Below, piece after piece: positions 1-64,000 of a stretch of 64,000 nucleotides of DNA. The DNA lies in IMG/VR virus record IMGVR_UViG_3300002835_000063, positions 32,001-96,000 of that record. One strand, 5' to 3'. Within the stretch, counting starts at the first letter, position 1. Every line of letters starts with the position of its first letter. The translations under genes and the position numbers were made by a program. Source of the DNA: a virus. The notes beneath the pieces were generated by a model. The model ran no database searches. It was given only the letters and a program-made list of their open reading frames with translations, and was not told the DNA's origin.

Positions 1-2
1 AG

Positions 3-638
3 TTACTGATTAAATTTAGCTAAGTCTTCTGAAGTATGACAAGAACATGAAGCAGTGGACAGGTCTACTTTGTATGTGAAAGACATGGCGGTTCTTGGCC
101 TAGGCGTGTCCACGGAGTGCAGCACACCGTGAGGCACAAATAAAAGATCTCCCTCTTCAACGAATATAACTTCGTTGGGATCAGAGTTTACGGCTAGCCC
201 ATCCAGATCCACGTCATCAGGCATATTGTGCCAAACCTTCCAGGTCGAGCTGCCTTTAGTCTGCCAATAAAAAGAGTGCCTAGGATCCGAGTGAATATTA
301 ATTGGAATCTCGTTGGCTATAAAGTTAACAAAAGTGACTGTGTATAGCGGATCTGAATCTGTAAAAGACTTTAGGGTTTTTACTACCTCTTCAGATTCCG
401 GAAAGTAGTCAGTGCCAGCATCCCTAACCATAAAGTAGTAATTTTCTCTAATGTTTATGCCACGCACCGAGTACTCTTTATCGTCGTACTTTAAGTACGG
501 ATCGTAGCTTTCATCCCAGTACTTGTCGTGGGCGTGATCTATAAACCGCTCCCAAGCTGGCGTATTTGGAAAAGCATTTTTCCAAAGAAGTACTCTGGTA
601 TCAAGGATTGCTCGATTTACGGACTCTTTTGTAAACAT
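3..638 (-). CDS. JmjC/cupin-type 2OG-Fe(II) oxygenase (YcfD/ROX-like)
   Basis: HSD...SFYWQTKGSSTWKV...GDLLFVPHGVLHSV matches the JmjC HxD...K...H pattern; TAGAAT lies 6 nt before the ATG. Confidence 0.75.
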   Translation of the reverse strand: MFTKESVNRAILDTRVLLWKNAFPNTPAWERFIDHAHDKYWDESYDPYLKYDDKEYSVRGINIRENYYFMVRDAGTDYFPESEEVVKTLKSFTDSDPLYTVTFVNFIANEIPINIHSDPRHSFYWQTKGSSTWKVWHNMPDDVDLDGLAVNSDPNEVIFVEEGDLLFVPHGVLHSVDTPRPRTAMSFTYKVDLSTASCSCHTSEDLAKFNQ

Positions 639-686
639 ATTAAAATTCTAACAGCCCCCAGCTAATACGCTGATATTAGGCCGAAT

Positions 687-1142
687 TTACGTCACAGACT
701 TAAAACAGTCTGCACACACAGTTCCAGTTACATTTATGTTAGCTATTGGAACATTGAACAGGTGAAATTCTTCCGTGTATTTACCACAAGAATCGCAAGA
801 TTTGTCGTTTTTTGGTATTTCGGTAAGAATAGCGCTCATAAAGCAAGAACGGCACATAGCTCGATCCGGCATGGGCAGGGCCCCAAACCATACGGTCGCA
901 GAGTCAAAACTTAGGTGTTGACAAAGTTTAGGAGCAAGCTGTTTAGACCCTGGATATCTAAGAGAGTCTAAAATTTTCCACTTAGAAAATATGGGGCTAA
1001 GAAGCAAATTAGAAACGTCAACAGAGCCGGATTCAATGTGCCTAGTTGCCGCTGAGTCCATTATGTGCCTAGATAGATTTGCATTTTCTTCCGTGGCACC
1101 AGCAAATTGATCGCGTAGGTGGATTTCCCTAATGTTGTCCAT
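687..1142 (-). CDS. hypothetical protein with Cys pairs (possible zinc binding)
   Basis: 151-aa ORF; CRSC, CDSC and CADC pairs. Confidence 0.55.
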   Translation of the reverse strand: MDNIREIHLRDQFAGATEENANLSRHIMDSAATRHIESGSVDVSNLLLSPIFSKWKILDSLRYPGSKQLAPKLCQHLSFDSATVWFGALPMPDRAMCRSCFMSAILTEIPKNDKSCDSCGKYTEEFHLFNVPIANINVTGTVCADCFKSVT

Positions 1143-1149
1143 ATTTTCC

Positions 1150-1674
1150 CTATCTAGTTTCGTGATTGTTTAAAAGTTCGTATAATTTTTCTTTTACCTC
1201 AAACGGTCTGTCCGGAAAATATGCAAAAGTAACTAAAAAGTCGCCTTTATGAAATTTGGTACATAAAAAGTAAATCTCCCCGCCCTCAGAAATTAGTGGC
1301 AGATATGACGTATCGCCCCTAGCGTAAAGACCTAAAAGCTTTTCTCCAGGCTCATCAAAACTTCTAATGTGCTCATAAAAAGCATGGATCGGATGCAACC
1401 AGTAAATTGGATCCATGTCTGTATTATCAACATCAAAATCCATATAGTCCAGTCTTGTAGTAAGCACCCAGTGAGAAGTCTCTATAGCTTTAGGGTTAAT
1501 TCGATCAGCTTTTCTAGCCTCGATCATGGCCGCCTGGGCCTCTGCCAGACCAGCAGCAGTAAATGGGACATGAACCGCGTCGCCCATTTGAAAAACTAAT
1601 TCTTGATATTTATAGTAGGTAGATTCGGCAGATTGAATTACTAGCCGCTGTACAACAGATGACGATGAAACCAC
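1150..1674 (-). CDS. hypothetical protein
   Basis: 174-aa ORF, GTG start with AAGGAG upstream. Confidence 0.6.
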   Translation of the reverse strand: MVSSSSVVQRLVIQSAESTYYKYQELVFQMGDAVHVPFTAAGLAEAQAAMIEARKADRINPKAIETSHWVLTTRLDYMDFDVDNTDMDPIYWLHPIHAFYEHIRSFDEPGEKLLGLYARGDTSYLPLISEGGEIYFLCTKFHKGDFLVTFAYFPDRPFEVKEKLYELLNNHETR

Positions 1675-1732
1675 TTTGTGCTCCTTAGTGAGTTAATTAT
1701 TTAGTTAGATCCCGTGCTCGGGGATTACATTC

Positions 1733-1761
1733 AGTATACAGCTAATTCATTCTGACTGCAA
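1733..1761 (-). promoter_or_regulatory. SigA-type promoter TTGCAG-17-TATACT
   Basis: Read on the minus strand upstream of 1150..1674. Confidence 0.55.
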
Positions 1762-1868
1762 CCAAATTTCATACAATCTTAGGTCTAAGTTTGTATGACG
1801 TTATTGCACGTAGCGTTATGTACATTATCCAGCAAAATCAAGGTGTTCAATCTGCTATATTTAGTACC

Positions 1869-3158
1869 TTATCTAGAAGGAAAATACTTCACAGTGCCAA
1901 TCTCTACCTCAGATCCATTTACAATCGCCACTATTCGATAGACGGCAACTGCACCCGGTTTGTCTGAAATAGTCATATTGTTTGTTCCTACGGAGACAGA
2001 AGCAAATTGTCTCCATCCAGGTCTTATAGATCCAGTTTTGTAGATTAAGTAGGAAGTCGCACCTGGAATAGAGTTCCAGCTCAGGATCCCAAAGAATGAT
2101 CCAGAGCCCGCTTGAACGACGCTAACTGCCTCGGGAAGCTGAATTTGTTCTGGAACAGGAGACGAAATCGGAGCTGGATCGGGGGCAGGAGCTACGCTAA
2201 AAGACTTTTCTACATTTACTAGATAGTTATTAGAAAAACTGCTGTTTTTTACTATCCCGGGCTCTCCCAAAGAAAGCAAAGTTGGTAGGGCATCTTTAGC
2301 GCTTAAAACTTTGTTACTAGATACATAGGTGGCTATAGCTCCAGCCACAAACGGACTTGCAGCAGAGGTCCCACTTCTGGACGCTGGAAGGCTAAAGTTT
2401 GCAGAATTAGCCGAGCTTATTCGAACCCCCGGCGCAAAAACATCTACGCAAGAGCCCCAATTCGAAAAAGATGCTCTAGTGTCCGATTCATCGATTGCCC
2501 CAACAGCAATTACGCCGGGCGCACTGGCGGGAGAGAAAGTACAAGCATCAACATTTGAATTGCCCGCAGCAGCCACTACTACAAGACCAGCATCTATAAG
2601 TCTTGCTACTGCAGCATTTGCTTGATCGCTTTTTGTTCCGCCCAAACTCATGTTCACTATTCCAACAGTGCCAGCCGGATGAGCGGAAAGAATCCAGTTA
2701 ATTCCTGCTAGCAAGCTGCTAGTGTTACCCTGACCAGAACAGTTAAGAACCCTAACCGGAACCACCGAGGCCGCCTTAGCCACACCATAAGTTGTCCCAG
2801 CAACGACACCAGCAACGTGAGTTCCATGTCCGTTACAGTCACTCTGCGAAAGATTTTGATTAAATGCGTCAAACCCTTGAAGCACTCTTCCGGCTAGTTC
2901 GGGGTGATTAGCATCTACGCCAGTATCTACGATATAAATTCGGATTGATTTTCCGTCACCCACATATTCGTATTTACCGTCTTTAATGCCGTCTATCCGG
3001 TCAAGCCCCCACCCAGCAGGGGTTTGGTACCCCATTGTTCTAAAAATGGTTTCTTTAAATCGACGCCCCGCTGCCTCAGCCGGTACCACCGCCGCGGTCC
3101 CTAAAACAAGAGATACGGCAAAAGCTAAAACTGCTGGCCACTTTTTATAAACAGTCAT
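1869..3158 (-). CDS. secreted S8 serine protease (proteinase K/aqualysin-like) with a Pro-rich linker and C-terminal beta-rich domain
   Basis: Triad motifs IVDTG, HGTHVAG, GTSAASP; oxyanion AAGN; signal peptide MTVYKKWPAVLAFAVSLVLG...AEA; start moved to ATG 3158, 7 nt after a -10 box. Confidence 0.92.
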   Translation of the reverse strand: MTVYKKWPAVLAFAVSLVLGTAAVVPAEAAGRRFKETIFRTMGYQTPAGWGLDRIDGIKDGKYEYVGDGKSIRIYIVDTGVDANHPELAGRVLQGFDAFNQNLSQSDCNGHGTHVAGVVAGTTYGVAKAASVVPVRVLNCSGQGNTSSLLAGINWILSAHPAGTVGIVNMSLGGTKSDQANAAVARLIDAGLVVVAAAGNSNVDACTFSPASAPGVIAVGAIDESDTRASFSNWGSCVDVFAPGVRISSANSANFSLPASRSGTSAASPFVAGAIATYVSSNKVLSAKDALPTLLSLGEPGIVKNSSFSNNYLVNVEKSFSVAPAPDPAPISSPVPEQIQLPEAVSVVQAGSGSFFGILSWNSIPGATSYLIYKTGSIRPGWRQFASVSVGTNNMTISDKPGAVAVYRIVAIVNGSEVEIGTVKYFPSR

Positions 3159-3165
3159 GCCACAT

Positions 3166-3194
3166 AAAGTAGCAAAGATCAATTAGTTTGTCAA
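3166..3194 (-). promoter_or_regulatory. SigA-type promoter TTGACA-17-TACTTT, leaderless
   Basis: Consensus -35, 17-nt spacer, TG extension, ATG 7 nt downstream. Confidence 0.7.
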
Positions 3195-3217
3195 GTCCCG
3201 GGAAGCCTATTTATTGA

Positions 3218-4192
3218 TCAATCTAAAAGACCCCTTAATGAGCTATTGTCAACAAACTTTCTTAGAATGTCGACAGCTGTCTCATTGTGTGGCATCACTA
3301 TATAGGTGTGATGTTTTACATATGACATAGCAATATACTCCATATGATAAGACCTAGTCTCTTCTTTAGAGACTCCAGGTATGTATCCTGGTTTGATCTG
3401 TGTAGCTAGCTCAACTACAGTTTGACCATTTTGCATAAACATGTGATTTGTAAGGCCCCCGCCAGAAAGCCCGATTAAAACCCTTACATCCCTAAAATAG
3501 GACATCTGTTCTTGTATGTTAGAAAAATCTTCTGGCGAGACTATCTCATAGCCGTGACTTTTAAAAAAATTTTCTAAAATATATTCATCGTCAATTCTTT
3601 TATCGAGAGTGATTAGTTCACCGTCTTTGCGATAATATTTTTTTTCTGTTTTGCTTCTACTTACATACACTTTTCTATTGGGCGATTTTTCTTCGTCTAC
3701 TACTCCTACAGTGTATTCTATAAACTCCAAAGAGTCTCTCATTGATTGAAGCGTCCCCCGGAAACTTTCAACAATAAAAAAATTATTTATATGCAAACAA
3801 CTGTCATAAGGAACAAAAGTATATTCAATTTTTTTCATTGTTAAATATTTTGATATTGCTGTTTTCATTCCGGCATACTCTGGCTCAAATATGACAGCCA
3901 ACATTCCAGGGTATTTTTTGGCGTATTCAACAATTGAAGGAATATCTTGTTGGATATTGTGAGAAATAGCCTTACTGGCTGTGCTAATTAAATATTTTCT
4001 TTGATCGCTAAGAATAGAAATAATTTTATAAGTCTCAGGGGACTCGGGGGGACTATCAGAGATGTTGTAATAATTAAATCTATGGGGGTTTTCAACTGGA
4101 TCTTTGCCGTATTTTATGGTCACATATTCATTAGAAGTGGAGTTATAAGTTTCAATTAATCGGGGCCCCCACTCTGCAGGCACAACTAACAC
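3218..4192 (-). CDS. glycosyltransferase family 61 (DUF563-like)
   Basis: RKVYVSR...R...E..LE..F...GYEIVSPE.FS..QEQM..F.....LIGLSGGGLTNHMFM....TVVEL signature; AT-rich. Confidence 0.8.
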   Translation of the reverse strand: MLVVPAEWGPRLIETYNSTSNEYVTIKYGKDPVENPHRFNYYNISDSPPESPETYKIISILSDQRKYLISTASKAISHNIQQDIPSIVEYAKKYPGMLAVIFEPEYAGMKTAISKYLTMKKIEYTFVPYDSCLHINNFFIVESFRGTLQSMRDSLEFIEYTVGVVDEEKSPNRKVYVSRSKTEKKYYRKDGELITLDKRIDDEYILENFFKSHGYEIVSPEDFSNIQEQMSYFRDVRVLIGLSGGGLTNHMFMQNGQTVVELATQIKPGYIPGVSKEETRSYHMEYIAMSYVKHHTYIVMPHNETAVDILRKFVDNSSLRGLLD

Positions 4193-4274
4193 AATAAATC
4201 TCCAATGAATAGAATTTAATTTAGTACTATAATACTATGTTTTACTTTATTTTTAATAAGTTAGTATTAAAACT

Positions 4275-5024
4275 ATGACTATAACCATAATTCCCGCAGC
4301 AGGCGACAGCCTAAGATTTAAAAACCTTGGCTACTCAATCCCAAAACCTTCAATAGTAGTGGCCAACAATCCAATAATTTATTGGTCTCTCCTGGGCAGC
4401 AAAAAATCTATTAAATCAGATAAAACAGTAATTGTAGCAAAAAATTTAGATGTAGAAATTATATCTAAATCAATTTTTTTATCGAACAAAAAGTTAAATC
4501 TAAAAAATTTAAAAATTGTTGCTATAAATGAATCAACTAGCGGACCCGCCGAAACCGTTGCACAATGTTTAATTAATTTAGGGCCTGAACTAGACAGAAC
4601 CTCGCCAATATATTGTTTAGACTCCGATATGTTTTTATTGTTTGACAACAAAAAAGTTTTTTGGGATCTTGAAAAAGAATGCTATATTGTAGCTGGAGAG
4701 TCTAATCACCCCGAGCATTGTTATTTAGACACAAACAAAAATAAAGTTATTTCAATTTCTGAAAAAAAGAAAATTTCTAACTTAGCAATAGTTGGTTGTT
4801 ACATATTTAAGTCTGCTGATACATATTTAAATTTATATGAAAAAGCAAAACAAAATTTAAAAAAAGACAAAGAATTTTATATTTCAGATGTAGTAAAAGA
4901 GTCAGTAGTTAGAAATACTTGCGGCCACATACTGGCCGACACATATCTATCTTTGGGCACCCCCGCCGAAGTAGGCATATCTGAGCCGTACCTTAAAAAT
5001 TTATTTAATTCTGACTGTTTTTAA
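4275..5024 (+). CDS. sugar-phosphate nucleotidyltransferase (NTP_transferase family)
   Basis: IIPAAGDSLRF..LGYSIPKP, TSGPAETV, DSD, ISEKKKISNLAIVGCYIF, EFYISDV, LGTP. Confidence 0.85.
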   Translation: MTITIIPAAGDSLRFKNLGYSIPKPSIVVANNPIIYWSLLGSKKSIKSDKTVIVAKNLDVEIISKSIFLSNKKLNLKNLKIVAINESTSGPAETVAQCLINLGPELDRTSPIYCLDSDMFLLFDNKKVFWDLEKECYIVAGESNHPEHCYLDTNKNKVISISEKKKISNLAIVGCYIFKSADTYLNLYEKAKQNLKKDKEFYISDVVKESVVRNTCGHILADTYLSLGTPAEVGISEPYLKNLFNSDCF

Positions 5025-5427
5025 TTCTTTCAATTAACTCTGTCGAAGAAAAATCGTGTGATCTTTGGTTATAATATATTTCTATACCACCAGATAAACA
5101 ATAATCTTTTCCAGTAAAATCTTTTCCTTTGTAGTCTTCCCCAATAATTCGAATATCAATTGGCAAAGCTTTTATAAGATCAAGTAAGTCTTTTTCTGTT
5201 TCATATACAATTATTTCATCAACATATGAGACCGCCTTTAGTTGTATTTGCCTTTCAACAATAGATTGCATTGGTTTGCGCTTACTGGGGCGATCAAGAT
5301 TTGGATTGGTCTGTAGGGCAACTATTAAATAGTCGCAAACTGATCTTGCTTCTTTTAGCATTAAAATATGCCCGGCATGCAAAAGATCAAAGGCTGACGC
5401 AGTAAATCCAATTTTTAATGTTTTCAC
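5005..5427 (-). CDS. glycerol-3-phosphate cytidylyltransferase-like (TagD-like HIGH nucleotidyltransferase)
   Basis: FDLLHAGH motif, C-terminal RSHDFSSTEL. Confidence 0.85.
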   Translation of the reverse strand: MKTLKIGFTASAFDLLHAGHILMLKEARSVCDYLIVALQTNPNLDRPSKRKPMQSIVERQIQLKAVSYVDEIIVYETEKDLLDLIKALPIDIRIIGEDYKGKDFTGKDYCLSGGIEIYYNQRSHDFSSTELIERIKNSQN

Positions 5428-5438
5428 AGAAAAATAAT

Positions 5439-5469
5439 AGTCCCTACTAACAATAGATTAGTAGGGACT
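5439..5469. terminator. intrinsic terminator hairpin, possibly bidirectional
   Basis: AGTCCCTACTAA-caataga-TTAGTAGGGACT 12-bp stem with A/T tracts on both sides. Confidence 0.7.
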
Positions 5470-5482
5470 TTTATTTTGGTTA

Positions 5483-5770
5483 TTAAGCAGACTTGTTCTC
5501 GTTTTCAGAGACAGCTGCCTCGGCTTCTGGGTCCTGGTCTGGATAAGCGGCACCACCAAAGGCAGTGTTAATCTCATCTATGTCTAGCTTTCCGTCCAGC
5601 ATGTAAGCACGGGACAGGTTCTCTGCCACGTCCATTACGCCGATGAATGCAGCAACAGCTGCAGACTGCCAGAGCTCTACTCCAGCAATAGAGCCACCAG
5701 CAAAGGTTCCGCTAATGCGGAGGATGATTAGTGCTGCGGTTCTACGGAATACTTCAGCGAATATCCCCAT
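5483..5770 (-). CDS. small membrane protein (possible holin)
   Basis: Two hydrophobic segments and an acidic C-terminal tail. Confidence 0.5.
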   Translation of the reverse strand: MGIFAEVFRRTAALIILRISGTFAGGSIAGVELWQSAAVAAFIGVMDVAENLSRAYMLDGKLDIDEINTAFGGAAYPDQDPEAEAAVSENENKSA

Positions 5771-5826
5771 GGGTTCTCCTAGGTTTTGGGTTACGTAACT
5801 CGCCTCTCTCCCTAGGTACTTCTAGT

Positions 5827-6156
5827 TTACCTGATACTAGGCCCTCGGTGTTTTACTGGATATCTACGATAATTGCGCTTTCTAATGAGCTTTCGTTCAT
5901 GTTCTGTTGTTCCGCCCCAAACCCCAAGCTCGTTATTTTTTAGGGCATACTCCAAACACTCGCGAATTAGTGGACATTCTTGGCATACTTTTTTGGCCGA
6001 TTCTAGGTTTTGGTATTTGGCTGTAACCATTCCAAATCCCATGTCTATATCCATGGGAAAAAATATTTCGGGATCTGTTTGAGCACAAGCTGGATCGTCT
6101 TTTAAAACAAAAAGTGGGACGGTAATGCTTCTGGTAAGACGATTCTTTTGTGTCAT
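5827..6156 (-). CDS. whiB: WhiB-family transcription factor
   Basis: ACAQTDPEIFFP...AKKVCQECP...CLEYAL...GVWGGTTEHER. Confidence 0.95.
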   Translation of the reverse strand: MTQKNRLTRSITVPLFVLKDDPACAQTDPEIFFPMDIDMGFGMVTAKYQNLESAKKVCQECPLIRECLEYALKNNELGVWGGTTEHERKLIRKRNYRRYPVKHRGPSIR

Positions 6157-6160
6157 TCAG

Positions 6161-6340
6161 TTATCCTCTGTTTGCGTTAAACCCCGTCCCTTTAAACGTA
6201 ATGGACGGAGCACTAAATTTACGTATCAGTTTAGTGCCACAGTCTGGTTTTGTGCAAATCGTACGGCGAGGATTTTCTGACATATTTCGAGTTTCTTCGT
6301 ACTCGTGGCCCCGCTCGCAAACATAAAGATAAGTTGGCAT
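6161..6340 (-). CDS. FmdB-family zinc-ribbon protein (59 aa, absent from the ORF track)
   Basis: Hand translation: MPTYLYVCERGHEYEETRNMSENPRRTICTKPDCGTKLIRKFSAPSITFKGTGFNANRG. Confidence 0.85.
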   Translation of the reverse strand: MPTYLYVCERGHEYEETRNMSENPRRTICTKPDCGTKLIRKFSAPSITFKGTGFNANRG

Positions 6341-6349
6341 AAATTTATC

Positions 6350-6733
6350 CTAATTTGATGAATCTAAAAGCTCAAAGCCATTTTCTCTGTCTAAGTACTG
6401 CCACTGAATTTTTGTAATACCAAAAGTTTCAGCTAAGTGATCTAAAACTTTTAGATGATCAAGTTCACCGCATGTGTAGAGATCAAACTGAATAATCATT
6501 GGATCACGCTTTTCCCAAATGTGAAAAGCAATGTGTGACGTTTCAACTGAGATTGCAGCAGTTACACCTTCATTTCCTGGCATATCTACATACTTAGAAA
6601 TAGGACCAGCGGCAACTTTCATATCAATAAAGTCGACAAGGTCTTTCATCCAGACTTTTGCTTCTTCCTCGGTCTGGATTGGACGAGTAATTTCTGCCCT
6701 AACCATTAGGTGTAGGTGCTTGAGTTCTTTCAT
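6350..6733 (-). CDS. speD: SpeD-like pyruvoyl-dependent decarboxylase proenzyme
   Basis: GVTAAISVETSHIAFHIW...QFDLYTCG; true start MKELKHLHL with AGGAG upstream. Confidence 0.8.
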   Translation of the reverse strand: MKELKHLHLMVRAEITRPIQTEEEAKVWMKDLVDFIDMKVAAGPISKYVDMPGNEGVTAAISVETSHIAFHIWEKRDPMIIQFDLYTCGELDHLKVLDHLAETFGITKIQWQYLDRENGFELLDSSN

Positions 6734-6758
6734 GGGCTCTCCTAACCAGTAAATGTTA

Positions 6759-9804
<3,046 letters not shown>

Positions 9805-9832
<28 letters not shown>

Positions 9833-10221
9833 AGTAGATCTAGCCTCTCTTTTACTTGTTCTACGTCGTCTGGTGTTCCTGTAATTTCTACACGATACAG
9901 CAAAGGAACGCCAGTTTTTGCTGAAATCATCTCGGCGGCTTTACAGTAGTGCTCTCCAAAATTGGTGTTACCAGTTCCGACAACACCACGTAACAAATCC
10001 CTATTAGGTTTAAAGTTAAGAAACTTTCTAACCTGTTTAGGTACTGTGTGATTATCGTTCCCGCCGCCGTAGGTGGGAACAATTAGCACATATGGCTTGT
10101 AGGCCATAAATTGCCCTTCGCCCTCCCATCGAATTGGAATCCGACGAGCAGGCAATCCTAACTTCTCAACAAACCGATGGGTATTGTTTGAGACGTTGGA
10201 AAAATAAATAATTTCATACAC
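9805..10221 (-). CDS. nrdI: NrdI flavodoxin
   Basis: [28 protein letters not shown]. Confidence 0.96.
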
Positions 10222-10222
10222 T

Positions 10223-10441
10223 TTATGAAAGTGTAGCTAGTTTGTCTGGCCTAAAGCCACTCCAGTGATCATCTCCGGCCACAACTACGGGCGCAGCCGT
10301 GTATCCGAGCTCTCTAACCATAGCCAAAGCTTCTTGATCAGCACTTAAATCAATTTCTTGATATTGAATTTCATTTTTGGTCAACAACCTCTTAGTGCTA
10401 TCGCATTGAACGCAGGCTGGAAGAGTGTATACAGTGACCAT
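10223..10441 (-). CDS. nrdH: NrdH-redoxin
   Basis: CVQC, APVV, WSGFRPD. Confidence 0.96.
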
Positions 10442-10515
10442 TTTTGAAATGCCTTTCAGTGGTAGAGACGGAAAATCCTGACGAAAACATTATCCGCCAG
10501 GACGATTGGATAACT

Positions 10516-10537
10516 AGTATAGAACAAAATCTAGTGA
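10516..10537 (-). promoter_or_regulatory. nrd operon -10 box (TATACT) abutting an NrdR-box-like site
   Basis: Minus strand TCACTAGATTTTGTTC directly followed by TATACT; resembles consensus acaCwAtATaTwGtgt. Confidence 0.45.
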
Positions 10538-10544
10538 TTGATTT

Positions 10545-10772
10545 TTATTCTGAATCTAATAGTAGTGCTTCCATAATATTTTTGCAAGTTGGACATACTG
10601 GAAATTTTTTAGGATCTCTGGAAGGAACAAAAAGTTTTCCGCAGATCGCTAAAACTGTTTTACCAGTTACATACCCCTCAGTGACAGACACAGCGTCAGC
10701 ATAATGAGCGTATCTAGGCTCGCCGGAATCGGTCACTAAATCTTCGGTTTTTTCTTCGGTATGTACAGACAT
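10545..10772 (-). CDS. DUF3039 family protein (actinobacterial)
   Basis: HY....VTEG.V.G..V.A.CGK.FVP.RDP..FPVCP.CK. Confidence 0.85.
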   Translation of the reverse strand: MSVHTEEKTEDLVTDSGEPRYAHYADAVSVTEGYVTGKTVLAICGKLFVPSRDPKKFPVCPTCKNIMEALLLDSE

Positions 10773-10854
10773 ACTACAAGTATACCTTCCACATCACTAA
10801 AGCTTAGATACGGTAAAATAAGACTAATCTGACTCTCCCGCCGAAAGACTGTAA

Positions 10855-11217
10855 ATGAGCGCCCCAGCCGGTTTATATAACATAGTGGCCGATCAAGGCT
10901 CAACGCTTTCGCGCATTATTTATTACAAAGATCCAGCTAAGAAGCCAATCAAATTTAATGGATATACAGCCCGTATGCAAGTCAGACCATCTGTAGATAG
11001 CTCTAACGTAATTTTGGAACTTACTACCGAAAACGGCGGTATCGAACTTGGCGCAACAGACGGAAGTATTTCTTTGTACGTAGAAGACACAACCATGATT
11101 ACGATTCCCGAAGGAATCTATGTTTACGATTTAGAGCTCATTGCCCCGTCAGCCAATTTGTTTGTGTACAAAATTCTTCAAGGCAACTTTGCAGTTAGGT
11201 CGGAGGTAACCAGATAA
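10855..11217 (+). CDS. virion adaptor-like beta-sandwich protein, first gene of fibre operon A
   Basis: DQGST...GYTARMQVR...YVYDLE...ILQG.F.VRSEVTR; paralogue of 25954..26331. Confidence 0.7.
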   Translation: MSAPAGLYNIVADQGSTLSRIIYYKDPAKKPIKFNGYTARMQVRPSVDSSNVILELTTENGGIELGATDGSISLYVEDTTMITIPEGIYVYDLELIAPSANLFVYKILQGNFAVRSEVTR

Positions 11218-11924
11218 TGGCAGGATACACAGTTAGTTCGGTTACTTCAGGTAAGTACGCAAGACAAATTTCTGTTGCAGCCTCTGGTCCACAAGGAGCT
11301 CAGGGCCCAACAGGTCCGGCAGGCTCGGCTGGAGCAACAGGCCCCACAGGCCCCACGGGAGCTCAAGGATCCGCGGGGGCTGGCCTCAGTGCTACTTACA
11401 AATTTAATAATACTACTTCTGCTTCTAACCCAGGCGGCGGCTATTTAGCATTCAATGCTTCCGATCTTTCCTCTGCTACCAGGCTGTATATTTCAACTAC
11501 CGACTCTTCGTTAGATGCGCAAACAGGACTGTTGTCTGCTATGACTCAGTCTACTAACACTTACAAATCAATTATTACAGTCCAGTCAACCACTAATCAA
11601 AGAAATTTTATTAGGTTTTACGTCAGATCTGTGACCGACGAGTCGGGCTGGAAAAACTTTTTGCTGGTTCACTTAGATGGAACGGTTACGTCTTTTACAT
11701 ACAACCAAGCCCTTTCTTTGTTGGTTGCACCCATTGGTGATGCTGGCACTATAGCCAATTTTGAGGACCTAAATGACGTAGACTTTAACACTCCGTTAGA
11801 TGGAGATGTCGTAGTTTACGACCAAGCAAATTCTATGTGGACCAATGTCGCTTCTAGTCAGCTAAACATATCGGGTCAAAATATTTCAGGTACAATTGAG
11901 GGGGGAAGCGCCAATACCTTTTAG
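11217..11924 (+). CDS. structural protein with a short collagen-like segment
   Basis: About 10 Gly-X-Y triplets, a DLNDVD...DGDVVVYD...W motif, C-terminal IEGGSANTF. Confidence 0.75.
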   Translation: MAGYTVSSVTSGKYARQISVAASGPQGAQGPTGPAGSAGATGPTGPTGAQGSAGAGLSATYKFNNTTSASNPGGGYLAFNASDLSSATRLYISTTDSSLDAQTGLLSAMTQSTNTYKSIITVQSTTNQRNFIRFYVRSVTDESGWKNFLLVHLDGTVTSFTYNQALSLLVAPIGDAGTIANFEDLNDVDFNTPLDGDVVVYDQANSMWTNVASSQLNISGQNISGTIEGGSANTF

Positions 11925-11943
11925 TTGAGGATAGAGCAAAAAT

Positions 11944-12306
11944 ATGGCAGTACAAATACAACTCAGGAACGACACGGCCGCTAACTGGACGTCTGTAAAT
12001 CCAACGCTCGCCCAAGGTGAGGTTGGCATCGAGCGCGACACCGGCCTCATGAAGATTGGCGACGGAGCTACCGACTGGGATAATCTTGTTTATTCATCTA
12101 TAGACACCACACAAGTTTCTTACACGCATACTCAAAGCGCTGTAAGTAATAACTGGGTAATAGCTCATAACTTGGGATATTACCCAAATATTCAAATCTT
12201 CGACTCTGGAGACAACATGGTCGAGGGCAACGTAACACACTCAAACAATGTTTCCTTGACGGTCACCTTTTCGGCGGGCCTGACCGGAACAGCTTACCTC
12301 TCCTAG
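11944..12306 (+). CDS. small fibre-associated protein with an Mtd-N/hyaluronidase-N-like domain
   Basis: QIQLRNDTAANWTSVNPTLAQGEVGIERDTGLMKIGDG; then a WVIAHNLGYYP module. Confidence 0.75.
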   Translation: MAVQIQLRNDTAANWTSVNPTLAQGEVGIERDTGLMKIGDGATDWDNLVYSSIDTTQVSYTHTQSAVSNNWVIAHNLGYYPNIQIFDSGDNMVEGNVTHSNNVSLTVTFSAGLTGTAYLS

Positions 12307-12320
12307 AAAGAAAAACCTAA

Positions 12321-14063
12321 ATGGCAAAGCAATTCCTGACAGGTCTGAACCTAAATAAGAACGAGCTGCTCAATGCCAGGATTCAAAACCTGACAACTGC
12401 TCCAGCGTCGCCCGTCTCCGGTCAGATCTACTACAACTCAACAGAGGGAACCCTCTATTACTACAACGGCACGAGCTGGCTAGCTCTTGCTCAGGGTGGT
12501 GACGTAAGCGGCGCAATTAACAACGCGATTGCTAACGCAACTACCGACGACATCGACGAAGGTGCTAATAATCTCTATTACACCACCTCTCGTGCTCAAG
12601 AAGATGCAGCTAGTCTTCTAACTAGTGCAACCCTATCTAACATCACAATTACAGGTAATGCTGTAACTGGACTAACCATCACCGCCGAAAACGGTGTAGA
12701 TGATGCCACCACTGATGACCTAGACGAGGGCACCACAAACAAGTACTTCACTGACCTCCGTGCTCAGGAAGCCGCAGCTAACCTTCTAACCAGTGCTACT
12801 CAGACCAACATCAGCATTACTGGTAATGCTATTGCCGGTCTTACAATCACTGCAGAAAATGGTGTAGCCGACTCTACCACTGATGACCTAGTAGAAGGTT
12901 CAAACAACCTCTACTACACCGATGCAAGAGCACGTGATGCTGTAAGCGCTGGAGATAACTCCCTTACTTACAACGCAGTATCTGGTGCATTCACTGCCAA
13001 CACCTCAACCCTTGCAACGGTTTCTTATGTAGACCAAGAAATCTCTGATGTAAACAACACCATTGATGCACTGACTACTTCTGACATCGCCGAGGGAACT
13101 AATGAGTACTTTACTCAAGACCGTGCTCGTCAGTCAATTAGCGCCGGAGACAACTCTCTTACTTACAACGCAGTATCTGGTGTTCTAACTGCCAACACTT
13201 CAACCCTTGCAACTGTAAGCTACGTTAACTCGGTTGTTGAAGGTCTTCACATTCACGCATCTGCTGTGGCTGCAACCACCGGAAACATTAGCATCTCTAA
13301 TGACCTAGAAGTCGGAGATGTTATTGACGGCGTTACCCTTGCTTCAGGCGACCGTGTTCTTGTCAAGAACCAGAACACCGCGTCTGAAAATGGTATTTAC
13401 GTAGTTCAGCCATCTGGTGCAGCTATTCGCGCAGCTGACTTTGACCAGCCAGCAGAGGTTGACGGTGGTGACTTTATCTTCGTAACCGGAGGTACCATCA
13501 ATGACAACACTGGTTGGGTACAGACATCTACCGGTGTAGTAACAATTGGAACTGACCCAATTTACTTCACTCAGTTCTCTGGTTCAGGCACTTTCACCGC
13601 AGGTAATGGTCTAACTCTAGACGGAACCCAGTTCAACGTAGGTGGCACTGCAGATCGCATTACCGTAACTGCTGACGCTGTTGACATTTCTGCCAGCTAC
13701 GTCGGTCAAAGCTCAATTACCACGGTTGGAACTATTAGTACTGGTACATGGCAAGGCAACACGGTTGCTATTGCTTATGGTGGTACTGGTGCAACCACCG
13801 CTGCAGGTGCTCGCTCAAACCTTGGTGCAACTACCAAATATGCAGCTAGCAACACTCTTTTAGAGCCAACTAGCAACGTAGTTACTTGGGCCATTACTCA
13901 CAACCTAAACACCTCGGACGTGTCTGTTCAGATTCGTGACCTAGGCACCAACGCCGAGGTATTTGTAGACGTGGCAATCACCAACGCAAATACCGTAACC
14001 CTATCGTGGAACTCTTCTGCCAACGTAGCTGCTGACAGCTACCGAGCAGTAGTGGTCGGATAA
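12321..14063 (+). CDS. tail-fibre-like virion protein
   Basis: Repeated TTDDL.EG..N.YYT..RA units; GDRVLVKNQ...NGIY domain; C-terminal ITHNLNT module. Confidence 0.8.
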   Translation: MAKQFLTGLNLNKNELLNARIQNLTTAPASPVSGQIYYNSTEGTLYYYNGTSWLALAQGGDVSGAINNAIANATTDDIDEGANNLYYTTSRAQEDAASLLTSATLSNITITGNAVTGLTITAENGVDDATTDDLDEGTTNKYFTDLRAQEAAANLLTSATQTNISITGNAIAGLTITAENGVADSTTDDLVEGSNNLYYTDARARDAVSAGDNSLTYNAVSGAFTANTSTLATVSYVDQEISDVNNTIDALTTSDIAEGTNEYFTQDRARQSISAGDNSLTYNAVSGVLTANTSTLATVSYVNSVVEGLHIHASAVAATTGNISISNDLEVGDVIDGVTLASGDRVLVKNQNTASENGIYVVQPSGAAIRAADFDQPAEVDGGDFIFVTGGTINDNTGWVQTSTGVVTIGTDPIYFTQFSGSGTFTAGNGLTLDGTQFNVGGTADRITVTADAVDISASYVGQSSITTVGTISTGTWQGNTVAIAYGGTGATTAAGARSNLGATTKYAASNTLLEPTSNVVTWAITHNLNTSDVSVQIRDLGTNAEVFVDVAITNANTVTLSWNSSANVAADSYRAVVVG

Positions 14064-14098
14064 TTACAGTAAAATAGAACGAAAGAAAGAGGTCACCG

Positions 14099-14326
14099 GT
14101 GTCTATTAAGTTTTTAGCGCCAATTAACGTAGTCCAAGGAACTTCATTCCCTGTGACGGCATACACCGGTGACCTTTTCTTTCGATCAGACTTAGGATCC
14201 ATGTATACCTACGACGGGAACGCGTGGGTCTCAATGACAGCAGCAGACGTCACTAACGTGGATGGCGGAAACGCATCAAGCTCATACAACATTAATTACG
14301 ACGGTGGCGGACCGTCTACTTTTTAG
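14099..14326 (+). CDS. small virion protein
   Basis: GDLFFRSD....YTYDG..W; C-terminal DGG motifs. Confidence 0.65.
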   Translation: MSIKFLAPINVVQGTSFPVTAYTGDLFFRSDLGSMYTYDGNAWVSMTAADVTNVDGGNASSSYNINYDGGGPSTF

Positions 14327-14345
14327 GATATAAGGAAATAAGACA

Positions 14346-16568
14346 ATGGCAGTCAGAATTCAGTTTAGGCGCGGAACAGCCGCAGAGTGGGTAGCCGCCA
14401 ATCCGACGCTGGCAGTAGGAGAGCTTGGTCACGAGACCGATACCGGCCAGTTTAAGATCGGTAACGGATCAGCCGACTGGGCAAACCTTGTCTACTCTTC
14501 TGTGAGTGAATCATATGTCGATAATGCTATTGCAAATATAATTGACCTTGCTCCAGCAACTCTTGACACTCTAAATGAGCTAGCAGCAGCACTCGGGGAC
14601 GACCCAGACTTTTTTAATACCGTTGCCAACAATCTAACCGCCCACATCTCAGACACAAGCGTTCACGGGATAGAAAATACTTTAGAACTTGCAACTAGTA
14701 CTGATGTAGCAAACATTTTGGGACAACACTCAGGATCAACAGTTAACGTTCATGGAATTGCAAATACTGCTGAACTAGTACTAAATTCACAACTAGCAGA
14801 CTACACCACTACCGCCAATTTAGTCAATACTTATGCTACTATTGCATCTCTAGCAGACTATGCAACCACAGCAAACGCAGTTTTAACCACTCCAAGTATC
14901 AATGACGCTACTATCAATAATGTTTCTGTAGTTGGAACTGTTACTCTGCCAGATACCACTTCTATTGGAGGTGTTAGTGCTACTGAAATATCATATTTAA
15001 ACAATGTAAGTTCTAGTATTCAAAATCAGCTAAACGATAAAGCACCAACTGACAATGCAATTTTCACTGGAAATATTTCTCTGCCAGCGACAACATCTAT
15101 TGGAGATGTAAGCGCCACCGAAATTGGATATCTAGACAACGTAAGTTCAAATATTCAGGTTCAGTTGGATGCTAAGGCCCCAACAGCTAATGCTAGCTTC
15201 ACCGGATCTATTGCCTTGCCAGCTACTACATCTATTGGAGACATTAGCTCTGCTGAAATTGGATATCTAGATAACGTAAGTTCCAATATTCAAGCTCAGT
15301 TGGATGCCAAGCTTTCCACTTCTTCAGCTGCTAGCATTTACGCCCCACTATCTGACCCAACATTTATTAGCACTGTTACCCTGCCAGCTAATACTACGAT
15401 TGGTTTAGTTACCGGTACAGAAATCGGATATTTAGATAACGTAACTTCTAATATTCAGACTCAGCTGGATGCAAAGGCCCCGACAGCCAACCCCACCTTT
15501 ACAGGCACCGTTTCTGGTATTACAGCAACAATGGTTGGACTTGGAAGCGTTGACAATACCGCTGATTTAGACAAGCCAATTTCTAACGCAACTCAGAGTG
15601 CTCTTGATGCCAAGCTAAGCCTAAGCGGCGGAACAATGACTGGCAAGATTACTCTTGACGGAGATCCATCACAGGCACTGCACGCTGCTACTAAGCAGTA
15701 TGTAGACAATCTTGCAGCCGGTCTCCACATCCACGAGGCCGCTCACGCAGCGACTACCGACACACTGGCAAACTTAATAGCTTCAACTGTTACATATGAC
15801 AATGGAACTGATGGAGTTGGAGCTACCCTAAGCTTGGGAGCAAACCTAACTACACTTGATGGCCACACACTAAACAATGGTGACAGAATTTTGGTTAAGA
15901 ACCAAGCAAACGCTGCTCACAACGGTATTTATGTTCGCACTTCGGCCACCCTACTAACCAGAGCTGATGACTTCAACAGCGCCGCCGAGATTGCTGGTGG
16001 AGATCTAGTATTCGTAGAAAATGGAACTCTCTACAACAGCACTGCCTGGGTAGTCGAGAACGAAGTAAGTACTGTAGGAACTGATGACATTCTTTGGGCT
16101 CAGTTCTCTGGAGCTGGAACGGTTACTGCTGGAACCAATATTCAGGTAGACGGTCTTCAAGTTTCGGTAATTTCTAACCCAACTTTTGCAAACGTTGTAA
16201 CGGCAAGCAGCGGTGTTGCTTTCTCAGATGGAACTCAGACCAAACAGGGTGTCCCCTCAATAACGGTAATTAGCCCTAAGAGTGGTTCCTACACCTTAGC
16301 AAGCTTAGACGAGCGCGACACAATCATTGAGATCAGCAATACAAGTGCTACCACACTCACTATTCCACTTGATTCGACCCTAAACTTCCCGGTTGGAACC
16401 ACATTGGACATCATCCAAACCAACACCGGGCAAGTGACCATAGCTGGCGAGGGTGGAGTAACCGTAAACGCCACCCCAGGCCTAAAACTAAGGGCCCGCT
16501 GGTCATCTGCTACACTATTAAAGCGAGCAGCAAACACTTGGCTGGTATACGGCGACCTGAGCGCTTAA
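14346..16568 (+). CDS. tail-fibre-like protein with an Mtd-N-like N-terminus
   Basis: RIQFRRGTAAEW; APATLDTLNELAAALGDD; four LP.TTSIG..S..EI.YL.NV.S.IQ.QL repeats; shares the GDRILVKNQ domain with 12321..14063; ends WLVYGDL. Confidence 0.82.
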   Translation: MAVRIQFRRGTAAEWVAANPTLAVGELGHETDTGQFKIGNGSADWANLVYSSVSESYVDNAIANIIDLAPATLDTLNELAAALGDDPDFFNTVANNLTAHISDTSVHGIENTLELATSTDVANILGQHSGSTVNVHGIANTAELVLNSQLADYTTTANLVNTYATIASLADYATTANAVLTTPSINDATINNVSVVGTVTLPDTTSIGGVSATEISYLNNVSSSIQNQLNDKAPTDNAIFTGNISLPATTSIGDVSATEIGYLDNVSSNIQVQLDAKAPTANASFTGSIALPATTSIGDISSAEIGYLDNVSSNIQAQLDAKLSTSSAASIYAPLSDPTFISTVTLPANTTIGLVTGTEIGYLDNVTSNIQTQLDAKAPTANPTFTGTVSGITATMVGLGSVDNTADLDKPISNATQSALDAKLSLSGGTMTGKITLDGDPSQALHAATKQYVDNLAAGLHIHEAAHAATTDTLANLIASTVTYDNGTDGVGATLSLGANLTTLDGHTLNNGDRILVKNQANAAHNGIYVRTSATLLTRADDFNSAAEIAGGDLVFVENGTLYNSTAWVVENEVSTVGTDDILWAQFSGAGTVTAGTNIQVDGLQVSVISNPTFANVVTASSGVAFSDGTQTKQGVPSITVISPKSGSYTLASLDERDTIIEISNTSATTLTIPLDSTLNFPVGTTLDIIQTNTGQVTIAGEGGVTVNATPGLKLRARWSSATLLKRAANTWLVYGDLSA

Positions 16569-16583
16569 TTAGGAGAGAATTAA

Positions 16584-17960
16584 ATGAGCAAGAGAGCTGG
16601 AAGAAAGTCTCAGGCTTCTAATGACTTTTTAGAGCCAAAAGCCCCGATTAACGTATCTGCTACGGACGTTGGAACTGCCCGTGCCTACAATGATGGCGCT
16701 GCTAGCGTTTCTTTCGAGTTACCAGGAGACTCGCCAGCCGCTACTTCTTATGAAGTTAAAGCATATAAAAATGGAACCACTCTCGACACTACCGCAACTG
16801 GAACAACGGGGGCAAGCTCTCCTATCACAGTTGGCGGGCTAGATTCTGCCACTGGATATACTTTTACAGTATCTGCAACTAACGCTGCTGGCACATCGGC
16901 AGATTCAGCCGCATCTGCTTCTGTAACCATTACAACCGTCCCACAGGCTCCGCAAAGCCCATCAGCCACTTCTACAACTGCTAATCAAGACATCATCTCT
17001 TGGTCAAACGGTGCTAATGGTGGGAAAGCCATAACTAGCACATATTTTGTGTCAAGTGACCAGACCACAAATCCAGGCAACGTAACCATGACCACCAACC
17101 CATGGACTGAGCCAGAAAACGGTGGTTCAACGCAGAACTATACTCTGTATCACGTAAACGATAATGGAACCTCAGCAGGCGCTTCTACCGCTAACGTAAC
17201 TACGATTGCACCATTCTTCCCACCATTCTTCCCACCGTTCTTCCCATTCTTCCCGCCTTTCTTCCCGTTCTTCCCACCGTTCTTCCCACCGTTCTTCCCA
17301 CCATTCTTCCCACCATTCTTCCCGTTCTTCCCACCTTTCTTCCCACCGTTCTTCCCGCCATTCTTCCCACCATTCTTCCCACCGTTCTTCCCACCGATGT
17401 TCCCATTCTTCCCACCGTTCTTCCCACCGTTCTTCCCACCGATGTTCCCATTCTTCCCACCGTTCTTCCCACCTAGATTCCTATGTATTGAAGAAAACAC
17501 AATGATCTTGACACCTAGAGGAGAGATCGCGGCTAAGGATCTTCGAGCAGGAGATACGGTATTGTCAATAGCAATTAATGAGATTGGCAATAACTCTGTT
17601 ACCCCAATTGAATTCACTGTTGGTGCAACTTTGACGAGCACATCGCAGCTAGTCGAGACAAAGATTGTTGGAATTCTAGAGACCGTAAAGACCGGAATAA
17701 CTTACTTCAACGGTAGGTCAGAGGCCAGATATTCTAGCCAGCAGCCACTGTTTGTTAAGTCTGATGGAGAATTCCAGGTAAAGATTGTTTCTAACATTAA
17801 GCTTGGAGATGCTCTCCTGCTGATTAATCCAGATGGAACATACACCGAAGAAGAGGTAACCGAAATTACTCTAGTTTCGGAGCCGGCCAATGTATTCCAA
17901 TTCTCCTGCGAGCCATATCACTGGTTTATAGCTGGTGGCTACTTGGCCCACAATAAGTAA
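16584..17960 (+). CDS. FN3 domains + (PPFF)n tract + C-terminal Hint (intein-like) domain protein
   Basis: FN3 motif VGGLDSATGYTFTVSATNAAGTS; 88-residue P/F tract; CIEENTMILTPRG...DLRAGDTVLS ... HWFIAGGYLAHNK-stop. Confidence 0.85.
   Translation: MSKRAGRKSQASNDFLEPKAPINVSATDVGTARAYNDGAASVSFELPGDSPAATSYEVKAYKNGTTLDTTATGTTGASSPITVGGLDSATGYTFTVSATNAAGTSADSAASASVTITTVPQAPQSPSATSTTANQDIISWSNGANGGKAITSTYFVSSDQTTNPGNVTMTTNPWTEPENGGSTQNYTLYHVNDNGTSAGASTANVTTIAPFFPPFFPPFFPFFPPFFPFFPPFFPPFFPPFFPPFFPFFPPFFPPFFPPFFPPFFPPFFPPMFPFFPPFFPPFFPPMFPFFPPFFPPRFLCIEENTMILTPRGEIAAKDLRAGDTVLSIAINEIGNNSVTPIEFTVGATLTSTSQLVETKIVGILETVKTGITYFNGRSEARYSSQQPLFVKSDGEFQVKIVSNIKLGDALLLINPDGTYTEEEVTEITLVSEPANVFQFSCEPYHWFIAGGYLAHNK
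17211..17474 (+). repeat. coding tandem repeat (PPFF/PFF/PPMF) x23 + PP
   Basis: 12-nt and 9-nt units CCN-(CCN)-TTC-TTC; Pro codons vary (CCA/CCG/CCT). Confidence 0.98.
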
Positions 17961-17978
17961 AAGCAGTACTACTAAACT

Positions 17979-18017
17979 ACCCCCCTTATGATTAGTAAGG
18001 GGGGGTGTTTATTTTTT
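17979..18017 (+). terminator. intrinsic terminator ending fibre operon A
   Basis: ACCCCCCTTA-tgattag-TAAGGGGGGGT followed by GTTTATTTTTT. Confidence 0.75.
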
Positions 18018-18066
18018 AACTTTAATCACTATAATTGAATAGAGTGGTTTAACAGAAAGAATTTAT

Positions 18067-18801
18067 ATGAATACTTGGTTCACAAAAGACAGATCAGAGA
18101 CTGACTCTAATCGAATGCCCCCAAGACCACTGGGCCAAAAAATACAAGTATTAAACCCTGCCTTAGGGATAAATGTATATCGTGGCGCAATAACAAAAGA
18201 AGAGGGCAGGGCTTGCGTAGACATTTTAGAGTCAACCTTAAATGGCCAAACTCAATACAAATGGAGTGATGCTCAAGTTACAAATTCTTCAAAGGCTAAC
18301 CTAGAAGCAAGAAATGCCAAAGATTTTAAATTTAATTCGACTGGCCTAGGGCCAAAAAATGAAGAAAATGAAAAATTATATGAAATGCACGAAAAAATTT
18401 TTAGGGCAGTAAAAGCATGTGTAGATGATTATGGTTATTACTGGGGCGTTGGGATAATGTCATATGAGGCTTTTAACTTTGTTAAGTATGAAGGAGCCGG
18501 GACCCACTTTAAAATTCACGCAGATCATGGCCCAACATATGTAACTACGGTGTCTATTGTCGTGTATCTCAACGATGATTATGAGGGGGGAGAACTTTGG
18601 TTTCCCCGATTTGATTTAACCCTAAAACCACAAGCTGGAGATATAGCAGTTTTTCCGTCAACATACATCTACGAACACGCTTCGCAGGACATGATTAGTG
18701 GGACTAAGTATTCTGTTGTCATTATGAGCGACTATAATGACAGAGATAATGTAAACCAAAGAGTGCCTCAAACCATTCAAAATTATCAACTTAAGTACTA
18801 G
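18067..18801 (+). CDS. P4H-like 2OG-Fe(II) oxygenase #1
   Basis: HAD...YLNDDYEGGEL.F...YEHAS...KYS; TATAAT at 18030-18035. Confidence 0.9.
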   Translation: MNTWFTKDRSETDSNRMPPRPLGQKIQVLNPALGINVYRGAITKEEGRACVDILESTLNGQTQYKWSDAQVTNSSKANLEARNAKDFKFNSTGLGPKNEENEKLYEMHEKIFRAVKACVDDYGYYWGVGIMSYEAFNFVKYEGAGTHFKIHADHGPTYVTTVSIVVYLNDDYEGGELWFPRFDLTLKPQAGDIAVFPSTYIYEHASQDMISGTKYSVVIMSDYNDRDNVNQRVPQTIQNYQLKY

Positions 18802-18812
18802 AAAGAGCCAAA

Positions 18813-19583
18813 GTGTCAGAACAGATCAACAAAACCGAAGAAGAAGTACGCCTAGAGGCAGAACAAAAAAGTAAAGAAGAGCAAAAAAATATACACGAGC
18901 GGCTAGTAAATTGGTACAAAATTGACGAGGTGACTTGGAGTTCAGCAGAAGAAATTGTTCCTGGCAGCGGCATTTGGGTATACCATGATGTTTTGCCCGC
19001 CGAGATGAATATAATTTCTCGGTTAGAAGAAGTTTTAGATAATCCAGAAAATAACTATCAGTACCAAGAAGCAATGGTCGGATATGCAATGAAAATCCCG
19101 GAGTACCGAGACTGCGTAGATTTTAAATACAAAGAGAATGACTTTGACAATGATCAGTCAGAGTGGGGTGACAAGCTTCGACAGTTGGCAAAAGATACAA
19201 AGTATAGACAGCTACAGGTAGTAAAAGATTACACAAGAAGATATAACATCGGCGAACTTCGTTACTGGGAAGCAACCAACTATGTTCGCTATGGAGTTGG
19301 CCAACACTTCCAGGAACATCACGATCACGGGTACTCCTACAACTGTGTAGTTTCTTTGGTTGCGTACCCAAATGACGACTACGAAGGCGGTGAGCTTTAT
19401 TTCAGATTACAAAACATAACTGCTAAAGCCCGCGCTGGCGATGTTTTTATTTTTCCCTCTAATTTTATGTACCCACACAGGGCAATGCCAGTTAAGTCTG
19501 GAGTTAAATACTCTATGGTTACTATGCTTGATTACTCAGAAAAACTACACAATCCAGAATTTTTTAAGGAGCTAGAGAACTAG
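18813..19583 (+). CDS. P4H-like 2OG-Fe(II) oxygenase #2
   Basis: HHD...YPNDDYEGGEL...YPHRA...KYS. Confidence 0.9.
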   Translation: MSEQINKTEEEVRLEAEQKSKEEQKNIHERLVNWYKIDEVTWSSAEEIVPGSGIWVYHDVLPAEMNIISRLEEVLDNPENNYQYQEAMVGYAMKIPEYRDCVDFKYKENDFDNDQSEWGDKLRQLAKDTKYRQLQVVKDYTRRYNIGELRYWEATNYVRYGVGQHFQEHHDHGYSYNCVVSLVAYPNDDYEGGELYFRLQNITAKARAGDVFIFPSNFMYPHRAMPVKSGVKYSMVTMLDYSEKLHNPEFFKELEN

Positions 19584-20329
19584 TGTCAATAGTTTCGATA
19601 CAAAAGCTTTTTAAAGAGGGAGACGTTGCAAATATTGAGCAACTTCCAGCCCGTAGAGACTGGATGGATCAAACTCAGGACAAACATGCCTACATGTGTT
19701 TTCCCTTAAATCTAACAAACAGGCTTGGTTGGTCAATATCTTTTCCGGAGGATATTTCTTTTATTTGGGACGGAGTAACAGATACTTCTCCAGATCATGT
19801 AAAAATTTTAAAAGGAGAAAAATTTGTTCACCCAACTAGGGGAAATGCAACAATTAGTTTTTTAACTGGTTTAAAGTTCACAACAGACCAAAATACTTCT
19901 ATATTGGCAATGCCAGTACCCAACTTGTTTATCAGGGGGGCGCAGTGCTACACAACTCTGATGAGCACCTCTTTTTATATACACATGCTTCCACTGGCCT
20001 GGAGAATTACTGAACCAAACATAGAAATAGAAATACCAGCCGGAACCCCCGTAGCTTCAATTTTGCCAATCTCTTTAACAAATCTAGAGAACGACTACGA
20101 ACTTCAAATTACCGAGGACCTGCCAGACGGATCCTACTGGGAAGAAGTTAGAAAGTATGGCGATGCAACCATAATTAAAAATGGCGCGGGCGACTGGTCA
20201 AAAATGTATAGAGATGCCCTAGACTATAACGGAAATTCTGTTGGCTCTCATGAAACTAAATCAATAAAATTAAAAACTGTAGTATGCCCGGCTACAGGAA
20301 AAAACTATGAAATAGAGGAAACTATTTAA
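19583..20329 (+). CDS. DUF6065-like protein
   Basis: RDWMD.T...HAY.CFPL..TN.LGW.I..P.D; GTPVA.I.P. Confidence 0.7.
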   Translation: MSIVSIQKLFKEGDVANIEQLPARRDWMDQTQDKHAYMCFPLNLTNRLGWSISFPEDISFIWDGVTDTSPDHVKILKGEKFVHPTRGNATISFLTGLKFTTDQNTSILAMPVPNLFIRGAQCYTTLMSTSFYIHMLPLAWRITEPNIEIEIPAGTPVASILPISLTNLENDYELQITEDLPDGSYWEEVRKYGDATIIKNGAGDWSKMYRDALDYNGNSVGSHETKSIKLKTVVCPATGKNYEIEETI

Positions 20330-21069
20330 TGGAAACTAAAAAAATTAAGTTTGTAGTAAATAGACCTTGGTTAAGTAAAGAAAGTAGTTCTCTGCCAAAA
20401 CCAACAATAAAAACTATTCCAGATTGGTACAGAGAGGGGGATCGATATGCAAAACATCCAGTAACTGGAGAGTACTGGAAAGATCCGCAGAATGGCGGAA
20501 AAATTCCAACTTGGAAAGCTTGCCCATCGGTATATGACATCATGGGCTCTGGCTATGTTTACAGGACTCCCTGCGACATTGAATTTAAAGAAAATATTTA
20601 CGGACAAATAGAAGCCAAAGTTTTAGACGAAAAAAATAAAGACTTTTTGCAACTTAGAACGCCCATGCCAGGATTTAAAGCTCCAATGGGATACCACGAT
20701 GTTCATTTTGCGTGGTGGGCTGATTGGGCGGTCGAATTGCCCGAGGGGTATAGTGCACTTTACTCCCAGCCGTTTAATAGATTTGAACTGCCGTTTATTA
20801 CAACTAGTGGAATTATTGATAACGACAAAGTCCATTTGCCGGGGACAATGCCATTTTTTGTTGTAAAAGGATTCCAAGGAGTTCTACCAGCAGGAACTCC
20901 GTATGCTCAGATCTTGCCATTTTTAAGAGAGCACTGGGAATCTGAAATTGTAGATTCCATAGGTTACGAAAAAATGGTACAAAAAAATATGGACAACAGC
21001 CAAAAATACAGGGTCCCAGACGGCGGGGTTTACCAAAAAGATGTCTGGGAACGAAGAAAATACGAATAA
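20329..21069 (+). CDS. DUF6065-like protein (second type)
   Basis: IPDWYR...TWKACP...GY...P.D; PEGYS.LY.QPFNR..LPF....GIID.D; GTPYAQILPF. Confidence 0.65.
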   Translation: METKKIKFVVNRPWLSKESSSLPKPTIKTIPDWYREGDRYAKHPVTGEYWKDPQNGGKIPTWKACPSVYDIMGSGYVYRTPCDIEFKENIYGQIEAKVLDEKNKDFLQLRTPMPGFKAPMGYHDVHFAWWADWAVELPEGYSALYSQPFNRFELPFITTSGIIDNDKVHLPGTMPFFVVKGFQGVLPAGTPYAQILPFLREHWESEIVDSIGYEKMVQKNMDNSQKYRVPDGGVYQKDVWERRKYE

Positions 21070-21083
21070 GATAAACTAGACCC

Positions 21084-21767
21084 ATGAGAAACGACTACAC
21101 AAATAACAACATTACTCCATATATGTCAATAACCCCTTCAGGATTTTTTGGCGATTCTGCAGAAAATATTGTTGCTATTGACGACTTTATGACCGAAGAA
21201 GAATTAACCTATCTAAACAATTTTGCTAGGAAAAATACCATGTGGGACGCAACCGAGACTCACTATAACGAAGATGGTACAGTGATTTATGACTCTTCTT
21301 ACTGGGATCATCGAGTTGCAACGGCTCCCATATTAAAAGAAGCTGATATAAAAGTAGTTGAACTAATATCTGATATGCAAGATAGATTAAAGAAAAAAGT
21401 TGATACTTTTTTCGCAGTGGATGCTCATCCCACAAGCCCGGCGCTAGTTAGGTGGCTACCCGGACAAAGACAGCAACCGCACGCAGATAAAGAACTACAT
21501 GAGGGCGAGGGCAGGGGGAAGCCAAATGACTTCCCATACTATGACATAGCTGGCCTTTTTTATATAAACGATGACTATGAGGGAGGAGAGCTATATTTCC
21601 CTAACCAAGGTATTCAATTTAAACCAAAAGCCGGATCAGCTTACTTTTTTCCAGGAGACATGAATTATATCCACGGAGTCACAGAAATCAAGTCTGGAAT
21701 TAGATATGTTTGCCCATTTTTCTGGACAATAAAAGAGCACACTGGCAACCACAAACCAAATTTATAG
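21084..21767 (+). CDS. P4H-like 2OG-Fe(II) oxygenase #3
   Basis: HAD...YINDDYEGGEL...YIHGV...RY; TAAACT lies 6 nt before the ATG. Confidence 0.9.
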   Translation: MRNDYTNNNITPYMSITPSGFFGDSAENIVAIDDFMTEEELTYLNNFARKNTMWDATETHYNEDGTVIYDSSYWDHRVATAPILKEADIKVVELISDMQDRLKKKVDTFFAVDAHPTSPALVRWLPGQRQQPHADKELHEGEGRGKPNDFPYYDIAGLFYINDDYEGGELYFPNQGIQFKPKAGSAYFFPGDMNYIHGVTEIKSGIRYVCPFFWTIKEHTGNHKPNL

Positions 21768-21798
21768 TAGAATTATCATCAACAAGCAAGGATCTAAA

Positions 21799-22578
21799 AT
21801 GCATTTAGCCCAGAAACTACACGAAGAAGTTTATCTATACGAGGATGTAATTAGTGATCCCAAAAAACTTATTGATTTAATTGAAGAATTAGATGAAGAC
21901 GAAACTGTCCAAAGCGTAATTCCAGAATGGGGCTTTTGGTTTTCAAACAGCCGTGACGGTCACAGTTTCGGCAGTAAAAAAGATTTTAATCCAGAAGCCT
22001 TAGATCAACTAGACTCATCTAGAAAAGAAGATGTTGAGTTTATAGTAAAAGAAATTCAGAGTGGTGTAAAAAATGTTGCAGAATCCTACTACAAAGATAG
22101 AGGACTAGAGGGTCAACCACAAATATCTCCGTTTGTTGGAATTATGAAGTACCGCCCAGGCTGCGAAATGGGCGCACACTTTGACGCTCAGGCCGGAGAT
22201 AGAAGTTTAAAGTATTCGATTGTGATGTATTTAAATGACGACTATGAGGGCGGAGAGATCTCCTTTATTATTAGACCATATGATTTAAGAAACCCAAAAA
22301 ATTTCCACCTTCAACCATCAACCGATGCTGACGACCCCAAAAATAAAGATCTCACAGACTTTACGCTAAAACCAAAAGCTGGATCAGCATTAATTTTTCC
22401 CTCTACTCATCCGTATAAGCACCAAGTTCACATAATTAAGGGTGGAGATAAGTATATTTTCCCTGGTTTTGTTTTTCAAGATGATTTTGATCCAAATGAT
22501 CCAGCTTCTAGAGAAAAATACAATGCCGGATCTCTATACGAAAAGCCAACCGAAGACGTTTATTTCGACGAAGACTAA
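21799..22578 (+). CDS. P4H-like 2OG-Fe(II) oxygenase #4
   Basis: HFD...YLNDDYEGGEI...YKHQV...KY. Confidence 0.9.
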   Translation: MHLAQKLHEEVYLYEDVISDPKKLIDLIEELDEDETVQSVIPEWGFWFSNSRDGHSFGSKKDFNPEALDQLDSSRKEDVEFIVKEIQSGVKNVAESYYKDRGLEGQPQISPFVGIMKYRPGCEMGAHFDAQAGDRSLKYSIVMYLNDDYEGGEISFIIRPYDLRNPKNFHLQPSTDADDPKNKDLTDFTLKPKAGSALIFPSTHPYKHQVHIIKGGDKYIFPGFVFQDDFDPNDPASREKYNAGSLYEKPTEDVYFDED

Positions 22579-22582
22579 TAAA

Positions 22583-23197
22583 ATGTATGAGGCCATTTCG
22601 CCAAAAGTTCTATACTTTAAAAATTTTTATAAAGACACAGAAAAGTTTTTAGAGGCTATAGAAAGCTCCCCACCCTGGGAACCATGGAATTCTCGGGGTG
22701 GCCAAAATATTTTTACTTACGGAGTATTAAAAACATTTCATACCCAAGAATACAAACAAATAGCAGATATTAATCAAAAAAATTCTAGTAAATTTATTAT
22801 TAATGCCATGAAAAAAATAAATTTAGTCTGCGGATCAGAGTATTTAAAACATTTTCAATGCTCGGACAATGAATTAAGTAGATTAAAAAAGTCCATTTTA
22901 ACGGATAAAATAATTATTGGCGTAAAAAAATATTTTGAGGGGGGGACCACCCTAGGCCCACACCCAGACGCGGACCTACAATCATCAAAAGATGAAATAA
23001 GCATAACTTTTTATCCAAACGATAATTATGAGGGCGGAGAATTAAATTTTCCCGATTTGGGGCTAACAATTAAACCAGAGGCCGGAAGTGTGGTCATATA
23101 CCCATCAAAATATTTACATGAATCTTTCCCCGTTCCCACGGGAGAAAAGTTGGTGTCTAATCACGTATACATTGGACTGGAAAAAATATGGAAATAA
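22583..23197 (+). CDS. P4H-like 2OG-Fe(II) oxygenase #5
   Basis: HPD...YPNDNYEGGEL...YLHES...K; start corrected to ATG 22583 (MYEAISPK). Confidence 0.85.
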   Translation: MYEAISPKVLYFKNFYKDTEKFLEAIESSPPWEPWNSRGGQNIFTYGVLKTFHTQEYKQIADINQKNSSKFIINAMKKINLVCGSEYLKHFQCSDNELSRLKKSILTDKIIIGVKKYFEGGTTLGPHPDADLQSSKDEISITFYPNDNYEGGELNFPDLGLTIKPEAGSVVIYPSKYLHESFPVPTGEKLVSNHVYIGLEKIWK

Positions 23198-23844
23198 AAT
23201 ATGAAATACCTTACGAGAATATTGTTTATTTTCCAGAAATTGTTCCGGACGTAGATAACATAATTTCTTCAATAGAGTCCACAAATAGTCTAGCTATAAC
23301 TAAATGGGAAATTTGGAATGCTTATGGAGAATCAGACGGGGATCCATATGGCGAAGTAAAATACATGAGCAAACATCTTTTAGATGCAGAGACTAACCAA
23401 AAAACTGTAGAAACCTCAAAATATATAATTTCTACGCTAATAAGTTCAATGTCATTAGCAGCCGAAACTTACGCAAAAATATATAACATTGATTCTAACC
23501 TTTTGCAGTATGCAATTGATGCATTAAATATGCCTGGCACAAAATATGGAATAAACAAATATTTTGAGAATCAATACATGGGACCACACGTTGACTGGAA
23601 TGAGTACAACTCCGACATTACTTATACCATTGTTGTTTACTTGAACGATGATTACGAAGGCGGGGAGCTATTTTTTGTGGATCCGGACATAAACATAAAA
23701 ATAAAACCTAAAAAGGGAAGCATAGTAATGTTTCCATCTGTCCTGCCATATCTGCATCAATCCTGTGAGATTACTAAGGGAAGAAAAATGCTGATAACTC
23801 ATCACTGGAAAAATGATTCACTATCAAGAAACAGGACTTACTAA
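23188..23844 (+). CDS. P4H-like 2OG-Fe(II) oxygenase #6
   Basis: HVD...YLNDDYEGGEL...YLHQS...RK. Confidence 0.9.
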   Translation: MEIKYEIPYENIVYFPEIVPDVDNIISSIESTNSLAITKWEIWNAYGESDGDPYGEVKYMSKHLLDAETNQKTVETSKYIISTLISSMSLAAETYAKIYNIDSNLLQYAIDALNMPGTKYGINKYFENQYMGPHVDWNEYNSDITYTIVVYLNDDYEGGELFFVDPDINIKIKPKKGSIVMFPSVLPYLHQSCEITKGRKMLITHHWKNDSLSRNRTY

Positions 23845-24698
23845 TGTCAATTAATGTAAATCTTATTGAAGTTTTTTCTAAAGAAGATCTCTATTCTAGA
23901 CTAAACGAAATTTTAGATGTTCAAACTAAAAATTCCATTGTTGGGATTAGAGGAGTTAGGCTTACTGAAGAAGAGCAGCTACAGCTAGCCAGAGATCTCG
24001 GAGACATAGCTGGCTGGTTCCCAAACAACACCGACAAATTTAATCACAAATATATTGAAAATCACTCTGCCAACCCATCGGTGGGAGCCTCTTCAAATAA
24101 CGAATTAATTTTAAGCTGGCACCTAGAGCGCGTCGATTATGACGAATATCTTTTGTTGGTGGCTGGCGTTTGGAACATGAGACTTTTTAATTGTGATCCA
24201 GAATCGGGTAAAACATATTTTATAGATTCCAGAAAAGTGTTCCAAAAAATTTACAATGAAGATGAAAAGAATTTTTTGCGAGGCTGCAAAGCCTACTGGA
24301 CAGAACAAACGCCAAGCGGCAATACACGCACTAATTATGTAAAGATTGTTCAGCCCCATTGGAAGACCGAAGAAGAACAAATTAGAGTTGAGCTACACCA
24401 TATGGCTGCAATTAAATTGTACAAAATAAACGATAATGACCCAACTTCAGAAGAAGCGGCCGCCTTTGAGTCATTAATGAAAAGATTTTCTCAAGAAATA
24501 GCAAACAACGAAGATTTAAGAATAATTCACAAATGGAAAGAGGGAGACATCCTCATTCCAGATCTTTTCTCTCTAGCGCACGCCGTCACGGGCGGATTTG
24601 ACCCCAAAGACAGAGAGTTTACCGGATACTGGTGCTATACGGCGTCTCCCTCTAGTGTTGGAGAAGACAATGTCCCGCCATCTTGGAGGGGTGAATAA
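23844..24698 (+). CDS. TauD/TfdA/CAS-like 2OG-Fe(II) dioxygenase
   Basis: WHLE, G.TYFID, HKWKEGDILIPD....H...R pattern. Confidence 0.75.
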   Translation: MSINVNLIEVFSKEDLYSRLNEILDVQTKNSIVGIRGVRLTEEEQLQLARDLGDIAGWFPNNTDKFNHKYIENHSANPSVGASSNNELILSWHLERVDYDEYLLLVAGVWNMRLFNCDPESGKTYFIDSRKVFQKIYNEDEKNFLRGCKAYWTEQTPSGNTRTNYVKIVQPHWKTEEEQIRVELHHMAAIKLYKINDNDPTSEEAAAFESLMKRFSQEIANNEDLRIIHKWKEGDILIPDLFSLAHAVTGGFDPKDREFTGYWCYTASPSSVGEDNVPPSWRGE

Positions 24699-24700
24699 GC

Positions 24701-25171
24701 TTGAACGATTTAAATCCAACAAATGAAGTATATGTAAATCAATACAAAGAAGCTGTAAAACAAAATAAAGCAAATTCTTATATGCTCACTATTGCCAGAG
24801 ACGGCGAATCACCAGTCAGGTCAATTTATTTTTATGATAATGCAGTAGACGCCACTATTGGATATGAAGCATACCAAGACTGGGGATTTGCTAAAGACTA
24901 TCTAACGGTGGAGCTATATGAGCCAACTGGAAGGGTTCACAGCAAAGTTTTGCGCAGGCCTCGCGGTGGAGAGTGCACTTTTGAGCGGGCACAGTACTAC
25001 CAAATTTCTGACATAATAAACGCCGTTAAGCCAAAAGTAGACGAGGAAGCATTCAACTACCTAGCCTACGAGTTTGCTAAGCTATTCTCGAAGGACAACC
25101 AAAGGTTTAATCCAGAGCGATTTTTAGAGACGCTGGGATATACAGGAGAAATAAATGACAGATCTGTCTAA
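24701..25171 (+). CDS. hypothetical protein within the oxygenase array
   Basis: 156-aa ORF, tightly packed; C-terminal F..DN.RFNPERF motif. Confidence 0.6.
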   Translation: MNDLNPTNEVYVNQYKEAVKQNKANSYMLTIARDGESPVRSIYFYDNAVDATIGYEAYQDWGFAKDYLTVELYEPTGRVHSKVLRRPRGGECTFERAQYYQISDIINAVKPKVDEEAFNYLAYEFAKLFSKDNQRFNPERFLETLGYTGEINDRSV

Positions 25172-25889
25172 GATCGAGACTACCCCGACAGAGTTTGGCG
25201 ATAAGGGATTTATCAAAGAAGATATTGTTTTTTACAATAATTTTCTAACCCAAGAAGAGTGTGAGACCCTGGTTAGAGTATTCGAGGACGAAGAGCAACC
25301 CTGGAGCATGTCAGCTTTTTTTGAGTCGTACGGCATGAGTATTATGCCAGAAGACCCGATTTTAGAGCGATACGGGTTACCTAGAGATTACTTTGGGAAA
25401 CTAGCAGATAGGCTACATAAGGTAGTAGAAGATGCCCACGAGCGTCCAGTAAAATCAGTTTCGTCTCATGCCCAGAAGTGGCAAATAGGGGCGTTTGCTC
25501 CATTTCATTCAGACAACACCGACATGGATGGAAACCCGTCTGCCTGGGAGAAAAGCAAACTTGTCTGCCTCTTGTACATAAATGACGACTATGAGGGCGG
25601 AGAGCTAGACTTTAGGGATCACGATATCTCGATCAAACCGGTGGCGGGCCAGTTAATTACTTTCCCCGGCGGATTTAATAACATCCACCAAGTGTTGCCA
25701 GTGAGGGGCTCTACGAGACATACCATTGGAGCTTTCTGGGATTATGCCGAATCGGTCTACTCCGAAGAGCGCATGAAGCAATGGGAAGATGAAATCCAAA
25801 AGGTCCGAGAAGAGCAAAAAGTCATGCAGGACGAGTGGAAAGAAATGGTTGCCAAGGGGGTCCACCCCACGGATCCGGGCGCTCAATAG
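25155..25889 (+). CDS. P4H-like 2OG-Fe(II) oxygenase #7
   Basis: HSD...YINDDYEGGEL...NIHQV...RH; coiled-coil C-terminus. Confidence 0.9.
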   Translation: MTDLSKIETTPTEFGDKGFIKEDIVFYNNFLTQEECETLVRVFEDEEQPWSMSAFFESYGMSIMPEDPILERYGLPRDYFGKLADRLHKVVEDAHERPVKSVSSHAQKWQIGAFAPFHSDNTDMDGNPSAWEKSKLVCLLYINDDYEGGELDFRDHDISIKPVAGQLITFPGGFNNIHQVLPVRGSTRHTIGAFWDYAESVYSEERMKQWEDEIQKVREEQKVMQDEWKEMVAKGVHPTDPGAQ

Positions 25890-25953
25890 TCAATTTAGCC
25901 AAACTGCGGTAAAATTGTAAGGACTAGTCTAATCCCCTGTTAGGACTTTCCGC

Positions 25954-26331
25954 ATGAGTCATTTGCGTGGCAATATCCATGATCTAATCACAGATCAGGG
26001 ATCTACTGTACACCAGGTATTTACTATCAAAAACTCGGCTCGTCGGATAATCCCCCTAACCGGGTATTCGGCTCGTATGCAAGTCAGACGTTGGGACGTG
26101 GAAACCAGGGATCCCGTCCTAACAACTATCGCTGAATATACAACTGCAAACGGATATCTAACCGTCAACGGTGCCGCGGGAACCGTGACTCTTCTTATTC
26201 CGCCCGCCGATATGGCAGCATACGAGCCAGGTTCTTATGTTTACGACATCGAGGTCGAGACAGCAAATGCTGGAGATACCACTCGGATCATCCAGGGAAA
26301 ATTTATTGTGAGAGCTGAGGTAACCAAGTAG
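25954..26331 (+). CDS. virion adaptor-like protein, first gene of fibre operon B
   Basis: DQGST...GYSARMQVR...YVYDIE...IIQGKF.VRAEVTK; paralogue of 10855..11217. Confidence 0.7.
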
Positions 26332-28742
26332 TGGTACTCTCTGACAATTTTGCATATGTAGACGTTAAAGGTCCTGGACCTCAAGGACCTGCAGGACCAA
26401 CAGGACCTGCAGGACCAGCAGGTGGACCAACTGGACCCACAGGTGTCACGGGACCGACAGGTGCAACGGGACCATCTGTTACAGGTCCAACAGGTCCTAC
26501 TGGACCTACTGGAAACTTAGGTCCTACGGGCCCAACAGGTCCTCAGGGTATTGCAGGTTTGTCAGTCACCGGTGCAACTGGTGCAACTGGAGCAACTGGT
26601 GCAGCCGGTGCTACAGGACCAACTGGAGCACAGGGTATTGCAGGTTTATCAATTACTGGACCAACTGGTGCTGCAGGCGTTGCAGGTCCAACAGGACCAA
26701 CCGGTGCAACTGGTGCAGCAGGTTCTGATGGACTAAGCATTACTGGACCAACTGGACCAACTGGTGCTGCAGGCGTTGCAGGTCCAACAGGACCTACTGG
26801 GTCGCAAGGTATTGCTGGTTTATCAATTACTGGACCTACCGGTGCGCAAGGAAACGTGGGCCCAACTGGTGCAACAGGACCTACTGGGTCGCAAGGTATT
26901 GCTGGTTTATCAATTACTGGACCTACCGGTGCTCTTGGTCCCACTGGTCCCACTGGCCCTACGGGCCCAACTGGCGCAGACAGCATGGTTACAGGTCCGA
27001 CTGGTCCTACAGGACCCACAGGTCCTACCGGAGCAACTGGAGCAACTGGTGCAGACAGCATGGTTACAGGTCCGACTGGTCCTACAGGACCCACAGGTCC
27101 TACCGGAGCAACTGGAGCAACTGGTGCAGACAGCATGGTTACAGGTCCGACTGGTCCAACCGGTGCAACTGGACCTCAAGGAATATCACTAGAGCTAATT
27201 GGATCAGTAGAGAATATAATTGATCTACCGCCCAGTGCAAATATTAACGAAGCATATATTGTCCAAGCCGATGGAAATCTTTATGTGTGGGACGGCGCTC
27301 AATGGGTAGATGTTGGCCAAATTGTTGGACCCATTGGACCGACTGGCCCAACTGGCCCAACGGGAGCAACTGGACCTCAGGGCAATCAGGGCATCCAAGG
27401 TGTTCAAGGCGACACCGGACCCATTGGACCGACAGGCGCAACTGGCCCAGAAGGAAATTATTATGTTGGAGATAATCCTCCACTAACTCCTACAGAGGGC
27501 GATGGTTGGTTCAACACTTCTACAACAAAATTCTTTATTTACTACGACAATTTTTGGATTGAAGTTGCCACCACCGAGCGAGGCCCAACTGGAGCGACTG
27601 GAGATACAGGGCCAGCTGGACCAACAGGTTCCACCGGAGCGACTGGAGATACGGGACCTCAAGGTATTCAGGGTGTAACTGGACCTACCGGAGCGACTGG
27701 AGATACGGGACCTCAAGGTATTCAGGGTGTAACTGGACCTACCGGAGCGACTGGAGATACGGGAGCTACGGGCCCTACCGGAGCGACTGGAGATACGGGA
27801 GCTACGGGCCCTACCGGAGCTGATGCACTGTGGAATTTCACTGGACCATATCAAATAGGGTCTTCTTATGCAGTGGGCGATGTTGCTACCTATGGTGGAC
27901 AGACTTGGTATCGCATAGACGCAAATGGTGGAAACACCGGAGACACCCCATCAGAGGGAACATTCTGGACATTGATAGCGCAAGCAGGAGCTATCGGCGA
28001 CACAGGCCCTACTGGAGCGACTGGAGACACTGGACCTCAAGGTATTCAGGGTGTAACTGGACCTACCGGAGCGACTGGAGACACTGGACCCCAAGGGCCA
28101 ACTGGACCAACGGGTGACACAGGCCCGACGGGCCCGACGGGATTGGGTATTCCACTGGGTGGCGACACCGGTCAAATTTTGGCAAAAGACTCTCCAGCCG
28201 ATGGCGACTATGTTTGGGTTGACAACTATGCTGATTGGACTGCTGTTGTTAAGCACGAAGTTAGAGCAGAGCAAGTATTAACAAAAGGTCAAGCTGTCTA
28301 TGTTAGCTCTTCTGATGGCACCAACATGCGAGTCTCTAAATCGTCTAATGCTACAGAATCAGCATCAAGCAAAACCCTGGGAATTATTGCTCAGAATTTG
28401 GCAGTAAACGGTCAAGGCTTCGTAATAACAGAGGGCCTTCTAGCTGGTCTAAACACATCGACCGCTACAACTGGAGATCCAATTTGGCTTGGAACTGATG
28501 GAAACTTAATTTTTGGCTTAGCAAACAAGCCATCAGCTCCAGCTCATTTAGTTTATTTAGGTGTCGTAACTAGAGTAAATCTTAACAATGGTGAGATATT
28601 TGTTAAGGTTCAAAATGGATTTGAACTGCAAGAACTTCACAATGTAAAAATTAACGGCATCCAAGGCGGCGATATTTTGTCTTACAATGCAATTAGCCAG
28701 CTTTGGGAAAATATTCATGTTGTTGACGGAGGTACGCCATAA
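26331..28742 (+). CDS. collagen-like (Gly-X-Thr rich) fibre protein, 803 aa
   Basis: Long GPT/GAT/GDT tracts interrupted by globular modules; ends VDGGTP. Confidence 0.9.
26976..27157 (+). repeat. 75-bp tandem repeat (about 2.4 copies)
   Basis: Units start at 26976, 27051 and 27126; encode [25 protein letters not shown]. Confidence 0.9.
27633..27820 (+). repeat. 54-bp then 27-bp tandem repeats
   Basis: ACCGGAGCGACTGGAGATACGGGA units at 27633, 27687 and 27741. Confidence 0.85.
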
Positions 28743-29542
28743 TGGCTATTGATTTTCCAAATAGTCCGTCTATAGGACAACAAGTTTCTGCAAATGGCAC
28801 CATCTGGGAGTGGGATGGAATTGCTTGGGTTGTAATTGGGACACCTGTTTCCATTGGCCCAACTGGACCAATCGGGCCAACTGGACCGCAAGGCAGCCAA
28901 GGAATTACTGGTCCAACAGGAAGCACTGGTCCAACAGGCGCTGACAGCACAGTACCGGGACCAACCGGACCAACTGGACCCCAAGGAGATACGGGTCCAA
29001 CAGGCATTCAAGGAAACGTGGGTCCTACCGGACCACAGGGAATTCAAGGCCCAACCGGAGCAGTTGGTTCCCAGGGTGTGCAGGGTGCAACAGGTCCAAC
29101 TGGACATCAAGGTGATACAGGACCAACTGGCGCAACAGGAGACACTGGACCTCAAGGAAACATCGGAGACACAGGGCCTGCAGGACCGACTGGAGCAACT
29201 GGAGACACAGGGCCTGCAGGACCGACTGGAGCAACTGGTGCAACTGGTGCAACTGGACCTACAGGAGCAGATGGAACATTCTTAGTTTCAAGCTCAGTGC
29301 CGCCAACCCCCACCGAGGGTCAAATTTGGTTTAATTCAGTTGAAGGTAAATTATTAATTTTCTATGACGGTTTTTGGGTAGAAACAATTGTCGGTGAGGT
29401 TGGAGCGACAGGACCAACCGGTCCAGCGGGGAGCTCTACTTTGTATACTCCAACAACACCATTAGATTGGGTCACCACCCCAAATACTATCTCTGAAGCA
29501 TTAGATCAACTTGCTAGTAGAATAAAAGCACTAGAACCGTAG
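28742..29542 (+). CDS. collagen-like fibre protein
   Basis: MAIDFPNSP...WEWDG..W N-domain followed by a Gly-X-Y tract. Confidence 0.88.
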
Positions 29543-29553
29543 GATAAACATAA

Positions 29554-30735
29554 ATGGCTATTTTAAATTTTCCCGACAATCCGTTGGTAGGGGATACTTT
29601 TGAAGCATCCTCTCAGGGGGGTATTTTTGCTAATAGTACTTCAACTTGGACTTGGACTGGAACCTACTGGGAGGCAGAATCTACCGAACTAATCGTCGGT
29701 CCCACGGGCCCTACAGGGGCTACCGGAGCAACTGGGCCCCAGGGTACAAGTATTAACTTTAAAGGTTCTGTAAATACTTTTAACGATTTACCACTAAGTA
29801 ATAACATTGTAAACGATGCCTACATAAATCACGAAGACGGGGATCTCTATGTTTGGGATGGAAGCGTTTGGGACAGTGTCGGTCAAATCGTTGGCCCCCA
29901 GGGAGCCACTGGACCCACTGGAGCGACTGGTCCTCAGGGCATACAAGGAGCTACAGGTGATCAGGGACAGCAGGGACCCACTGGACCAACCGGGCCCCAA
30001 GGAACTCCAGGACTAGTTGGACCGACTGGTGCAACTGGTGCGCCTGGATTAGATGGTCTTTCCGGTCAATCAGGTTTAGATGGTGCTACTGGACCCACTG
30101 GTCCCACCGGAGCCACTGGTCCTCAAGGAGATGTTGGACCCACCGGCCCCCAGGGATTGCAGGGACAGACCGGATATACCGGTCCCACCGGAGCCACTGG
30201 CGACACCGGTCCCATCGGCCCAACTGGTGCTGCAGGTACAAACGGATTAAATGGAGATACGGGCCCCACCGGTGCAACAGGGGCAACCGGCCCAACCGGC
30301 CCACAAGGTACAAACATTAATTTTATTGCAACAGTAGCCACAGTAGCAAACTTGCCAGGTTCAGCAAATCAGAATGATGCATATATCGTTGAAGCTGATG
30401 GTGATTTGTATGTTTGGGACTCCCTAAATACCGAGTGGGATAACGTTGGACAAATTGTTGGTCCTCAGGGTCCTACTGGTGCCACAGGGCCGACTGGAGC
30501 TACGGGCAACACGGGAAGCTATACAGTATCAGCCCCTCTTTCATTAGTCGGTAGCAACATCAGCATTCAGAGTAATCCAACGTTTACCGGAAATGTTTCA
30601 GCTACTTCATTCACCGGAAACTTAATTGGAACAGCTGACAATTCATTAAAAATTGAAGGCAGAAAAATTTATGTTCAGAGTTCTGCACCAACTTCCGGCA
30701 TGTCAAATGGCGACATTTGGATTGACATTCCGTAA
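29554..30735 (+). CDS. collagen-like fibre protein
   Basis: [11 protein letters not shown]-domain, Gly-X-Y tracts, two DAYI...DGDLYVWD...W..VGQIVGP modules. Confidence 0.88.
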
Positions 30736-30753
30736 AAATACCGAGGACTAATA

Positions 30754-31632
30754 ATGGCATCATATGCGGGAGACGGGGCCTTTAGCCTAAGAAATACTGT
30801 ACGGTTGTATGTACAGATAGAAACAACTTTGGTGGCTGGGGGAACTGAACTTTATATTACAGCCTACGCTCAAAGAGACCCCGGTGAAACTAGAACTCCA
30901 AATAGTTCTATTGCAACTAAATCCTACAGCGTGCCAGGAGGAAGAAGCGGCGGAGCGACAGGATCTCTTTTAGAGTCTGGATCAGCCAACTGGACTTATA
31001 ACTGGGCAACGGGAGATCCACAAATTGTTTGGAGCGGATTTTTTAGGTATATACAATTTGGACCAGGATCTGTTACCGTAAATATAGGTGCCCAGGGGGG
31101 AGGAGTAATTGGCACTGCTTCAGTTAACGTAAATGTACCCTTATTTTCTGCACCGCCATTCTTCCCACCGTTCTTCCCACCTTTCTTCCCGCCATTCTTC
31201 CCACCGTTCTTCCCACCGTCGCCGTACTGGGTAACAAATACTTTAACTTCTAGTACAGCTATAGAGGGTCAGGCATACTCCAGCACCTTCTCGGCCGTTC
31301 ACGTAAATAGTTATGCGCTATTTAGTGGAAGTTTGCCATCAGGAATTTCAATCAACTCGAGCACCGGAGTTTTATCTGGAACACCGGCCCAAGGATCAGC
31401 TGGAACTTATAATTTTGTAATTAGTGCGTCTGGGGACGGCGGAACTATTTACACTGGAACACTTACTTTAACTGTGGCCGATGATGGCGGAAAAGTAAGA
31501 GTTTATAATTCAAGCACAGGACAGTGGGAGGAAGCAACGGTTTATGTATATAACTCGGCTACTTCTCAGTGGGTTCAGTCAGATTTGTATGTTTACAATA
31601 GCAGCACTGGAACTTGGGTAAAAAGCGTTTAG
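30754..31632 (+). CDS. virion protein with a (PPFF)5 tract and putative Ig (He_PIG-like) domain; last gene of fibre operon B
   Basis: SAPPFFPPFFPPFFPPFFPPFFPPSP; GSLPSGISINSSTGVLSGTP...GTYNFVISA; three VYNS.T..W repeats. Confidence 0.8.
   Translation: MASYAGDGAFSLRNTVRLYVQIETTLVAGGTELYITAYAQRDPGETRTPNSSIATKSYSVPGGRSGGATGSLLESGSANWTYNWATGDPQIVWSGFFRYIQFGPGSVTVNIGAQGGGVIGTASVNVNVPLFSAPPFFPPFFPPFFPPFFPPFFPPSPYWVTNTLTSSTAIEGQAYSSTFSAVHVNSYALFSGSLPSGISINSSTGVLSGTPAQGSAGTYNFVISASGDGGTIYTGTLTLTVADDGGKVRVYNSSTGQWEEATVYVYNSATSQWVQSDLYVYNSSTGTWVKSV
31153..31218 (+). repeat. coding repeat (PPFF)5-PP
   Basis: Same CCN-CCN-TTC-TTC unit as 17211..17474. Confidence 0.97.
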
Positions 31633-32012
31633 CTAGCTGCTCGTTTTTTTCGAAGAGGCTTTTTAATTGGTTCGATAACTGGATCTTGAATTGGTTTATA
31701 GACAACGCTTGCCGGGGCGCCCTGAGCACTGTGTAGGCCCATTGTAAGATCTTTAATTAGTTCAATTTCAGTAGAAACTTTTACAACGTGCTTTTCAATG
31801 TTGTTTACTCGATCGGCTAGCGAGCTCCCACCGTTTTCCCATAGCTGATGCTCGACACGATCTAATCTATCTGATATAGTTCTGCCCTGAGCATCAGCCC
31901 CCAAAACATCGCCAATTTTTTTGGCGGTTCTATATATCCCTATAACTGCTGCAACTAAGACAGCAAACGCACTTATTGCAGCCGACACGGCCATTATTAG
32001 TTCAGCAGTCAT
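31629..32012 (-). CDS. membrane-anchored protein (actinophage lysis-cassette-type)
   Basis: N-terminal TM helix; RLDRVEHQL..NGGSSLADRV motif. Confidence 0.6.
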   Translation of the reverse strand: MTAELIMAVSAAISAFAVLVAAVIGIYRTAKKIGDVLGADAQGRTISDRLDRVEHQLWENGGSSLADRVNNIEKHVVKVSTEIELIKDLTMGLHSAQGAPASVVYKPIQDPVIEPIKKPLRKKRAAS

Positions 32013-32234
32013 GTATACTATTTCCTACACAGATCGAGCAATTAGATTTGCTCCGTCTATTTTACCCTATTAGGGTATCTTTTATTTGATGGGTCTAGCC
32101 GTTAAGTCGGTCACCAGTTAAATTTCAACATTTTTTAATTTTAACTTGCATCTGCACTCGAAAGGTGTAGTATGTAAAAAAGTTTTCTCGGAGAGTTTAA
32201 TGATTTTTTGTGGTGGCAAGGGAGCCCTGATTTA

Positions 32235-34913
32235 GTGGCAGGCTGGGAGAGCGCAGAAGGAAGACTGGCTTCCGGGGCGCAATGGTATGCAAATAAAGGC
32301 TGGCAGGTTCTTCCAGTACACGGGATCGACAGAAACGGCATGTGTACTTGCGGTAAAACCCACAAAGACCCAAAAGAAAATGCAAAACATCCAGCATCTG
32401 AAAATGGCCAAAAAGATGCGACTACAAATATTGAAACAGTTAATTCTTGGTGGACTCAAAACAAAGATTACAACATCGGAATTTATGCAAAAGACTCCGG
32501 ATTTTTTGTTATTGATATAGACCCCCGGCACAATGGCCACGAATCTTTAATTAAACTAGAAGAACGTGCCTTAGGGAATTTACCTAAAACTGTAGAAGCT
32601 ATTACAGGAGAATACTCAACAAAGACTGGTCCAATGAGGGGTCGCCACTTAATTTATAGGTGCAATCCAAACGAAAAGTTTATTGGCAATTTTAAAGCTC
32701 AAGGTTTAGATGGAATAGACATTAAGCACAATGGCTACATTCTTGTTGCACCGTCTAGACACTCTACTGGTCACTGTTATGAGTGGAAGCCAGGCCACGC
32801 CCCGTGGGAAATTGAGATAGCCGAAGCACCAGAAGAACTTTTAGATGTAATTAGATCAAGAACGCTAAAAAAGTCTGGAAAATTTGGTGGATCAAATTAT
32901 GAAACAAGCGACTGGGAATTCCTTAGAGATTTAAATTTTGGAACTACTGGAAACAAATTAGATATAGATAAAATTCTCGAAGAAGGAATTGACGAAGGCG
33001 GCAGAGCCGTCGGTCTATATCAGCTTGCATGCGCTTTAGCTAACAAATTCGGTACCGACGTAGCTGGCAGAACTTCAGTTGAAGCAATGATGCTTAAGTT
33101 TAACGCCGAAATGGTTAGGCCACCTCTTGACGTAGAGGGCAGCAATGGTCTACTTATGCACACTAGGCGTGCCATCGACTTCGTAGCAAATAATCCAGTA
33201 TGGGAAAAGTGGTGGGACGGGCTAAAAGATTATGTACCTGAAAATGGTATGGAGTGGGCAAAAAAAGCCCAAGCAAATTTTGTAAAAGCTCCGTCACCCC
33301 TAACATCTTTTAACTATGTCGCTACAGCAGAAAAAGTAGAAGCAAATTCTTTGGTGGTACCTAGTTATGCAAATTCAGTTGGCGATCAAGTTGCTTCTTT
33401 GGCCGCAAAAGGTAGGTCAGTAAAAGATATAGCTTCTGGTGGAAATTTAGATTTACCAAATGATGCTGACTCAATAAGCGAAGAGGGTGGGGGCCGTATA
33501 GGCTTTAGAAGTCTTACAGATGTTGGAAATGGTAGAAGATTAGTCGATTCTTTCGGATCAACTATTCGCTATACAGACAAAGTTGGTTGGTATGTCTGGA
33601 ATGGAAATTATTGGAAACCAGACGATGAATCTACTCAAATTAAAGAAATTGCTAAATCAGTGGCAACTGTAATTGCTCGGGAAGTAGTAGACCTAAATAG
33701 TCCAGATGATCCTAGGGGTGGAGAGCTGGTTAAGTGGGCAAATGCCGCTAAGTCAAACTCAAGAATTATCTCAATGATCGAGCAAGCAAAAACAGATCCC
33801 AGAATAACAATGCAAATTGATGAATGGGACAAAGACCCCTACTTACTTGGTGTCAGAAATGGAGTAGTGGATCTGAGAACAGGAACTAAACAAGACGGAG
33901 ACATTGCATCTCACATAACTAGAATTTCCCCTATTTCCTACACTCAAGGACTAACAAATGTTAGGTGGACAAACTTCTTAAATGAAGCATTCAATGGGGA
34001 TCAAGAATTTATAAATTGGGTTCAAAAAGCAGTTGGCTACACTGCTACTGGATTTACTAATCATGACGTTTTGTTTCTTATCTATGGACCACCAGGCTCC
34101 GGTAAAAACACATTTATTGAAACAATTTTTGAGGCTTTAGGTAAGTCCCAGCACGCATGGGCACTTGATTCAAATGTTTTAGCCTTAGGCGACAGAGTAA
34201 GCAGTACTGACGAATATCACATGGCCGAACTTAGAGGTCGTCGTATGATTTGGGTAGACGAGCTACCAGAAAACGAACGCATTAAAGAAAATCAAGTAAA
34301 GAAGTTAACTGGTTCTGGAACTCTTCAGGGACGATCTCCTGGAGAAAAACCTATTCAGTTTAAATCTACTGGAAAGCTTTGGATATCTACTAACCACAGG
34401 CCAATTATCACAGATGATGCAATGTGGCGAAGATTGCTGCCTATCCCACTAACAAACAAACCAGCTAAGCCAGACCCAGGACTCAAAAAATATCTTGCCG
34501 ACCCAGACGGAGCGCTTCCTGCAGTGCTTTCGTGGATCGTAGAGGGTGCGATTAAATTTCTATCTTCCGGCCAAGATAATCCGCTGGAGATGTGCACGGC
34601 TGTAAGGAATGCTCACGAAATATACAGACAGAATGAAGACAGAATGGGGGCATTTTTGATAGAGGAGACCACTACCGGCGAAAGCGTAAATGTTAATTCA
34701 CTGTATAAGAGATATAAGGCATGGTCAGATTCTAGAGGAGAGCGTCCTATTACCCAGATAGGATTCCACAGAAAACTTTCTGACAGAGGACTTGTGCTAA
34801 TTGGATCGGGAAATAAAGCCATTGTGCAGGGTATTGCACTAATACCGCACTCAATCAACTATGACGAACCGTCGGGCCTCGGGACTGCCGCCAGATTCTC
34901 AACTTCTTTTTAA
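32235..34913 (+). CDS. bifunctional primase-polymerase fused to a D5/P4-type SF3 helicase
   Basis: Prim-Pol motifs NIGI, VIDIDPRH, GRHLIY, YILVAPSRH; D5_N TDVGNGRR; Walker A GPPGSGKN; start set at GTG after AAGGGAG. Confidence 0.93.
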   Translation: MAGWESAEGRLASGAQWYANKGWQVLPVHGIDRNGMCTCGKTHKDPKENAKHPASENGQKDATTNIETVNSWWTQNKDYNIGIYAKDSGFFVIDIDPRHNGHESLIKLEERALGNLPKTVEAITGEYSTKTGPMRGRHLIYRCNPNEKFIGNFKAQGLDGIDIKHNGYILVAPSRHSTGHCYEWKPGHAPWEIEIAEAPEELLDVIRSRTLKKSGKFGGSNYETSDWEFLRDLNFGTTGNKLDIDKILEEGIDEGGRAVGLYQLACALANKFGTDVAGRTSVEAMMLKFNAEMVRPPLDVEGSNGLLMHTRRAIDFVANNPVWEKWWDGLKDYVPENGMEWAKKAQANFVKAPSPLTSFNYVATAEKVEANSLVVPSYANSVGDQVASLAAKGRSVKDIASGGNLDLPNDADSISEEGGGRIGFRSLTDVGNGRRLVDSFGSTIRYTDKVGWYVWNGNYWKPDDESTQIKEIAKSVATVIAREVVDLNSPDDPRGGELVKWANAAKSNSRIISMIEQAKTDPRITMQIDEWDKDPYLLGVRNGVVDLRTGTKQDGDIASHITRISPISYTQGLTNVRWTNFLNEAFNGDQEFINWVQKAVGYTATGFTNHDVLFLIYGPPGSGKNTFIETIFEALGKSQHAWALDSNVLALGDRVSSTDEYHMAELRGRRMIWVDELPENERIKENQVKKLTGSGTLQGRSPGEKPIQFKSTGKLWISTNHRPIITDDAMWRRLLPIPLTNKPAKPDPGLKKYLADPDGALPAVLSWIVEGAIKFLSSGQDNPLEMCTAVRNAHEIYRQNEDRMGAFLIEETTTGESVNVNSLYKRYKAWSDSRGERPITQIGFHRKLSDRGLVLIGSGNKAIVQGIALIPHSINYDEPSGLGTAARFSTSF

Positions 34914-34932
34914 AGATATAGGATAAGTAACT

Positions 34933-35763
34933 ATGAAGATATATATTGCAACTCCCATGTATGGCGGAATCGCTAAAAACACTTACACCATTGGACTACA
35001 AAATCTCATTGTTGCCCTATCTCAAGCTGGTCACACAATTACGACTACCGTAGTAGGCAACGAAAGCCTAATTACTAGGGCTAGAAACACTCTTGCTCAC
35101 AAGTTCATGAAAACTGACTGCGACGCTCTTTTGTTTATTGATGCGGACCATGGCTGGAATGCAGGCGATGTTGTAAAAATGATTGAGTCCGGTAAAGATT
35201 TTATTGGCGCAATTTACCCAATGAAGGGGATCAACTGGGAAAACGTACGTATAGCTGCGCTTGCGGGGAGACCAGCCAACGAGCTAGAACTTTATTCGGG
35301 CTATTTTGCGATTAATTTGTTGCCAGAAAATCAGAATTTTAACGAAAATGAGCCATTCAAAGTTAAAGATGTCGGAACTGGAATGCTTTTCCTAACTCGA
35401 AAAGTTTTTGAGGATCTTGAGCCACACTGTAAAAAGTATAAAAACAACAATGTGGGGGAAACTGGAATCCAATTCGGAGACATGATTACCGAGTACTTCA
35501 CAACATTCATTGATGACGGTAATATCCTATTGTCAGAAGACTATGCTCTTTGCAGAATGTGGCAAAATATCGGCGGCGAAGTTTGGGCAGCTCCATGGGT
35601 TCGCATCACCCATTCGGGGGACTATAACTTCTCTGGCAGATTTGTCAGAATGTTAGAAGCTTCAAATATTAAAAAAGCACTAGACGCAGCAAATGCTGCA
35701 AAAAATAAAAACTCAACAGAAAATAGTACAGAAGTAGAAAAAAAGGAACCTTCTACGAAGTGA
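34933..35763 (+). CDS. GT-A-fold glycosyltransferase-like protein
   Basis: IATPMYGG, ESLITRARN, LLFIDAD, GTGMLF, LSEDY..C..W. Confidence 0.7.
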   Translation: MKIYIATPMYGGIAKNTYTIGLQNLIVALSQAGHTITTTVVGNESLITRARNTLAHKFMKTDCDALLFIDADHGWNAGDVVKMIESGKDFIGAIYPMKGINWENVRIAALAGRPANELELYSGYFAINLLPENQNFNENEPFKVKDVGTGMLFLTRKVFEDLEPHCKKYKNNNVGETGIQFGDMITEYFTTFIDDGNILLSEDYALCRMWQNIGGEVWAAPWVRITHSGDYNFSGRFVRMLEASNIKKALDAANAAKNKNSTENSTEVEKKEPSTK

Positions 35764-35809
35764 GAAAATAGATTTGAGGGAGATTCCCTTAGATCGAGGT
35801 AACTGAATA

Positions 35810-35926
35810 TTGGCTAATGTAAAAGACTATATCTGTGCAGTCTGCTCAAAGCAACACGTTGTCCCCAGTTTGGCAAGAGAATGTGAGACAAAACACGAAG
35901 TAGTAATTTTACGAAAAGCGGGCTAA
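35810..35926 (+). CDS. 38-aa zinc-finger microprotein (absent from the ORF track)
   Basis: TTG start after GAGGT; MANVKDYICAVCSKQHVVPSLARECETKHEVVILRKAG. Confidence 0.55.
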   Translation: MANVKDYICAVCSKQHVVPSLARECETKHEVVILRKAG

Positions 35927-35977
35927 TTTCTCATTTCTGTAGTAGCATAGGTTCAACCATTGGTTGAAGGAGAGGCT

Positions 35978-36259
35978 ATGGCTCTAGCAGATCGACTCAA
36001 GACTGCGCAGTACAGGTACAAAGAAGATAACTTTGCCTGCAAGCTGATTGCAATTACCAAAGACAGCAAGCTAAGCGACAAAGATGTTGCTGCGCTCCTG
36101 TCCATTATTAATTCACGGCCTGGTGATGAGGACCATGTGCCGAACATACGACTAGCATATGCACTTCGTGAAGAAGGCTATGACATCAGTCCAAGCACCG
36201 TAGATAGACACCGAAACGGCATCTGTGCTTGCTCTAGAGTTCAGGGAGGAACTAAGTGA
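35978..36259 (+). CDS. small putative HTH DNA-binding protein
   Basis: LAYALREEGYDISPSTVDRHR..C.C; start ATG 35978 after AAGGAG. Confidence 0.6.
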   Translation: MALADRLKTAQYRYKEDNFACKLIAITKDSKLSDKDVAALLSIINSRPGDEDHVPNIRLAYALREEGYDISPSTVDRHRNGICACSRVQGGTK

Positions 36260-37455
36260 GCTTATCGGAAAAATTAGAAAAGCTTCGCTCACCCGGGCGC
36301 AGCGGTTCGGACACCAAAACAATTAAACAACCAGAAGACTGGCGTCCAAGAATGGATATCGATACCGTTCGTGGTGGCTTTGTGGTCGGATCTCCAAGAC
36401 CAGAGCACGAAGTAGTAGACGCCACTACTGTGCTGGCAGAATTTGGATTAAACCCCGCAGAGTGGAATGTAACTTCACTTAGACGAGGTAAGTGGCAAAA
36501 ACACGATGGTGATTGGCTAGAGTCAGTTCGAGTAAATGTTATTCCAGCAAACCATATGGCTACAGATGAGCTTGACATAGAACAGCTCGTAGATCACATT
36601 AAAAAGTGGCGTCCTGGCAAAGACACTAAAAAGTCAACTGGCGAGGGCGCTTTTCTTGTTGCCCCAAGTGATCAGCAGATTGGTAAAAAAGCTAACGGTG
36701 AAGGCACTGGACAGTCAGTCGAGAGAATCCTTGCCCTTACAGAAAAAGCTGTAAATCGATTTCAACAAAACCTAAAAGCTGGCATTAATCCAGGCACAAT
36801 ATGTCTGGCCCTACTCGGCGATCACGTAGAAGGCACCACAAGTCAAAACGGAAGACTTCAGGGTCAGGCGGCCTCCGATCTTGGTATGACAGAACAAACT
36901 AGAGTTGCTAGACGCTTGTTATTGGCTCAGGTAAAAGCTTTTGCCCCACTAGTAAACAAATTAATAATTCCAGTGATTAATGGAAACCACGACGAAGCAA
37001 CTCGTCAAGTTGTAACAGATCCAGCTGATGGTTGGAACGTGGAGATCGCCTCTGCAGTTCAGGACATCTGCGCAGAAAACCCAGAACTAGCCCACGTTGA
37101 GTTTAGATACCCAAGCAGTGGACACCAAACCCTAACAATAAATGTTGAAGGAACTATGCTTGGAATGTTCCACGGACATCAAGCAAATCAAAATAATACC
37201 CTCAGGTATTTATCCCAGCAAGCCGCCGGTCAAACAGCTTTAGGTCAGGCAGACATTTGGATTTCTGGCCACTTCCACAATTTTAAAACTATGGATATAG
37301 GGGAGCGCCTGTGGGTGCAAGCTCCCACAACAGATCCTGGAAGTGAGTGGTTCCGAGATCGAGCTGGAATGAATTCTAAACCAGGATTGCTAACTATGAT
37401 TCTAGGAGGAAGCTACGAACCAAGAGAGCATATCGGGGTCCTGAGTGTCAAATAA
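36256..37455 (+). CDS. calcineurin-like metallophosphoesterase (Mre11-like actinophage family)
   Basis: SDQQ, GDHVEG, GNHD, HGH, GHFH motifs. Confidence 0.85.
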   Translation: MSLSEKLEKLRSPGRSGSDTKTIKQPEDWRPRMDIDTVRGGFVVGSPRPEHEVVDATTVLAEFGLNPAEWNVTSLRRGKWQKHDGDWLESVRVNVIPANHMATDELDIEQLVDHIKKWRPGKDTKKSTGEGAFLVAPSDQQIGKKANGEGTGQSVERILALTEKAVNRFQQNLKAGINPGTICLALLGDHVEGTTSQNGRLQGQAASDLGMTEQTRVARRLLLAQVKAFAPLVNKLIIPVINGNHDEATRQVVTDPADGWNVEIASAVQDICAENPELAHVEFRYPSSGHQTLTINVEGTMLGMFHGHQANQNNTLRYLSQQAAGQTALGQADIWISGHFHNFKTMDIGERLWVQAPTTDPGSEWFRDRAGMNSKPGLLTMILGGSYEPREHIGVLSVK

Positions 37456-38104
37456 TTTAGATACCAGAGAAAAAATTACAATTGGTGGCGCCCCGAGATC
37501 AGGCAGCACTTATTTAAAATACTTTTTAACTTGTCAATACAAAGGATCTGAACTATTTATACAAAAAACTCACCTAGAACTTGATCATTTAGATCGTATA
37601 AAAAATCCAGATAAAGAAGAAACTTGGTTGATACCTGTAAGAAATGCAATGGATACGGCAAAATCAATTCTAGCTTGGCAAAACCACAAAGAACCAAAAA
37701 ATTTTTTAGATAAAATTTATTCAACAACTACTCCAATTTATGGAACCTTAGACTCAATTACCAGATTGTGGGAAACTATTCTTTTAGATAAAAGTAAATT
37801 TATATTTTTAGATTTTAATTTACTAATTTCCGATAAAAATTATGTCGAAACAAAACTTGAATCTAATATTTCAAGATTGCTGGTAGAAAAATGTCCATTT
37901 AAGGTTTCAGACAAAGAAATAAAAGATAACTTAGAAAAAGATGATAGAAATAATTTTTTGACTGAAGAAGATTACTTAAATATGGGGCATATACCGAGAA
38001 ATAAGTCAGAAATACTTAAAAATTTAGATATTATTTTTGACTCAGATGTTTATACCAAAAGACTTCAGTATTTAGATTCTTTGTCTTTAGAGCTTCTGTC
38101 TTAA
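37445..38104 (+). CDS. sulfotransferase-like protein
   Basis: 5'-PSB-like GAPRSGSTYL, KTH, 3'-PB-like VRNAMDTAKS; very AT-rich. Confidence 0.65.
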   Translation: MSNNLDTREKITIGGAPRSGSTYLKYFLTCQYKGSELFIQKTHLELDHLDRIKNPDKEETWLIPVRNAMDTAKSILAWQNHKEPKNFLDKIYSTTTPIYGTLDSITRLWETILLDKSKFIFLDFNLLISDKNYVETKLESNISRLLVEKCPFKVSDKEIKDNLEKDDRNNFLTEEDYLNMGHIPRNKSEILKNLDIIFDSDVYTKRLQYLDSLSLELLS

Positions 38105-38121
38105 AAATTGTTAGGATAAAA

Positions 38122-38889
38122 ATGATTATATTAATTTATGGACTCCCCGGATCGGGAAAAACAGAGCTAGCTAAGTCTCTACTAAATAGAGTAGACGCCC
38201 TCCATCTCAATGCAGATGAAGTCAGGGCTGATCTGAACTCAGATCTAGGATTTTCTATTGAAGACAGAGTAGAGCAGGCTAGGCGAATGGGAGCGCTGGC
38301 TAGGCTGCTCTCTAGGCAAGGCAAACTGGTAATTGTGGACTTTGTATGTCCAACTAAAGAAACCAGAGCGGCTTTTGGTAAAGCAGACTTTAGTGTGTGG
38401 ATGGACAGAATACAAGAAAGTAGATTTGAAGACACTAATCGTTTGTGGGAGACGCCACTAGAAAACGAGTATTCCCTGAGGATACCGAATGGCTGGGGAG
38501 TTGAAAGAGAAACAGACACAATAATTAACTCGGCTAATTTGTTTGATTGGAGTGCTCCTACTACGCTAATGCTTGGAAGGTATCAGCCTTGGCACGAAGG
38601 ACATGAAGCACTTAAGATTGAGGGTCACCAGAGAACAGACCAGGTTCTAGTCGGAGTTCGCAATACCTACAAAACTTCTGAAAAAGATCCTCTAACTTAT
38701 TCAGAGGTTGAATATTTAATATCAGAAAATAGTAAGTCTTCCAAAGAAAATACCTTAGTTCTCAGGCTTCCTAACATAACTAACATTATTTATGGCAGAG
38801 ACGTCGGGTATAAAATTGAGCACGTAGAATTAAGCCCCGAAATTCAAGCTATATCTGCAACACAAAAAAGAAAAGAGCTCGGGATATGA
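38122..38889 (+). CDS. adenylylsulfate kinase (CysC-like) fused to a HIGH-type nucleotidyltransferase
   Basis: GLPGSGKT, LNADEVR..LN.DLGFS.EDR.EQARR; then GRYQPWHEGH ... ISATQKR. Confidence 0.85.
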   Translation: MIILIYGLPGSGKTELAKSLLNRVDALHLNADEVRADLNSDLGFSIEDRVEQARRMGALARLLSRQGKLVIVDFVCPTKETRAAFGKADFSVWMDRIQESRFEDTNRLWETPLENEYSLRIPNGWGVERETDTIINSANLFDWSAPTTLMLGRYQPWHEGHEALKIEGHQRTDQVLVGVRNTYKTSEKDPLTYSEVEYLISENSKSSKENTLVLRLPNITNIIYGRDVGYKIEHVELSPEIQAISATQKRKELGI

Positions 38890-39098
38890 ATGTAACTAGA
38901 ACAAGGTCTGCAGCAAAAGCAATTTCTTGGAGAATAATAGGAACTGCAGATACTTTTCTTATTTCATGGTTTATAACAAAAGAGCCAGTTGCAGCCGCAT
39001 CTATAGCTTCTTTAGAAGTTCTAACAAAAACTATTTTGTATTACTTTCATGAGCGCGGGTGGAACTTTGTTCAGTGGGGAAGAAGGCCGTCTAAATGA
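38886..39098 (+). CDS. DUF2061-like small membrane protein
   Basis: RS.AKAISWRIIGT...LYYFHER.W. Confidence 0.85.
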   Translation: MNVTRTRSAAKAISWRIIGTADTFLISWFITKEPVAAASIASLEVLTKTILYYFHERGWNFVQWGRRPSK

Positions 39099-40165
39099 CA
39101 AAAATAGCTGTCTACACAATTGCACTAAATGAAGAACAATTTGTTGAGCGCTGGTATAAAAGCGCAAAAGATGCTGATTATCTTCTTATTGCGGATACGG
39201 GAAGTACGGACGGAACGGTAGAAGCAGCCAAAAAGCTTGGAATAAACGTAGTAGAAATCTCGATTAAACCTTGGCGCTTTGATGATGCACGTAACGCTTC
39301 TCTAGCTTCCCTACCAATAGACATTGACATGTGTGTTCAGCTTGATATGGATGAGATCCTGTTGCCAGGCTGGCGGGATGAAATAGAAAACGCTCTTAAG
39401 CAAGGAGCAACCAGGATTAGATATAACTACACCTGGAATTGGAAAGATGAAGAAGAAACCATACCAAACATAACTTTTGGTGGAGATAAAATCCATGCCA
39501 GAAAGGGCTATAGGTGGAAGCACCCAGTCCATGAGGTAATCGTACCTTACGGTAATACTATAGAAAAGCAAGTTTGGACTCAGTTAGAGCTGCACCACCA
39601 CCCAGACAAAACAAAGTCTAGGTCCCAGTACCTACCGCTACTGAAACTATCAATCGAAGAAGATCCACATGATGATAGGAACGCCTATTATTACGCTAGA
39701 GAGCTTTATTTCCATCGGGAGTATAAAGAGGCCACCGAGCAATTTAAACGTCACCTAGGGCTTCCTACGGCCGTTTGGGCCCCAGAGAGAGCCGCTTCTA
39801 TGAGATACCTAGCCAAGCTAGAGCCGGAAGAAAAAGAAGCATGGCTAGTAAAAGCTCATATGGAGGCCCCTTGGCGTAGGGAAGCCTTAGTGGAGCTTGC
39901 TCAGCACTTCTATGAGACGCAGTCTTGGGCGTCCTGTCTCCACTTTGCAGAAAAAGCCCTAGCCATAAAAGAAAAACCTATGGACTATCTTTGCGAGGAT
40001 TTTGCTTGGGGATATTTGCCTTGGGATCTAGCAGCAATTGCTGCTTACCATGAGGGAAATTACAATAAAGCTTATAAATACGGAAATACAGCTCATCAGT
40101 TAAATCCGACAGAGAAAAGACTAGAAAATAATCTTAGGTACTACTCTGTGGGGGTTTCTTCTTAG
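39095..40165 (+). CDS. GT2 glycosyltransferase with C-terminal TPR repeats
   Basis: IALNEE, DTGSTDGT, FDDARN, LDMDE, PVHE; TPR-like helices. Confidence 0.9.
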   Translation: MTKIAVYTIALNEEQFVERWYKSAKDADYLLIADTGSTDGTVEAAKKLGINVVEISIKPWRFDDARNASLASLPIDIDMCVQLDMDEILLPGWRDEIENALKQGATRIRYNYTWNWKDEEETIPNITFGGDKIHARKGYRWKHPVHEVIVPYGNTIEKQVWTQLELHHHPDKTKSRSQYLPLLKLSIEEDPHDDRNAYYYARELYFHREYKEATEQFKRHLGLPTAVWAPERAASMRYLAKLEPEEKEAWLVKAHMEAPWRREALVELAQHFYETQSWASCLHFAEKALAIKEKPMDYLCEDFAWGYLPWDLAAIAAYHEGNYNKAYKYGNTAHQLNPTEKRLENNLRYYSVGVSS

Positions 40166-40607
40166 TTCCCAGCGAATTGTAGGCATCCACAGCGTTCGCA
40201 CTAGTCCTACTTTGCCAAGTAAACTGACATTCGTCACAGCGGACAATTTTCATTGTCGCCCAGCGGCCACCTTCAGGTCGATCTACTGTAGCAGTTTTTA
40301 GTTTATCTGTTTTAGCTTTGCAGTTCGGGCACAACGGAAACCTTTTATATCTAATCTCTTGCCCTTCCCAATTAATTGACAGGGTATTTCTAATTTTTTC
40401 TGGGGTTAAGCCGCCCCAAATTCCCCAAATTTGCTTGTTGTTTAGTCCCCACTGTAGGCAGTCTTTCCTAACAGGACACTTATTGCACAGTTTTTTAGCT
40501 TCCCACTGCTGAGAAGGCTTATTTGCAAAAAATTTGTCTATTTTGTCAAAGTTTTCAGGTTTAGCACATTCGGCATCTTCGTGCCAGCCCGGAGAATCAA
40601 AAAACAT
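40134..40607 (-). CDS. whiB: WhiB-family protein with an extra C-terminal zinc ribbon
   Basis: AEC...AKKLCNKCPVRKDCL...GIWGG; then CPNC...CDEC. Confidence 0.88.
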   Translation of the reverse strand: MFFDSPGWHEDAECAKPENFDKIDKFFANKPSQQWEAKKLCNKCPVRKDCLQWGLNNKQIWGIWGGLTPEKIRNTLSINWEGQEIRYKRFPLCPNCKAKTDKLKTATVDRPEGGRWATMKIVRCDECQFTWQSRTSANAVDAYNSLGTKKKPPQSST

Positions 40608-40935
40608 ATGGCACCTCTACAAAAGTAGCGTCCCAGTCGTAGTTATCGTCATCCATTGAGCAATAGGTCGGAAAGCGATCATCGTCGTCTGGATACCAAT
40701 AGCCAGCTTTTTCTATAATTGCGTCTTCTATAAGTTTGTAAGACTCCCCTAAAGAATAAGTAATGCCTTCTTGCTGTAGAGATCTAGCTAGTGATTTTTT
40801 GGCGAGCGGGTCAAAATCTAAATCTATGTGCTCATTTATATAAAAAACAACAGAGTCAGAGTTAATTTTGCGGGGGTAGTCATCACCCTCCCAGATAAGC
40901 CAAACTGGCGTGCTGATTGCCTTTTTACGTCTCAC
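40597..40935 (-). CDS. hypothetical protein
   Basis: 112-aa ORF packed in the operon. Confidence 0.55.
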   Translation of the reverse strand: MRRKKAISTPVWLIWEGDDYPRKINSDSVVFYINEHIDLDFDPLAKKSLARSLQQEGITYSLGESYKLIEDAIIEKAGYWYPDDDDRFPTYCSMDDDNYDWDATFVEVPYVF

Positions 40936-40984
40936 AACATAAAAAGTAATCTAACGGCAGATAACCTTACCGTAAATTACAAAA

Positions 40985-41476
40985 TTACTTTACAGGCCAG
41001 ATATAGTCGTAAGTTTCTGGTCTGTGGCCTGGATCTTCTGCCCAGCCGAACTGGCTATACCACTCATAGTCTTTATTGAGTAGGGCTGTTCGGTGGCTAG
41101 ATGCAATCTGATCAAACAATTGCTTGTCTTTCATCCATGCAGGGTAGCGGTGGCTTTCTCTAGTGATGCGTCCTAGCTTTACCGCTTGGATATAGGTAAC
41201 AAGTGTTTTGGTGCCAATGGTTGATTTATATCCGCGCTTTTCCCACTCCATTACCATGCGAATAATGTAGGAAACTAGCGCACCTTCATGGCCTCGCCAC
41301 ATCTTGACGGCGGGGTGGTTGCGCCAGCCTTTAGCTGGTCGGTGATTGCCCCGTGGATCCAGTTCCACAAGGTTCATTAGTATTTGCCAGCCCTCTAGGG
41401 CTTGCTTATTTAAACGGGCGCGGTCAAGGACCTTAGCGGTGTCCGCCGAGCCAAATAGCGGTACAAATGTTTGCAT
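40985..41476 (-). CDS. pyrimidine-dimer DNA glycosylase-like (MSMEG_6728/DenV-like)
   Basis: MQTF.P...LD..RL.KQ..E..QI; W..HPAVKMWRG; SHR..LL.KD. Confidence 0.85.
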   Translation of the reverse strand: MQTFVPLFGSADTAKVLDRARLNKQALEGWQILMNLVELDPRGNHRPAKGWRNHPAVKMWRGHEGALVSYIIRMVMEWEKRGYKSTIGTKTLVTYIQAVKLGRITRESHRYPAWMKDKQLFDQIASSHRTALLNKDYEWYSQFGWAEDPGHRPETYDYIWPVK

Positions 41477-41482
41477 AACTAC

Positions 41483-41511
41483 AAGCTAGCAAAGAGTTTA
41501 GGATTTGTCAA
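41483..41511 (-). promoter_or_regulatory. SigA-type promoter TTGACA-17-TAGCTT, leaderless
   Basis: Consensus -35, TG-extended -10, ATG 6 nt downstream. Confidence 0.7.
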
Positions 41512-41761
41512 ATCCAAATGGTTTCGCCACGCTCTGCTTAAGGGATCCATAGACAATTACCTGAAAAATGCCCGCTTCTACGGATTGCTCGATATCTGGG
41601 ACGCTTTCAGCCTCTGGATAGGAAACTTTAAGCTCTAGGGAAACTTTGTCTTCTACTTCATCTTCTGGAACGCCAAGAAATCTACCAACTTCTGCTACTG
41701 CAGTCTTTTTTGCCTTATCTAGGCTGTGGGCAAGAATTTTTAGCTCAAAGCTAGTTCGCAT
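41498..41761 (-). CDS. hypothetical protein
   Basis: 87-aa ORF, start overlaps the upstream stop. Confidence 0.55.
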   Translation of the reverse strand: MRTSFELKILAHSLDKAKKTAVAEVGRFLGVPEDEVEDKVSLELKVSYPEAESVPDIEQSVEAGIFQVIVYGSLKQSVAKPFGFDKS

Positions 41762-42195
41762 TACTGCTTCCTTATACGCTTCTCTAGTTTGTACGGGGAG
41801 TAGTGGACGCCCCTAAGTTCTGGCTTTTTTCCGTCGGTGTCGTTGAAGATGACGTCTCCATAACGAACTGCAACCACTGTGCCGCGGCGCCCGTTGTGGA
41901 TGGGTCCGAGCTTGTCTGAGAAAGCATCTGCCTTAACTCGGACGATGTCTCCAACGACAATCTGTCCTGGCTGTAGTTGTATCCAGGTGTAGTCATCTTC
42001 ACTTTCTTCTTCTTTGATTGCGTGGCCAACAGCCAATTTAGGGAATACTGTTAAAATTTCTTTGATCATTGGTTCGCTTAGATCTGGCAATTCAGACCAA
42101 GTGTCTAGCAATTTCATTATTGCTTTACCGGAGCCAACTTTTACCTTGGCTGCTTGTAGCTGCTCAGCTACCCATTTCTTGTCTATCTCGGGCAT
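41761..42195 (-). CDS. hypothetical protein with an SH3/KOW-like C-terminus
   Basis: VGDIVRV...NGRRGTVVAV. Confidence 0.6.
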   Translation of the reverse strand: MPEIDKKWVAEQLQAAKVKVGSGKAIMKLLDTWSELPDLSEPMIKEILTVFPKLAVGHAIKEEESEDDYTWIQLQPGQIVVGDIVRVKADAFSDKLGPIHNGRRGTVVAVRYGDVIFNDTDGKKPELRGVHYSPYKLEKRIRKQ

Positions 42196-43200
42196 TTATA
42201 ACCTCTCCAATCTAGATCCTACCAGAATTTTTTCGACTTCAGACCCAAGCTCATTTATTGAAGGAAGTGATTCTAGGTACACGCCCCGCTGGGTAGAGGC
42301 CAATTGCTGCCTCTGCGACGGTGACATGTCTTCTACTTGATAGGGCAAAAGCGACCAACTATCAGCAAAATTTGTTGTTTCATTCCAATCTGTAACAATG
42401 GGAGTAGATGTATTAAAGGCTTGAATTATTCTATAGTTCCACCAAGTAATCAAATTTCTTTCTTGGGGTGGAATAATTAGTCCCATGCCATTCCTAATGA
42501 CATCTAGAGCATAGGTATCATCTGTCTTTTTGCCGGCCTTGGTCGGTTGTTTGGGGAAAACAGTGGATTTGTTTATATGATCTACCCAGCTATTTTTGAT
42601 ATTTTCTACTGCCCAGTAGTCTTTTCGACCAATTCTTGGTACTTCTGGATCAATAAAAAGTCCATCAAAATTAACACCAAACGTATTAGAACTATCTCCA
42701 AATCCTAGGGCAGTTGAAACTTTTTCATCACTATTCCAAGGCAGCCCCGGGTAAATAATTGTCGGCCAATCGGAAACCAACATATGAGCAATAGCTTTTT
42801 CAACTATGCTTGGATTTTTTGAGACGGTGTTGTATCCCTCGCGCTTCGAATAAAAACTGCCAAAAAGTATAGACGGATTTTTTAAAGAAGCATTTATGCT
42901 ATTTTTGTACTGCCAAACTTGGGGACTGTCTACAACTAATTTAATTTTTGGGGAGTTAAACATTAGGCCTAGAACATGTAGGGCACCATAAAGCTTGTTT
43001 GCACTTAGTGAAGTTGGCGGTAAAAATCCAAATATAATGTGGTCGTATTTTTCTAAATCATCTTTAGTCCAAGAAAAACTGGGGGATGACCAGGTTATGT
43101 CTGCATACTCAGAAAGTACAGAATCTAAAATATTAAAAAAACTAAAGTTACTTGGTTTTTTGCAGTGATGGGAGCCCATCCCAGTAAATAAAATTTTCAT
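42196..43200 (-). CDS. GT-B-fold-like protein (possible DNA glycosyltransferase)
   Basis: MKILFTGMG...YDHIIF; C-terminal R..QA...TPIVTD; lies in the replication operon. Confidence 0.4.
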   Translation of the reverse strand: MKILFTGMGSHHCKKPSNFSFFNILDSVLSEYADITWSSPSFSWTKDDLEKYDHIIFGFLPPTSLSANKLYGALHVLGLMFNSPKIKLVVDSPQVWQYKNSINASLKNPSILFGSFYSKREGYNTVSKNPSIVEKAIAHMLVSDWPTIIYPGLPWNSDEKVSTALGFGDSSNTFGVNFDGLFIDPEVPRIGRKDYWAVENIKNSWVDHINKSTVFPKQPTKAGKKTDDTYALDVIRNGMGLIIPPQERNLITWWNYRIIQAFNTSTPIVTDWNETTNFADSWSLLPYQVEDMSPSQRQQLASTQRGVYLESLPSINELGSEVEKILVGSRLERL

Positions 43201-43221
43201 TGAGGTTCCAAATTTAGTTGA

Positions 43222-43246
43222 GCGGGGTGCTAATTAAGCACCCCGC
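43222..43246 (-). terminator. hairpin after the SSB gene
   Basis: GCGGGGTGCT-aatta-AGCACCCCGC 10-bp stem. Confidence 0.6.
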
Positions 43247-43254
43247 ATCAATTG

Positions 43255-43794
43255 TTAGAAAGGAGCATCTCCAGTTTGAGCAACTGGTGAGGCTGGTGCT
43301 GGTGCCGGTGCCGGTGCCGGTGCTGGAGCTGGAGCTGGAGCTGCCATTGCTGGCGCAGAGGCAATGCCCCTAGCTGCGCCAGAAGAAGCAGAGTAGCTCT
43401 TGATATTGTTGCCAGTTTTGCCCTGGTAGGTACTTAAAACAACCTTACCGCGGAAAGTTCTTCCGAGAAGGGCTTGTTCTACCTGAGCTGGTGATGGATC
43501 TGCTAGCCAATATTCCTTGGTTAGGCCCAGTGCCGCGCCCTTTGCAAAGAAAATGTCCATAGCAGTTTCGTTTTCAGGCGAAACTACCCACTGATCCCAA
43601 ACACGACGTTTGTCGTGGGGGCCGCCCTGAACCTCATTGGTTAGCTTAAACATAAGCTTTCCAGTAGAAGCAACAGTAGCCGAGGCCTCGATTACCTTGA
43701 ACTCGTAAGTTCCTTCTGGTAGAGGTTCGTAGTTAGCTTTTGCAGCCGCGTCTCCAGCTTTCTGGACTAGCGCTGCGAAATTGACCGTAGTCAT
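43255..43794 (-). CDS. DUF669-like single-stranded DNA-binding protein
   Basis: YEPLPEGTY.F.V..A; (AP)n linker; SSB-like tail DAPF. Confidence 0.8.
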   Translation of the reverse strand: MTTVNFAALVQKAGDAAAKANYEPLPEGTYEFKVIEASATVASTGKLMFKLTNEVQGGPHDKRRVWDQWVVSPENETAMDIFFAKGAALGLTKEYWLADPSPAQVEQALLGRTFRGKVVLSTYQGKTGNNIKSYSASSGAARGIASAPAMAAPAPAPAPAPAPAPAPASPVAQTGDAPF

Positions 43795-43799
43795 AGGTT

Positions 43800-44570
43800 T
43801 TATCCTGCTTTCTTAGTTGTTGTATCTGTCTTCTTTTCGCCGAAGACCATGTCCAGCATGCGCTCGACCCCAAGGTCTTGCTGCTGTACTACTTTACCTA
43901 GACGTCCCTGGACGCGCTCACCAGCTTCATACTCTGGCGTACGCTCAACATACATGCGTCGCACCTTGTACGGAGGCTGTAGTGGATCTGGATTTGGTTC
44001 CGTCTCCACAGTAATTGCTCCAAGAATGTCGTAGAAATATGGGGCCTGAATCGCTAGCTGGCCTTGTAGGTAAGGACGATAAACGCCATCCTGTCCCTTA
44101 CGCGCCATAGCGGTCAGTACTACAGCCTCAAGAGGCTGAGTAGGGTGCATTGTCAAGTCACGAAGATCACGAAGAAGTGCGCCCATGTGGCGAAGAAGCT
44201 CGCCCCACTGTTGCATCTTCATTTGCTCCGTACCGGCAATGTTCTCCATGCACTTGACCTGGAGCTCCGAGATGGAGTCAATGATCAAGGACTTGAATTG
44301 GTGTTTGCCTGACTGAAGCCACTGGAAAGCCTTGATAACAATGTCGTAGCTATTTACCTTAACTACAACTGTGTCCCAAGTGCCATCAGCAAGTGGCGGT
44401 TCTTCGGTCAGGGGGTCCCAGTACTTGATGTTGATTGGGAGGAATCGATGTCCACCTTCAACGTCAAGCATTAGGCGTGGGTATGGTGCCGTTACTGCAA
44501 AGCTGGACTTACCAACCTTGGATTCGCCATAAACCATAATTGTTAAGCTGCGATCCACTGCATTAGACAT
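43800..44570 (-). CDS. AAA_24/Sak4-like ATPase (recombinase)
   Basis: YGESKVGKS, LDVEGG, IIDSISEL. Confidence 0.85.
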   Translation of the reverse strand: MSNAVDRSLTIMVYGESKVGKSSFAVTAPYPRLMLDVEGGHRFLPINIKYWDPLTEEPPLADGTWDTVVVKVNSYDIVIKAFQWLQSGKHQFKSLIIDSISELQVKCMENIAGTEQMKMQQWGELLRHMGALLRDLRDLTMHPTQPLEAVVLTAMARKGQDGVYRPYLQGQLAIQAPYFYDILGAITVETEPNPDPLQPPYKVRRMYVERTPEYEAGERVQGRLGKVVQQQDLGVERMLDMVFGEKKTDTTTKKAG

Positions 44571-45508
44571 TACTCACTTCCCTTCTCTTTTTCTATTCCG
44601 TAGTATCCGTAAGGGTCGGCGACCACAAACGCATCGCTAATTGCAGCCTCTGCGGCGCTTCCGTCGTCAACCAACGGGCAAATAGCGAAGAATTGGCACT
44701 TCCACTTACAATCCCGGCTTGGTTTCGGGTATACGTGGCGGAAGTGGCTCTCACCGGCATCTAGGGCATCACGCACTCGCATGATGTCATCCAGCGTGCC
44801 TTCCAGGCGCTCATAAAATGAACGGAGAGCAAACTTATTGTGACGAACTTCAATCTGGTCATAAAACGGTGGTTTAGCATAAGCACCGCGTTTAACTTTA
44901 CGAAGCATCGTAAAGATAGCTCCATCGGCTCGTTCACCTTCTTGGTTTTGTGCCTCCTCTAGAAGCATGTATGTTAAAACCTGCTCATTCATGTGAGCAA
45001 TAGATCCAAAGTCAGCAAATGATCCACCAACCGTTTTGAAGTCGCGAAACATACGAGCACCATCAATTTTTCGACGCACGCGCATGTCGATTTTTCCCTG
45101 AAGAGTAACACGACCGTCAAGCATCGGGCGCTCAATAACTTCTTCTGTAGAAATCATTTCCAGCTCGGCGTCGATACCATTTAGTTCTACCCACTCTAGA
45201 TAGCCCTCTAGCATCACCCTGCCAAGCTCAGCCTCTGTCTCTAGGTTAGAAGTGTCGCGATACTCATCATTAAGAACTTTCATGTCTCTCTTGACTAGCT
45301 CGGCGTGAGCGTCAAGTAGAGGTGTACCCTTCGAATAATACATATCTAAAGCTTCGTGAATTCTTGATCCTAAAGCTAATGCTCCGGTAAACTCTTCTAC
45401 CTTTGGACGTAGTCTTCGGTAATATGTAAACCACCAGCGTCTACGGCAGTCTTTAAATGTTTGAATCTCCGAATTAGAGATTCTTACTGGCTCTGCTGCT
45501 GATGTCAT
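44570..45508 (-). CDS. PD-(D/E)XK Cas4-like exonuclease
   Basis: S.SEIQTFKDCRR, GKID, DFKT, CKWKCQFFAIC. Confidence 0.88.
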   Translation of the reverse strand: MTSAAEPVRISNSEIQTFKDCRRRWWFTYYRRLRPKVEEFTGALALGSRIHEALDMYYSKGTPLLDAHAELVKRDMKVLNDEYRDTSNLETEAELGRVMLEGYLEWVELNGIDAELEMISTEEVIERPMLDGRVTLQGKIDMRVRRKIDGARMFRDFKTVGGSFADFGSIAHMNEQVLTYMLLEEAQNQEGERADGAIFTMLRKVKRGAYAKPPFYDQIEVRHNKFALRSFYERLEGTLDDIMRVRDALDAGESHFRHVYPKPSRDCKWKCQFFAICPLVDDGSAAEAAISDAFVVADPYGYYGIEKEKGSE

Positions 45509-47331
45509 TATTTGTCCTTAAGTAGCTTTAGAAGCTGATCTTTGTCTTTTACTATTTGCTGGAAATTATAATCTTTGGTCCCCAGCGTGTCAATAACTTT
45601 TTGCTCTACGGTACCCTCTGTTACATAATCTGTAATGATTATTGAGTCGTGTATTTCAGACCCAATTCTGTGAACTCTGTCTAGTGCCTGCTTATAGTCC
45701 ACCAAAGACCAAGGGCGTTGCAGCATAACTAGTCTTCTGGCAGCAGTTAGGGTCACACCTACACCGCCAGCCTGGGCGGTGAATAAAATCCATTTTGTTC
45801 GGCCAGACTGAAAATCATCGATTGCTTGCTGACGCTCAAATTCATTCTGAGACCCAGTAATTAGACCGTGCTTAATCCCAACTTTAGTCATTTGAGCGCT
45901 TAGGAGTTCTATTAGCTGTCTAGATACAGCACATACCGCAACCGAGTCATCTCCAAAGTCACCATTACTGATGTCATCCATAAGAGCATCAACTTTACAA
46001 GAGGGGTCTGACAATATCATTTTTTCACCGGTCTCGGTTAGTTCTATCTGGCCATACGCGCTGGCAAACTGAATTAATCTGCCCATCTGAACCATTGGAT
46101 TGGTTGCTACGACTAGATCGCCGGAATAGTCATCTTCTTGAATTTCACCGTCTAGCTCAAAACTAGAACTACTTTCAAGCATTGCCATCATGTTGTCTAG
46201 CATTTGATTATATGCTTTTTCTTGCTTTGCGCCCATTTCTACATCTCGGCGGTCATGAATTACTTCAGGAAGCCAAGGGAGCACTCTAACCTTGAGCATG
46301 CGACGCATACGTGGATTTATACCTGCAAAGAATTCCGTTTCCATAGCTGGTTTTAACCCAAGCACCATTAGTGCCCCAAAAGCATTTGGAAAAGTGTTTA
46401 CATAGCGGTCAATCCATTTAGTCTTACTTGGCCACTCTTTGGAGTCGAGCCAATGAAGGATTGGCCATAGGTCTACAACATCATTTGCTATTGGGGTCCC
46501 AGTCAAAGCAAATCTAATTTCGGCTTTACCAGAAGCTGACCATAGAGCTCTAGTCTGCTTTGATTTTGGGTCTTTTGATCTGTGAATTTCGTCCGCAACA
46601 ACTGCCTTGAATGGAATGTTGTTTAATTCACGCTTATGAACTTCGCAGCGGGCGGGAGTGATTTTGGAGTCATGCCCCCCACATTCTGTACAGTGGGCTA
46701 GAGCAATCGGACCATAAGATTCCAACCTTGAGTGAGTTCTTAGTGACTCCCAGTTAATGACATAGACCTGGGCCTCGTGCTCAAAAGCTTTTCGCCTTTG
46801 GGTGGCGGAACCTTTAATTACCTGAACATCGACTCCAGGCCACCAGCGATCAAATTCTCGTTCCCAGTTTGTTTTTAAAGTATTTGGGCACACTATTAGT
46901 GCAGGAAAAACATCCTCTCCACTCTCTTTAAGTCTCTTCAGTGCTCTAATAGCCTGAGCAGTTTTTCCAAGACCAGGCTCGTCTGCTAGAAGAGCGCGTT
47001 TAGCTTTAACTAGAAAATCCACCCCCGCACGCTGATGTGGGAACAAATCTTCATCACCTATTTCAGACATTTCAAGATCACGAAGTAGATTTGAAGGGTC
47101 AATTCTATTTATTTTTTCGTTGGTGGCCCATTCAGCTAACTTTGGGCCAATCTCAAGTTGTTGCCCGAAAGTGGAGCGCAGAGACAGGCAACCAGTCCAA
47201 GAAACGGGAATACGCCAGACATTCTTGTCTGAGTCCCATCTGGAGCCTGGTAGCGATCGACAAACTTCTTTTAGTCGCCATTCAGCATTAATAATTATGT
47301 GGTCGTTCTCTAACTCCACGTAAACGCCCAA
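45508..47331 (-). CDS. SNF2-family helicase
   Basis: DEPGLGKT, DEIH, LTGTP, GVGVTLT, QALDRVHRIG. Confidence 0.93.
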   Translation of the reverse strand: MGVYVELENDHIIINAEWRLKEVCRSLPGSRWDSDKNVWRIPVSWTGCLSLRSTFGQQLEIGPKLAEWATNEKINRIDPSNLLRDLEMSEIGDEDLFPHQRAGVDFLVKAKRALLADEPGLGKTAQAIRALKRLKESGEDVFPALIVCPNTLKTNWEREFDRWWPGVDVQVIKGSATQRRKAFEHEAQVYVINWESLRTHSRLESYGPIALAHCTECGGHDSKITPARCEVHKRELNNIPFKAVVADEIHRSKDPKSKQTRALWSASGKAEIRFALTGTPIANDVVDLWPILHWLDSKEWPSKTKWIDRYVNTFPNAFGALMVLGLKPAMETEFFAGINPRMRRMLKVRVLPWLPEVIHDRRDVEMGAKQEKAYNQMLDNMMAMLESSSSFELDGEIQEDDYSGDLVVATNPMVQMGRLIQFASAYGQIELTETGEKMILSDPSCKVDALMDDISNGDFGDDSVAVCAVSRQLIELLSAQMTKVGIKHGLITGSQNEFERQQAIDDFQSGRTKWILFTAQAGGVGVTLTAARRLVMLQRPWSLVDYKQALDRVHRIGSEIHDSIIITDYVTEGTVEQKVIDTLGTKDYNFQQIVKDKDQLLKLLKDK

Positions 47332-47404
47332 GTCGGGCCTCCATTCGTTACTAGAATATATTATCAGAAAAAAGTGCTAGTTGTACTTATTTTTTTGATA
47401 ATAA

Positions 47405-47872
47405 CTACTTTTCAAGCAATCTTATTGGTTTCCAACCAATTTTGATACATCTTAGTAGGGCGTGTCGGATCGCGTCTAACGCGTGCCCGTCGCCCCCTAC
47501 GTGCCAGTATTCTAGTTTCTTAAGCTTCTTGTTGTCAAACATAGTCATAGCATCGGCGGGAGCTTGGAAGAAAATGTCATCCATTGGACGCCCGTTATCC
47601 TTTAGGCACTGCTTAATAATGCCAATAACTTCTAGAGAATAGGGAGCCTGGGAGTTCTTGGCTGTCTGTAGATTAATTATGAACCGCTCACAGACAACGT
47701 CCAGCTGAAAACGCTTCTCAGGAGCCCATAAAACGCCCCGTACGGCCTCGGCAACCTCGTCTTGTTCTAACTCCTTAGACCACTCTAAAACTGGCTCAGA
47801 AGCCGATTCTAGGCTAAATAGGGCCATTCCAGTGACCTTCCCTGGATCGATAGCCAAAATGTACCTAGGCAT
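47405..47872 (-). CDS. RuvC-like Holliday junction resolvase
   Basis: LAIDPG..TG, VVCERF, HALDA. Confidence 0.75.
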   Translation of the reverse strand: MPRYILAIDPGKVTGMALFSLESASEPVLEWSKELEQDEVAEAVRGVLWAPEKRFQLDVVCERFIINLQTAKNSQAPYSLEVIGIIKQCLKDNGRPMDDIFFQAPADAMTMFDNKKLKKLEYWHVGGDGHALDAIRHALLRCIKIGWKPIRLLEK

Positions 47873-49685
47873 ACTTAGCGCCCCAGTTTGCTAGGGGGCC
47901 GTCTACGTCCGCTGTTAGGGGGACAGACCAGCCATCGGTAGTTGTCATACACTTTCTCACTAATTGCTTAATTTCCTCTGCTTCTGCCTTAGGGGCATTT
48001 AACACAATTTCATCGTGAACCGGAACAATTAGCAAATCTGTCAAATCCTGCTGATCAAGCTTTACTAGATTTGCTTTGAATACCTCTGCGGCACCGCCCT
48101 GAATCAGGTAGTTTACGAGAGTATAAACGCGATCCTCGTCGCAAGGTAGTCTACGACCGGTCCAAGTATTTACATATCCCTGGCCCTCAGCTTCAAGTCG
48201 CATTAGCCCACGCTGCTCAACTGCTTTCTGGAACCGCTGCATTCCAGGGTAGCTCTCATCAAAAGCATTAGACACAGCTCGCATCTGATCCTCCGGAACT
48301 CCTGCTGTAAGTGCTTGCTTTGCCACACCTGCTCCATATAGACGTCCATAAACAACTCCCTTAATAAGGGCACGTCTTTTATCAGATTTCTGCATAGCTG
48401 GGTCCTGATAAACCTCACGGCCAATTTCAGTAAATGGATCAGAGCCAGTTGCATCTGCTCTATTGAATAGTTGAATTAAATTTGGGTCCTGCGAAAGTGA
48501 CGCAAACATACGAAACTCAACCTGATCAAGGTCAGAGGTCACGATTACGTGGTCATCGTCTTTTGGTAGGAATGCACGGCGGACAGTGTCATCACCCTTT
48601 GGGAGAGTTTGCAGTGCAGGGTTCTGGATAGACATACGTCCAGTACGAGCGCCCATCGTGTTGATGGACGGGTGAACGTAGCCATTTATGTTGTCGTTAA
48701 TAAAATTTGAAAAATAAGTATTTGCCAGTTTTAGAGCTTGACGATAGTTAATTGTTGAAGTTGCTAACTGTTTTGCTTCGTCATTTCCATCTCTAGCAAT
48801 CAACTTGAGCTGATCGGCATTAGCAGATTTTTGGCCTTTCTCTGTTCGCTCAGTAATGTCTACACCCATGATCTCAAACTGGGCCACTAACTGTTGGTTA
48901 CTACCAATACCAATTCCATAGCTAGTCTTTGCCCACTTAGCAACCTCGTCGGTGTATTTAATTAGCTCTTCATATTTTTTCTTTGAGTAGTCAAGATCTA
49001 GTCGAGCTCCGTTAAGTTCCATTTTGGTGGCAATTCTGCGGGTATTCATTTCAAGCTCGTAGGCGTAACTGTAGGGTTTACCGGGAGCGCAGTGGTCCCA
49101 GAAGCGCTCAAAAAGTTTCATAGTTAACACTGGGTCTAAAGCGCCGTAGGACCAGTAAGGCTCAAACTTTATTGGGACCGTACCCCAAGTCCATCCATTA
49201 TCCAAAAGACTGCTATCTAGAACTGTTTGTAGCGCGGCAGCTCTAGCATCAACAAAAGATTCAGTAAGAGTTTTTAGCGCACCAGAACCAAGCGGATCAA
49301 TAATTTTTGCCATCAACATTGTGTCATGGGCGCGGTGCCAAGGCATCTTCCAACTTGATTGTTGATCAAACCATTTAGCTTCGAATGCTATGTTGTGGCA
49401 GACGATCGGCCCATCAAATCTATCCATGGCATTGTAGAAAACGCCCTTCCAGTCATCCCAAGGGATAGCCCACCCCTGCCTAGCATCTCCGACTTGGACT
49501 AGGCGCAATCGACCGTGCCAGGGTGACAGGGCATGGCTTTTATGGTTGCCAGGAAGTTCACCAGTTTCGGTGTCAATTGCGATGGCATTTAGTGGACGCC
49601 GCTCTCCTAGCCAAGAGATAAACTCGCTGGCTTTCTCCACCGTATCAACTAGGTGGAGCTGAACCCCGTCTAGTTCTTGTGTCAT
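47865..49685 (-). CDS. polA: family A DNA polymerase with 3'-5' exonuclease
   Basis: IDTET, HNIAFE, Y...D; RTGRMS, SDLDQVEFR, KGVVYGRLYG, VHDE. Confidence 0.95.
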   Translation of the reverse strand: MTQELDGVQLHLVDTVEKASEFISWLGERRPLNAIAIDTETGELPGNHKSHALSPWHGRLRLVQVGDARQGWAIPWDDWKGVFYNAMDRFDGPIVCHNIAFEAKWFDQQSSWKMPWHRAHDTMLMAKIIDPLGSGALKTLTESFVDARAAALQTVLDSSLLDNGWTWGTVPIKFEPYWSYGALDPVLTMKLFERFWDHCAPGKPYSYAYELEMNTRRIATKMELNGARLDLDYSKKKYEELIKYTDEVAKWAKTSYGIGIGSNQQLVAQFEIMGVDITERTEKGQKSANADQLKLIARDGNDEAKQLATSTINYRQALKLANTYFSNFINDNINGYVHPSINTMGARTGRMSIQNPALQTLPKGDDTVRRAFLPKDDDHVIVTSDLDQVEFRMFASLSQDPNLIQLFNRADATGSDPFTEIGREVYQDPAMQKSDKRRALIKGVVYGRLYGAGVAKQALTAGVPEDQMRAVSNAFDESYPGMQRFQKAVEQRGLMRLEAEGQGYVNTWTGRRLPCDEDRVYTLVNYLIQGGAAEVFKANLVKLDQQDLTDLLIVPVHDEIVLNAPKAEAEEIKQLVRKCMTTTDGWSVPLTADVDGPLANWGAKYA

Positions 49686-49706
49686 TTATGTCTTTCTTTG
49701 GTGCTA

Positions 49707-50180
49707 TTAAGGAATTACTTGAACATTATAGGCTTCTGCTATTTTGGAGTCAACTTTAGCGGCTTGTTGCAATAACCGCTCAGCGACACTGGTCAAATAA
49801 TAAGATCCAGTTTTTTCGTCATATTTGTAGAGGGCATCGACTACAGTTTCGGGCATGTCGCTGACCTGAGCCCAATGACGGTATTTTTCGGGAAAAACTA
49901 AATCCAAGCTTCTGTCGGGCTGACACTCTTCGCAGGGCACAGCGTTTTTGGAAAGATTACTGGACGCACTTTCATTTAGTTTGTACTTTGAGACCAGATC
50001 GCAGGCAGCCCCGTGAAATATAAGAGAGACCCCAACTCGAGAAAGAATATAAGATCCACTTTCGGTTTTGTAGAGTTCGAACTCTATCCAACGATAAGCG
50101 CCCCTACGCTCCGACGTGGACTTGGCTAGTAGGGTGCCGTTAAATTGGAGAGTTCGATCTCCATCTCTTACTTCTAGCAT
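49707..50180 (-). CDS. hypothetical protein
   Basis: 157-aa ORF; RW.EF.LYKT.SG.Y motif; H...C...CxxC. Confidence 0.6.
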   Translation of the reverse strand: MLEVRDGDRTLQFNGTLLAKSTSERRGAYRWIEFELYKTESGSYILSRVGVSLIFHGAACDLVSKYKLNESASSNLSKNAVPCEECQPDRSLDLVFPEKYRHWAQVSDMPETVVDALYKYDEKTGSYYLTSVAERLLQQAAKVDSKIAEAYNVQVIP

Positions 50181-50353
50181 TAGATGTTTTTTTCTAGCTC
50201 AGCGATTCTGCTTCTTAGCTCCAAAACCAAAGCCTCGAGTTCTGTATTAACTAAAGTAGCTGTCACTAGTTTCTGTCTTGTAACGTTTAGAACTATAGAA
50301 AGATCTACGCTAACTTTTTCGTTATTTTCTGTATTTTCTGTATTTTCTGTCAT
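50180..50353 (-). CDS. 57-aa coiled-coil protein (absent from the ORF track)
   Basis: MTENTENTENNEKVSVDLSIVLNVTRQKLVTATLVNTELEALVLELRSRIAELEKNI; stop overlaps the next ATG. Confidence 0.65.
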   Translation of the reverse strand: MTENTENTENNEKVSVDLSIVLNVTRQKLVTATLVNTELEALVLELRSRIAELEKNI

Positions 50354-50354
50354 T

Positions 50355-53345
50355 TTATTGTCCTTCTAGTGATGTTATTCTAGCCTGTAATTCAGTAGTT
50401 TGCTGGGAAAGCTCCTGAATGGCTTTTGTTAGGTATGGAATAAGGCTCTGGTAGTCTAGGGTTTTTAGTGGCCCTTCACTTAAATCTATATCAGTTTCAA
50501 CTGATTCTACTGATATTTCCCCTACTATTCCTAAATCAGAACTAAATACTTCTTGCACCTCCTGAGCAATGAATCCAGGAAGACGCTTATCAATGTCATC
50601 CACTAAAGAGTCAAAGGTCACTGGATTCAGTTGATTTACAATAGAAAGTCCCTCGGATATAGTTTCTATTTGAGACTTAATTCTTCGGTCAGAAGAAGTT
50701 ACGTTTAGTGCAAGTCCGGAGCCATTCCAACGAACTATCGGGTTAGTGGTAGAGATTGTCATGGTTCCAACTACTACGGTTGACCCAGAGGTAATCGACC
50801 CGGTGGACGTGATAGTCCCATTAGACCCCATGGTTGCCCAGTTGCCGGTACCAACGCCGCTACGAACAAAGGTGTCTGCTTGAATAGATTGGGTGGCTGT
50901 AACAATTCCAACTACATCCAAATTACTGTTAAATGTTTCTCCCGGAGATAGGGAAATTCCAGAAGAATTGACGCTAAATATTGTTACTCCGCCAGTCTGA
51001 AAAGCTATTCCACTATTACCATTTAAAACTAAATTAGTAGACCCAGCAGAAACTTCACCTTTTTCAGCATTATCTGATCCATAAAATACTAAAGAATCGG
51101 TGCCTCCATCTAAAACTACGCGCTTTCCGCTGGAACCAGTTTGAATGTTGCCACCAGTGCTGGTTATGCTTCCAGAGGCGGTAAGAGATCCAGTGAGTCT
51201 GGCAGTATCAATGTAGACATCGTCTAAATATGCATCACCATTGCCATAAAATCTAAACTTAGTTCCACCTAGGCCATCAAATGCAAAAATACCGGGATCG
51301 CCTAAGCCGGTACCAGCCCCCCTAATTTCAATTCTTTGACTACCGGCAGGAGCCGTTCTAATAACACTAGAAAGAACTAAATCAGCGGCAAGTTTTCCTG
51401 CCGTAACCGCACCGGCATCAATTTTATCGGCTTCGACAGCTCCAGCATCAATCTTTACGGCAGTTACAGCGCCTGCATCAATTTTATCTGCAGTGACAGC
51501 ATTAGTGTCAATTTTGCCCGCTGTAATAGCACCCGTAGCTATGGTATTTGAGGTGACAGCATCAGCACCAATTTTTCCAGCAATAATAGCTCCGGCTGCA
51601 ATTTGGTCCGCTCCGATGGCGTTTGCCGCTATAGCATTTTGAACCACAACTCCGGGACCAAAAAGAGTAGACGCATTTATTGCACCATTAGCCAAAGCAC
51701 CAGCAGGAACAACTCCACCGTTAAATGGCCACTCGCTCAGTGCGGCGTAGACAAGATCTGTATCTACAAGAGGGGAAACTTGGGCGGTAACTTGCTCGGA
51801 GTATTGACCCTCTACGCCAGAGGTATCTACCAAAGATATTCTGATGTAGTAAGAGGTATTGTAGTTGAGATCAGTTAGAACATCAAAACCACCATCAGCA
51901 CCAAAGACTCTAGTACTCAAGGCTAGGTTAGCTGGCCCTGGAGTAAATCCAGGAGTCGTTGAAACATAGATTTTCATTACAACAATGTCAGCCTGAGCCG
52001 CAATGGTTGTACTAGGGCCAGTCTTTAGATTTCCATCCCAAGTAACTGTTATGGTGCCCAGTCTGCTGGTGGCTACCGGATTAGTTGGCTGGTAGTTAGT
52101 GTGATCGCCTGTTTTTTGCGTGGTTGTAATGCTGTCAGTGACTGCATTAGACTTTTCATTGCCGGAGTCATAGGCACGTAATTTAAAATAGTAAGTATTA
52201 CCAGGTAAAAACTTGTAGGCCGGACCAAAAGTAAAAGTAGTTAGAGTTGGATCCTCAAACTCTACGTCTGGGCCCCAGGGAGCTGAAGTACTTTCCCTCC
52301 AATTAAATATGTAACCAAGTAGGTCAGTTATGGGATTACCAGATTCACTGGTTGTTGGTGGAGTCCAAGTAGCAACGATTTCCGAGTAAGCTTGGTAATC
52401 AGCTCCAGCCACTTTTGGTGTTTCAGTAAGATTAAATGCTGTTGGAGGATTTGGCGGGTCACCATCACCAGGCAACGAAGCCGTGGATGAATCTACCCAA
52501 CGGATGCCGTCCCAAAAATAAATTTTATCTGTGGTTGTATCGGCCCATGTAGATCCTACAGCAGCATACTTTCTTGCTACTGGAAAAACATAGACTGGAT
52601 CGTCAGGGGTGACGTTACCAGTAGGAGTTACGACACCAGCAGCCAACGTGTAAACAATTGTTGTATCCGTAACAGAATCAATTCTAAAAAGCCCGTCAAG
52701 ACCATAAGCCCTAGAATCTTCGTTAAATATGTCAACAAAAATAATGTCGTCAGCTTTAAAGTGATGAGTGGCGTTCATTGTCAAGGTGACTGTAGTGCCA
52801 GTTATCGAAAAATAATCTACCAGTCTTCTTGTTTGAAACCGTCTTCGACTAGCCCACGTCGTAGGAGCCTGGGTATCAGGCTTATAAGAATACGTGTTGG
52901 TAATAGTGACACCAGCTAGCTGATCCTGGGTAGGGTCGTGTCTGTAGCTTCTTCCTGTCCAAGGCGGAGTGTCTACTTGTTTTACTGTAAAGTTGTCTCC
53001 CGTTGAATCTACTTCAAGATTGGACGCCCAGTGTACTCCCGAAACATGAAGTCTTTCCCCAACCGCTAAATTTAAATCAGACTGCGAGTATATTTCCACT
53101 CTGTCTTCCGCTAATCCAGTTAGAGCTTTTGGATACAACCATGCATCTTCCACTCTTCTCCACTGGAAAGGGGCATTAGCACTTACTACGGATTCGGGGA
53201 CCTCGACGGCCTCTCCAGCCTCCACAGCTGCAGCAACTTGATCGGAAGTTAGAAAGCTAACTGGTCTAAGTTCTACGGCTTTCACGCGTTGATCTAAACG
53301 ACTCATTAGAGTCGTAAGTTTTCTCCTACGTCTTCTAATTCCCAT
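50355..53345 (-). CDS. central tail fibre/host-specificity protein with FN3 domains and a C-terminal peptidase S74 chaperone
   Basis: PGNTYYFKLRAYD, LNYNTSYYIRI; AVTA.KIDAG repeats; SSDRRIKSQI...GFIAQEV...L.KAIQEL. Confidence 0.88.
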   Translation of the reverse strand: MGIRRRRRKLTTLMSRLDQRVKAVELRPVSFLTSDQVAAAVEAGEAVEVPESVVSANAPFQWRRVEDAWLYPKALTGLAEDRVEIYSQSDLNLAVGERLHVSGVHWASNLEVDSTGDNFTVKQVDTPPWTGRSYRHDPTQDQLAGVTITNTYSYKPDTQAPTTWASRRRFQTRRLVDYFSITGTTVTLTMNATHHFKADDIIFVDIFNEDSRAYGLDGLFRIDSVTDTTIVYTLAAGVVTPTGNVTPDDPVYVFPVARKYAAVGSTWADTTTDKIYFWDGIRWVDSSTASLPGDGDPPNPPTAFNLTETPKVAGADYQAYSEIVATWTPPTTSESGNPITDLLGYIFNWRESTSAPWGPDVEFEDPTLTTFTFGPAYKFLPGNTYYFKLRAYDSGNEKSNAVTDSITTTQKTGDHTNYQPTNPVATSRLGTITVTWDGNLKTGPSTTIAAQADIVVMKIYVSTTPGFTPGPANLALSTRVFGADGGFDVLTDLNYNTSYYIRISLVDTSGVEGQYSEQVTAQVSPLVDTDLVYAALSEWPFNGGVVPAGALANGAINASTLFGPGVVVQNAIAANAIGADQIAAGAIIAGKIGADAVTSNTIATGAITAGKIDTNAVTADKIDAGAVTAVKIDAGAVEADKIDAGAVTAGKLAADLVLSSVIRTAPAGSQRIEIRGAGTGLGDPGIFAFDGLGGTKFRFYGNGDAYLDDVYIDTARLTGSLTASGSITSTGGNIQTGSSGKRVVLDGGTDSLVFYGSDNAEKGEVSAGSTNLVLNGNSGIAFQTGGVTIFSVNSSGISLSPGETFNSNLDVVGIVTATQSIQADTFVRSGVGTGNWATMGSNGTITSTGSITSGSTVVVGTMTISTTNPIVRWNGSGLALNVTSSDRRIKSQIETISEGLSIVNQLNPVTFDSLVDDIDKRLPGFIAQEVQEVFSSDLGIVGEISVESVETDIDLSEGPLKTLDYQSLIPYLTKAIQELSQQTTELQARITSLEGQ

Positions 53346-55662
53346 TGAAAGCCTTTCCGTCTATAATTGTCACTCCAGATATTGGTACAGATGGTTCTGT
53401 AATTAGCTCTAAAGAAACTTCTTCCGGGTAGCTAGGCGAGTCTGGAATTGAGACAGAGTAAGAAACTATTTTTCTAACTAGCACTCCCGCGTCCGTTCCA
53501 TAGTCTTGCTCCAAGTAGCTATCTGCCCTCAGAGCAACAAAATCATCATTTAATTTTACCGAGCACCAGTCTCCCGGATTATAAGTTCCAAGCTTAGGAT
53601 TAGCAGAACCATTTACTGAAATAGTAAATGTACTAATTGGTGGAACTGACTCCTCTAAAAGTCTAGAAGCTTGCTTCCACAAAACAGTTTCATCTGCAGA
53701 ATCTAAATCTTCCGACTGATCCAAAATGGGCCAACCCTGCCTCAGTAGTTTATGATTAGAGGCCGCAGAATATGGCTGGCTTGCGTCGGAAGAAAGTCTT
53801 TCATCTCTTCCTTGAACAAAAAATCTGGTGGCAGACTCCTCAGCATTTTCCTCAAATTGAGCCTCGAGTATGTTCCCCGGAAACTCAAAAATTAAGCTAT
53901 TAGCTCCATAAGCACTTGCTGGAATTGGGCCAGAGTAGCCACTTCCTTGTTCTTCCAAGTAATCAGTCAAGCTAGCAGGAATTAAAGGTAAAAATTTAAA
54001 ATATTTTTTAAAGCTGTTAGTGACCTGATCGTACTCACAATCTACTCGATATTCAAAACCAGTAGGTTTGGTGGAGTACTCCTCAAAAATTTCAGCAACA
54101 GTTTTTAGCTCAAACCCTCTAATAATTGGGTTGGCTTCGCGATTGGAACTAAATTGGTCGTTGTAGCTTAGATCTAATCCGATATCTCCCAGAGTAGAAA
54201 ACTCTCCATAAGTTCCATACGTAACAGAAGCCCTACGTCTTGCAGTTGCAGTGAAGGCTGTCCCTACAGTTCCGCCAGACACATACGGAGCGGTAGTTGT
54301 TCCACCAACGGTTATAGAGTCATTGTCTGCAGTAATAATTGTGTAAGTTCCGTTGTAGGCAGAAGGATTGACAGAAGAAACTTTAATTACCTGCCCGGCT
54401 GCAAAATCATTTTCCGCAAAACTAATAGTTATAGAGGTACCATTTCCAGATATCCCAGTGATGGCTTGCGGGCTAAGTTCGGTATAGCTTTTAGCTATGT
54501 TTGTTCCAACTTGTACAATCTTAAATTCAGTATTGGAAGAAGGATTATCTGGATCCTCGTAAATTCTGTAGTAGCCATCAAATGTCTGGCTAACATTTTC
54601 TATATAAACAATGTCATTTTCTTCAAATGGATGATTTGTGGTCGTTTCGTAGGTAGCAATATTTCCATTTCGCTTAAAGCTCGAAACTGTAACCGAGTAA
54701 TTAGATTCATTAGTGCTGGCTAGATTATTGCCATTATTTGAGTAAGTAAAAGTGTAGTCATCGACTACAGCAAGAACAACTGCTTCTTCATTATCAAAAC
54801 TAGAGTCTGCTTGTATATCAGATATAACTACTTTTTGACCAGGAACTAGTTCGTGCTTTTTTGTACTGATGATAGTGGCCACATTTGATGACCTAGAGAC
54901 TGAAGCTATCTCATTAAAGAGAGTTATTCCTGGTCTGATTGCGTCATTGGCAAAATCAAAATCAAACAAATCCGTCTCAAGCTCGCGAAGTAGATCTTGA
55001 GCATATTGATAAGTATCTTGACGAGTTTGAATTGTGATTGGGTTTTCTGGGCCCATTGGAATTTGCGGAATTGTTTTATCAGTGCCGGTAGCAGCATCTG
55101 TGTACTTAGCTTCTACAGTAATTACAGACTTACCTTGTCCATTTGTAGAAGCGGTCAGAACTGGGAAGTATCCACTATAGAGTGCGTAGTCTCCGGTCCA
55201 GGAAATATAAACAGGTTCCCCGACAGTAAAGTTGTACTGACCACCTGTAAGGGTTGCCGTTAGGGTAGTTCCGGAGATTTCTCCAGTTGCTTCATAGGAA
55301 CTATTCCAAGTCTTCCAAACAATTCTGTGAGAAAGATAACTTGTAAATTCAGCTGCCGACACAGAAACAATTTTGTCGACCAAGCTATAAGTTCTAGACC
55401 AAATAATGCCGCCCCAAACGCAAATTCCGTCTCTAACAACGTATAGAGCTGTTTTTGCGGGCAATGTGTTTTCATAAATGTTTAAGTTATAAGTATCTGG
55501 GGTAACTGCAATGTCACCAGTAAAAGTTCCAGCTTCGGTGAGCGACCTAGAGTAGGAAACGCTTCTAAACGGAATTTCAGCTAAAAGCTGGTTGGTCATA
55601 AGGTCGCAGACAAAATAGCGATAGTTCACAGACTGATTGTCTGGTGAAGTAGTTATTGGCAT
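53335..55662 (-). CDS. minor tail protein (baseplate hub/Tal-like)
   Basis: Follows Dit; SYSRSL..AGTF.G.I; VWGGIIW.R. Confidence 0.82.
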   Translation of the reverse strand: MPITTSPDNQSVNYRYFVCDLMTNQLLAEIPFRSVSYSRSLTEAGTFTGDIAVTPDTYNLNIYENTLPAKTALYVVRDGICVWGGIIWSRTYSLVDKIVSVSAAEFTSYLSHRIVWKTWNSSYEATGEISGTTLTATLTGGQYNFTVGEPVYISWTGDYALYSGYFPVLTASTNGQGKSVITVEAKYTDAATGTDKTIPQIPMGPENPITIQTRQDTYQYAQDLLRELETDLFDFDFANDAIRPGITLFNEIASVSRSSNVATIISTKKHELVPGQKVVISDIQADSSFDNEEAVVLAVVDDYTFTYSNNGNNLASTNESNYSVTVSSFKRNGNIATYETTTNHPFEENDIVYIENVSQTFDGYYRIYEDPDNPSSNTEFKIVQVGTNIAKSYTELSPQAITGISGNGTSITISFAENDFAAGQVIKVSSVNPSAYNGTYTIITADNDSITVGGTTTAPYVSGGTVGTAFTATARRRASVTYGTYGEFSTLGDIGLDLSYNDQFSSNREANPIIRGFELKTVAEIFEEYSTKPTGFEYRVDCEYDQVTNSFKKYFKFLPLIPASLTDYLEEQGSGYSGPIPASAYGANSLIFEFPGNILEAQFEENAEESATRFFVQGRDERLSSDASQPYSAASNHKLLRQGWPILDQSEDLDSADETVLWKQASRLLEESVPPISTFTISVNGSANPKLGTYNPGDWCSVKLNDDFVALRADSYLEQDYGTDAGVLVRKIVSYSVSIPDSPSYPEEVSLELITEPSVPISGVTIIDGKAFNGN

Positions 55663-55697
55663 TTTTGTCCTTAGTTGTCTTTACTCTATTTTAGCAG

Positions 55698-56873
55698 CTA
55701 GCCGATCCAACCAGACCTGTAGTAAATCGTGCAAGTGCTCCCTGCAGGAAAGGCAGAGATAGTTATTGTGTTCGTTCCGGGCTCTAGATATATCCAATCA
55801 ATTAAAACTGAAGCTTTTTCTCTAGCGTTGGCAGTGTTTAAAAGCACTGCTGACTGGCCTCCGCTCACATAAGACGCCGTGACAGTGCTGGCCACAGTAA
55901 AGGTATTTCCAGAAGTTGCTATTACTTCTGCATCTATTACATCTAACGAAGAGGGAGTGATTCCAGTAACAGAAACAAGGGTTCCCTCAGCGGCTCCGCT
56001 GGCAGTAGCCGTTGTGTAGACAACATTTGCACCATTGCCGACAACATTAGCTATGTTTGCATAGTTGTACTCTACGGCCAAGACCTCGCGGTTGTATGTG
56101 TCTATCTCAAGTCTTGTACTTGCTCCGGTGCCAGCAACAATAGTTATTGACTGGTCATTCTCGGTGTTGGTGATAGTAGGAGTCGTGTTGGCTGCAACAG
56201 TGAATGCTTTGGAAAGCTCTATGATTACTGGAACTGCTACGTTTCCGGTGTTTATAACATTTGCTTGGCCAGTTCCTCCACCAGACGCCGTTATTGTGGT
56301 GTAGTTGTAGCCATCGTAATTTCCATCTACGTATTCGTATTTGATAGGGTCTACTGCTTTTAATCCAATTGAGAAATCATGGCGACCACGGGCATTAACG
56401 CTTGAGATTTGGGGGACGCCACTAAGCCTTACATAGGCAGCTCTACCGTTTTCGTTGGTGCCGTCCTCATAAACTATTAGCCAGCCGCCCGTTTTGATGA
56501 GGCTGATTGCCTCGATAAGAGCATTTCTAGCGGCAGGGGCATCCTCGGGAGACTGAGGCAAAAAGGATCCATTCAAAGTTATTAAACGATTCGCCCAGCG
56601 GCCTACGGCATCATAAGATCCGTCCCCCCAGCCTCGAGGCAAATCTGGCAATTCTGATTCTGGAAGATTCCACCAACCATCTATGTCTGTTACAACCCAA
56701 ACAACATTGTTCGCATCAATTGTGTTTAAAGTGAGACCGTTGATTTCTACATCAGCGTTTAATTTAAGCCCAGAGAGGTAGGGTTCTGGGAGTGGAGTAA
56801 GAGACGTTCTTACAATTTTGTTTTCTTCGCCTTGGTTTACCGTACCACTTACTTGATCATAATATTCAGGCAT
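55698..56873 (-). CDS. distal tail protein (Dit-like)
   Basis: Follows TMP; IDGWW, R.ITL.G, L.A.DP.KY, W..L.PG.N.I. Confidence 0.85.
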   Translation of the reverse strand: MPEYYDQVSGTVNQGEENKIVRTSLTPLPEPYLSGLKLNADVEINGLTLNTIDANNVVWVVTDIDGWWNLPESELPDLPRGWGDGSYDAVGRWANRLITLNGSFLPQSPEDAPAARNALIEAISLIKTGGWLIVYEDGTNENGRAAYVRLSGVPQISSVNARGRHDFSIGLKAVDPIKYEYVDGNYDGYNYTTITASGGGTGQANVINTGNVAVPVIIELSKAFTVAANTTPTITNTENDQSITIVAGTGASTRLEIDTYNREVLAVEYNYANIANVVGNGANVVYTTATASGAAEGTLVSVTGITPSSLDVIDAEVIATSGNTFTVASTVTASYVSGGQSAVLLNTANAREKASVLIDWIYLEPGTNTITISAFPAGSTCTIYYRSGWIG

Positions 56874-59491
56874 TAGACCGTACCCCTCTTAATTTCAAAT
56901 GCTATGCGTCTAGAAACTAGTGCAGCTAGTTCGCGCTCATCCATACCCGGAGACGGGTTGACAGTAATGTTAATGCCGCCGCCAGCGCCTCGTAGAGCAC
57001 CAATCATTGCATAATCTCTCTTAGATAGGCCGTTTGCATCTAGTGGCTCTACACGCTCTGGTCTACCAGCTTCAGCAATCTGAGCCAAAGTTCCGCCACG
57101 AGAAGGCATGACAACACCACCGGCAGCCAGCTGCGGGACACGGCCCAGCTTAACTTTAGCAATTGGCGAGAAAGTTAAACCAATACCAAAAGTTTTGGAA
57201 AGCAAGTTTCCAAAGTCCCTAAGACCACCAAATAAATTATTAATTCCATCAATAAAGAAATTAATAAATCCTTCTGCTTTAGCAATTAAAAAGTTCATTA
57301 CGTTAGCCCAAACTCTGACAAGAGTTTTTCCTGGATCATTGAAAAGATCGGATATAAAGCTACCGATACCGCCTAATATGTCTAGGAATCCATTCCAAGC
57401 TCCGGTTATAAAATCAACAAATCCTTGCCATATTTGTTTTCCAACTTCTGTCTGTGTAAAGAACATTTGCAGTCCAGTGATTAGAAGTCCAATTACAAGA
57501 CCCCAAGGACCCCCGAGGAATCTAAGCAAGACGCCGCCAAATGTGCGTATAGTGGCAAAGACTCCAGCAATAGCTGCTTGGAATCCTGGAGCTATCATTC
57601 CTAAAAACTTCCACGCAAGCTTGAAACCACTAACAATACCCCCAACAGTGAGTAGAAAGTTAATTGCTGTTCCAACAATTGCCATAAAGAAGAACTTTAT
57701 TTGATCTAAAATAAAACCAATTGCTGTAAAAAATGCAAATACGCGAGCAATATCATCCAAGAATGGTTTGACAAGATCGCTACCAAAGAAGTCTGCTAGA
57801 GGTGCAACAAAAGAATTAAGAGTTTCGAAGAATACTGTTGGAGCACCTTCGTCAGCAAATGCAGCGAACAGCTCTCCCAGACTAACAATTAGGTCTCCTA
57901 AAGCAGGAGCAGCATCTGCAAAGGACTGGAAAATGCTGTCCCAGTTGGACTGATTTTCTTCGCTAGCCAGTTTTTCGAAGAATTCACCGATCGCTGGATT
58001 AGCTCCTAGTTTTAGGAAAGACTCTACGACTTGACCTAAAAAGTCTACAACGGGACCAAAGTTATCTGCCAAACCTTTAAAAGTTTGACCTAGCTCGCGG
58101 CCATTCGCAGAAACGTTTCCGTTTTCGTCAATTAGGCTAGCAAACCCGCCTGTAATTTTTTCAAAATAGTCAAGAATTGAATCAATGGCACCACTGTCAT
58201 TTAGAACAGTAAAGAAGTCACCAAGACCATTTATGATGTTTCCAATAATTCCAAAAATTCTAGTTCCGGTAGCATACGCATCACCAAACACCGATTCCAA
58301 CCCAAATTCATCTAGATAGGTGTTCCACTCAACTAATGTATCCCTAACAAAAGTTAGGAACTGAGTACCAATACCATCGGCATCATTGAAAACTTTAAGT
58401 AGAACCTCTCCCAGTTCCCCTAAGATTTCTCCAATTAAAGGAATATTTTCTTCTAGGTTTTTAAAGAATGTTTCTACTTCTGCTTTGGCGCTATCAGTTA
58501 AGAAGTTGTCAGTGAAATTAATTGCGCCTTTACCTAGAGCATCTCCTATTTTGTCAAAAGCTGCTTCTAGACTCGGGAAGTAGAAAGATACAAGTTTTTC
58601 AATTTGGGTCTGAAGAACTGGTAGAAATCCAGAAGCAACTTTTTCTTTTAATATGTCTAGCTTTGGCCTGAGCCCAACCAAATACCTGGCAAACTTTTCT
58701 TGAGATTTAGTTAAGCCGGCATATGGATCTCCGCCCGCCCCCTGAGCTAAAGCTTCGGGGCCCTTAGCTACTTCCTCGTTTAAGTCTTTAGTTCTATCTT
58801 TTGCTCGTCTGTAAGCAAGCTCAGCTTCTTCATATGTCAGCTGAGCGTCGCGTCTTGCAGCCGAATTAGGTGGGAGGTCCGCGGTACGTCTTAGGTTTTC
58901 AAGGGCATTTTCTAGATTAAGAGCTGCTCTAGATTCAGAAAGCGCTGCCTCTTCTGCCTGAAATTGTAGCTGCTGAAACTCTTCTCGTAGTTCTTTTATA
59001 GATTTACCTAGGCCGCCAGTTTGTTTAGTTGCAGCACTAACCGCTTGGCTTATACCACCTAAAGCAAAACTAGCAAAAGCAAATGATAAACGTAACTGTA
59101 AAAAGGCAGACGCCAATCCAGCCACAGCCGGTAAGGCTCTGCCCACCGCGGCTACTAATGTAACTAATCCACCAATTAGCGCACTGACACCGCCAAGCAG
59201 TGCAGTTAGGCCAGTACCGAGGGTGTAGCTTGTTCTAACTAAAGATTTAAATTGTTCAGCTGCCTGTTGAGCCTCTGGATACATAGTCTTAAGTCCAGTG
59301 GCCACTCTCTGAAAAACATTGCCGGAACCAGTAGTAAATCCTCTGGAGAAAGCCTTACCTAAACTTTCTCCAGTACGCCTTCCAGATCCATCAATGCTTC
59401 CAGCCATGGCTTGTAGCTGACGCCTTAGCTGAGCATCAAAGCCTGTCGTAATAGCTTTTACGATAATATTAGCTTCGCCAACTACTGCCAT
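56873..59491 (-). CDS. tape measure protein
   Basis: 872 aa, helical Ala/Gly/Phe-rich, C-terminal LAAGGVV...AEAGRPE.V.PL. Confidence 0.92.
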   Translation of the reverse strand: MAVVGEANIIVKAITTGFDAQLRRQLQAMAGSIDGSGRRTGESLGKAFSRGFTTGSGNVFQRVATGLKTMYPEAQQAAEQFKSLVRTSYTLGTGLTALLGGVSALIGGLVTLVAAVGRALPAVAGLASAFLQLRLSFAFASFALGGISQAVSAATKQTGGLGKSIKELREEFQQLQFQAEEAALSESRAALNLENALENLRRTADLPPNSAARRDAQLTYEEAELAYRRAKDRTKDLNEEVAKGPEALAQGAGGDPYAGLTKSQEKFARYLVGLRPKLDILKEKVASGFLPVLQTQIEKLVSFYFPSLEAAFDKIGDALGKGAINFTDNFLTDSAKAEVETFFKNLEENIPLIGEILGELGEVLLKVFNDADGIGTQFLTFVRDTLVEWNTYLDEFGLESVFGDAYATGTRIFGIIGNIINGLGDFFTVLNDSGAIDSILDYFEKITGGFASLIDENGNVSANGRELGQTFKGLADNFGPVVDFLGQVVESFLKLGANPAIGEFFEKLASEENQSNWDSIFQSFADAAPALGDLIVSLGELFAAFADEGAPTVFFETLNSFVAPLADFFGSDLVKPFLDDIARVFAFFTAIGFILDQIKFFFMAIVGTAINFLLTVGGIVSGFKLAWKFLGMIAPGFQAAIAGVFATIRTFGGVLLRFLGGPWGLVIGLLITGLQMFFTQTEVGKQIWQGFVDFITGAWNGFLDILGGIGSFISDLFNDPGKTLVRVWANVMNFLIAKAEGFINFFIDGINNLFGGLRDFGNLLSKTFGIGLTFSPIAKVKLGRVPQLAAGGVVMPSRGGTLAQIAEAGRPERVEPLDANGLSKRDYAMIGALRGAGGGINITVNPSPGMDERELAALVSRRIAFEIKRGTV

Positions 59492-59504
59492 TTATGTCAC
59501 CTCC

Positions 59505-59921
59505 CTAACCTAACGGAGCACCTATATCAGAGCCAAAAGGCATAAACGAATCTGGATCAAACTCCGTTGGAGGAATGTATGGTTTTGTTTCTTTGTTGGT
59601 AAATAACGGATCATCAAAATCAAAGTCATTTGAAGCATTTTTAGGAATGTAAGATCTGCCAGACTGCTTAGATGAAGAAGAAACCGCGTATCTATAGGTC
59701 TTGTTGTAAGTCTTATAGAGCTGAGTACGCAAAGAACTTACAGCTTCTGCTTCTTCGGCAGAACTATATCTAGAATCTGTCTCAAACAGATAATGGATAA
59801 CATCAATCATTTCAGATGCCTCCATTTCTAGTAATCTCAATCCGTTAGCAAGGGCCTTACCGTTTACGTATGGCCAGAGGTCATCCGCCCAGGTTAGGAG
59901 ACTTCTGGCTGCTGATTTGGG
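59505..59921 (-). CDS. tail assembly chaperone, -1 frame extension (gpGT-like)
   Basis: Open -1 frame from the slippery site reads PKSAARSLLTWADDLWPYVNGKALANGLRLLEM... Confidence 0.8.
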   Translation of the reverse strand, partial: PKSAARSLLTWADDLWPYVNGKALANGLRLLEMEASEMIDVIHYLFETDSRYSSAEEAEAVSSLRTQLYKTYNKTYRYAVSSSSKQSGRSYIPKNASNDFDFDDPLFTNKETKPYIPPTEFDPDSFMPFGSDIGAPLG

Positions 59922-60232
59922 CGTCCGGAGTACTCCTCAACCAGCCACGCAATAATTTCTCCCAGTGTTTCCATGGTTACAATTCGCTCTTTGTCTTCCA
60001 ACAGAGCATTGAATCTCTCAAGGCTTTCATCAACTAAAATCTTGGAGAAAAATGTGCTAATAACGCTTAGAGCCTCTACGGAGCTCTCAGATTGAGACTT
60101 AGTAACCATATCCATCAAAACTTTTCCTTGAAGTACGGGAATGCAGGTAAATTCCTCGCCGTGGATTTTAAATACAATAGCCTCTTTATCTCCAACGCTA
60201 GCGCCAGAGCCAAAGTCTTTATATCTACTCAT
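59894..60232 (-). CDS. tail assembly chaperone (gpG-like)
   Basis: Position before TMP; ends WLVEEYSGRP. Confidence 0.85.
   Translation of the reverse strand: MSRYKDFGSGASVGDKEAIVFKIHGEEFTCIPVLQGKVLMDMVTKSQSESSVEALSVISTFFSKILVDESLERFNALLEDKERIVTMETLGEIIAWLVEEYSGRPNQQPEVS
59915..59921 (-). other. programmed -1 frameshift heptamer C CCA AAT
   Basis: X XXY YYZ in the chaperone reading frame, a few codons before its stop. Confidence 0.85.
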
Positions 60233-60316
60233 GTTTTTGTGTCCTTTATAAATAGTGTCTTTACTGGATTTTCCAGCACTACTATTGTACCCGAGTAGGG
60301 ATCTGTCTTATTTGGA

Positions 60317-60835
60317 CTACCTAATTACAATAGGTCGTATAAGGTGTTTTCTCATCGGCGTGGTTAGATATCGGTTAGGCCTAGTTCCAGGGTGTTCAAC
60401 TATAGGAGTACGAACTATTTTGCTACCGGACCTAAAAACTAAAATTGGCTTTTCTTTTGGTGTAATTGTGTGCGGCCTAGTGCCCTCATGGTGAGCATAT
60501 GCGTAAGACTTTTTTGCCCCTATCCATAGGTATTGGCCACCGGCATTTCCCAAGTGCCGCATGTGAATAGAGTTTCTCAGGGCTCCAGTTTTTACTCCAA
60601 CTTGCTTTTTTGCATCCCTAACTATTGCTTGCCCTCTAAGCTCCAGCGCCTTCCAAAGTTTTCCAGCAGGAGTAGTTAGAATCATTTTTGTGACGGGCTT
60701 GTAGATAATTACTTTTGATAGCCCGAAGGATAGAGGGAAAGAAGCTCTTCCAACTCCACCCCTTCTAGTGTTTTTAAATGATCGAGCATATTTTTTGGCA
60801 TAGTAGCCAGCTACGCTATCCGGAAGTCCATACAT
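60317..60835 (-). CDS. HK97 gp10-like neck/tail completion protein
   Basis: V.TG.LRNSI, YA.AHHEGT, HPGT.PN.YL. Confidence 0.75.
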   Translation of the reverse strand: MYGLPDSVAGYYAKKYARSFKNTRRGGVGRASFPLSFGLSKVIIYKPVTKMILTTPAGKLWKALELRGQAIVRDAKKQVGVKTGALRNSIHMRHLGNAGGQYLWIGAKKSYAYAHHEGTRPHTITPKEKPILVFRSGSKIVRTPIVEHPGTRPNRYLTTPMRKHLIRPIVIR

Positions 60836-60836
60836 T

Positions 60837-61346
60837 TTATGGAACCGCCATAGTTATTGTGAGAGTTGTGGTTTGAAATCCTCCCTCGGGGGAACCAACA
60901 TTTAGGGTGGCAATCACACCGACACCGAACCCAGTTTCATCCCACTGGTCAAGCGAATTAATTGATGACATCAAAACCCATGAGTCAATTGCCATAACTT
61001 CTGAAGCTGCCTCGATGGCTTCTGGTGCTGGAGGCCTTCCATTTTGGCTAACAATTGGAGTTATTCTAGATATTGAAACTCCTATAGTGGCACTCCTAGG
61101 AACGTGGCAACGCTGCGGCTCGCCTAGCTCGGCTCCTGGAGCACCTAAATACATTTGCTGGAAATAGACAACTAACTGTTCGCAATCAACTGCCGGTTCT
61201 GCCATAGTCCAGTAACGGCGTGCTGGCAACTCCACGTTGTATGATTGAAAAACAGACTGCACCCTCTCCAGGACACCCTGCATCATGTCTCTGAGATTTA
61301 CCGCATCTTCAGAGACACCAGTTAGGTCTAATTCTTGGCTTGGCAT
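60837..61346 (-). CDS. tail terminator/completion-like protein
   Basis: Position; P.VDC.QL.V motif. Confidence 0.6.
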   Translation of the reverse strand: MPSQELDLTGVSEDAVNLRDMMQGVLERVQSVFQSYNVELPARRYWTMAEPAVDCEQLVVYFQQMYLGAPGAELGEPQRCHVPRSATIGVSISRITPIVSQNGRPPAPEAIEAASEVMAIDSWVLMSSINSLDQWDETGFGVGVIATLNVGSPEGGFQTTTLTITMAVP

Positions 61347-61349
61347 GGA

Positions 61350-61517
61350 TTACTCCTCGATCGAGGTTTCCTCTGCCTTAACTTCTACTACTGGCTCTAC
61401 TACTGGCTCTGGCTTTGGGGCTGGAGCAGTAACGCGTGGAGCGGGAGCAGCCTTTTTTGGTTTAGGCTTCGCAACACCCAGCATGTCCTGGGCACGGAAG
61501 TTAGTTTGAATAAACAT
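61350..61517 (-). CDS. small Pro/Lys/Glu-rich protein
   Basis: Start MFIQTNF after AAGGA. Confidence 0.5.
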   Translation of the reverse strand: MFIQTNFRAQDMLGVAKPKPKKAAPAPRVTAPAPKPEPVVEPVVEVKAEETSIEE

Positions 61518-61530
61518 GTTTCCTTCTTTC

Positions 61531-62643
61531 TTAGTACATCTTGATCTGGAGATTTCCAGATGCAAGTTCGACCAGGCTCTCTACTCCACCCACGGTTTGG
61601 GAGGCATAAAGTGTCCAGGTTCCTGGGTCCACCATTCCAAGCGCAGAGTACGCTTTTTCGTAGGGAATAGTGAAATCTAATTTTGATTGGGCATAGTTTA
61701 AAACAATACTTGAAGAGTCTAGAGTGACTGCTGAAGTCTCTCCATAATTTCTAAGTATTACTTTAGGAGTCCAATCATTGTTTTGCGGGAAGAAATTGCT
61801 TAGATCAACTCCACTACCAGTGGAGGTCCAGCTGATTGAACCATCAAGAGTGGATAGGACTAAGTCAAAATCTCCATCCTCTACAAGTTTTAGCGGTTTA
61901 GGGCTATATCTGCGAGCCCTCGGGGTGTCTACAGAAAATACTTTCGACTTACGGCGAGCATTGTCTGGGTTGACAGTCTTAAGGAATAAATCAATTTCAT
62001 AGAGACCAGTGCGAAGCTCGTCAATAAACTCTTGGTTGTCGAGAATAGTGTAGGAGACACCCTGTCGTGAAACAGAAGTTACACGCTGCGGTAGTTCGCA
62101 AGTATCGTCGCCTGCCCACAAGCGGGCAAACTCGATTGCCAACTTGCGAGCTGCCATTTTTCCTGCAGTTGGAACTGGTACTCCATATGCGTATGTAATT
62201 TCAATGTTGCAAGGAGTCCAAGGGGTCCCAGCTTTGATGTGCAAAGTTGAGTGATCTACTAGATAGTAGCTAGATGGATCTAGCACCTGCCCATTTTTAT
62301 TTCTGAGGGTGTATATCCTAGTTACTGGACGCCCGCGGAGTTTGATTCTCGCGTCTGGGGAGAGGCCATCAGAGACCAGCTCAGAATATTCGTCATAATC
62401 GCCGGACGGAATATTGTATACATCACCACCGAATAGTACAGGACTGTTAGTACGATCGGAAGGCCCCATTCGATTATTTCTGAGGGTGCAGGTGTAACGC
62501 TCGGTGACAATTGTCTCTCCTGTGTATTTACGTCCGGACATGGCCCAGAGCAGGTTGGATGCAACCTGTGCCGCCTCGGCGGTATATTCGGTGTACGAGT
62601 AATCTCCCATTTCCTCGGGGAGAATCCATAGGTTGCTGGTCAT
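61531..62643 (-). CDS. head-to-tail adaptor
   Basis: A...LWA.SGR.Y; YGVPVP..G..AA..LA.EF; C.LP.RVTSVSRQGVS; TGLYEID. Confidence 0.88.
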   Translation of the reverse strand: MTSNLWILPEEMGDYSYTEYTAEAAQVASNLLWAMSGRKYTGETIVTERYTCTLRNNRMGPSDRTNSPVLFGGDVYNIPSGDYDEYSELVSDGLSPDARIKLRGRPVTRIYTLRNKNGQVLDPSSYYLVDHSTLHIKAGTPWTPCNIEITYAYGVPVPTAGKMAARKLAIEFARLWAGDDTCELPQRVTSVSRQGVSYTILDNQEFIDELRTGLYEIDLFLKTVNPDNARRKSKVFSVDTPRARRYSPKPLKLVEDGDFDLVLSTLDGSISWTSTGSGVDLSNFFPQNNDWTPKVILRNYGETSAVTLDSSSIVLNYAQSKLDFTIPYEKAYSALGMVDPGTWTLYASQTVGGVESLVELASGNLQIKMY

Positions 62644-62665
62644 ATTTTACCTCTTACATAATTTT

Positions 62666-62708
62666 AACGGGTGGTAGCCCTAGTAAGTTTCTAGAGCCAC
62701 CACCCGTT
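62666..62708 (-). terminator. 18-bp hairpin after the major tail gene
   Basis: AACGGGUGGUGGCUCUAG/CUAGGGCUACCACCCGUU; mismatches become G-U pairs only on the minus strand. Confidence 0.7.
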
Positions 62709-62719
62709 CGTTCTAGTGA

Positions 62720-63826
62720 TTAGCTAGGGTTTTCGTCTGAAGCAATAATGTTGTCAATTGCATTGTCAGAGTTGTAGTTCATGTTTCCAGGAACGTTGTA
62801 GTCAGATCCACCTGCAGGCAAGCTGGTTACAGCTGTGTAGGTTGGGGCCTCGGTTACGCTGTTGACAACAGTCACCTTAGCACCGCGAGGAACGTTGAAG
62901 GAGCTAATGTCACCAGTAACTCCAGAAGCGGTGTAGCTGACGGTGTTTCCAGAGATTGAAGCAACTGAGTAAGTTCCGTTCAATACTGGGTTAACATTTT
63001 CTACCTTGATCTCATCGCCAGCAGCAATGTTTGGGTTGGCGCTAAAGGTTACAGTGGCTAGGGTGTTAGCCAAAGTAGCAGATGCGCTTACAACGTTAAC
63101 AGTGCTTGGGTCAGTTGCTGTAGCGGAAGTGAAGTAAACCTGTCCAGTTCCGTCAGTCCAAGTGTAGAACCCGTTTAGACCAGTTGGAGCCCAGTCGGAT
63201 CTTGCATAAGCATATGGACGCTCTGCAGCAACCGGGAACTCCCAACGACCATCTGGACCAGCTTGGAAGCTTGGGTTACCTAGACCGTAGCCTTCAAAGG
63301 TGTTAGCCATTAGGCCGTTTTCGATAACACGATCGCCAGATTGACGCATCTTTACGAATGGGAAAATCCAGTGGAAGTAAGGCAAAACTGAAGCCTTCTT
63401 ACCATTCTTGATTGCGTGGGACCATACTTCTAGAGCAACGCCATTTCCAGCAGGGTCATCGCCAACACCAGGAGCTGCCCAACCGATTGACTTGTTGTCT
63501 GGGTTGGCAAGGGTTCCTAGGTTCTTGCGAAGAAGCAGACCACCAGAGATTAGAGCAGAAAGCTCTGGATCTGGCTCACAAATTGCGAGCTCCATAGTGA
63601 TACGCTTTAGAGTGTCTGGGGCCTTGTATGTAACACATACAACACCGTTGGCACCCTTTTCAGTGATCTCGTCGCCTTCCTCATACTCGGGAGTAAACGA
63701 AACCCTCATAAACGCGGAAGTGGTGTATGAATCACCAGCTCCGGTCATTAGGTTACCAGCAGCATCTAGGCGGGTGACACGGATTGACACACCCTGAATG
63801 CTGGCTGCATATTCTTGAGTAGCCAT
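62720..63826 (-). CDS. major tail protein with a C-terminal accessory domain
   Basis: G..IRVTRLD..G; YEEG.EI..K.ANG..C; L.ICEPDP; Y.HW.FP. Confidence 0.88.
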   Translation of the reverse strand: MATQEYAASIQGVSIRVTRLDAAGNLMTGAGDSYTTSAFMRVSFTPEYEEGDEITEKGANGVVCVTYKAPDTLKRITMELAICEPDPELSALISGGLLLRKNLGTLANPDNKSIGWAAPGVGDDPAGNGVALEVWSHAIKNGKKASVLPYFHWIFPFVKMRQSGDRVIENGLMANTFEGYGLGNPSFQAGPDGRWEFPVAAERPYAYARSDWAPTGLNGFYTWTDGTGQVYFTSATATDPSTVNVVSASATLANTLATVTFSANPNIAAGDEIKVENVNPVLNGTYSVASISGNTVSYTASGVTGDISSFNVPRGAKVTVVNSVTEAPTYTAVTSLPAGGSDYNVPGNMNYNSDNAIDNIIASDENPS

Positions 63827-63851
63827 CTAGCTATTCTCCTTAGTTTCTTGA

Positions 63852-63998
63852 TTAAGCAGTCAGATCAACTCTGACAGCGAGGTGGATGGATGTGTCAAAG
63901 TAAACCGCAGCTGGGCGGATTGCTTTGAGTCTCATGTCATTTGCGTTTCCCGACACGTCATAAGCCTGGCTTAGATTGTCGTTTACGACATCGACATT
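63852..63998 (-). CDS. C-terminus of a capsid-region structural protein (partial)
   Basis: Hand translation ...NDMRLKAIRPAAVYFDTSIHLAVRVDLTA-stop, directly upstream of the major tail gene. Confidence 0.55.
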   Translation of the reverse strand, partial: NVDVVNDNLSQAYDVSGNANDMRLKAIRPAAVYFDTSIHLAVRVDLTA

Positions 63999-64000
63999 GC

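Follow-up and report, generated by a model that had tools for sequence, protein, structure and literature searches.

In unrelated phages, the gain, loss and transfer of Pro-Phe repeats go hand in hand with those of arrays of prolyl 4-hydroxylase (P4H)-type oxygenases, as judged from comparison of their sequences. This joint behavior makes the repeat a testable candidate substrate for phage oxygenases whose role has long been unknown. The best explanation is a mobile phage cassette consisting of a Pro-Phe polymer, a battery of P4H-type paralogues and two dUTPase-fold DUF6065 proteins. We lean towards the tract being hydroxylated by the adjacent oxygenases, to which we give a probability of about 0.55. 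The cassette was studied in a 64-kb window, the whole stretch of DNA analyzed, which comes from an uncultured lake phage, probably of actinobacteria. All of the genes described in an earlier, sequence-only reading of this window were confirmed at their coordinates. From that reading, the portable tract and its linkage to the array were upheld, while glycosyltransferase and sulfation steps, a collagen core, DUF6065 as a hydroxylase and the generality of twin operons were not.

Two fibre operons, A (10855-17960) and B (25954-31632), each have a Pro-Phe repeat protein as their last gene. They enclose seven P4H-type PF13640 oxygenases, one TauD enzyme and two DUF6065-family genes, in agreement with the eight 2OG-Fe(II) oxygenases and two DUF6065-like genes reported before. 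All genes, tracts and motifs of this region are on the plus strand. Operon A begins with a small 120-aa phrog_1084 protein, adaptor A (10855-11217; E 1e-20), which also has a weak match to phrog_3304 (L-shaped tail fibre assembly). Next are a 235-aa collagen-like protein (11217-11924; tail-fibre PHROGs, with PF01391 at 23 bits, below cut-off), a 120-aa Mtd_N-domain fibre protein (11944-12306; PF18454, E 3.5e-14), a 580-aa fibre protein with internal 56-aa repeats (12321-14063), a small conserved ORF of 75 aa (14099-14326; 79-81% identity in relatives G050 and G051) and a 740-aa fibre protein with an N-terminal Mtd_N (14346-16568). In 116 of 196 loci, a homologue of this last fibre protein is encoded ahead of the Pro-Phe gene. 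The operon ends with a 458-aa protein (16584-17960) in which two FN3 domains are followed by a (PPFF/PFF) tract and then a Hint domain.

Operon B starts with adaptor B (25954-26331), a 125-aa phrog_1084 protein. As had been claimed, the two adaptors are paralogous (35% identity, E 6e-23), and in both operons the adaptor stop overlaps the start of the collagen-like gene (ATAATGG and GTAGTGG in the two operons). An 803-aa collagen-like fibre protein (26331-28742), a 266-aa collagen-like protein with tail-fibre and tail-collar PHROG matches (28742-29542) and a 393-aa collagen-like protein (29554-30735; PF01391, E 1.6e-26) come before the final 292-aa protein (30754-31632), which has an N-domain, (PPFF)5, a He_PIG Ig domain and VYVYNSxTxxW repeats. 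The shared plan of adaptor, collagen-like gene, fibre genes and terminal PPFF gene is present in both A and B. Outside the present phage, it is confined to the close relatives G050 and G051, so twin operons are not a general feature.

The Pro-Phe unit can be written P(P)XF, with Phe or Tyr at X in most cases, and proline makes up 42% of the tract. Tract A covers 90 residues (210-299; 17211-17480) of the 16584-17960 ORF, and tract B, (PPFF)5, lies at 31153-31212 in the 30754-31632 ORF. Both are coding, being in frame between domains folded at pLDDT >90, and the synonymous codons used for tracts differ between phages. In the AF2 model of the first protein, FN3 and Hint scored above 90 and the tract about 50. 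The P/F tract was kept in those orthologues of the second protein that were read. The two proteins are otherwise unrelated, as the sequence-only reading had stated (two FN3 domains and Hint in one, N-domain and He_PIG Ig in the other), and its view of PPFF as portable was borne out by tracts in FN3, Ig, small-domain, Cys-rich and Hint contexts. About 80% of tracts are at or close to the C-terminus. A DNA pattern for (PPFF)3 matched more than 120 viral contigs and almost no cellular genomes; 596 Gb of prokaryote genomes gave 22 matches, about six of them real, and four of those adjoin oxygenases. The Pro-Phe tract is virus-specific.

The array begins with oxygenases 1 (18067-18801) and 2 (18813-19583), and orthologues of the former (54-75% identity) come after the Pro-Phe gene in related loci. 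A DUF6065 protein (19583-20329), in which Cys39 is invariant and the fold is dUTPase-like, and its remote homologue (20329-21069; hhalign 97.3%, E 2.5e-11) are followed by oxygenases 3 (21084-21767), 4 (21799-22578), 5 (22583-23197) and 6 (23188-23844). The start of oxygenase 5 was re-set to the ATG at 22583, most likely its true start rather than 22442. A TauD/TfdA-family 2OG oxygenase (23844-24698; PF02668, E 1.5e-16), rare among other loci, a conserved hypothetical protein of 156 aa (24701-25171; 26 loci, also in G051) and oxygenase 7 (25155-25889) complete the array. The oxygenases have an invariant HxD...H triad and a K/R 9-11 residues (about 10) beyond the distal His. The best structural matches of their profile were prolyl and lysyl hydroxylases: Bacillus anthracis P4H (3ITQ/5IAX, 6e-11), P3H1, PBCV-1 P4H (5C5T, 2.3e-8) and LH3. 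The number of conserved paralogues, at least seven, exceeds the obvious needs of a four-residue repeat and does not sit easily with the tract as their target. DUF6065 was considered as an oxygenase and ruled out by its dUTPase-like fold (Z 9.2-7.2), which removes it from the proposed hydroxylase set; a nucleotide-enzyme fold is also not what the tract as target would lead one to expect. Gp43, from the dioxygenase array of cyanophage Syn9, is a relative of this family: our DUF6065-family profile reached it at E 4.8e-12, and Pfam's own DUF6065 model did not.

The records are mostly fragments and many loci are mutually related, so the counts that follow are of non-independent events: PF13640 oxygenases were present in 44 of 49 whole tract-bearing viral records, mostly in 6-11 copies, and an oxygenase was present in 52 of 63 tract-selected loci of at least 8 kb. 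The proposed co-occurrence of the tract with oxygenase or DUF6065 genes held, with the nearest such gene lying downstream in 183 of 185 cases and sharing the strand of the tract in 167, at a median gap of 680 bp. The reverse test used 80 loci fetched solely through an oxygenase 1 orthologue. The tract was upstream in 75 of them and at most 3 kb away in 52 of the 54 whose upstream DNA extends for 2.5 kb or more. Counting against the tract as the target, four tract-bearing records (G012, G014, G017 and G018) have a single oxygenase, and some tract genes of G009 are about 30 kb from oxygenases.

Adjacency, joint transfer between backbones, and joint presence or absence all tie the tract to P4H-type arrays. 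At least three unrelated phage backbones have the cassette in common. The present genome, G001/G027 and G024/G021 share only 13-28 genes. For the four compared with the present genome, the shared genes are chiefly fibre, tract and oxygenase genes, and the present phage's capsid gene is absent from these four genomes. Across unrelated backbones, the same-strand order of tract gene and then oxygenase persists at 25-60% identity. Within the capsid family of the present phage, G050, G051 and G060 have the tract (PPYF in G050) and 9-15 oxygenases, and G052 (100% complete), G054 (90%), G055 (87%) and G053 (75%) lack both. In G053, the syntenic site is occupied by an adaptor-collagen-fibre operon without tract or oxygenase. 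The exception to arrays of at least four copies occurring only with the tract is G071, whose array abuts the contig end.

The polymer, attached to surface-type domains (FN3, Ig) and encoded next to fibre genes, may adopt an extended, polyproline-II-like form as a tail or linker of fibre-associated proteins, and the tract proteins would be located in the virion. The neighboring oxygenases would hydroxylate it during assembly, at proline and possibly at other positions. Each conserved paralogue could have its own position or regiochemistry, giving a division of labor. Hydroxylation would alter how soluble, stiff or sticky this otherwise very hydrophobic stretch is.

Another possible explanation is that the targets of the oxygenases are other virion proteins, such as fibre shafts and collagen-like or tail-collar-type domains, and that the tract is an unmodified hydrophobic linker or anchor traveling with the fibre genes. 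Fibre homologues are inherited along with the cassette and, therefore, whether tract or fibre is the target cannot be fully decided from linkage alone. Also, the Syn9 and S-SCSM1 dioxygenase arrays directly adjoin tail-fibre genes, and collagen-like or tail-collar substrates were proposed for linked bacterial dioxygenases (Iyer et al. 2010, PMC2938197). The Pro-Phe tract is absent from the whole S-SCSM1 genome and from the Syn9 array region, and since both carry homologous arrays, the enzymes need no such substrate in general. We consider fibre targets unlikely, however, because collagen-like genes, thought to be core partners in the sequence-only reading, were present in just 14 of 124 loci of at least 8 kb, and G053 has its collagen-fibre operon without oxygenases. 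Fibre-type domains in the capsid family occur without tract or array, whereas arrays of at least four copies occur only with the tract, except in G071. P4H-type enzymes favor Pro-rich, polyproline-II-like segments, as the tract's composition would provide.

Somewhat less likely still, the array could make or modify a small molecule or reprogram host metabolism (secondary metabolite, 2-oxoglutarate control) and adjoin the fibre and tract genes only through a common mobile accessory island. Secondary metabolites are the substrates proposed for the Syn9 array (Iyer et al. 2010, PMC2938197), and cyanophage papers suggest 2OG and nitrogen effects (PMC9602691). The TauD-family enzyme, a JmjC protein and a terminator between tract gene and array would also fit. 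On the other hand, the array ORFs scanned contained no scaffold-building enzyme such as a halogenase, NRPS or ATP-grasp, the structurally closest proteins are protein hydroxylases, and the gene order is conserved across unrelated backbones. The dUTPase-like fold of DUF6065 could instead mean that the array acts on nucleotides or DNA (phage DNA hypermodification), with DUF6065 handling nucleotides and the oxygenases oxidizing bases. Two oxygenases have weak Tet_JBP matches (E ~0.003), but these fall far short of the gathering threshold, in contrast to the clear matches to PF13640 and P4H, and dUTPase motifs such as DYRG were not evident in the DUF6065 consensus. This would leave the tie to tract and fibre genes unexplained, and we regard it as very improbable.

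The cassette resembles the Syn9 gp41-gp54 array (Iyer, Abhiman, de Souza and Aravind 2010, PMC2938197) in its many non-identical tandem 2OG-Fe(II) dioxygenases, its position directly after tail-fibre genes and its DUF6065-family relative. It differs in being bracketed by Pro-Phe proteins in siphovirus-type phages of other hosts, and Syn9 has two tryptophan halogenases that the present array lacks. The hydroxylation-then-sulfation route predicted in 2010 for co-encoded structural proteins has a parallel in the window's collagen-like genes, APS kinase and JmjC protein, but the oxygenase families differ (PF13640 in the present phage) and the cassette is not accompanied by conserved genes for sulfation or glycosyl transfer. 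GT61, GT2-TPR and sulfation genes, suggested as follow-on steps, are missing from it in other phages. An APS kinase gene (38122-38889) alone recurs, in two genomes and far from the cassette, and no sulfotransferase was identified in the window. As reported in PMC9301287 for the work of Eriksson et al. (1999), PBCV-1 prolyl 4-hydroxylase has Pro-rich repeats in the virus's own proteins as substrates. This enzyme (5C5T) likewise pairs a virus-encoded P4H type with the virus's own proline-rich repeats, but PBCV-1, a eukaryotic virus, has one enzyme compared to 7-15 paralogues in phages such as the present one, and its (PAPK)n-type repeats are hydrophilic and lack aromatics. We know of no conserved substrate-then-enzyme gene order in PBCV-1. 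P4Hs modify the repetitive polyproline-II-like segments of plant extensin/HRGP and animal collagen, which are extracellular structural proteins, and the maturation of these proteins serves as our working analogy for the tract. Unlike these, the tract has no Gly-X-Y or Ser-Pro4 motif and its repeat is half aromatic; the cassette, unlike extensin/HRGP, has no linked Hyp-glycosyltransferases, and its oxygenase activity is only predicted.

The C-terminal domain of the first Pro-Phe protein has the same fold as the BIL2 domain of the Tetrahymena BUBL locus (6Y75; target-normalized TM-score 0.78, rmsd 2.9), with Pfam scores under cut-offs. Like BIL/Hint domains, it starts with Cys and ends His-Asn; unlike them, it reads S..Q in place of the block B Thr-x-x-His. 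It probably trims the chain between Leu300 and Cys301 or transfers the chain to another group. Such cleavage or transfer would leave the mature protein ending in the tract, like most relatives. A minority of 105 full-length relatives have the domain (four by a terminal-motif criterion and a few more in the alignment).

The first Pro-Phe gene and the array are separated by a strong terminator-like hairpin (17980-18004) with a 10-bp stem and a T-rich tail after it, a separation that speaks against the tract as the target. Promoter-like motifs lie 5' of operon A (CGGTAAAAT..GACTAATCTGA, 10811-10836, ~43 nt away) and operon B (CGGTAAAAT..GACTAGTCTAA, 25907-25936). Of the site claimed ahead of each operon, GGTAAAAT alone was not enriched (5 sites vs 3.0 expected), but a longer motif was found ~45 nt upstream of start codons at both operons and at a third site, a weaker copy at 32059 on the minus strand; it reads CGGTAAAAT-N(2-6)-GACTArTCTrA, in full or in weakened form.

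The Pro-Phe tract carried by the last gene of operons A (10855-17960) and B (25954-31632) was searched for with a degenerate DNA pattern for (PPFF)3. At least 120 viral contigs matched the pattern. Prokaryote genomes (596 Gb) gave just 22 matches, of which about six came from MAG contigs and were phage-type proteins, the others being short low-complexity matches, and the tract is therefore essentially absent as a feature of cellular genomes. In 105 distinct full-length proteins, the repeat unit was P(P)XF, where X was Phe (82%), Tyr (13%), Ser (3%), or His (1%), and the tract region ranged from 16 to 330 residues, with a median of 60. The polymer is about 46% Phe and 42% Pro. The tract was at or near the C-terminus in about 80% of these proteins, where it either ended the chain or preceded a short Cys-rich tail; in a minority, a Hint domain came after it. 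The N-terminal partners were unrelated to each other: one to three FN3 domains, a domain of about 60 residues, Cys-rich modules, and large proteins. In the Ig family, the tract bridged a variable N-domain and the Ig domain in all orthologues read, down to about 34% identity.

A repeat of this kind could be a non-coding or regulatory DNA element. This was rejected because the tract was in frame inside an ORF at all 120 pattern-selected loci and lies between folded domains, and because its synonymous codons differ between phages. Phe was encoded by TTC in 54 of 54 codons of the two tracts in the window (17211-17480 and 31153-31212) versus 27% TTC in the other window genes, and this bias could fit repeat homogenisation or avoidance of T runs. 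A RiPP-like precursor with multiple cores is another possible use of a repeated peptide. It is unlikely here, as the units are not separated by cleavage sites and folded surface-type domains are fused to the tract.

The tract was closely linked to the array, the group of P4H-type 2OG-Fe(II) oxygenase, TauD-family, and DUF6065 genes that lies between operons A and B. PF13640 matches were present in 44 of 49 whole tract-bearing records, mostly 6-11, and the five records with none were fragments estimated to be 5-31% complete. At the tract-selected loci, an oxygenase was found in 84 of 120, and in 52 of the 63 that were at least 8 kb long. The sequence-only reading had proposed looking for PPFF proteins together with oxygenases and DUF6065, and this co-occurrence was borne out: the nearest oxygenase or DUF6065 gene was downstream of the tract in 183/185 cases and co-directional in 167/185, with a median gap of 680 bp. 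For the reverse test, 80 loci were obtained solely through orthologues of oxygenase 1 (18067-18801) at 54-75% identity, and about 59 of them were new relative to the first set by contig name. An upstream tract was found in 75 of the 80. Where at least 2.5 kb of upstream sequence was available (n=54), the tract was within 3 kb in 52 loci and at about 4.3 kb in the remaining two.

Neighbouring genes were counted by tblastn with the window's own proteins. Those recurring with the tract were the oxygenases, DUF6065 (131 of 196 loci), a remote DUF6065 homologue (111/196), and a fibre protein like ORF 14346-16568 (116/196); the 196 loci represent about 180 distinct contigs, many of them related, so these counts are not independent events. 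The phrog_1084 adaptor, TauD, APS kinase, and GT2-TPR genes were rare or absent near the tract elsewhere. Glycosylation and sulfation had been suggested as follow-on steps. These steps had no comparative support, since the GT61, GT2-TPR, and APS kinase genes are present in the window and absent from the cassette (tract gene plus array) elsewhere. The idea of hydroxylation followed by sulfation is in the literature for bacterial operons.

The cassette was found on different phage backbones. This phage's capsid gene was detected in none of the 49 tract-bearing records, and a control search recovered it in its own genome. Four long records (G001, G027, G024, and G021) were compared whole. G001 and G027, each 83% complete, have 58-60 of 106 genes in common, and G024 and G021 have 41-42; between these two pairs and the phage's own genome, just 13-28 genes are in common. 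The genes common to its own genome and the four records were mostly fibre, tract, oxygenase, and DUF6065 genes; their identity was 25-62% and their order was kept. Since few genes are shared and these are mainly cassette and fibre genes, the cassette has moved between, or been kept in, at least three deep phage lineages.

The phage's own capsid family, comprising 25 long records found with the capsid protein (55-93% identity), was then surveyed. Oxygenase arrays were present in G050 (15 matches), G051 (11), G060 (9), and G071 (4, at the contig end), and P(P)[FY]F tracts only in G050, G051, and G060. The G050 tract is PPYF and had escaped the strict PPFF pattern. G050 and G051 retain the whole 21-kb plan of the window, with both tract proteins bracketing the array. 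Neither tract nor array was present in G052 (100% complete), G054 (90%), G055 (87%), or G053 (75%). In G053, the syntenic site next to NrdI is occupied by a collagen-like gene, two large ORFs, and an adaptor that is 52% identical, and both tract and oxygenases are missing from it. This locus and the family survey indicate that a fibre operon of the window's plan can occur with none of the enzymes alongside. Among the genomes collected from this capsid family, all that carried a tract also carried oxygenases. An independent distribution of PPFF proteins and arrays, which the sequence-only reading had named as evidence against a link, was not seen in the capsid family, where tract and array were either both present or both absent, apart from G071 with its array at the contig end. 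Collagen-like proteins were rejected as the conserved partner because they occurred in 14 of 124 loci of at least 8 kb and because the collagen-like gene of G053 stands without an oxygenase.

Every gene listed from the sequence alone was found in the window. Operon A consists of a phrog_1084 protein (10855-11217), a collagen-like gene, an Mtd_N protein, two fibre proteins, and ORF 16584-17960. Operon B consists of a phrog_1084 paralogue, three collagen-like genes, and ORF 30754-31632. The two adaptors are paralogous, as had been claimed, at 35% identity. Against the collagen model PF01391, ORF 29554-30735 scored 92 bits, above the cut-off, and ORF 11217-11924 scored 23 bits, below it; Pro in the Gly-X-Y repeats was mostly at the X position (GPT). 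The word GGTAAAAT, earlier taken as a site opening each operon, was not enriched (5 sites versus 3 expected). A longer motif, CGGTAAAAT followed by GACTArTCTrA, was common to the regions upstream of both operons and of one minus-strand gene (10811-10836, 25907-25936, and, on the minus strand, 32040-32067), about 45 nt 5' of the three start codons. The third copy precedes the minus-strand ORF 31629-32012, which is convergent with operon B. The motif could represent a phage promoter that has a conserved leader. A strong terminator-like hairpin (17980-18004) lies directly 3' of the first tract gene.

The last gene of operon B encodes an N-domain, (PPFF)5, a He_PIG Ig domain, and VYVYNS repeats. 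ORF 16584-17960, the last gene of operon A, was modelled with AlphaFold on 38 homologues as two FN3 domains plus a Hint domain, with pLDDT >90, and a Foldseek search with this model recovered tandem FN3 domains. Between the FN3 and Hint domains runs a 90-residue tract (residues 210-299) that consists almost entirely of Pro and Phe and was modelled as a coil with pLDDT of about 50. In the C-terminal domain, pLDDT was >90 for most of residues 301-458, and Foldseek matched the domain to BIL2 6Y75 (target-normalised TM-score 0.78, E 1e-7). Both Cys301 and the HNK at the C-terminus were kept in six Hint-bearing homologues. The Thr-x-x-His of Hint block B is missing, as the aligned block reads R[FY]S..QP.FVK and has no His, and the Hint Pfam models scored below their cut-offs (PT-HINT 18.4, Hint_2 18.1, and Intein_splicing 17.4 bits). 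Self-cleavage by this domain is plausible, given its Hint fold, first Cys, and terminal His-Asn, although block B has no His.

The sequence-only reading had counted eight 2OG-Fe(II) oxygenases and two DUF6065-like genes between the operons. The totals stood and the family assignments were refined: seven ORFs were above the PF13640 gathering cut-off (33.8-54.3 bits versus 27), the eighth enzyme belongs to the TauD family, and one of the two DUF6065-like genes is a remote homologue. The HxD...H triad (H151, D153, H204) was invariant in the seven paralogues, and a K or R for the 2OG C5 carboxylate was found 9-11 residues (about 10) past the distal His in 7/7. Paralogues 2-7 were 22-33% identical to the first, and the start of the fifth oxygenase is probably at 22583. 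The closest solved relatives of the oxygenase profile were B. anthracis P4H (3ITQ/5IAX, 6e-11), P3H1 (2e-8), PBCV-1 P4H (5C5T, 2e-8), and the lysyl hydroxylase LH3. PKHD-type PiuC hydroxylases scored as well against this profile as the prolyl and lysyl hydroxylases. Three further PF13640 genes lie outside the window, apart from the main array, in the same record (G000:C1:23124-24027, minus strand, and 31134-31397, plus strand), bringing the PF13640 total to ten in this 65%-complete record.

ORF 19583-20329 matched DUF6065 (PF19541) with 89.3 bits (cut-off 26.6). ORF 20329-21069 had no Pfam match and was tied to DUF6065 only through hhalign (97.3%). The DUF6065 model had a pLDDT of 88.8, and every listed Foldseek match was a dUTPase. 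VIA-align gave Z values of 9.2-7.2 for twelve dUTPases at just 7-18% identity. By this model, DUF6065 has a dUTPase-like fold and was therefore ruled out as a cupin or an oxygenase. The family has an invariant Cys, C39, and dUTPase motifs 1-5 were not evident on inspection of its consensus.

A similar arrangement has been described in the Synechococcus phage Syn9, in which a dUTPase-fold protein with a conserved cysteine is encoded together with the dioxygenase array (Iyer, Abhiman, de Souza, and Aravind 2010; PMC2938197). Secondary metabolites were the sole role suggested for that array in 2010 (PMC2938197). Both arrays contain several distinct dioxygenases in tandem, both include a dUTPase-fold protein with a conserved Cys (C39 of DUF6065 in this phage), and both come directly after tail-fibre genes. 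The DUF6065 family profile built here matched Syn9 gp43 with an E of 4.8e-12 (NC_008296.2, 36054-36842; locus L342), which Pfam's own DUF6065 model fails to reach. This profile places the protein, annotated merely as "gp43", in the DUF6065 superfamily. The Syn9 array differs in that it has halogenases and lacks a Pro-rich tract, whereas no halogenase family was found among the ORFs scanned in the window array (18067-25889). The cyanophage S-SCSM1 also has arrays among its fibre genes, and there was no (PPFF)2 anywhere in its genome. The tract is thus absent from these array-bearing cyanophages, as judged from the S-SCSM1 genome and the Syn9 array.

Taken together, the gene linkage supports the tract protein and the oxygenase battery forming one functional unit. 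The simplest reading, which we consider slightly better than an even bet, is that the tract is the substrate of the battery, because the battery consists of P4H-type enzymes, whose targets are Pro-rich, extended segments, and because there is a viral precedent in the chlorovirus PBCV-1, whose P4H reportedly has Pro-rich substrates. The main doubts about this reading include that the fibre genes are co-inherited as well, that homologous arrays are found in phages lacking a tract, that a terminator-like hairpin separates the first tract gene from the array, and that the paralogues outnumber the obvious needs of a four-residue repeat. A fuller version of the substrate reading, to which we give a probability of roughly 40%, is that (P-P-aromatic-F)n is a new, virus-specific polymer of hypervariable length that would serve as a portable tag on phage appendage proteins. 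The tag would be the dedicated substrate of the multi-paralogue battery, helped by the dUTPase-fold DUF6065 proteins. Each paralogue would add one defined hydroxyl, to C3 or C4 of Pro and possibly also to the side chains of Phe or Tyr. The resulting rod, heavily oxidised and either adhesive or rigid, would determine host attachment.

Genes for 2OG-Fe(II) and P4H enzymes are among the commonest "auxiliary" genes of aquatic phages, with up to 24 copies in some cyanophages. Recent papers still describe their role in viruses as unknown. If the polymer-tag reading is true, the tract would be the first assigned substrate class for viral genes now filed as auxiliary metabolic genes. Confirmation would move them from host metabolism to a virion-tailoring class and would add a new kind of post-translationally modified structural polymer. 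A conserved partner directly upstream of the arrays, transferred and lost together with them, makes their role experimentally accessible. Phage tandem dioxygenase arrays were known before, as was a viral P4H with Pro-rich substrates. Neither the Pro-Phe polymer nor its strict pairing with the arrays turned up in any paper in the literature searched, and nothing relevant on PPFF repeats or DUF6065 was found there.

The record of origin is 108,880 bp long and estimated to be 65% complete, and the window covers its bases 32001-96000. Siphovirus-type genes (major tail protein, tape measure, Dit, and Tal-like) were found on the minus strand at 50-64 kb, with a phrog_777 capsid gene just beyond the window edge. 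A WhiB-family regulator (40134-40607, minus strand) and a class Ib ribonucleotide reductase set, NrdF, NrdE, and NrdI (6759-10221, minus strand), suggest an actinobacterial host for a siphovirus of about 165 kb. Megablast of the array against cultured phages matched no cultured relative. In a tblastn search of both Pro-Phe proteins and DUF6065 against cultured phages, in which the low-complexity filter masks the tract, nothing useful and no cultured relative of the cassette was found. Oxygenase matches in cyanophage enzymes were confined to the catalytic cores.

Several other features were observed. In G050 (154,192 bp), a (PPYF)n coding repeat occurs at each end of the contig (loci L331 and L332) and constitutes the "direct terminal repeats" that mark the record as complete; this call is probably a tandem-repeat artefact of an assembly broken within the tract gene. 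Upstream of the ribonucleotide reductase genes are genes for a JmjC-domain protein, an S8 subtilase, a GT61 glycosyltransferase, an NTP transferase, and a cytidylyltransferase (3-638, 1869-3182, and 3218-4192, all on the minus strand, and 4275-5427). In other phages, this possible second protein- or sugar-tailoring group is not linked to the cassette. G001 and G027 have counterparts of an APS-kinase-like gene (63% identity) and of the 70-aa ORF that follows it (43-78%), which in the window lie at 38122-39098 on the plus strand. In those two phages, whose backbones are unrelated to this one, the counterparts lie far from the cassette and are among the few other shared genes. The head module of the phage's own genome, outside the window, has two unusually large fusion ORFs, both on the minus strand: one of 1493 aa (L205:3167-7648) with portal-like and head-maturation-protease-like PHROG matches, and one of 1001 aa (L205:7856-10861) with an anti-restriction-type domain, phrog_7245.

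Follow-up and report, generated by a model that had tools for sequence, protein, structure and literature searches.

Precedents exist separately for proline-rich repeats, for Hint domains, and for oxygenase arrays in phages. In phage tailspikes and fibres, C-terminal intramolecular chaperones of the Peptidase_S74 type remove themselves once their job is done, leaving a mature, shorter fibre protein. Nucleoporin FG-repeat and other aromatic "sticker" domains are uncharged, low-complexity chains in which regularly spaced phenylalanines are conserved. BIL and Hedgehog (Hog/Hint) domains have a common fold, with a cysteine at position 1 and no nucleophile at position +1; type A BILs end in His-Asn, and the block B histidine is the most conserved residue of inteins (PMC4031507). 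The chlorovirus PBCV-1 encodes enzymes of the prolyl 4-hydroxylase (P4H) type together with long Pro-rich repeats of the polyproline-II type, whose units, like those of plant and algal hydroxyproline-rich glycoproteins, are short and variable in length; as cited in PMC7019647, a PBCV-1 P4H hydroxylates the Pro-rich repeats of its own virus (Eriksson et al. 1999). In Synechococcus phage Syn9, several classical 2OG-Fe(II) dioxygenases form an array next to a small protein with a conserved Cys and the dUTPase fold; the study that described the array named no substrate protein for it and suggested that it makes secondary metabolites (Iyer et al. 2010, PMC2938197).

Here we describe a locus in a 64,000-nucleotide stretch of phage DNA (positions 32,001 to 96,000 of IMG/VR record IMGVR_UViG_3300002835_000063; hereafter, the window) that joins such elements in a combination not described before: a near-pure Pro/Phe polymer under peptide-level selection, a terminal Hint cap, and an adjoining battery of P4H-like genes. 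The combination is common in uncultured aquatic phages. The pairing of repeat and oxygenases recalls PBCV-1, but the phage repeat has no charge and contains neither Ser nor Lys, and half of its residues are phenylalanine; it stands beside seven paralogous oxygenases and DUF6065 proteins, the host is prokaryotic, and hydroxylation is putative. Unlike the Syn9 array, the window-type array always adjoins a Pro/aromatic tract protein. The tract is a concrete, testable candidate for what phage 2OG-Fe(II) oxygenase arrays act on; the question of their role dates from 2010 (PMC2938197). The regular phenylalanines recall FG nucleoporins, to which there is no homology; the Pro-rich phage version has Phe-Phe pairs and 43% Pro and should therefore be much stiffer than FG repeats, and it would be extracellular and virion associated rather than pore lining, with a putative cohesiveness. 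The phage Hint domain shares the BIL/Hedgehog features and the terminal His-Asn of type A BILs but lies at the extreme C-terminus of a fibre-region protein, directly after a Pro/Phe polymer, with Gln in block B and scores below Pfam thresholds, and it lacks the sterol-recognition region of Hedgehog. Its position matches that of S74-type domains, with self-removal expected of both and putative here, but the folds are unrelated, Peptidase_S74 acts by Ser-Lys dyad proteolysis rather than through a Hint thioester, and the phage tract protein gives no evidence of trimerisation.

Our preferred reading, to which we assign a probability of roughly 0.6, is that the tract serves a virion fibre protein as an extended, phenylalanine-studded stalk or tail of "sticky" character, and that Hint autoprocessing defines where this protein ends.

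Anatomy of the tract protein and its family

The main features of the tract gene and its immediate surroundings are as follows.

16584..17960, + strand: tract-protein gene, FN3-FN3-(P)PxF tract-Hint, 458 aa (ORF list, Pfam, AF2)
16584..16643, + strand: conserved N-terminal peptide, aa 1-20, MSKRAGRKSQ..NDFLEP (two family alignments)
16644..17210, + strand: tandem pair of fibronectin type III domains, approximately aa 21-209 (AF2, fold and profile matches)
17211..17480, + strand: Pro/Phe tract, 24 P(P)xF units including the terminal PPRF, aa 210-299
17484..17957, + strand: C-terminal Hint domain (BIL/Hedgehog-like), aa 301-458 (fold and PDB profile matches)
17980..18004, + strand: terminator-like hairpin, 10-bp stem with 6 GC pairs and a T-rich tail

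The tract gene is the final gene of a fibre operon. It starts 15 nt past the stop codon of an Mtd_N-type fibre gene (14346-16568), and Mtd_N-type fibre genes precede the tract gene in all 141 related loci with at least 4 kb of upstream sequence. The terminator-like hairpin, 20 nt 3' of the stop codon, closes the operon. In the encoded protein, the N-terminal peptide is followed by two FN3 domains, the tract, and the Hint domain, and the AF2 model has a mean pLDDT of 85, with both domains flanking the tract above 94. In two family alignments, seven positions of the N-terminal peptide (K3, G6, S9, N13, D14, F15, and P18) never vary or are conserved to 90% or more, and the motif occurs once in the 108.9-kb genome; this peptide is likely the docking end of the protein. 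The FN3 assignment draws on Pfam (fn3, E=1.7e-7), PDB profile matches, pLDDT values of 94 to 98, and fold matches to the FN3 tandems of titin, LAR, and PTP-delta (Z of 13 to 15).

The sequence-only reading had reported an 88-residue tract of 23 units followed by PPRF, and its coordinates, frame, and unit count were confirmed: positions 17211-17474 on the + strand are codons 210-297 of the open reading frame and encode 42 Pro, 44 Phe, and 2 Met in 15 PPFF, 6 PFF, and 2 PPMF units (copy number as assembled in the record). The tract is followed by PPRF (residues 296-299), Leu300, and Cys301. Over residues 210-299, Arg298 is the sole charge and the GRAVY value is +0.65; as a fully extended polyproline-II helix, the tract would span about 28 nm. 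AF2 assigned it no secondary structure (pLDDT of about 50), a low confidence that does not distinguish disorder from an oligomeric structure beyond AF2 modelling.

The protein is one of a family not described before, whose members are fibre-region proteins of uncultured water phages; it has more than 600 homologues, and over 200 loci were found in IMG/VR. For a census we used 151 distinct complete relatives on IMG/VR phage contigs. In all of them a tract of 15 to 186 aa follows the FN3 pair, with an aromatic content of 34 to 59% and at most 1.2% charged residues. In tracts of the Pro-rich type, Phe ends 97% of 2,046 units. Part of the phage family carries FGFTPFG or AFGAFG tracts at the same site, in which Gly or Thr stands in place of Pro and the Phe density is kept. 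The conserved property is therefore aromatic content, not stiffness, and the tract represents a new aromatic low-complexity material. A search of a 1.84-billion-protein library with the tract alone returned 8 matches and is no census, as the HMMER composition correction probably suppresses such queries; these matches did, however, extend the range of known architectures. Cultured phages gave no match by blastn and no family member by tblastn, where the only hit was a Hint-only match in Phage NCTB; neither tract protein of the window had a PHROG match, and our literature search on PPFF tracts in phages found nothing relevant.

A second protein in the window carries a tract of the same kind.

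31153..31212, + strand: second PPFF tract, five units plus PP, inside gene 30754-31632

This tract joins an N-terminal domain to a He_PIG Ig-like domain (Pfam He_PIG, E=7.7e-13) and is kept in 24 of the 26 homologues examined. Tracts also form an internal linker in a 1,479-aa protein, as in this second family, and a C-terminal tail in small proteins.

Selection and length change in the tract

The tract DNA has a period of 12 nt in Tandem Repeats Finder (23.3 copies, 81% matches, score of 327). All 44 Phe codons are TTC, as first reported, compared with 31% of Phe codons in fifteen large genes of the window; across the family, TTC makes up 91% of Phe codons in the tracts and 44% in the remainder of the gene. 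The Pro codons (25 CCA, 14 CCG, 3 CCT, and 0 CCC) had been read as an alternation indicating selection on the peptide. Much of this alternation is position specific within the 12-nt unit: in PP pairs, the first Pro is CCA in 16/18 cases and the second is CCG in 10/18. The codon pattern of a single sequence is thus weaker evidence than had been thought, although the selection itself is borne out, and the decisive evidence for it is the comparison of genomes.

Across five independent close pairs of relatives, changes within the tract comprised 41 synonymous and 3 non-synonymous substitutions, the latter all conservative (F/Y twice and S/T once), whereas the FN3 region of the same pairs had 85 synonymous and 32 non-synonymous changes. 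The tract is therefore more tightly constrained than the FN3 domains, and these counts point to a translated module under strong purifying selection. The synonymous excess also rules out other reading frames. Two open reading frames across the repeat, one on the minus strand (17150-17641) and one in an alternative plus-strand frame (17206-17505), are by-products of the repeat, as changes that are synonymous in the Pro/Phe frame would be non-synonymous in either. Tract composition is kept across the 151 proteins, whose flanking domains are only 35 to 60% identical, and in none of them is the tract exchanged for an arbitrary low-complexity linker.

Tract length, by comparison, changes readily. 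In 25 pairs whose N-terminal DNA is 95% identical or more, the tract lengths differ, for example 39 versus 74 aa at 100% identity, although short-read assemblers may have collapsed repeats and so account for part of the differences among near-identical contigs. The repeat units are 9 and 12 nt long, and the frame is intact in 210/210 complete genes examined, in agreement with the earlier observation that length variants keep the frame. Tract-type sequence with differing DNA occurs in hundreds of independent metagenome assemblies, and the tract as a kind is no assembly artefact.

The Hint domain and the preferred reading

Residues 301-458 were modelled with a pLDDT of about 95. A Foldseek search with the whole model returned FN3 matches only; in a wide VIA search, the domain matched 1at0 (Z of 17.3), 4o1r (17.3), 6tmm (17.0), and 2lwy (16.9), overall with an rmsd of about 2 Å over 132 to 138 residues. 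The Hedgehog autoprocessing domain 1at0 superposed at 2.1 Å over 134 aa. The family profile matched the BIL structure 2lwy in the PDB (E=3.7e-8), and Pfam PT-HINT, Hint_2, and Intein_splicing scored 17.4 to 18.4 bits, below their cut-offs of 27.7 to 35.8. The papers on phages phiCbK and CBB refer to Hint solely in connection with inteins of terminase or RNR.

In the fold comparison, Cys301 falls on residue 1 of several inteins and is predicted to be the nucleophile. All 79 family Hint domains begin with Cys (41) or Ser (38), and Cys1 is kept in 80/80 Gln-type Hint homologues, even at 20 to 35% identity. The block B Thr-x-x-His motif is absent from the window copy, which has Ser384-Ser-Gln-Gln387 with Ser384 and Gln387 at the Thr and His positions. 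The His column holds His in 58/79 IMG/VR family members and Gln in 80 of the 101 nearest homologues. Because Gln387 replaces the block B histidine, self-cleavage of the window protein is putative.

The chain ends in His456-Asn457-Lys458-stop. We rejected an identity as an intein, since Lys458 and the stop codon follow His456-Asn457 and there is no C-extein with Cys, Ser, or Thr at +1; lacking the +1 nucleophile, the domain would carry out cleavage or transfer rather than splicing. A C-terminal His-Asn without a +1 nucleophile corresponds to the definition of type A BILs (PMC4031507). The terminal His-Asn is missing in many family Hint domains, so the conserved chemistry would be that of the N-terminal junction only, and by these residues the family spans type A-like and type B-like forms. 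About half of the 151 relatives carry a Hint domain. The 73 without one end at a median of 15 aa past the tract, with no Hint remnant downstream; several of their C-termini are Cys-rich knots, and many are short acidic tails or nothing. Hint gain or loss accounts for about 17 changes on the family tree.

These features fit the preferred reading of a sticky stalk or tail as follows. The N-terminal peptide and two FN3 domains would form the constant end of the protein and the tract its variable distal part, a non-globular, uncharged, extended chain. On its composition, the tract would be cohesive or adhesive through closely spaced aromatic side chains, with possible partners in itself, other fibre proteins, or a hydrophobic or carbohydrate surface, while Pro (Gly or Thr in some relatives) would prevent collapse to a folded or amyloid state. 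Tract length would evolve fast, as units of 9 and 12 nt are added or removed in frame. Starting one residue past the last unit, the Hint domain would use Cys301 to turn the Leu300-Cys301 bond into a thioester, which, without a C-extein, would have no fate other than hydrolysis or transfer to an external nucleophile. Self-removal of the domain would leave the Pro/Phe tract as the C-terminus, the native state of the Hint-less half of the family. With no family member among cultured phages, we infer a virion location from gene order and the FN3 domains; the protein would then show how nature uses a Hint domain at the terminus of such a particle component. The sequence-only reading had suggested a stiff, aromatic, adhesive rod, and an aromatic virion element fits the fibre operon, the FN3 and Hint flanks, and the recurrence of tracts as linkers and tails in further proteins of structural appearance, but the Gly/Thr relatives argue against stiffness as the essential property.

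Neighbouring oxygenases and alternative readings

Downstream of the hairpin lies a cluster of genes that are candidate tailoring enzymes for the tract.

18067..25889, + strand: oxygenase cluster (Pfam PF13640, PF19541, PF02668)
19583-20329 and 20329-21069, + strand: DUF6065 genes (PF19541)
23844-24698, + strand: TauD-like oxygenase (PF02668)

The cluster includes seven P4H-like 2OG-Fe(II) oxygenase paralogues and one gene of no assigned family. An Atlas query for DUF6065 led to no family other than DUF6065. A virus-encoded P4H-like gene thus stands beside the repeat, with seven PF13640 paralogues within 8 kb downstream; their only PDB sequence matches are to Bacillus anthracis prolyl 4-hydroxylase (E=1.3e-6 for 18067-18801). 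Among cultured phages, it is cyanophages that carry the closest relatives of these oxygenases, at 25 to 30% identity. It is plausible that the tract prolines are substrates of the seven neighbouring P4H-like genes, and a further reading, compatible with the sticky stalk, is that the tract is mainly a substrate: the oxygenases, perhaps with DUF6065, would hydroxylate its prolines, yielding a polymer of hydroxyproline and phenylalanine akin to extensins or the adhesive proteins of mussels. We regard this as a tentative possibility that deserves weight. Of the Pro-rich-tract loci, 99 have 7 kb or more of downstream sequence, and every one of these has 2 to 9 P4H-like genes within 8 kb (means of 6.3 with Hint and 6.7 without) and at least two DUF6065 genes, whereas Gly-rich (FG-type) loci have 0 to 4 P4H-like genes (mean of 1.4), with none in 12/52. 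PPAFF/PPVFF units occur in the lone "other"-type locus that carries 6 P4H genes. Pro fraction and P4H count are correlated (Spearman rho of 0.77, uncorrected for phylogeny), and the PBCV-1 repeats provide a precedent. However, only 3 phylogenetically independent contrasts are well supported, 2 in the predicted direction and 0 opposed, so the association is not statistically separable from shared ancestry. Collagen, the classical P4H substrate, is a competing target: collagen-like genes also occur in the window (26331-30735), and Pro-rich loci are somewhat richer in collagen-like sequence, although in 22/34 of them no run of this kind lies within about 10 kb. The terminator-like hairpin lies between the tract gene and the cluster, and the secondary-metabolite role was proposed for similar arrays of oxygenases with a dUTPase-fold protein in cyanophages (PMC2938197).

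Alternatively, the Hint domain could serve for coupling instead of removing itself as a cap. The C-terminal thioester of the tract would be attacked by an amine, hydroxyl, or thiol group on a virion partner, a lipid, or the host surface, leaving the FN3 pair covalently tethered through the tract, much as Hedgehog is joined to cholesterol and Tetrahymena BUBL BIL domains conjugate a ubiquitin-like domain. The universally kept position-1 nucleophile, the dispensable C-terminal Asn, and the fold similarity to BUBL BIL2 (6tmm) and the Hedgehog domain are all in keeping with such a transfer, as are the internal inter-domain tethers of other families and the Cys-rich knots of several Hint-less proteins, which might form disulfide links instead. 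We nevertheless consider coupling unlikely, as the short acidic tails or bare ends of many Hint-less relatives fit a free C-terminus, no sterol- or adduct-recognition region follows the Hint domain, and the acceptor is postulated. Somewhat more doubtful is a combination of the two proposals, in which P4H-like enzymes build the hydroxyproline/phenylalanine polymer and the Hint thioester couples its C-terminus to a virion partner or host-surface molecule; if true, this would be a viral extensin- or mussel-type material with Hedgehog-type chemistry.

That the tract is slippage-prone filler without function, either a neutral linker or a repeat that switches expression on and off, is improbable. 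In its favour, the repeat DNA has a unit identity of 81 to 84% with recent 45-nt duplications, and near-identical genes differ in tract length. Against this stand the substitution counts, with constraint above that of the FN3 domains, the composition kept while flanking domains diverged, unit lengths of 9 and 12 nt, and the choice of TTC over TTT, by which T runs are avoided. The earlier suggestion of a contingency locus survives as far as length variation among near-identical genomes is concerned; no frame-shifting or switching change was seen in the 210 complete genes, and length appears to be tuned instead.

The last proposal, a multi-core RiPP precursor releasing linear or cyclic PPFF peptides, is very improbable: the likeness of PPFF to cyclolinopeptide and antamanide and the tailoring-type oxygenases next door speak for it, but the units abut directly, free of intervening recognition or cleavage sites, and both their number and their x residue vary, the tract sits between well-folded domains (three in total) of a 458-aa protein and serves as an inter-domain linker in other families, and the 108.9-kb record (about 65% complete) contains no Peptidase_S9 (prolyl oligopeptidase type, PF00326), radical SAM (PF04055), or YcaO (PF02624) gene. 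The sole subtilase (S8) of the record, at 1869-3182 on the other strand and 14 kb from the tract gene, was considered as a cyanobactin-type (PatA/PatG) protease and is instead proteinase K/aqualysin-like (E=1.9e-70 to 8c4z).

Make-up of the tract and anatomy of its protein

The Pro/Phe tract is best read as a tail or stalk module, extended, uncharged, and studded with Phe, in a phage fibre-region protein; its composition is strongly selected and its length free to vary. As the sequence-only reading had stated, it is made almost entirely of Pro and Phe (42 Pro, 44 Phe, and 2 Met in 88 residues), and all 44 Phe codons are TTC. Fifteen large window genes use TTC for only 31% of Phe. Its units are 15 PPFF, six PFF, and two PPMF, followed by PPRF (296-299), Leu300, and Cys301. 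Tandem Repeats Finder describes the tract DNA by a period of 12 nt (23.3 copies, 81% matches, score 327) and by higher-order periods of 33 and 45 nt, which indicate recent block duplications. The Pro codons do vary (CCA 25, CCG 14, CCT 3), as had been noted as a sign of peptide selection; however, because the choice depends largely on position in the unit (first Pro CCA in 16/18, second Pro CCG in 10/18), this variation is weaker stand-alone evidence.

16584-17960 (+): ORF of the 458-aa tract protein
17211-17474 (+): the tract, codons 210-297

In this protein, the tract lies between two FN3 domains (Pfam fn3, E=1.7e-7) and a C-terminal Hint domain. The AlphaFold2 model (mean pLDDT 85, alignment of 102 sequences) is confident for the FN3 pair (aa about 21-209, pLDDT 94-98) and the C-terminal domain (301-458, about 95), while the tract scores about 50 and has no secondary structure. 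The gene starts 15 nt past a fibre gene of the Mtd_N type (Pfam hit, E=3.4e-15), a type found upstream in 141/141 loci, and a strong terminator-like hairpin lies 20 nt downstream. The phage also encodes a family-A DNA polymerase, primase-helicase, ribonucleotide reductase, and tape-measure protein. The N-terminal peptide MSKRAGRKSQ..NDFLEP (window 16584-16643) is near-invariant family-wide at K3, G6, S9, N13, D14, F15, and P18; the motif occurs once in the genome and may be a docking peptide or processing site.

Selection, length, and recurrence of the tract

More than 600 homologues, nearly all without a name, are present in a collection of 5.8 billion proteins; searches against cultured phages found no cultured member, and no PHROG was found for the tract protein. 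About 230 IMG/VR loci were fetched, giving 151 distinct complete proteins. Arbitrary linkers, which the sequence-only reading had named as a refuting outcome, are not what these orthologues carry: all 151 have an aromatic-rich tract behind the FN3 pair, 15-186 aa long, in which Phe/Tyr/Trp make up 34-59% and charged residues no more than 1.2%. The Pro/aromatic flavour (102 proteins; Phe 51%, Pro 43%) is built from PFF (40%), PPFF (40%), PPYF (5%), PYF (5%), and PPRF (2.5%), with 97% of units ending in Phe. The Phe/Gly/Thr/Pro (FG-type) flavour (40 proteins; Phe 38%) has units such as FGFTPFG or AFGAFG. The constants of the family are thus Phe density and absence of charge. Since Pro is replaceable by Gly/Thr, aromatic contacts arguably weigh more than backbone stiffness; the earlier proposal of a stiff aromatic rod on the virion fits as to an aromatic, extended tail or stalk and is less secure as to stiffness.

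Selection on the peptide, also proposed earlier, is borne out by five independent close pairs of equal tract length, which differ within the tract by 41 synonymous and 3 non-synonymous changes (Phe/Tyr twice, Ser/Thr once), compared with 85 and 32 in their N-terminal domains. Once corrected for Pro and Phe codons having about 3.5 times as many non-synonymous as synonymous sites, these counts put the Pro/Phe reading frame under very strong purifying selection. The overlapping ORFs 17150-17641 (-), 17200-17472 (-), and 17206-17505 (+), encoding GGKNGGKN..., GRTVGRM..., and HHSSHRSS..., are accordingly dismissed as repeat by-products. Across Pro-rich tracts, TTC makes up 91% of Phe codons versus 44% elsewhere in the same genes, a bias compatible with T-run avoidance or translational preference.

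Length behaves differently from composition. In 25 pairs the N-terminal 600 nt share 95% identity or more and the tracts are of unequal length (39 versus 74 aa in one pair at 100% identity), and the frame is intact in 210/210 complete genes; length is therefore hypervariable and never switches the gene off. Of the suggested contingency locus, the copy-number variation stands and the on/off switching does not. Some of the variation may be artefactual because short-read assemblers can collapse repeats.

The same tract recurs in other proteins. Another gene of this genome has PPFF x5 between its N-terminal domain and a He_PIG Ig-like domain:

30754-31632: gene with the second tract
31153-31212: the second tract

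Among 26 homologues of its product, 24 preserve a P(P)xF tract (18-46 aa) in the matching junction; one homologue has PPNF/PPDF units. A search with the tract alone, strongly hampered by composition filtering, returned a protein of 1,479 aa in which an FN3-like domain follows the tract, small proteins that have the tract at their end, and others in which it precedes Cys-rich regions. Recurrence in these settings marks the tract as a portable module, both internal connector and terminal tail.

Oxygenase neighbourhood and possible proline hydroxylation

18067-25889 (+): adjacent cluster that includes seven prolyl-4-hydroxylase (P4H)-like oxygenase paralogues (Pfam PF13640)
19583-21069: two tandem DUF6065 genes
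11217-11924 and 26331-30735: collagen-like (Gly-X-Thr/Pro) fibre genes, flanking the oxygenase cluster on the far side

That the adjacent oxygenases hydroxylate the prolines of the tract is a good but unproven additional hypothesis. The only PDB sequence matches of the window's oxygenases are to Bacillus anthracis prolyl 4-hydroxylase. An HMM built from the seven paralogues and applied to 8 kb downstream of the tract gene detected 2-9 P4H-like genes in 99/99 Pro-rich loci (means 6.3 with and 6.7 without Hint), whereas FG-type loci have 0-4 (mean 1.4; none in 12/52). Pro fraction correlates with oxygenase number (uncorrected Spearman rho 0.77), but the association is inseparable from shared ancestry because only three independent contrasts on the tree are well supported, of which two point the predicted way and none the opposite way. 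Collagen-like proteins are the classical P4H substrate, and the collagen-like fibre genes are candidate alternative or additional substrates. Collagen-like content is somewhat greater near Pro-rich loci, yet 22/34 such loci lack them within about 10 kb.

PBCV-1 sets the precedent, as referenced in PMC7019647, for a virus that hydroxylates Pro-rich repeats of its own. In cyanophage Syn9, similar arrays of oxygenases accompanied by a dUTPase-fold conserved-Cys protein have been described and metabolite synthesis proposed for them (PMC2938197); DUF6065 may correspond to that protein. The DUF6065 family is mostly viral (Atlas), with at least two genes beside the oxygenases in 99/99 Pro-rich loci and at least one in 38/50 Hint-bearing FG-type loci. 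Oxygenase ORFs 21799-22578 and 22442-23197 overlap by 137 nt as listed, and the true start of the latter probably lies further downstream.

The Hint domain, other ends, and proposed processing

Three Hint-type Pfam models match aa 301-457, all below threshold. In a wide structural search, 301-458 matched the Hedgehog autoprocessing domain 1at0 (Z 17.3, rmsd 2.1 A, 134 aa), the NpuDnaB intein (Z 17.3), Tetrahymena BUBL BIL2 (17.0), and the Clostridium thermocellum BIL domain 2lwy (Z 16.9), the last also reached by the family profile (E=3.7e-8); Cys301 superposes on residue 1 of several inteins. The chain ends at His456-Asn457-Lys458-stop, leaving no C-extein and no +1 nucleophile, and the domain is therefore a BIL/Hedgehog-like terminal Hint domain rather than an intein.

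All of 79 Hint domains have a nucleophile at position 1 (Cys 41, Ser 38). In block B, 73 of them carry Ser or Thr at the Thr position, and the His position is occupied by His in 58 and by Gln in 16, one of them the window's copy. The final residue is Asn in 40 domains and Asp in 34. Gln also occupies the block B His position in 80/101 nearest Hint-bearing homologues; Cys1 is kept in all 80 despite Hint identity of only 20-35%, and terminal His-Asn in only 30. The conserved feature is thus the chemistry of the N-terminal junction, where the tract has its C-terminal end, and from this conservation the Gln-type domain is putatively active. In the window's phage, Hint would set that end, most likely by self-removal through a Cys301 thioester; coupling of the tail to a partner is the less likely alternative.

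Hint is present in 78/151 proteins, starting a median of 5-6 residues past the tract, and absent in 73, where the chain stops a median of 15 residues past it. Its presence changes about 17 times on the tree of N-terminal domains, and no remnant was found downstream of the gene in 94 Hint-less loci. Relatives that lack Hint finish with a short acidic tail, with nothing, or with a Cys-rich knot (8-32 residues). The knots have 3-9 Cys in several relatives, including proteins P0195 and P0200 (e.g., ...SYCWQACP.CCG.CGC), and might be an alternative cap, possibly cross-linking by disulfides or binding metal. Separately, FG-type loci such as L202, L204, L032, and L233 carry a Hint variant with Ser rather than Cys at position 1, which ends His-Asp-Ser in place of His-Asn and has a C-terminal extension of about 50 residues (...LNAPGVITSPEQ...NPVDPNNPP).

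The earlier suggestion of a multi-core RiPP precursor is very improbable: the units abut without recognition sequences, they sit in a carrier with three domains, the record (an IMG/VR contig, 108,880 bp long, with an estimated completeness of 65%) yielded no gene for a prolyl oligopeptidase, radical SAM, or YcaO protein, and its one subtilase is proteinase K/aqualysin-like and 14 kb from the tract gene.

1869-3182 (-): subtilase (Pfam S8, E=1e-37; PDB 8c4z, E=1.9e-70)
3218-4192 (-): GT61-family glycosyltransferase, beside the subtilase
4275-5024 (+): sugar nucleotidyltransferase, beside the subtilase

These three genes may form a glycosylation or processing set for virion proteins.

Follow-up and report, generated by a model that had tools for sequence, protein, structure and literature searches.

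The phage protein encoded at 16584..17960 ends in a domain that is predicted to adopt a genuine Hint fold of the bacterial-intein-like (BIL) kind and that is probably active. Its motifs, together with those of its relatives, suggest that it cleaves itself at Leu300|Cys301, which would free an FN3-(PPFF)n protein with a C-terminus that is either free or capped by Lys. The protein belongs to the fibre module of a tailed phage that has not been cultivated, and its Hint domain, the last 158 residues from Cys301 onward, belongs to a family that is mostly phage-borne and largely unseen by Pfam. The features are collected in Table 1, with positions numbered along the window, the whole stretch of 64,000 nucleotides that was analysed.

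Table 1. Features at the Hint gene, in window positions
Feature	Position	Strand	Basis or detail
Whole gene, 458 aa	16584..17960	+	ORF list; N-terminal conserved motif, FN3 region, Pro/Phe tract, Hint domain, Lys, stop
FN3 domain, residues 34-111	16683..16916	+	Pfam fn3 E 1.7e-7, 31.8 bits (cut-off 25)
Second FN3-like region, weakly supported	16917..17210	+	Pfam fn3 E 0.11, sub-threshold; conserved in relatives (tblastn)
(PPFF/PFF)n tract, encoded by tandem DNA repeats of 12 nt (and 9 nt)	17209..17473	+	Tandem Repeats Finder, translation
P-P-R-F-L at the junction, with Leu300 at -1 of the predicted scissile bond	17469..17483	+	Sequence
Hint (BIL-like) autoprocessing domain (predicted), Cys301-Asn457	17484..17954	+	Profile vs PDB, AF2, structural superposition
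Cys1 codon TGT (Cys301), predicted nucleophile for N-to-S acyl shift	17484..17486	+	Sequence; family conservation
Asn76 of the domain, sole invariant column of alignment A1	17709..17711	+	N88 of the first sequence in A1
Block B, S-S-Q-Q-P instead of T-x-x-H-P	17733..17747	+	HMMER alignments to 2lwy, 2jmz
Block F position 4, Gln139 instead of Asp	17898..17900	+	Aligned to Asp of 2jmz
Block G His456-Asn457, +1 Lys458, TAA stop (CAC-AAT-AAG-TAA)	17949..17960	+	Sequence
Terminator-like hairpin and T-rich tail	17980..18014	+	Consensus scan, pattern match only

The Pro/Phe tract is encoded by a repeat of period 12 in 23.3 copies (Tandem Repeats Finder). Two other frames across it, a minus-strand ORF at 17150..17641 with GGKN repeats and the +2 frame with HHSS repeats, are by-products of the repeat and not genes. 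The architecture of the product is found again in the related loci L003, L004, L007 and L009-L022. Relatives carry equivalent aromatic/Pro tracts, and in several of them the tract is likewise closed by PPRF. Gene contexts were read from IMG/VR loci. In most related viral loci with a recovered upstream flank, the gene directly upstream encodes a fibre protein whose C-terminal domain is conserved. On the other side of the gene, the hairpin itself occupies 17980-18004 and has a 10-pair stem with 6 G-C pairs (consensus scan); according to this terminator-like pattern match, the gene would close its transcription unit.

The Hint fold, an all-beta architecture of horseshoe-like shape, had been claimed in an earlier note on this DNA, and structure prediction bears it out. 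The AlphaFold2 model built from the alignment reaches a pLDDT of 94.6 and a pTM of 0.88; only the alignment-based run gave a usable model, the single-sequence run stopping at pLDDT 37. The model superposes on the Mtu RecA intein, Tetrahymena BIL2, the Cth BIL and Hedgehog Hog with Z 16.9-17.6 (VIA-align) and an rmsd of 1.9-2.2 Å over 130-136 residues. Foldseek returns a probability of 1.0, with the PhoCDC21-1 intein as the top match by E-value. Among solved structures, the best single-sequence match is the BIL structure 2lwy (6.2e-4). The profile of 86 relatives also finds 2lwy best in the PDB (2.9e-11), and matches the MJ0781 KlbA intein at 4.3e-9. Pfam matches to the domain alone all stay below the gathering scores (PT-HINT 1.4e-4, Intein_splicing 2.4e-4, Hint_2 9.4e-4); for PT-HINT (PF07591) the score is 22.5 bits against a threshold of 27.7 bits. 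Only 5 of the 86 relatives match PT-HINT at E ≤ 1e-3 and one matches Pfam Hint PF01079 (6.3e-4), to which the 458-aa protein itself gives no match. The agreement in motifs and fold is far beyond chance expectation.

The active-site motifs are those of a variant Hint domain. As the earlier note had it, the domain begins at a Cys right after the Pro/Phe tract. A Cys stands at the domain start in all 72 relatives that cover the N-terminus, lying further upstream in four of them owing to an insertion. The earlier reading of S-S-Q-Q-P at the T-x-x-H site also agrees with the alignments, in which HMMER pairs this peptide with T-F-D-H-P of 2lwy and T-H-D-H-P of 2jmz. In addition, the L004 relative has S-D-Q-H-P at the same place. 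The block B position is therefore correctly identified, with His replaced by Gln387. The note was right about this Gln, but its description of a lost His does not hold as a private defect of this protein, because the family columns (n=66) read S 58/T 7 and Q 40, H 19, E 7. Gln in block B is thus the family norm and not a recent loss. Block F position 4 is D in 18, Q in 12 and E in 11 relatives, and it co-varies with the block B residue: H goes with D/E, Q with Q, and E with R. Residues G23, D24, N76, G108 and D109 are near-invariant across the family, the Asn76 column being conserved in 65 of 66 relatives, and the terminal His-Asn is kept in 48/66. The single Lys that the note had placed at +1 is there, the protein ending His456-Asn457-Lys458-stop, so that the C-extein is one residue. 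The constancy of Cys1, the retention of His-Asn, the near-invariant residues and the covariation between blocks B and F argue for a maintained active site, and since Gln is the majority residue of block B and Cys1 is invariant, the domain looks like a selected variant active site and not like decay.

An exhaustive HMMER search places at least 232 clusters in the family (50% identity; 232 cluster representatives at E ≤ 1e-3, 62 at E ≤ 1e-10), whereas a word-indexed homologue search with the Hint region returned no matches. PHROGs holds no family for the Hint part. By tblastn against GenBank phages, the 458-aa protein matches only Phage NCTB, the queries P0081 and P0008 find nothing, and megablast of the gene neighbourhood finds no near relative. 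Our literature searches found no paper describing this Hint family. Relatives do occur in cultured jumbo phages of Dickeya and Erwinia, among them gp108 of Dickeya phage vB_DsoM_AD1 and its homologues in Erwinia phages, and the cultured-phage relatives are annotated as virion structural proteins. Members share a common plan, in which a variable N-terminus and an aromatic/Pro-rich tract precede a Cys1-Hint domain at the extreme C-terminus. Aromatic residues and Pro together make up on average 54-66% of the 40 positions preceding Cys1, against 15% in the N-terminal remainder of the same proteins.

A second family-wide feature is a Lys near the junction. All 45 of the 45 relatives that end in His-Asn have a Lys within +1 to +3; judged from these sequences, the single Lys458 is not incidental. 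Sixteen members have neither His-Asn nor a tail, and every one of them carries a Lys within -10 to -1 (at -1 in 8). Three near-identical loci, L016-L018, break the rule. The sixteen retain Cys1 despite shedding His-Asn and tail, and they are monophyletic (SH-aLRT 99). The switch in Lys position is therefore one event, and covariation through many independent events was rejected; to judge from the tree, part of the Lys rule goes back to one evolutionary event. The L007 member of this clade, at 15017..16324 of that locus, occupies the same syntenic slot as the gene at 16584..17960, which argues that cutting at the N-terminal junction would be the shared, essential event.

Among known systems, the closest is the A-type BIL (Clostridium thermocellum BIL, PDB 2lwy; PT-HINT PF07591), which gives the best profile match and a Z of 17.1. 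Like these domains, the phage domain starts at Cys1 and closes with His-Asn, after which comes a residue that is not a nucleophile, and it is housed in variable surface or structural proteins and not in conserved enzymes. In A-type BILs, the terminal His-Asn is conserved and the C-flank often lacks a nucleophile (PMC7765530, PMC5874633). Unlike them, the phage domain is phage-borne, lies right at the C-terminus before a C-extein of one residue and falls below the PT-HINT gathering threshold, and its family has Gln in block B in most members, a Lys near the junction and always an aromatic/Pro-rich tract ahead. Tetrahymena thermophila BIL2 of the BUBL1 locus (PDB 6y75/6tmm) ranks among the top superpositions, with Z 17.6 and an rmsd of 2.1 Å over 136 residues, and is reported to pass its N-terminal flank to a lysine amine as an isopeptide (PMC8616854). 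BIL2 sits between two ubiquitin-like domains and retains its block B His (H69), whereas the phage domain is flanked by the Pro/Phe tract and a single Lys. Hedgehog Hog (PDB 1at0) is a C-terminal Hint domain that removes itself from its N-terminal cargo through a Cys thioester. The phage domain resembles it in position and structure (Z 16.9); unlike Hog, however, the phage protein lacks a sterol-recognition region and stops one residue past the Hint domain, its junction reads Leu-Cys-Ile and not Gly-Cys-Phe, it has the terminal His-Asn that is absent from Hog, and it does not match PF01079.

The phage domain departs from class 1 inteins at several places. Block B has S-S-Q-Q for Thr-x-x-His, and in place of two functional exteins in a conserved host there is a C-extein of one residue, the domain being terminal throughout the family; the terminal His-Asn of block G is present. 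Canonical splicing is excluded because the +1 residue is Lys458 where Cys, Ser or Thr is required. The earlier statement that splicing is impossible was right in this respect but too strong, since according to reviews some A-type BIL domains without a C-flank nucleophile splice via an alternative route (PMC5874633). The CDC21-1 inteins, one of which heads the Foldseek matches, share the absence of the block B His, but they are true inteins within a conserved replication protein, with a +1 nucleophile. Two further systems resemble the phage protein in layout. The C-terminal intramolecular chaperone of phage tailspikes and fibres (Peptidase_S74) is a self-removing C-terminal module on a fibre protein, and Nup98 has Phe-rich low-complexity FG repeats followed by a C-terminal autoproteolytic domain. 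Both are functional analogues only, with folds and chemistry that differ from the phage Hint domain, and Pfam scans detected no homology to either domain.

We propose that Cys301 attacks the Leu300 carbonyl in an N-to-S acyl shift, which would turn the peptide bond between tract and Hint domain into a thioester. Lys458 presumably sits beside Cys1, as expected of a Hint fold, and the thioester could be resolved intramolecularly by water or by the amine of this adjacent Lys. Cyclisation of Asn457 could free Lys458 from the domain. FN3-(PPFF)n would thereby be released from a discarded 17-kDa Hint cap, its tract ending in a free carboxylate or capped by one Lys. By analogy with a chaperone, the cap would keep the tract, which is very hydrophobic, in a soluble or inert state up to assembly. 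The leading readings are that the tract C-terminus is released or activated, or that the domain is a removable cap, both put forward in the earlier note. BIL domains self-cleave at either end (PMC7765530). Counting against cleavage, Gln occupies both of the usual acid/base sites here, position 10 of block B and position 4 of block F, and the His at the first of these is said to be conserved more strongly than any other intein residue (PMC4031507). Among active inteins, only that of Tko CDC21-1 is described without this His, and it relies on a Lys in its place (PMC4031507), the compensating Lys58 of the CDC21-1 inteins. In the Ssp DnaB intein's His73Ala mutant, large side chains at -1 are able to make up for the block B His in the N-S acyl shift (PMC6333167). 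A bulky -1 residue as a family-wide compensation was rejected, as members with His and those with Gln or Glu show a similar mix of small and bulky -1 residues.

The chemistry may go beyond release. We tentatively consider, with some doubt, that members of this phage Hint clade ligate their own cargo in a lysine-directed way: the amine of a neighbouring Lys would capture the Cys1 thioester, or the tail would be passed to a Lys of a partner virion protein. The capturing Lys would lie at +1 to +3, or just upstream of Cys1 in the clade without His-Asn, and Gln would stand in for the canonical block B His. The reaction would leave the Pro/Phe tail with an isopeptide- or peptide-linked Lys at its end, or with a C-terminal lactam. 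Intermolecular ligation, in which the Cys301 thioester would be handed to an outside nucleophile so that the tail becomes covalently anchored, is quite unlikely. The acceptor could be a small molecule, a lipid amine or a Lys on a different virion protein, such as the fibre protein whose gene lies just upstream, by analogy with Hedgehog-cholesterol joining or with Tetrahymena ubl4 joining target lysines. Such a transfer fits the match to BIL2, for which ATP-free isopeptide conjugation of the N-flank to lysines is reported (PMC8616854), the match to Hog and the place of the gene directly after a fibre gene. However, no sterol-recognition or other adaptor region follows the Hint domain, which ends in His-Asn-Lys, no partner carrying a conserved acceptor came to light, and the conserved Lys in cis favours an intramolecular reaction.

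Alternatively, the Hint domain may perform no chemistry and stay attached as a structural, binding or oligomerisation knob on the Pro/Phe tract, with Cys1 and His-Asn kept for structural reasons. The two Gln residues at the catalytic His and Asp positions, the sub-threshold Pfam Hint-type models and the annotation of the cultured-phage relatives are all consistent with this, and Cys1 might conceivably be conserved for reasons other than catalysis. We consider it unlikely, as Cys1 is invariant over deep clades, His-Asn is retained, the Lys rule holds, and one clade dropped His-Asn and the tail yet kept Cys1. These patterns point to a reaction centre rather than a scaffold. The weak scores to curated families and the empty word-based search might also suggest that the domain is what is left of an intein or BIL in decay, or that the repeat has produced an annotation artefact. 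This is highly improbable given the number of cluster representatives, the very confident AF2 model and the reading frame, which FN3, tract and Hint share in many divergent relatives with different repeat units; the family matches, model and Z scores refute it as far as sequence data allow.

The known kinds of Hint domain are inteins, Hedgehog processing domains and bacterial BILs. To these our analysis adds a large clade borne by phages, which follows rules of its own: a C-terminal position after an aromatic/Pro-rich low-complexity tail, Gln for the most conserved intein His, and a Lys beside the junction. If the domain is active, the N-S acyl shift can run routinely without the block B His, and the clade could supply small, naturally C-terminal self-cleaving or Lys-ligating tags. 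The ligase reading, if true, would be a new enzyme-free way of modifying or cross-linking phage fibre proteins. In general, the preferred reading of self-cleavage points to post-translational maturation of fibre-associated proteins with Phe-rich tails that resemble nucleoporin FG repeats. The relatives in the cultured Dickeya and Erwinia phages make bench testing possible.

Genes for P4H-type oxygenases also occur near the Hint gene in related loci. Their adjacency was rejected as a fixed part of the Hint system, because none lies within 7 kb in L009, L012-L014 and L020. They are directly downstream in L003, L004, L005, L007, L021 and L022, and are present somewhere in all five records tested.

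The domain from Cys301 onward has the Hint (Hedgehog/intein) fold. Searched alone, the region gives only sub-threshold matches to Pfam (PT-HINT 1.4e-4, Intein_splicing 2.4e-4, Hint_2 9.4e-4) and a weak match to a solved bacterial intein-like (BIL) domain, 2lwy (6.2e-4). Since these single-sequence matches are weak, relatives were gathered. HMMER, run exhaustively against 1.84 billion cluster representatives, finds 232 relatives at E <= 1e-3, 62 at E <= 1e-10 and 6 at E <= 1e-30. A profile built from 86 of them matches 2lwy at 2.9e-11 and, at 4e-9 to 1e-5, several inteins. AlphaFold2 gives a pLDDT of 37 from the single sequence and of 94.6 (pTM 0.88) on the 86-relative alignment, and the alignment-based model is used here. 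The model superposes with Z 16.9-17.6 and rmsd ~2 Å over 130-139 residues on the Mtu RecA intein, Tetrahymena BIL2, the Ssp and Npu DnaB inteins, the Cth BIL and the Hedgehog autoprocessing (Hog) domain, all six with Foldseek probability 1.0. The AlphaFold2 check thus bears out the C-terminal Hint domain claimed in the earlier note, whose quoted coordinates and residues are also exact.

The parent IMG/VR record is 108,880 bp long and an estimated ~65% complete. The window carries tape-measure, tail and fibre genes, together with genes for DNA polymerase I, a helicase, a PrimPol-D5 protein and ribonucleotide reductase. Overlapping the Pro/Phe tract are two long open reading frames with GGKN / HHSS repeats, 17150-17641 (-) and 17206-17505 (+, other frame), which arise from its 12-nt repeat and are not genes.

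Features of the Hint gene, its neighbours and its cultured relatives (window coordinates unless a locus is named)
Feature	Position	Strand	Details
Upstream fibre gene	14346-16568		Mtd_N start, E 3.4e-15; equivalents in related loci L003, L004, L007, L009-L021
Hint gene	16584..17960	+	458 residues
Conserved motif	N-terminal		First element of the 458-residue protein
FN3 domain			Single Pfam-supported copy, E 1.7e-7
Second FN3-like stretch			Weakly supported, E 0.11
Pro/Phe tract	17209-17473		~90 residues; the coding DNA is a 12-nt tandem repeat
Junction and Hint domain			P-P-R-F-L, then Cys301 and 157 residues, ending His-Asn-Lys-stop
Terminator-like hairpin	17980-18004		3' of the Hint gene
Oxygenase/DUF6065 cluster	18067-25889		Immediately downstream of the Hint gene
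Dickeya phage AD1 gp108	L023 3017-4456		Cultured jumbo-phage relative
Phage NCTB	L001 4960-6480, 6480-6941		Cultured jumbo-phage relative
Erwinia jumbo phages			Cultured relatives H2-H16

Cys1 is found in all 72 relatives that cover the N-terminus, directly in 68 and after an insertion in 4. In block B, HMMER aligns S-S-Q-Q-P of the window's protein with T-F-D-H-P of 2lwy and T-H-D-H-P of the KlbA intein (2jmz), and in a relative from locus L004 that place reads S-D-Q-H-P. Therefore, block B carries a conservative change to Ser at position 7 and has Gln at position 10. Block F has Gln at position 4, where Asp is usual, and apparently His at position 13, an assignment made visually from the intein 'DHNF' motif and not from a tool alignment. 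Block G is His-Asn, with Lys at +1. Across 66 full domains aligned from HMMER matches and two viral loci, block B position 7 is Ser in 58 and Thr in 7, position 10 is Gln in 40, His in 19 and Glu in 7, and block F position 4 is Asp in 18, Gln in 12 and Glu in 11. The earlier note correctly called block B atypical. Gln is the majority residue at position 10 and therefore a clade character under selection rather than a private loss. Residues at block B position 10 and block F position 4 tend to go together: His occurs with Asp/Glu, Gln with Gln and Glu with Arg. This covariation looks like a maintained contact but, with the pairs clustering on the tree, is suggestive only. The one invariant column of the 86-row alignment is Asn76 of the domain (Asn376 of the protein, window 17709-17711), eight residues before block B. 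It lies in an F-N-G motif that is not known among the canonical intein blocks, and might have a role in the altered active site.

The His at block B position 10 is, according to one review, conserved more strongly than any other residue of inteins, and only two inteins without it were known to that review, one a pseudogene and Tko CDC21-1 rescued by Lys (PMC4031507). Against that background, Gln as a clade character is unusual. In an engineered DnaB intein, large side chains at -1, the last residue before Cys1, can replace this His (PMC6333167). An excess of bulky -1 residues among the Gln members was looked for in the family and not seen.

The C-termini fall into two types. Type 1 ends in His-Asn followed by Lys-stop or by a 2-19-residue tail with Lys at +1, +2 or +3. 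This lysine rule holds in 45/45 members with enough upstream sequence, of which only 3 carry Lys among the ten residues preceding Cys1. Short, aromatic tails similar to the tract itself are frequent. Type 2 ends in Ile-Ser or Ile-Ala without His-Asn or a tail, and has one or two Lys <=10 residues before Cys1 in 16/16 members (at -1 in 8). Type 2 members form one clade (SH-aLRT 99), so the switch was one evolutionary event, and the Lys before Cys1 is kept across long branches inside it. In locus L007, a type 2 gene takes the place that the Hint gene has in the window, with the Mtd_N fibre gene before it and a P4H-like gene after it. Exceptions to the rule are loci L016, L017 and L018 (~7001-8260), which end L-V-H-Y-N-D-Y-S-P-S-E-I-P-D and lack Lys both before and after the Hint domain.

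Separate, secreted-looking proteins from the HMMER search (P0022, P0024, P0028, P0031, P0053, P0064, P0067, P0069, P0099, P0108, P0118, P0129 and others) carry three to five tandem Hint domains. They start with a signal-peptide-like segment that ends R-G-G-G-G, and the Hints are followed by a region rich in Gly and then by a conserved C-terminal domain. Their junctions read ...V-H-N-K-G(1-5)-C..., every one with Lys at +1. Thus, the +1 Lys is a feature of the wider Hint clade.

The invariant Cys1, the mostly retained His-Asn and the strict terminal position argue for a working reaction centre, and decay or an artefact is most improbable. Type 2 dropped His-Asn and the tail yet kept Cys1, which argues that the essential act takes place at the N-terminal junction. 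We therefore propose, as the probable though far from certain course, that an N-to-S acyl shift at Leu300|Cys301 would form a thioester, whose intramolecular resolution would free FN3-(PPFF)n. The Hint domain would then be discarded after capping the extremely hydrophobic tail. Alternatively, the domain may stay uncleaved as a structural knob, an unlikely role beside the signs of a working centre, or the Cys301 thioester may be passed to an outside nucleophile. The latter is also rather unlikely. The lysine rule hints at more chemistry than release alone. In inteins, both termini of the Hint fold meet at the active site, and our model aligns with intein precursors from residue -1 to +1. Therefore, Lys458 could reach the thioester.

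Three precedents are relevant to this. Tetrahymena BIL2, one of the top matches by structure, reportedly forms a Lys isopeptide (PMC8616854), some A-type BILs are reported to splice by an alternative mechanism (PMC5874633), and the only active intein without the block B His, Tko CDC21-1, owes its rescue to a Lys. If type 1 transfers its mini C-extein, types 1 and 2 would both yield a Pro/Phe tail ending in a short Lys-containing peptide. We infer that this would be an economical account of the lysine rule.

In almost every full-length relative, an aromatic and Pro-rich low-complexity tract ends 0-10 residues before Cys1. Its repeat units vary (PPFF, PYFPWF, PFGFT, FGFSP, FFAPPG) while its composition is constant, with aromatic residues and Pro averaging 54-66% of the 40 residues upstream of Cys1 versus 15% of the N-terminal remainder. 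FN3 is found at the N-terminus in 23/86 relatives. PASTA domains, which bind peptidoglycan-related ligands, stand in its place ahead of the tract in 14/86 (best E 1.7e-11), which hints at cell-wall contact. No N-terminal domain is detected in the members of 600-970 residues. Pfam Hint-type models at E <= 1e-3 see only a minority (Intein_splicing 33/86, PT-HINT 5/86), and the family therefore goes practically without annotation. Ten members were looked up, and each is unnamed or 'hypothetical'. In a protein-language-model atlas, the domain falls among clusters for which every recorded taxon is viral and the usual name is 'hypothetical protein'. BFVD places relatives in uncultured Caudovirales under automatic names, such as 'PASTA_pknB domain containing protein' for one PASTA-bearing member.

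The Hint gene is directly preceded by the Mtd_N-start fibre gene in most related viral loci with the upstream flank recovered. The fibre protein's conserved C-terminal region (~125-170 residues aligning at 50-70% identity) is found ahead of the FN3-tract-Hint gene in most related loci, and this protein may be a docking partner. Immediately downstream, the cluster of P4H-type 2OG-Fe(II) oxygenase (PF13640) and DUF6065 genes recurs in L003, L004, L005, L007, L021 and L022; none lies within 7 kb of the Hint gene in L009, L012-L014 and L020. P4H-type oxygenases occur somewhere in 5/5 family-bearing records tested (1-10 each), a count without a matched control that we do not take as linkage. Candidate substrates are prolines of the tract or of the collagen-like proteins. 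The genome of L007 carries two tract-Hint paralogues (7001-9808 and 15017-16324) that differ in their N-terminal parts, and L014 and L019 are one contig, IMGVR_UViG_3300032268_000887, with two such paralogues.

A BIL domain is the closest solved relative, and the domain putatively works like a BIL or Hog domain. The features that define inteins, namely a block B His, a +1 nucleophile and two real exteins, are absent, as are the sterol-recognition region and PF01079 match of Hog domains, and the PT-HINT score is below threshold. C-terminal Hint domains in tail proteins are the part already known from GenBank labels, 'putative phage tail protein, contains intein domain' in Phage NCTB and 'virion structural protein' in Dickeya phage vB_DsoM_AD1 (gp108) and Erwinia jumbo phages. 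A literature search found no paper analysing the window's Hint family or these NCTB, AD1 and Erwinia proteins. What sets the latter apart from the window's protein is their collagen repeats, their canonical T-x-x-H block B and their Lys-rich C-exteins, which are 7-10 residues long; after H-N, AD1 continues T-D-I-V-A-K-A-E-K-K, with Thr at +1, and NCTB continues A-V-M-V-A-K-K. These cultured relatives make processing tests tractable in the laboratory.
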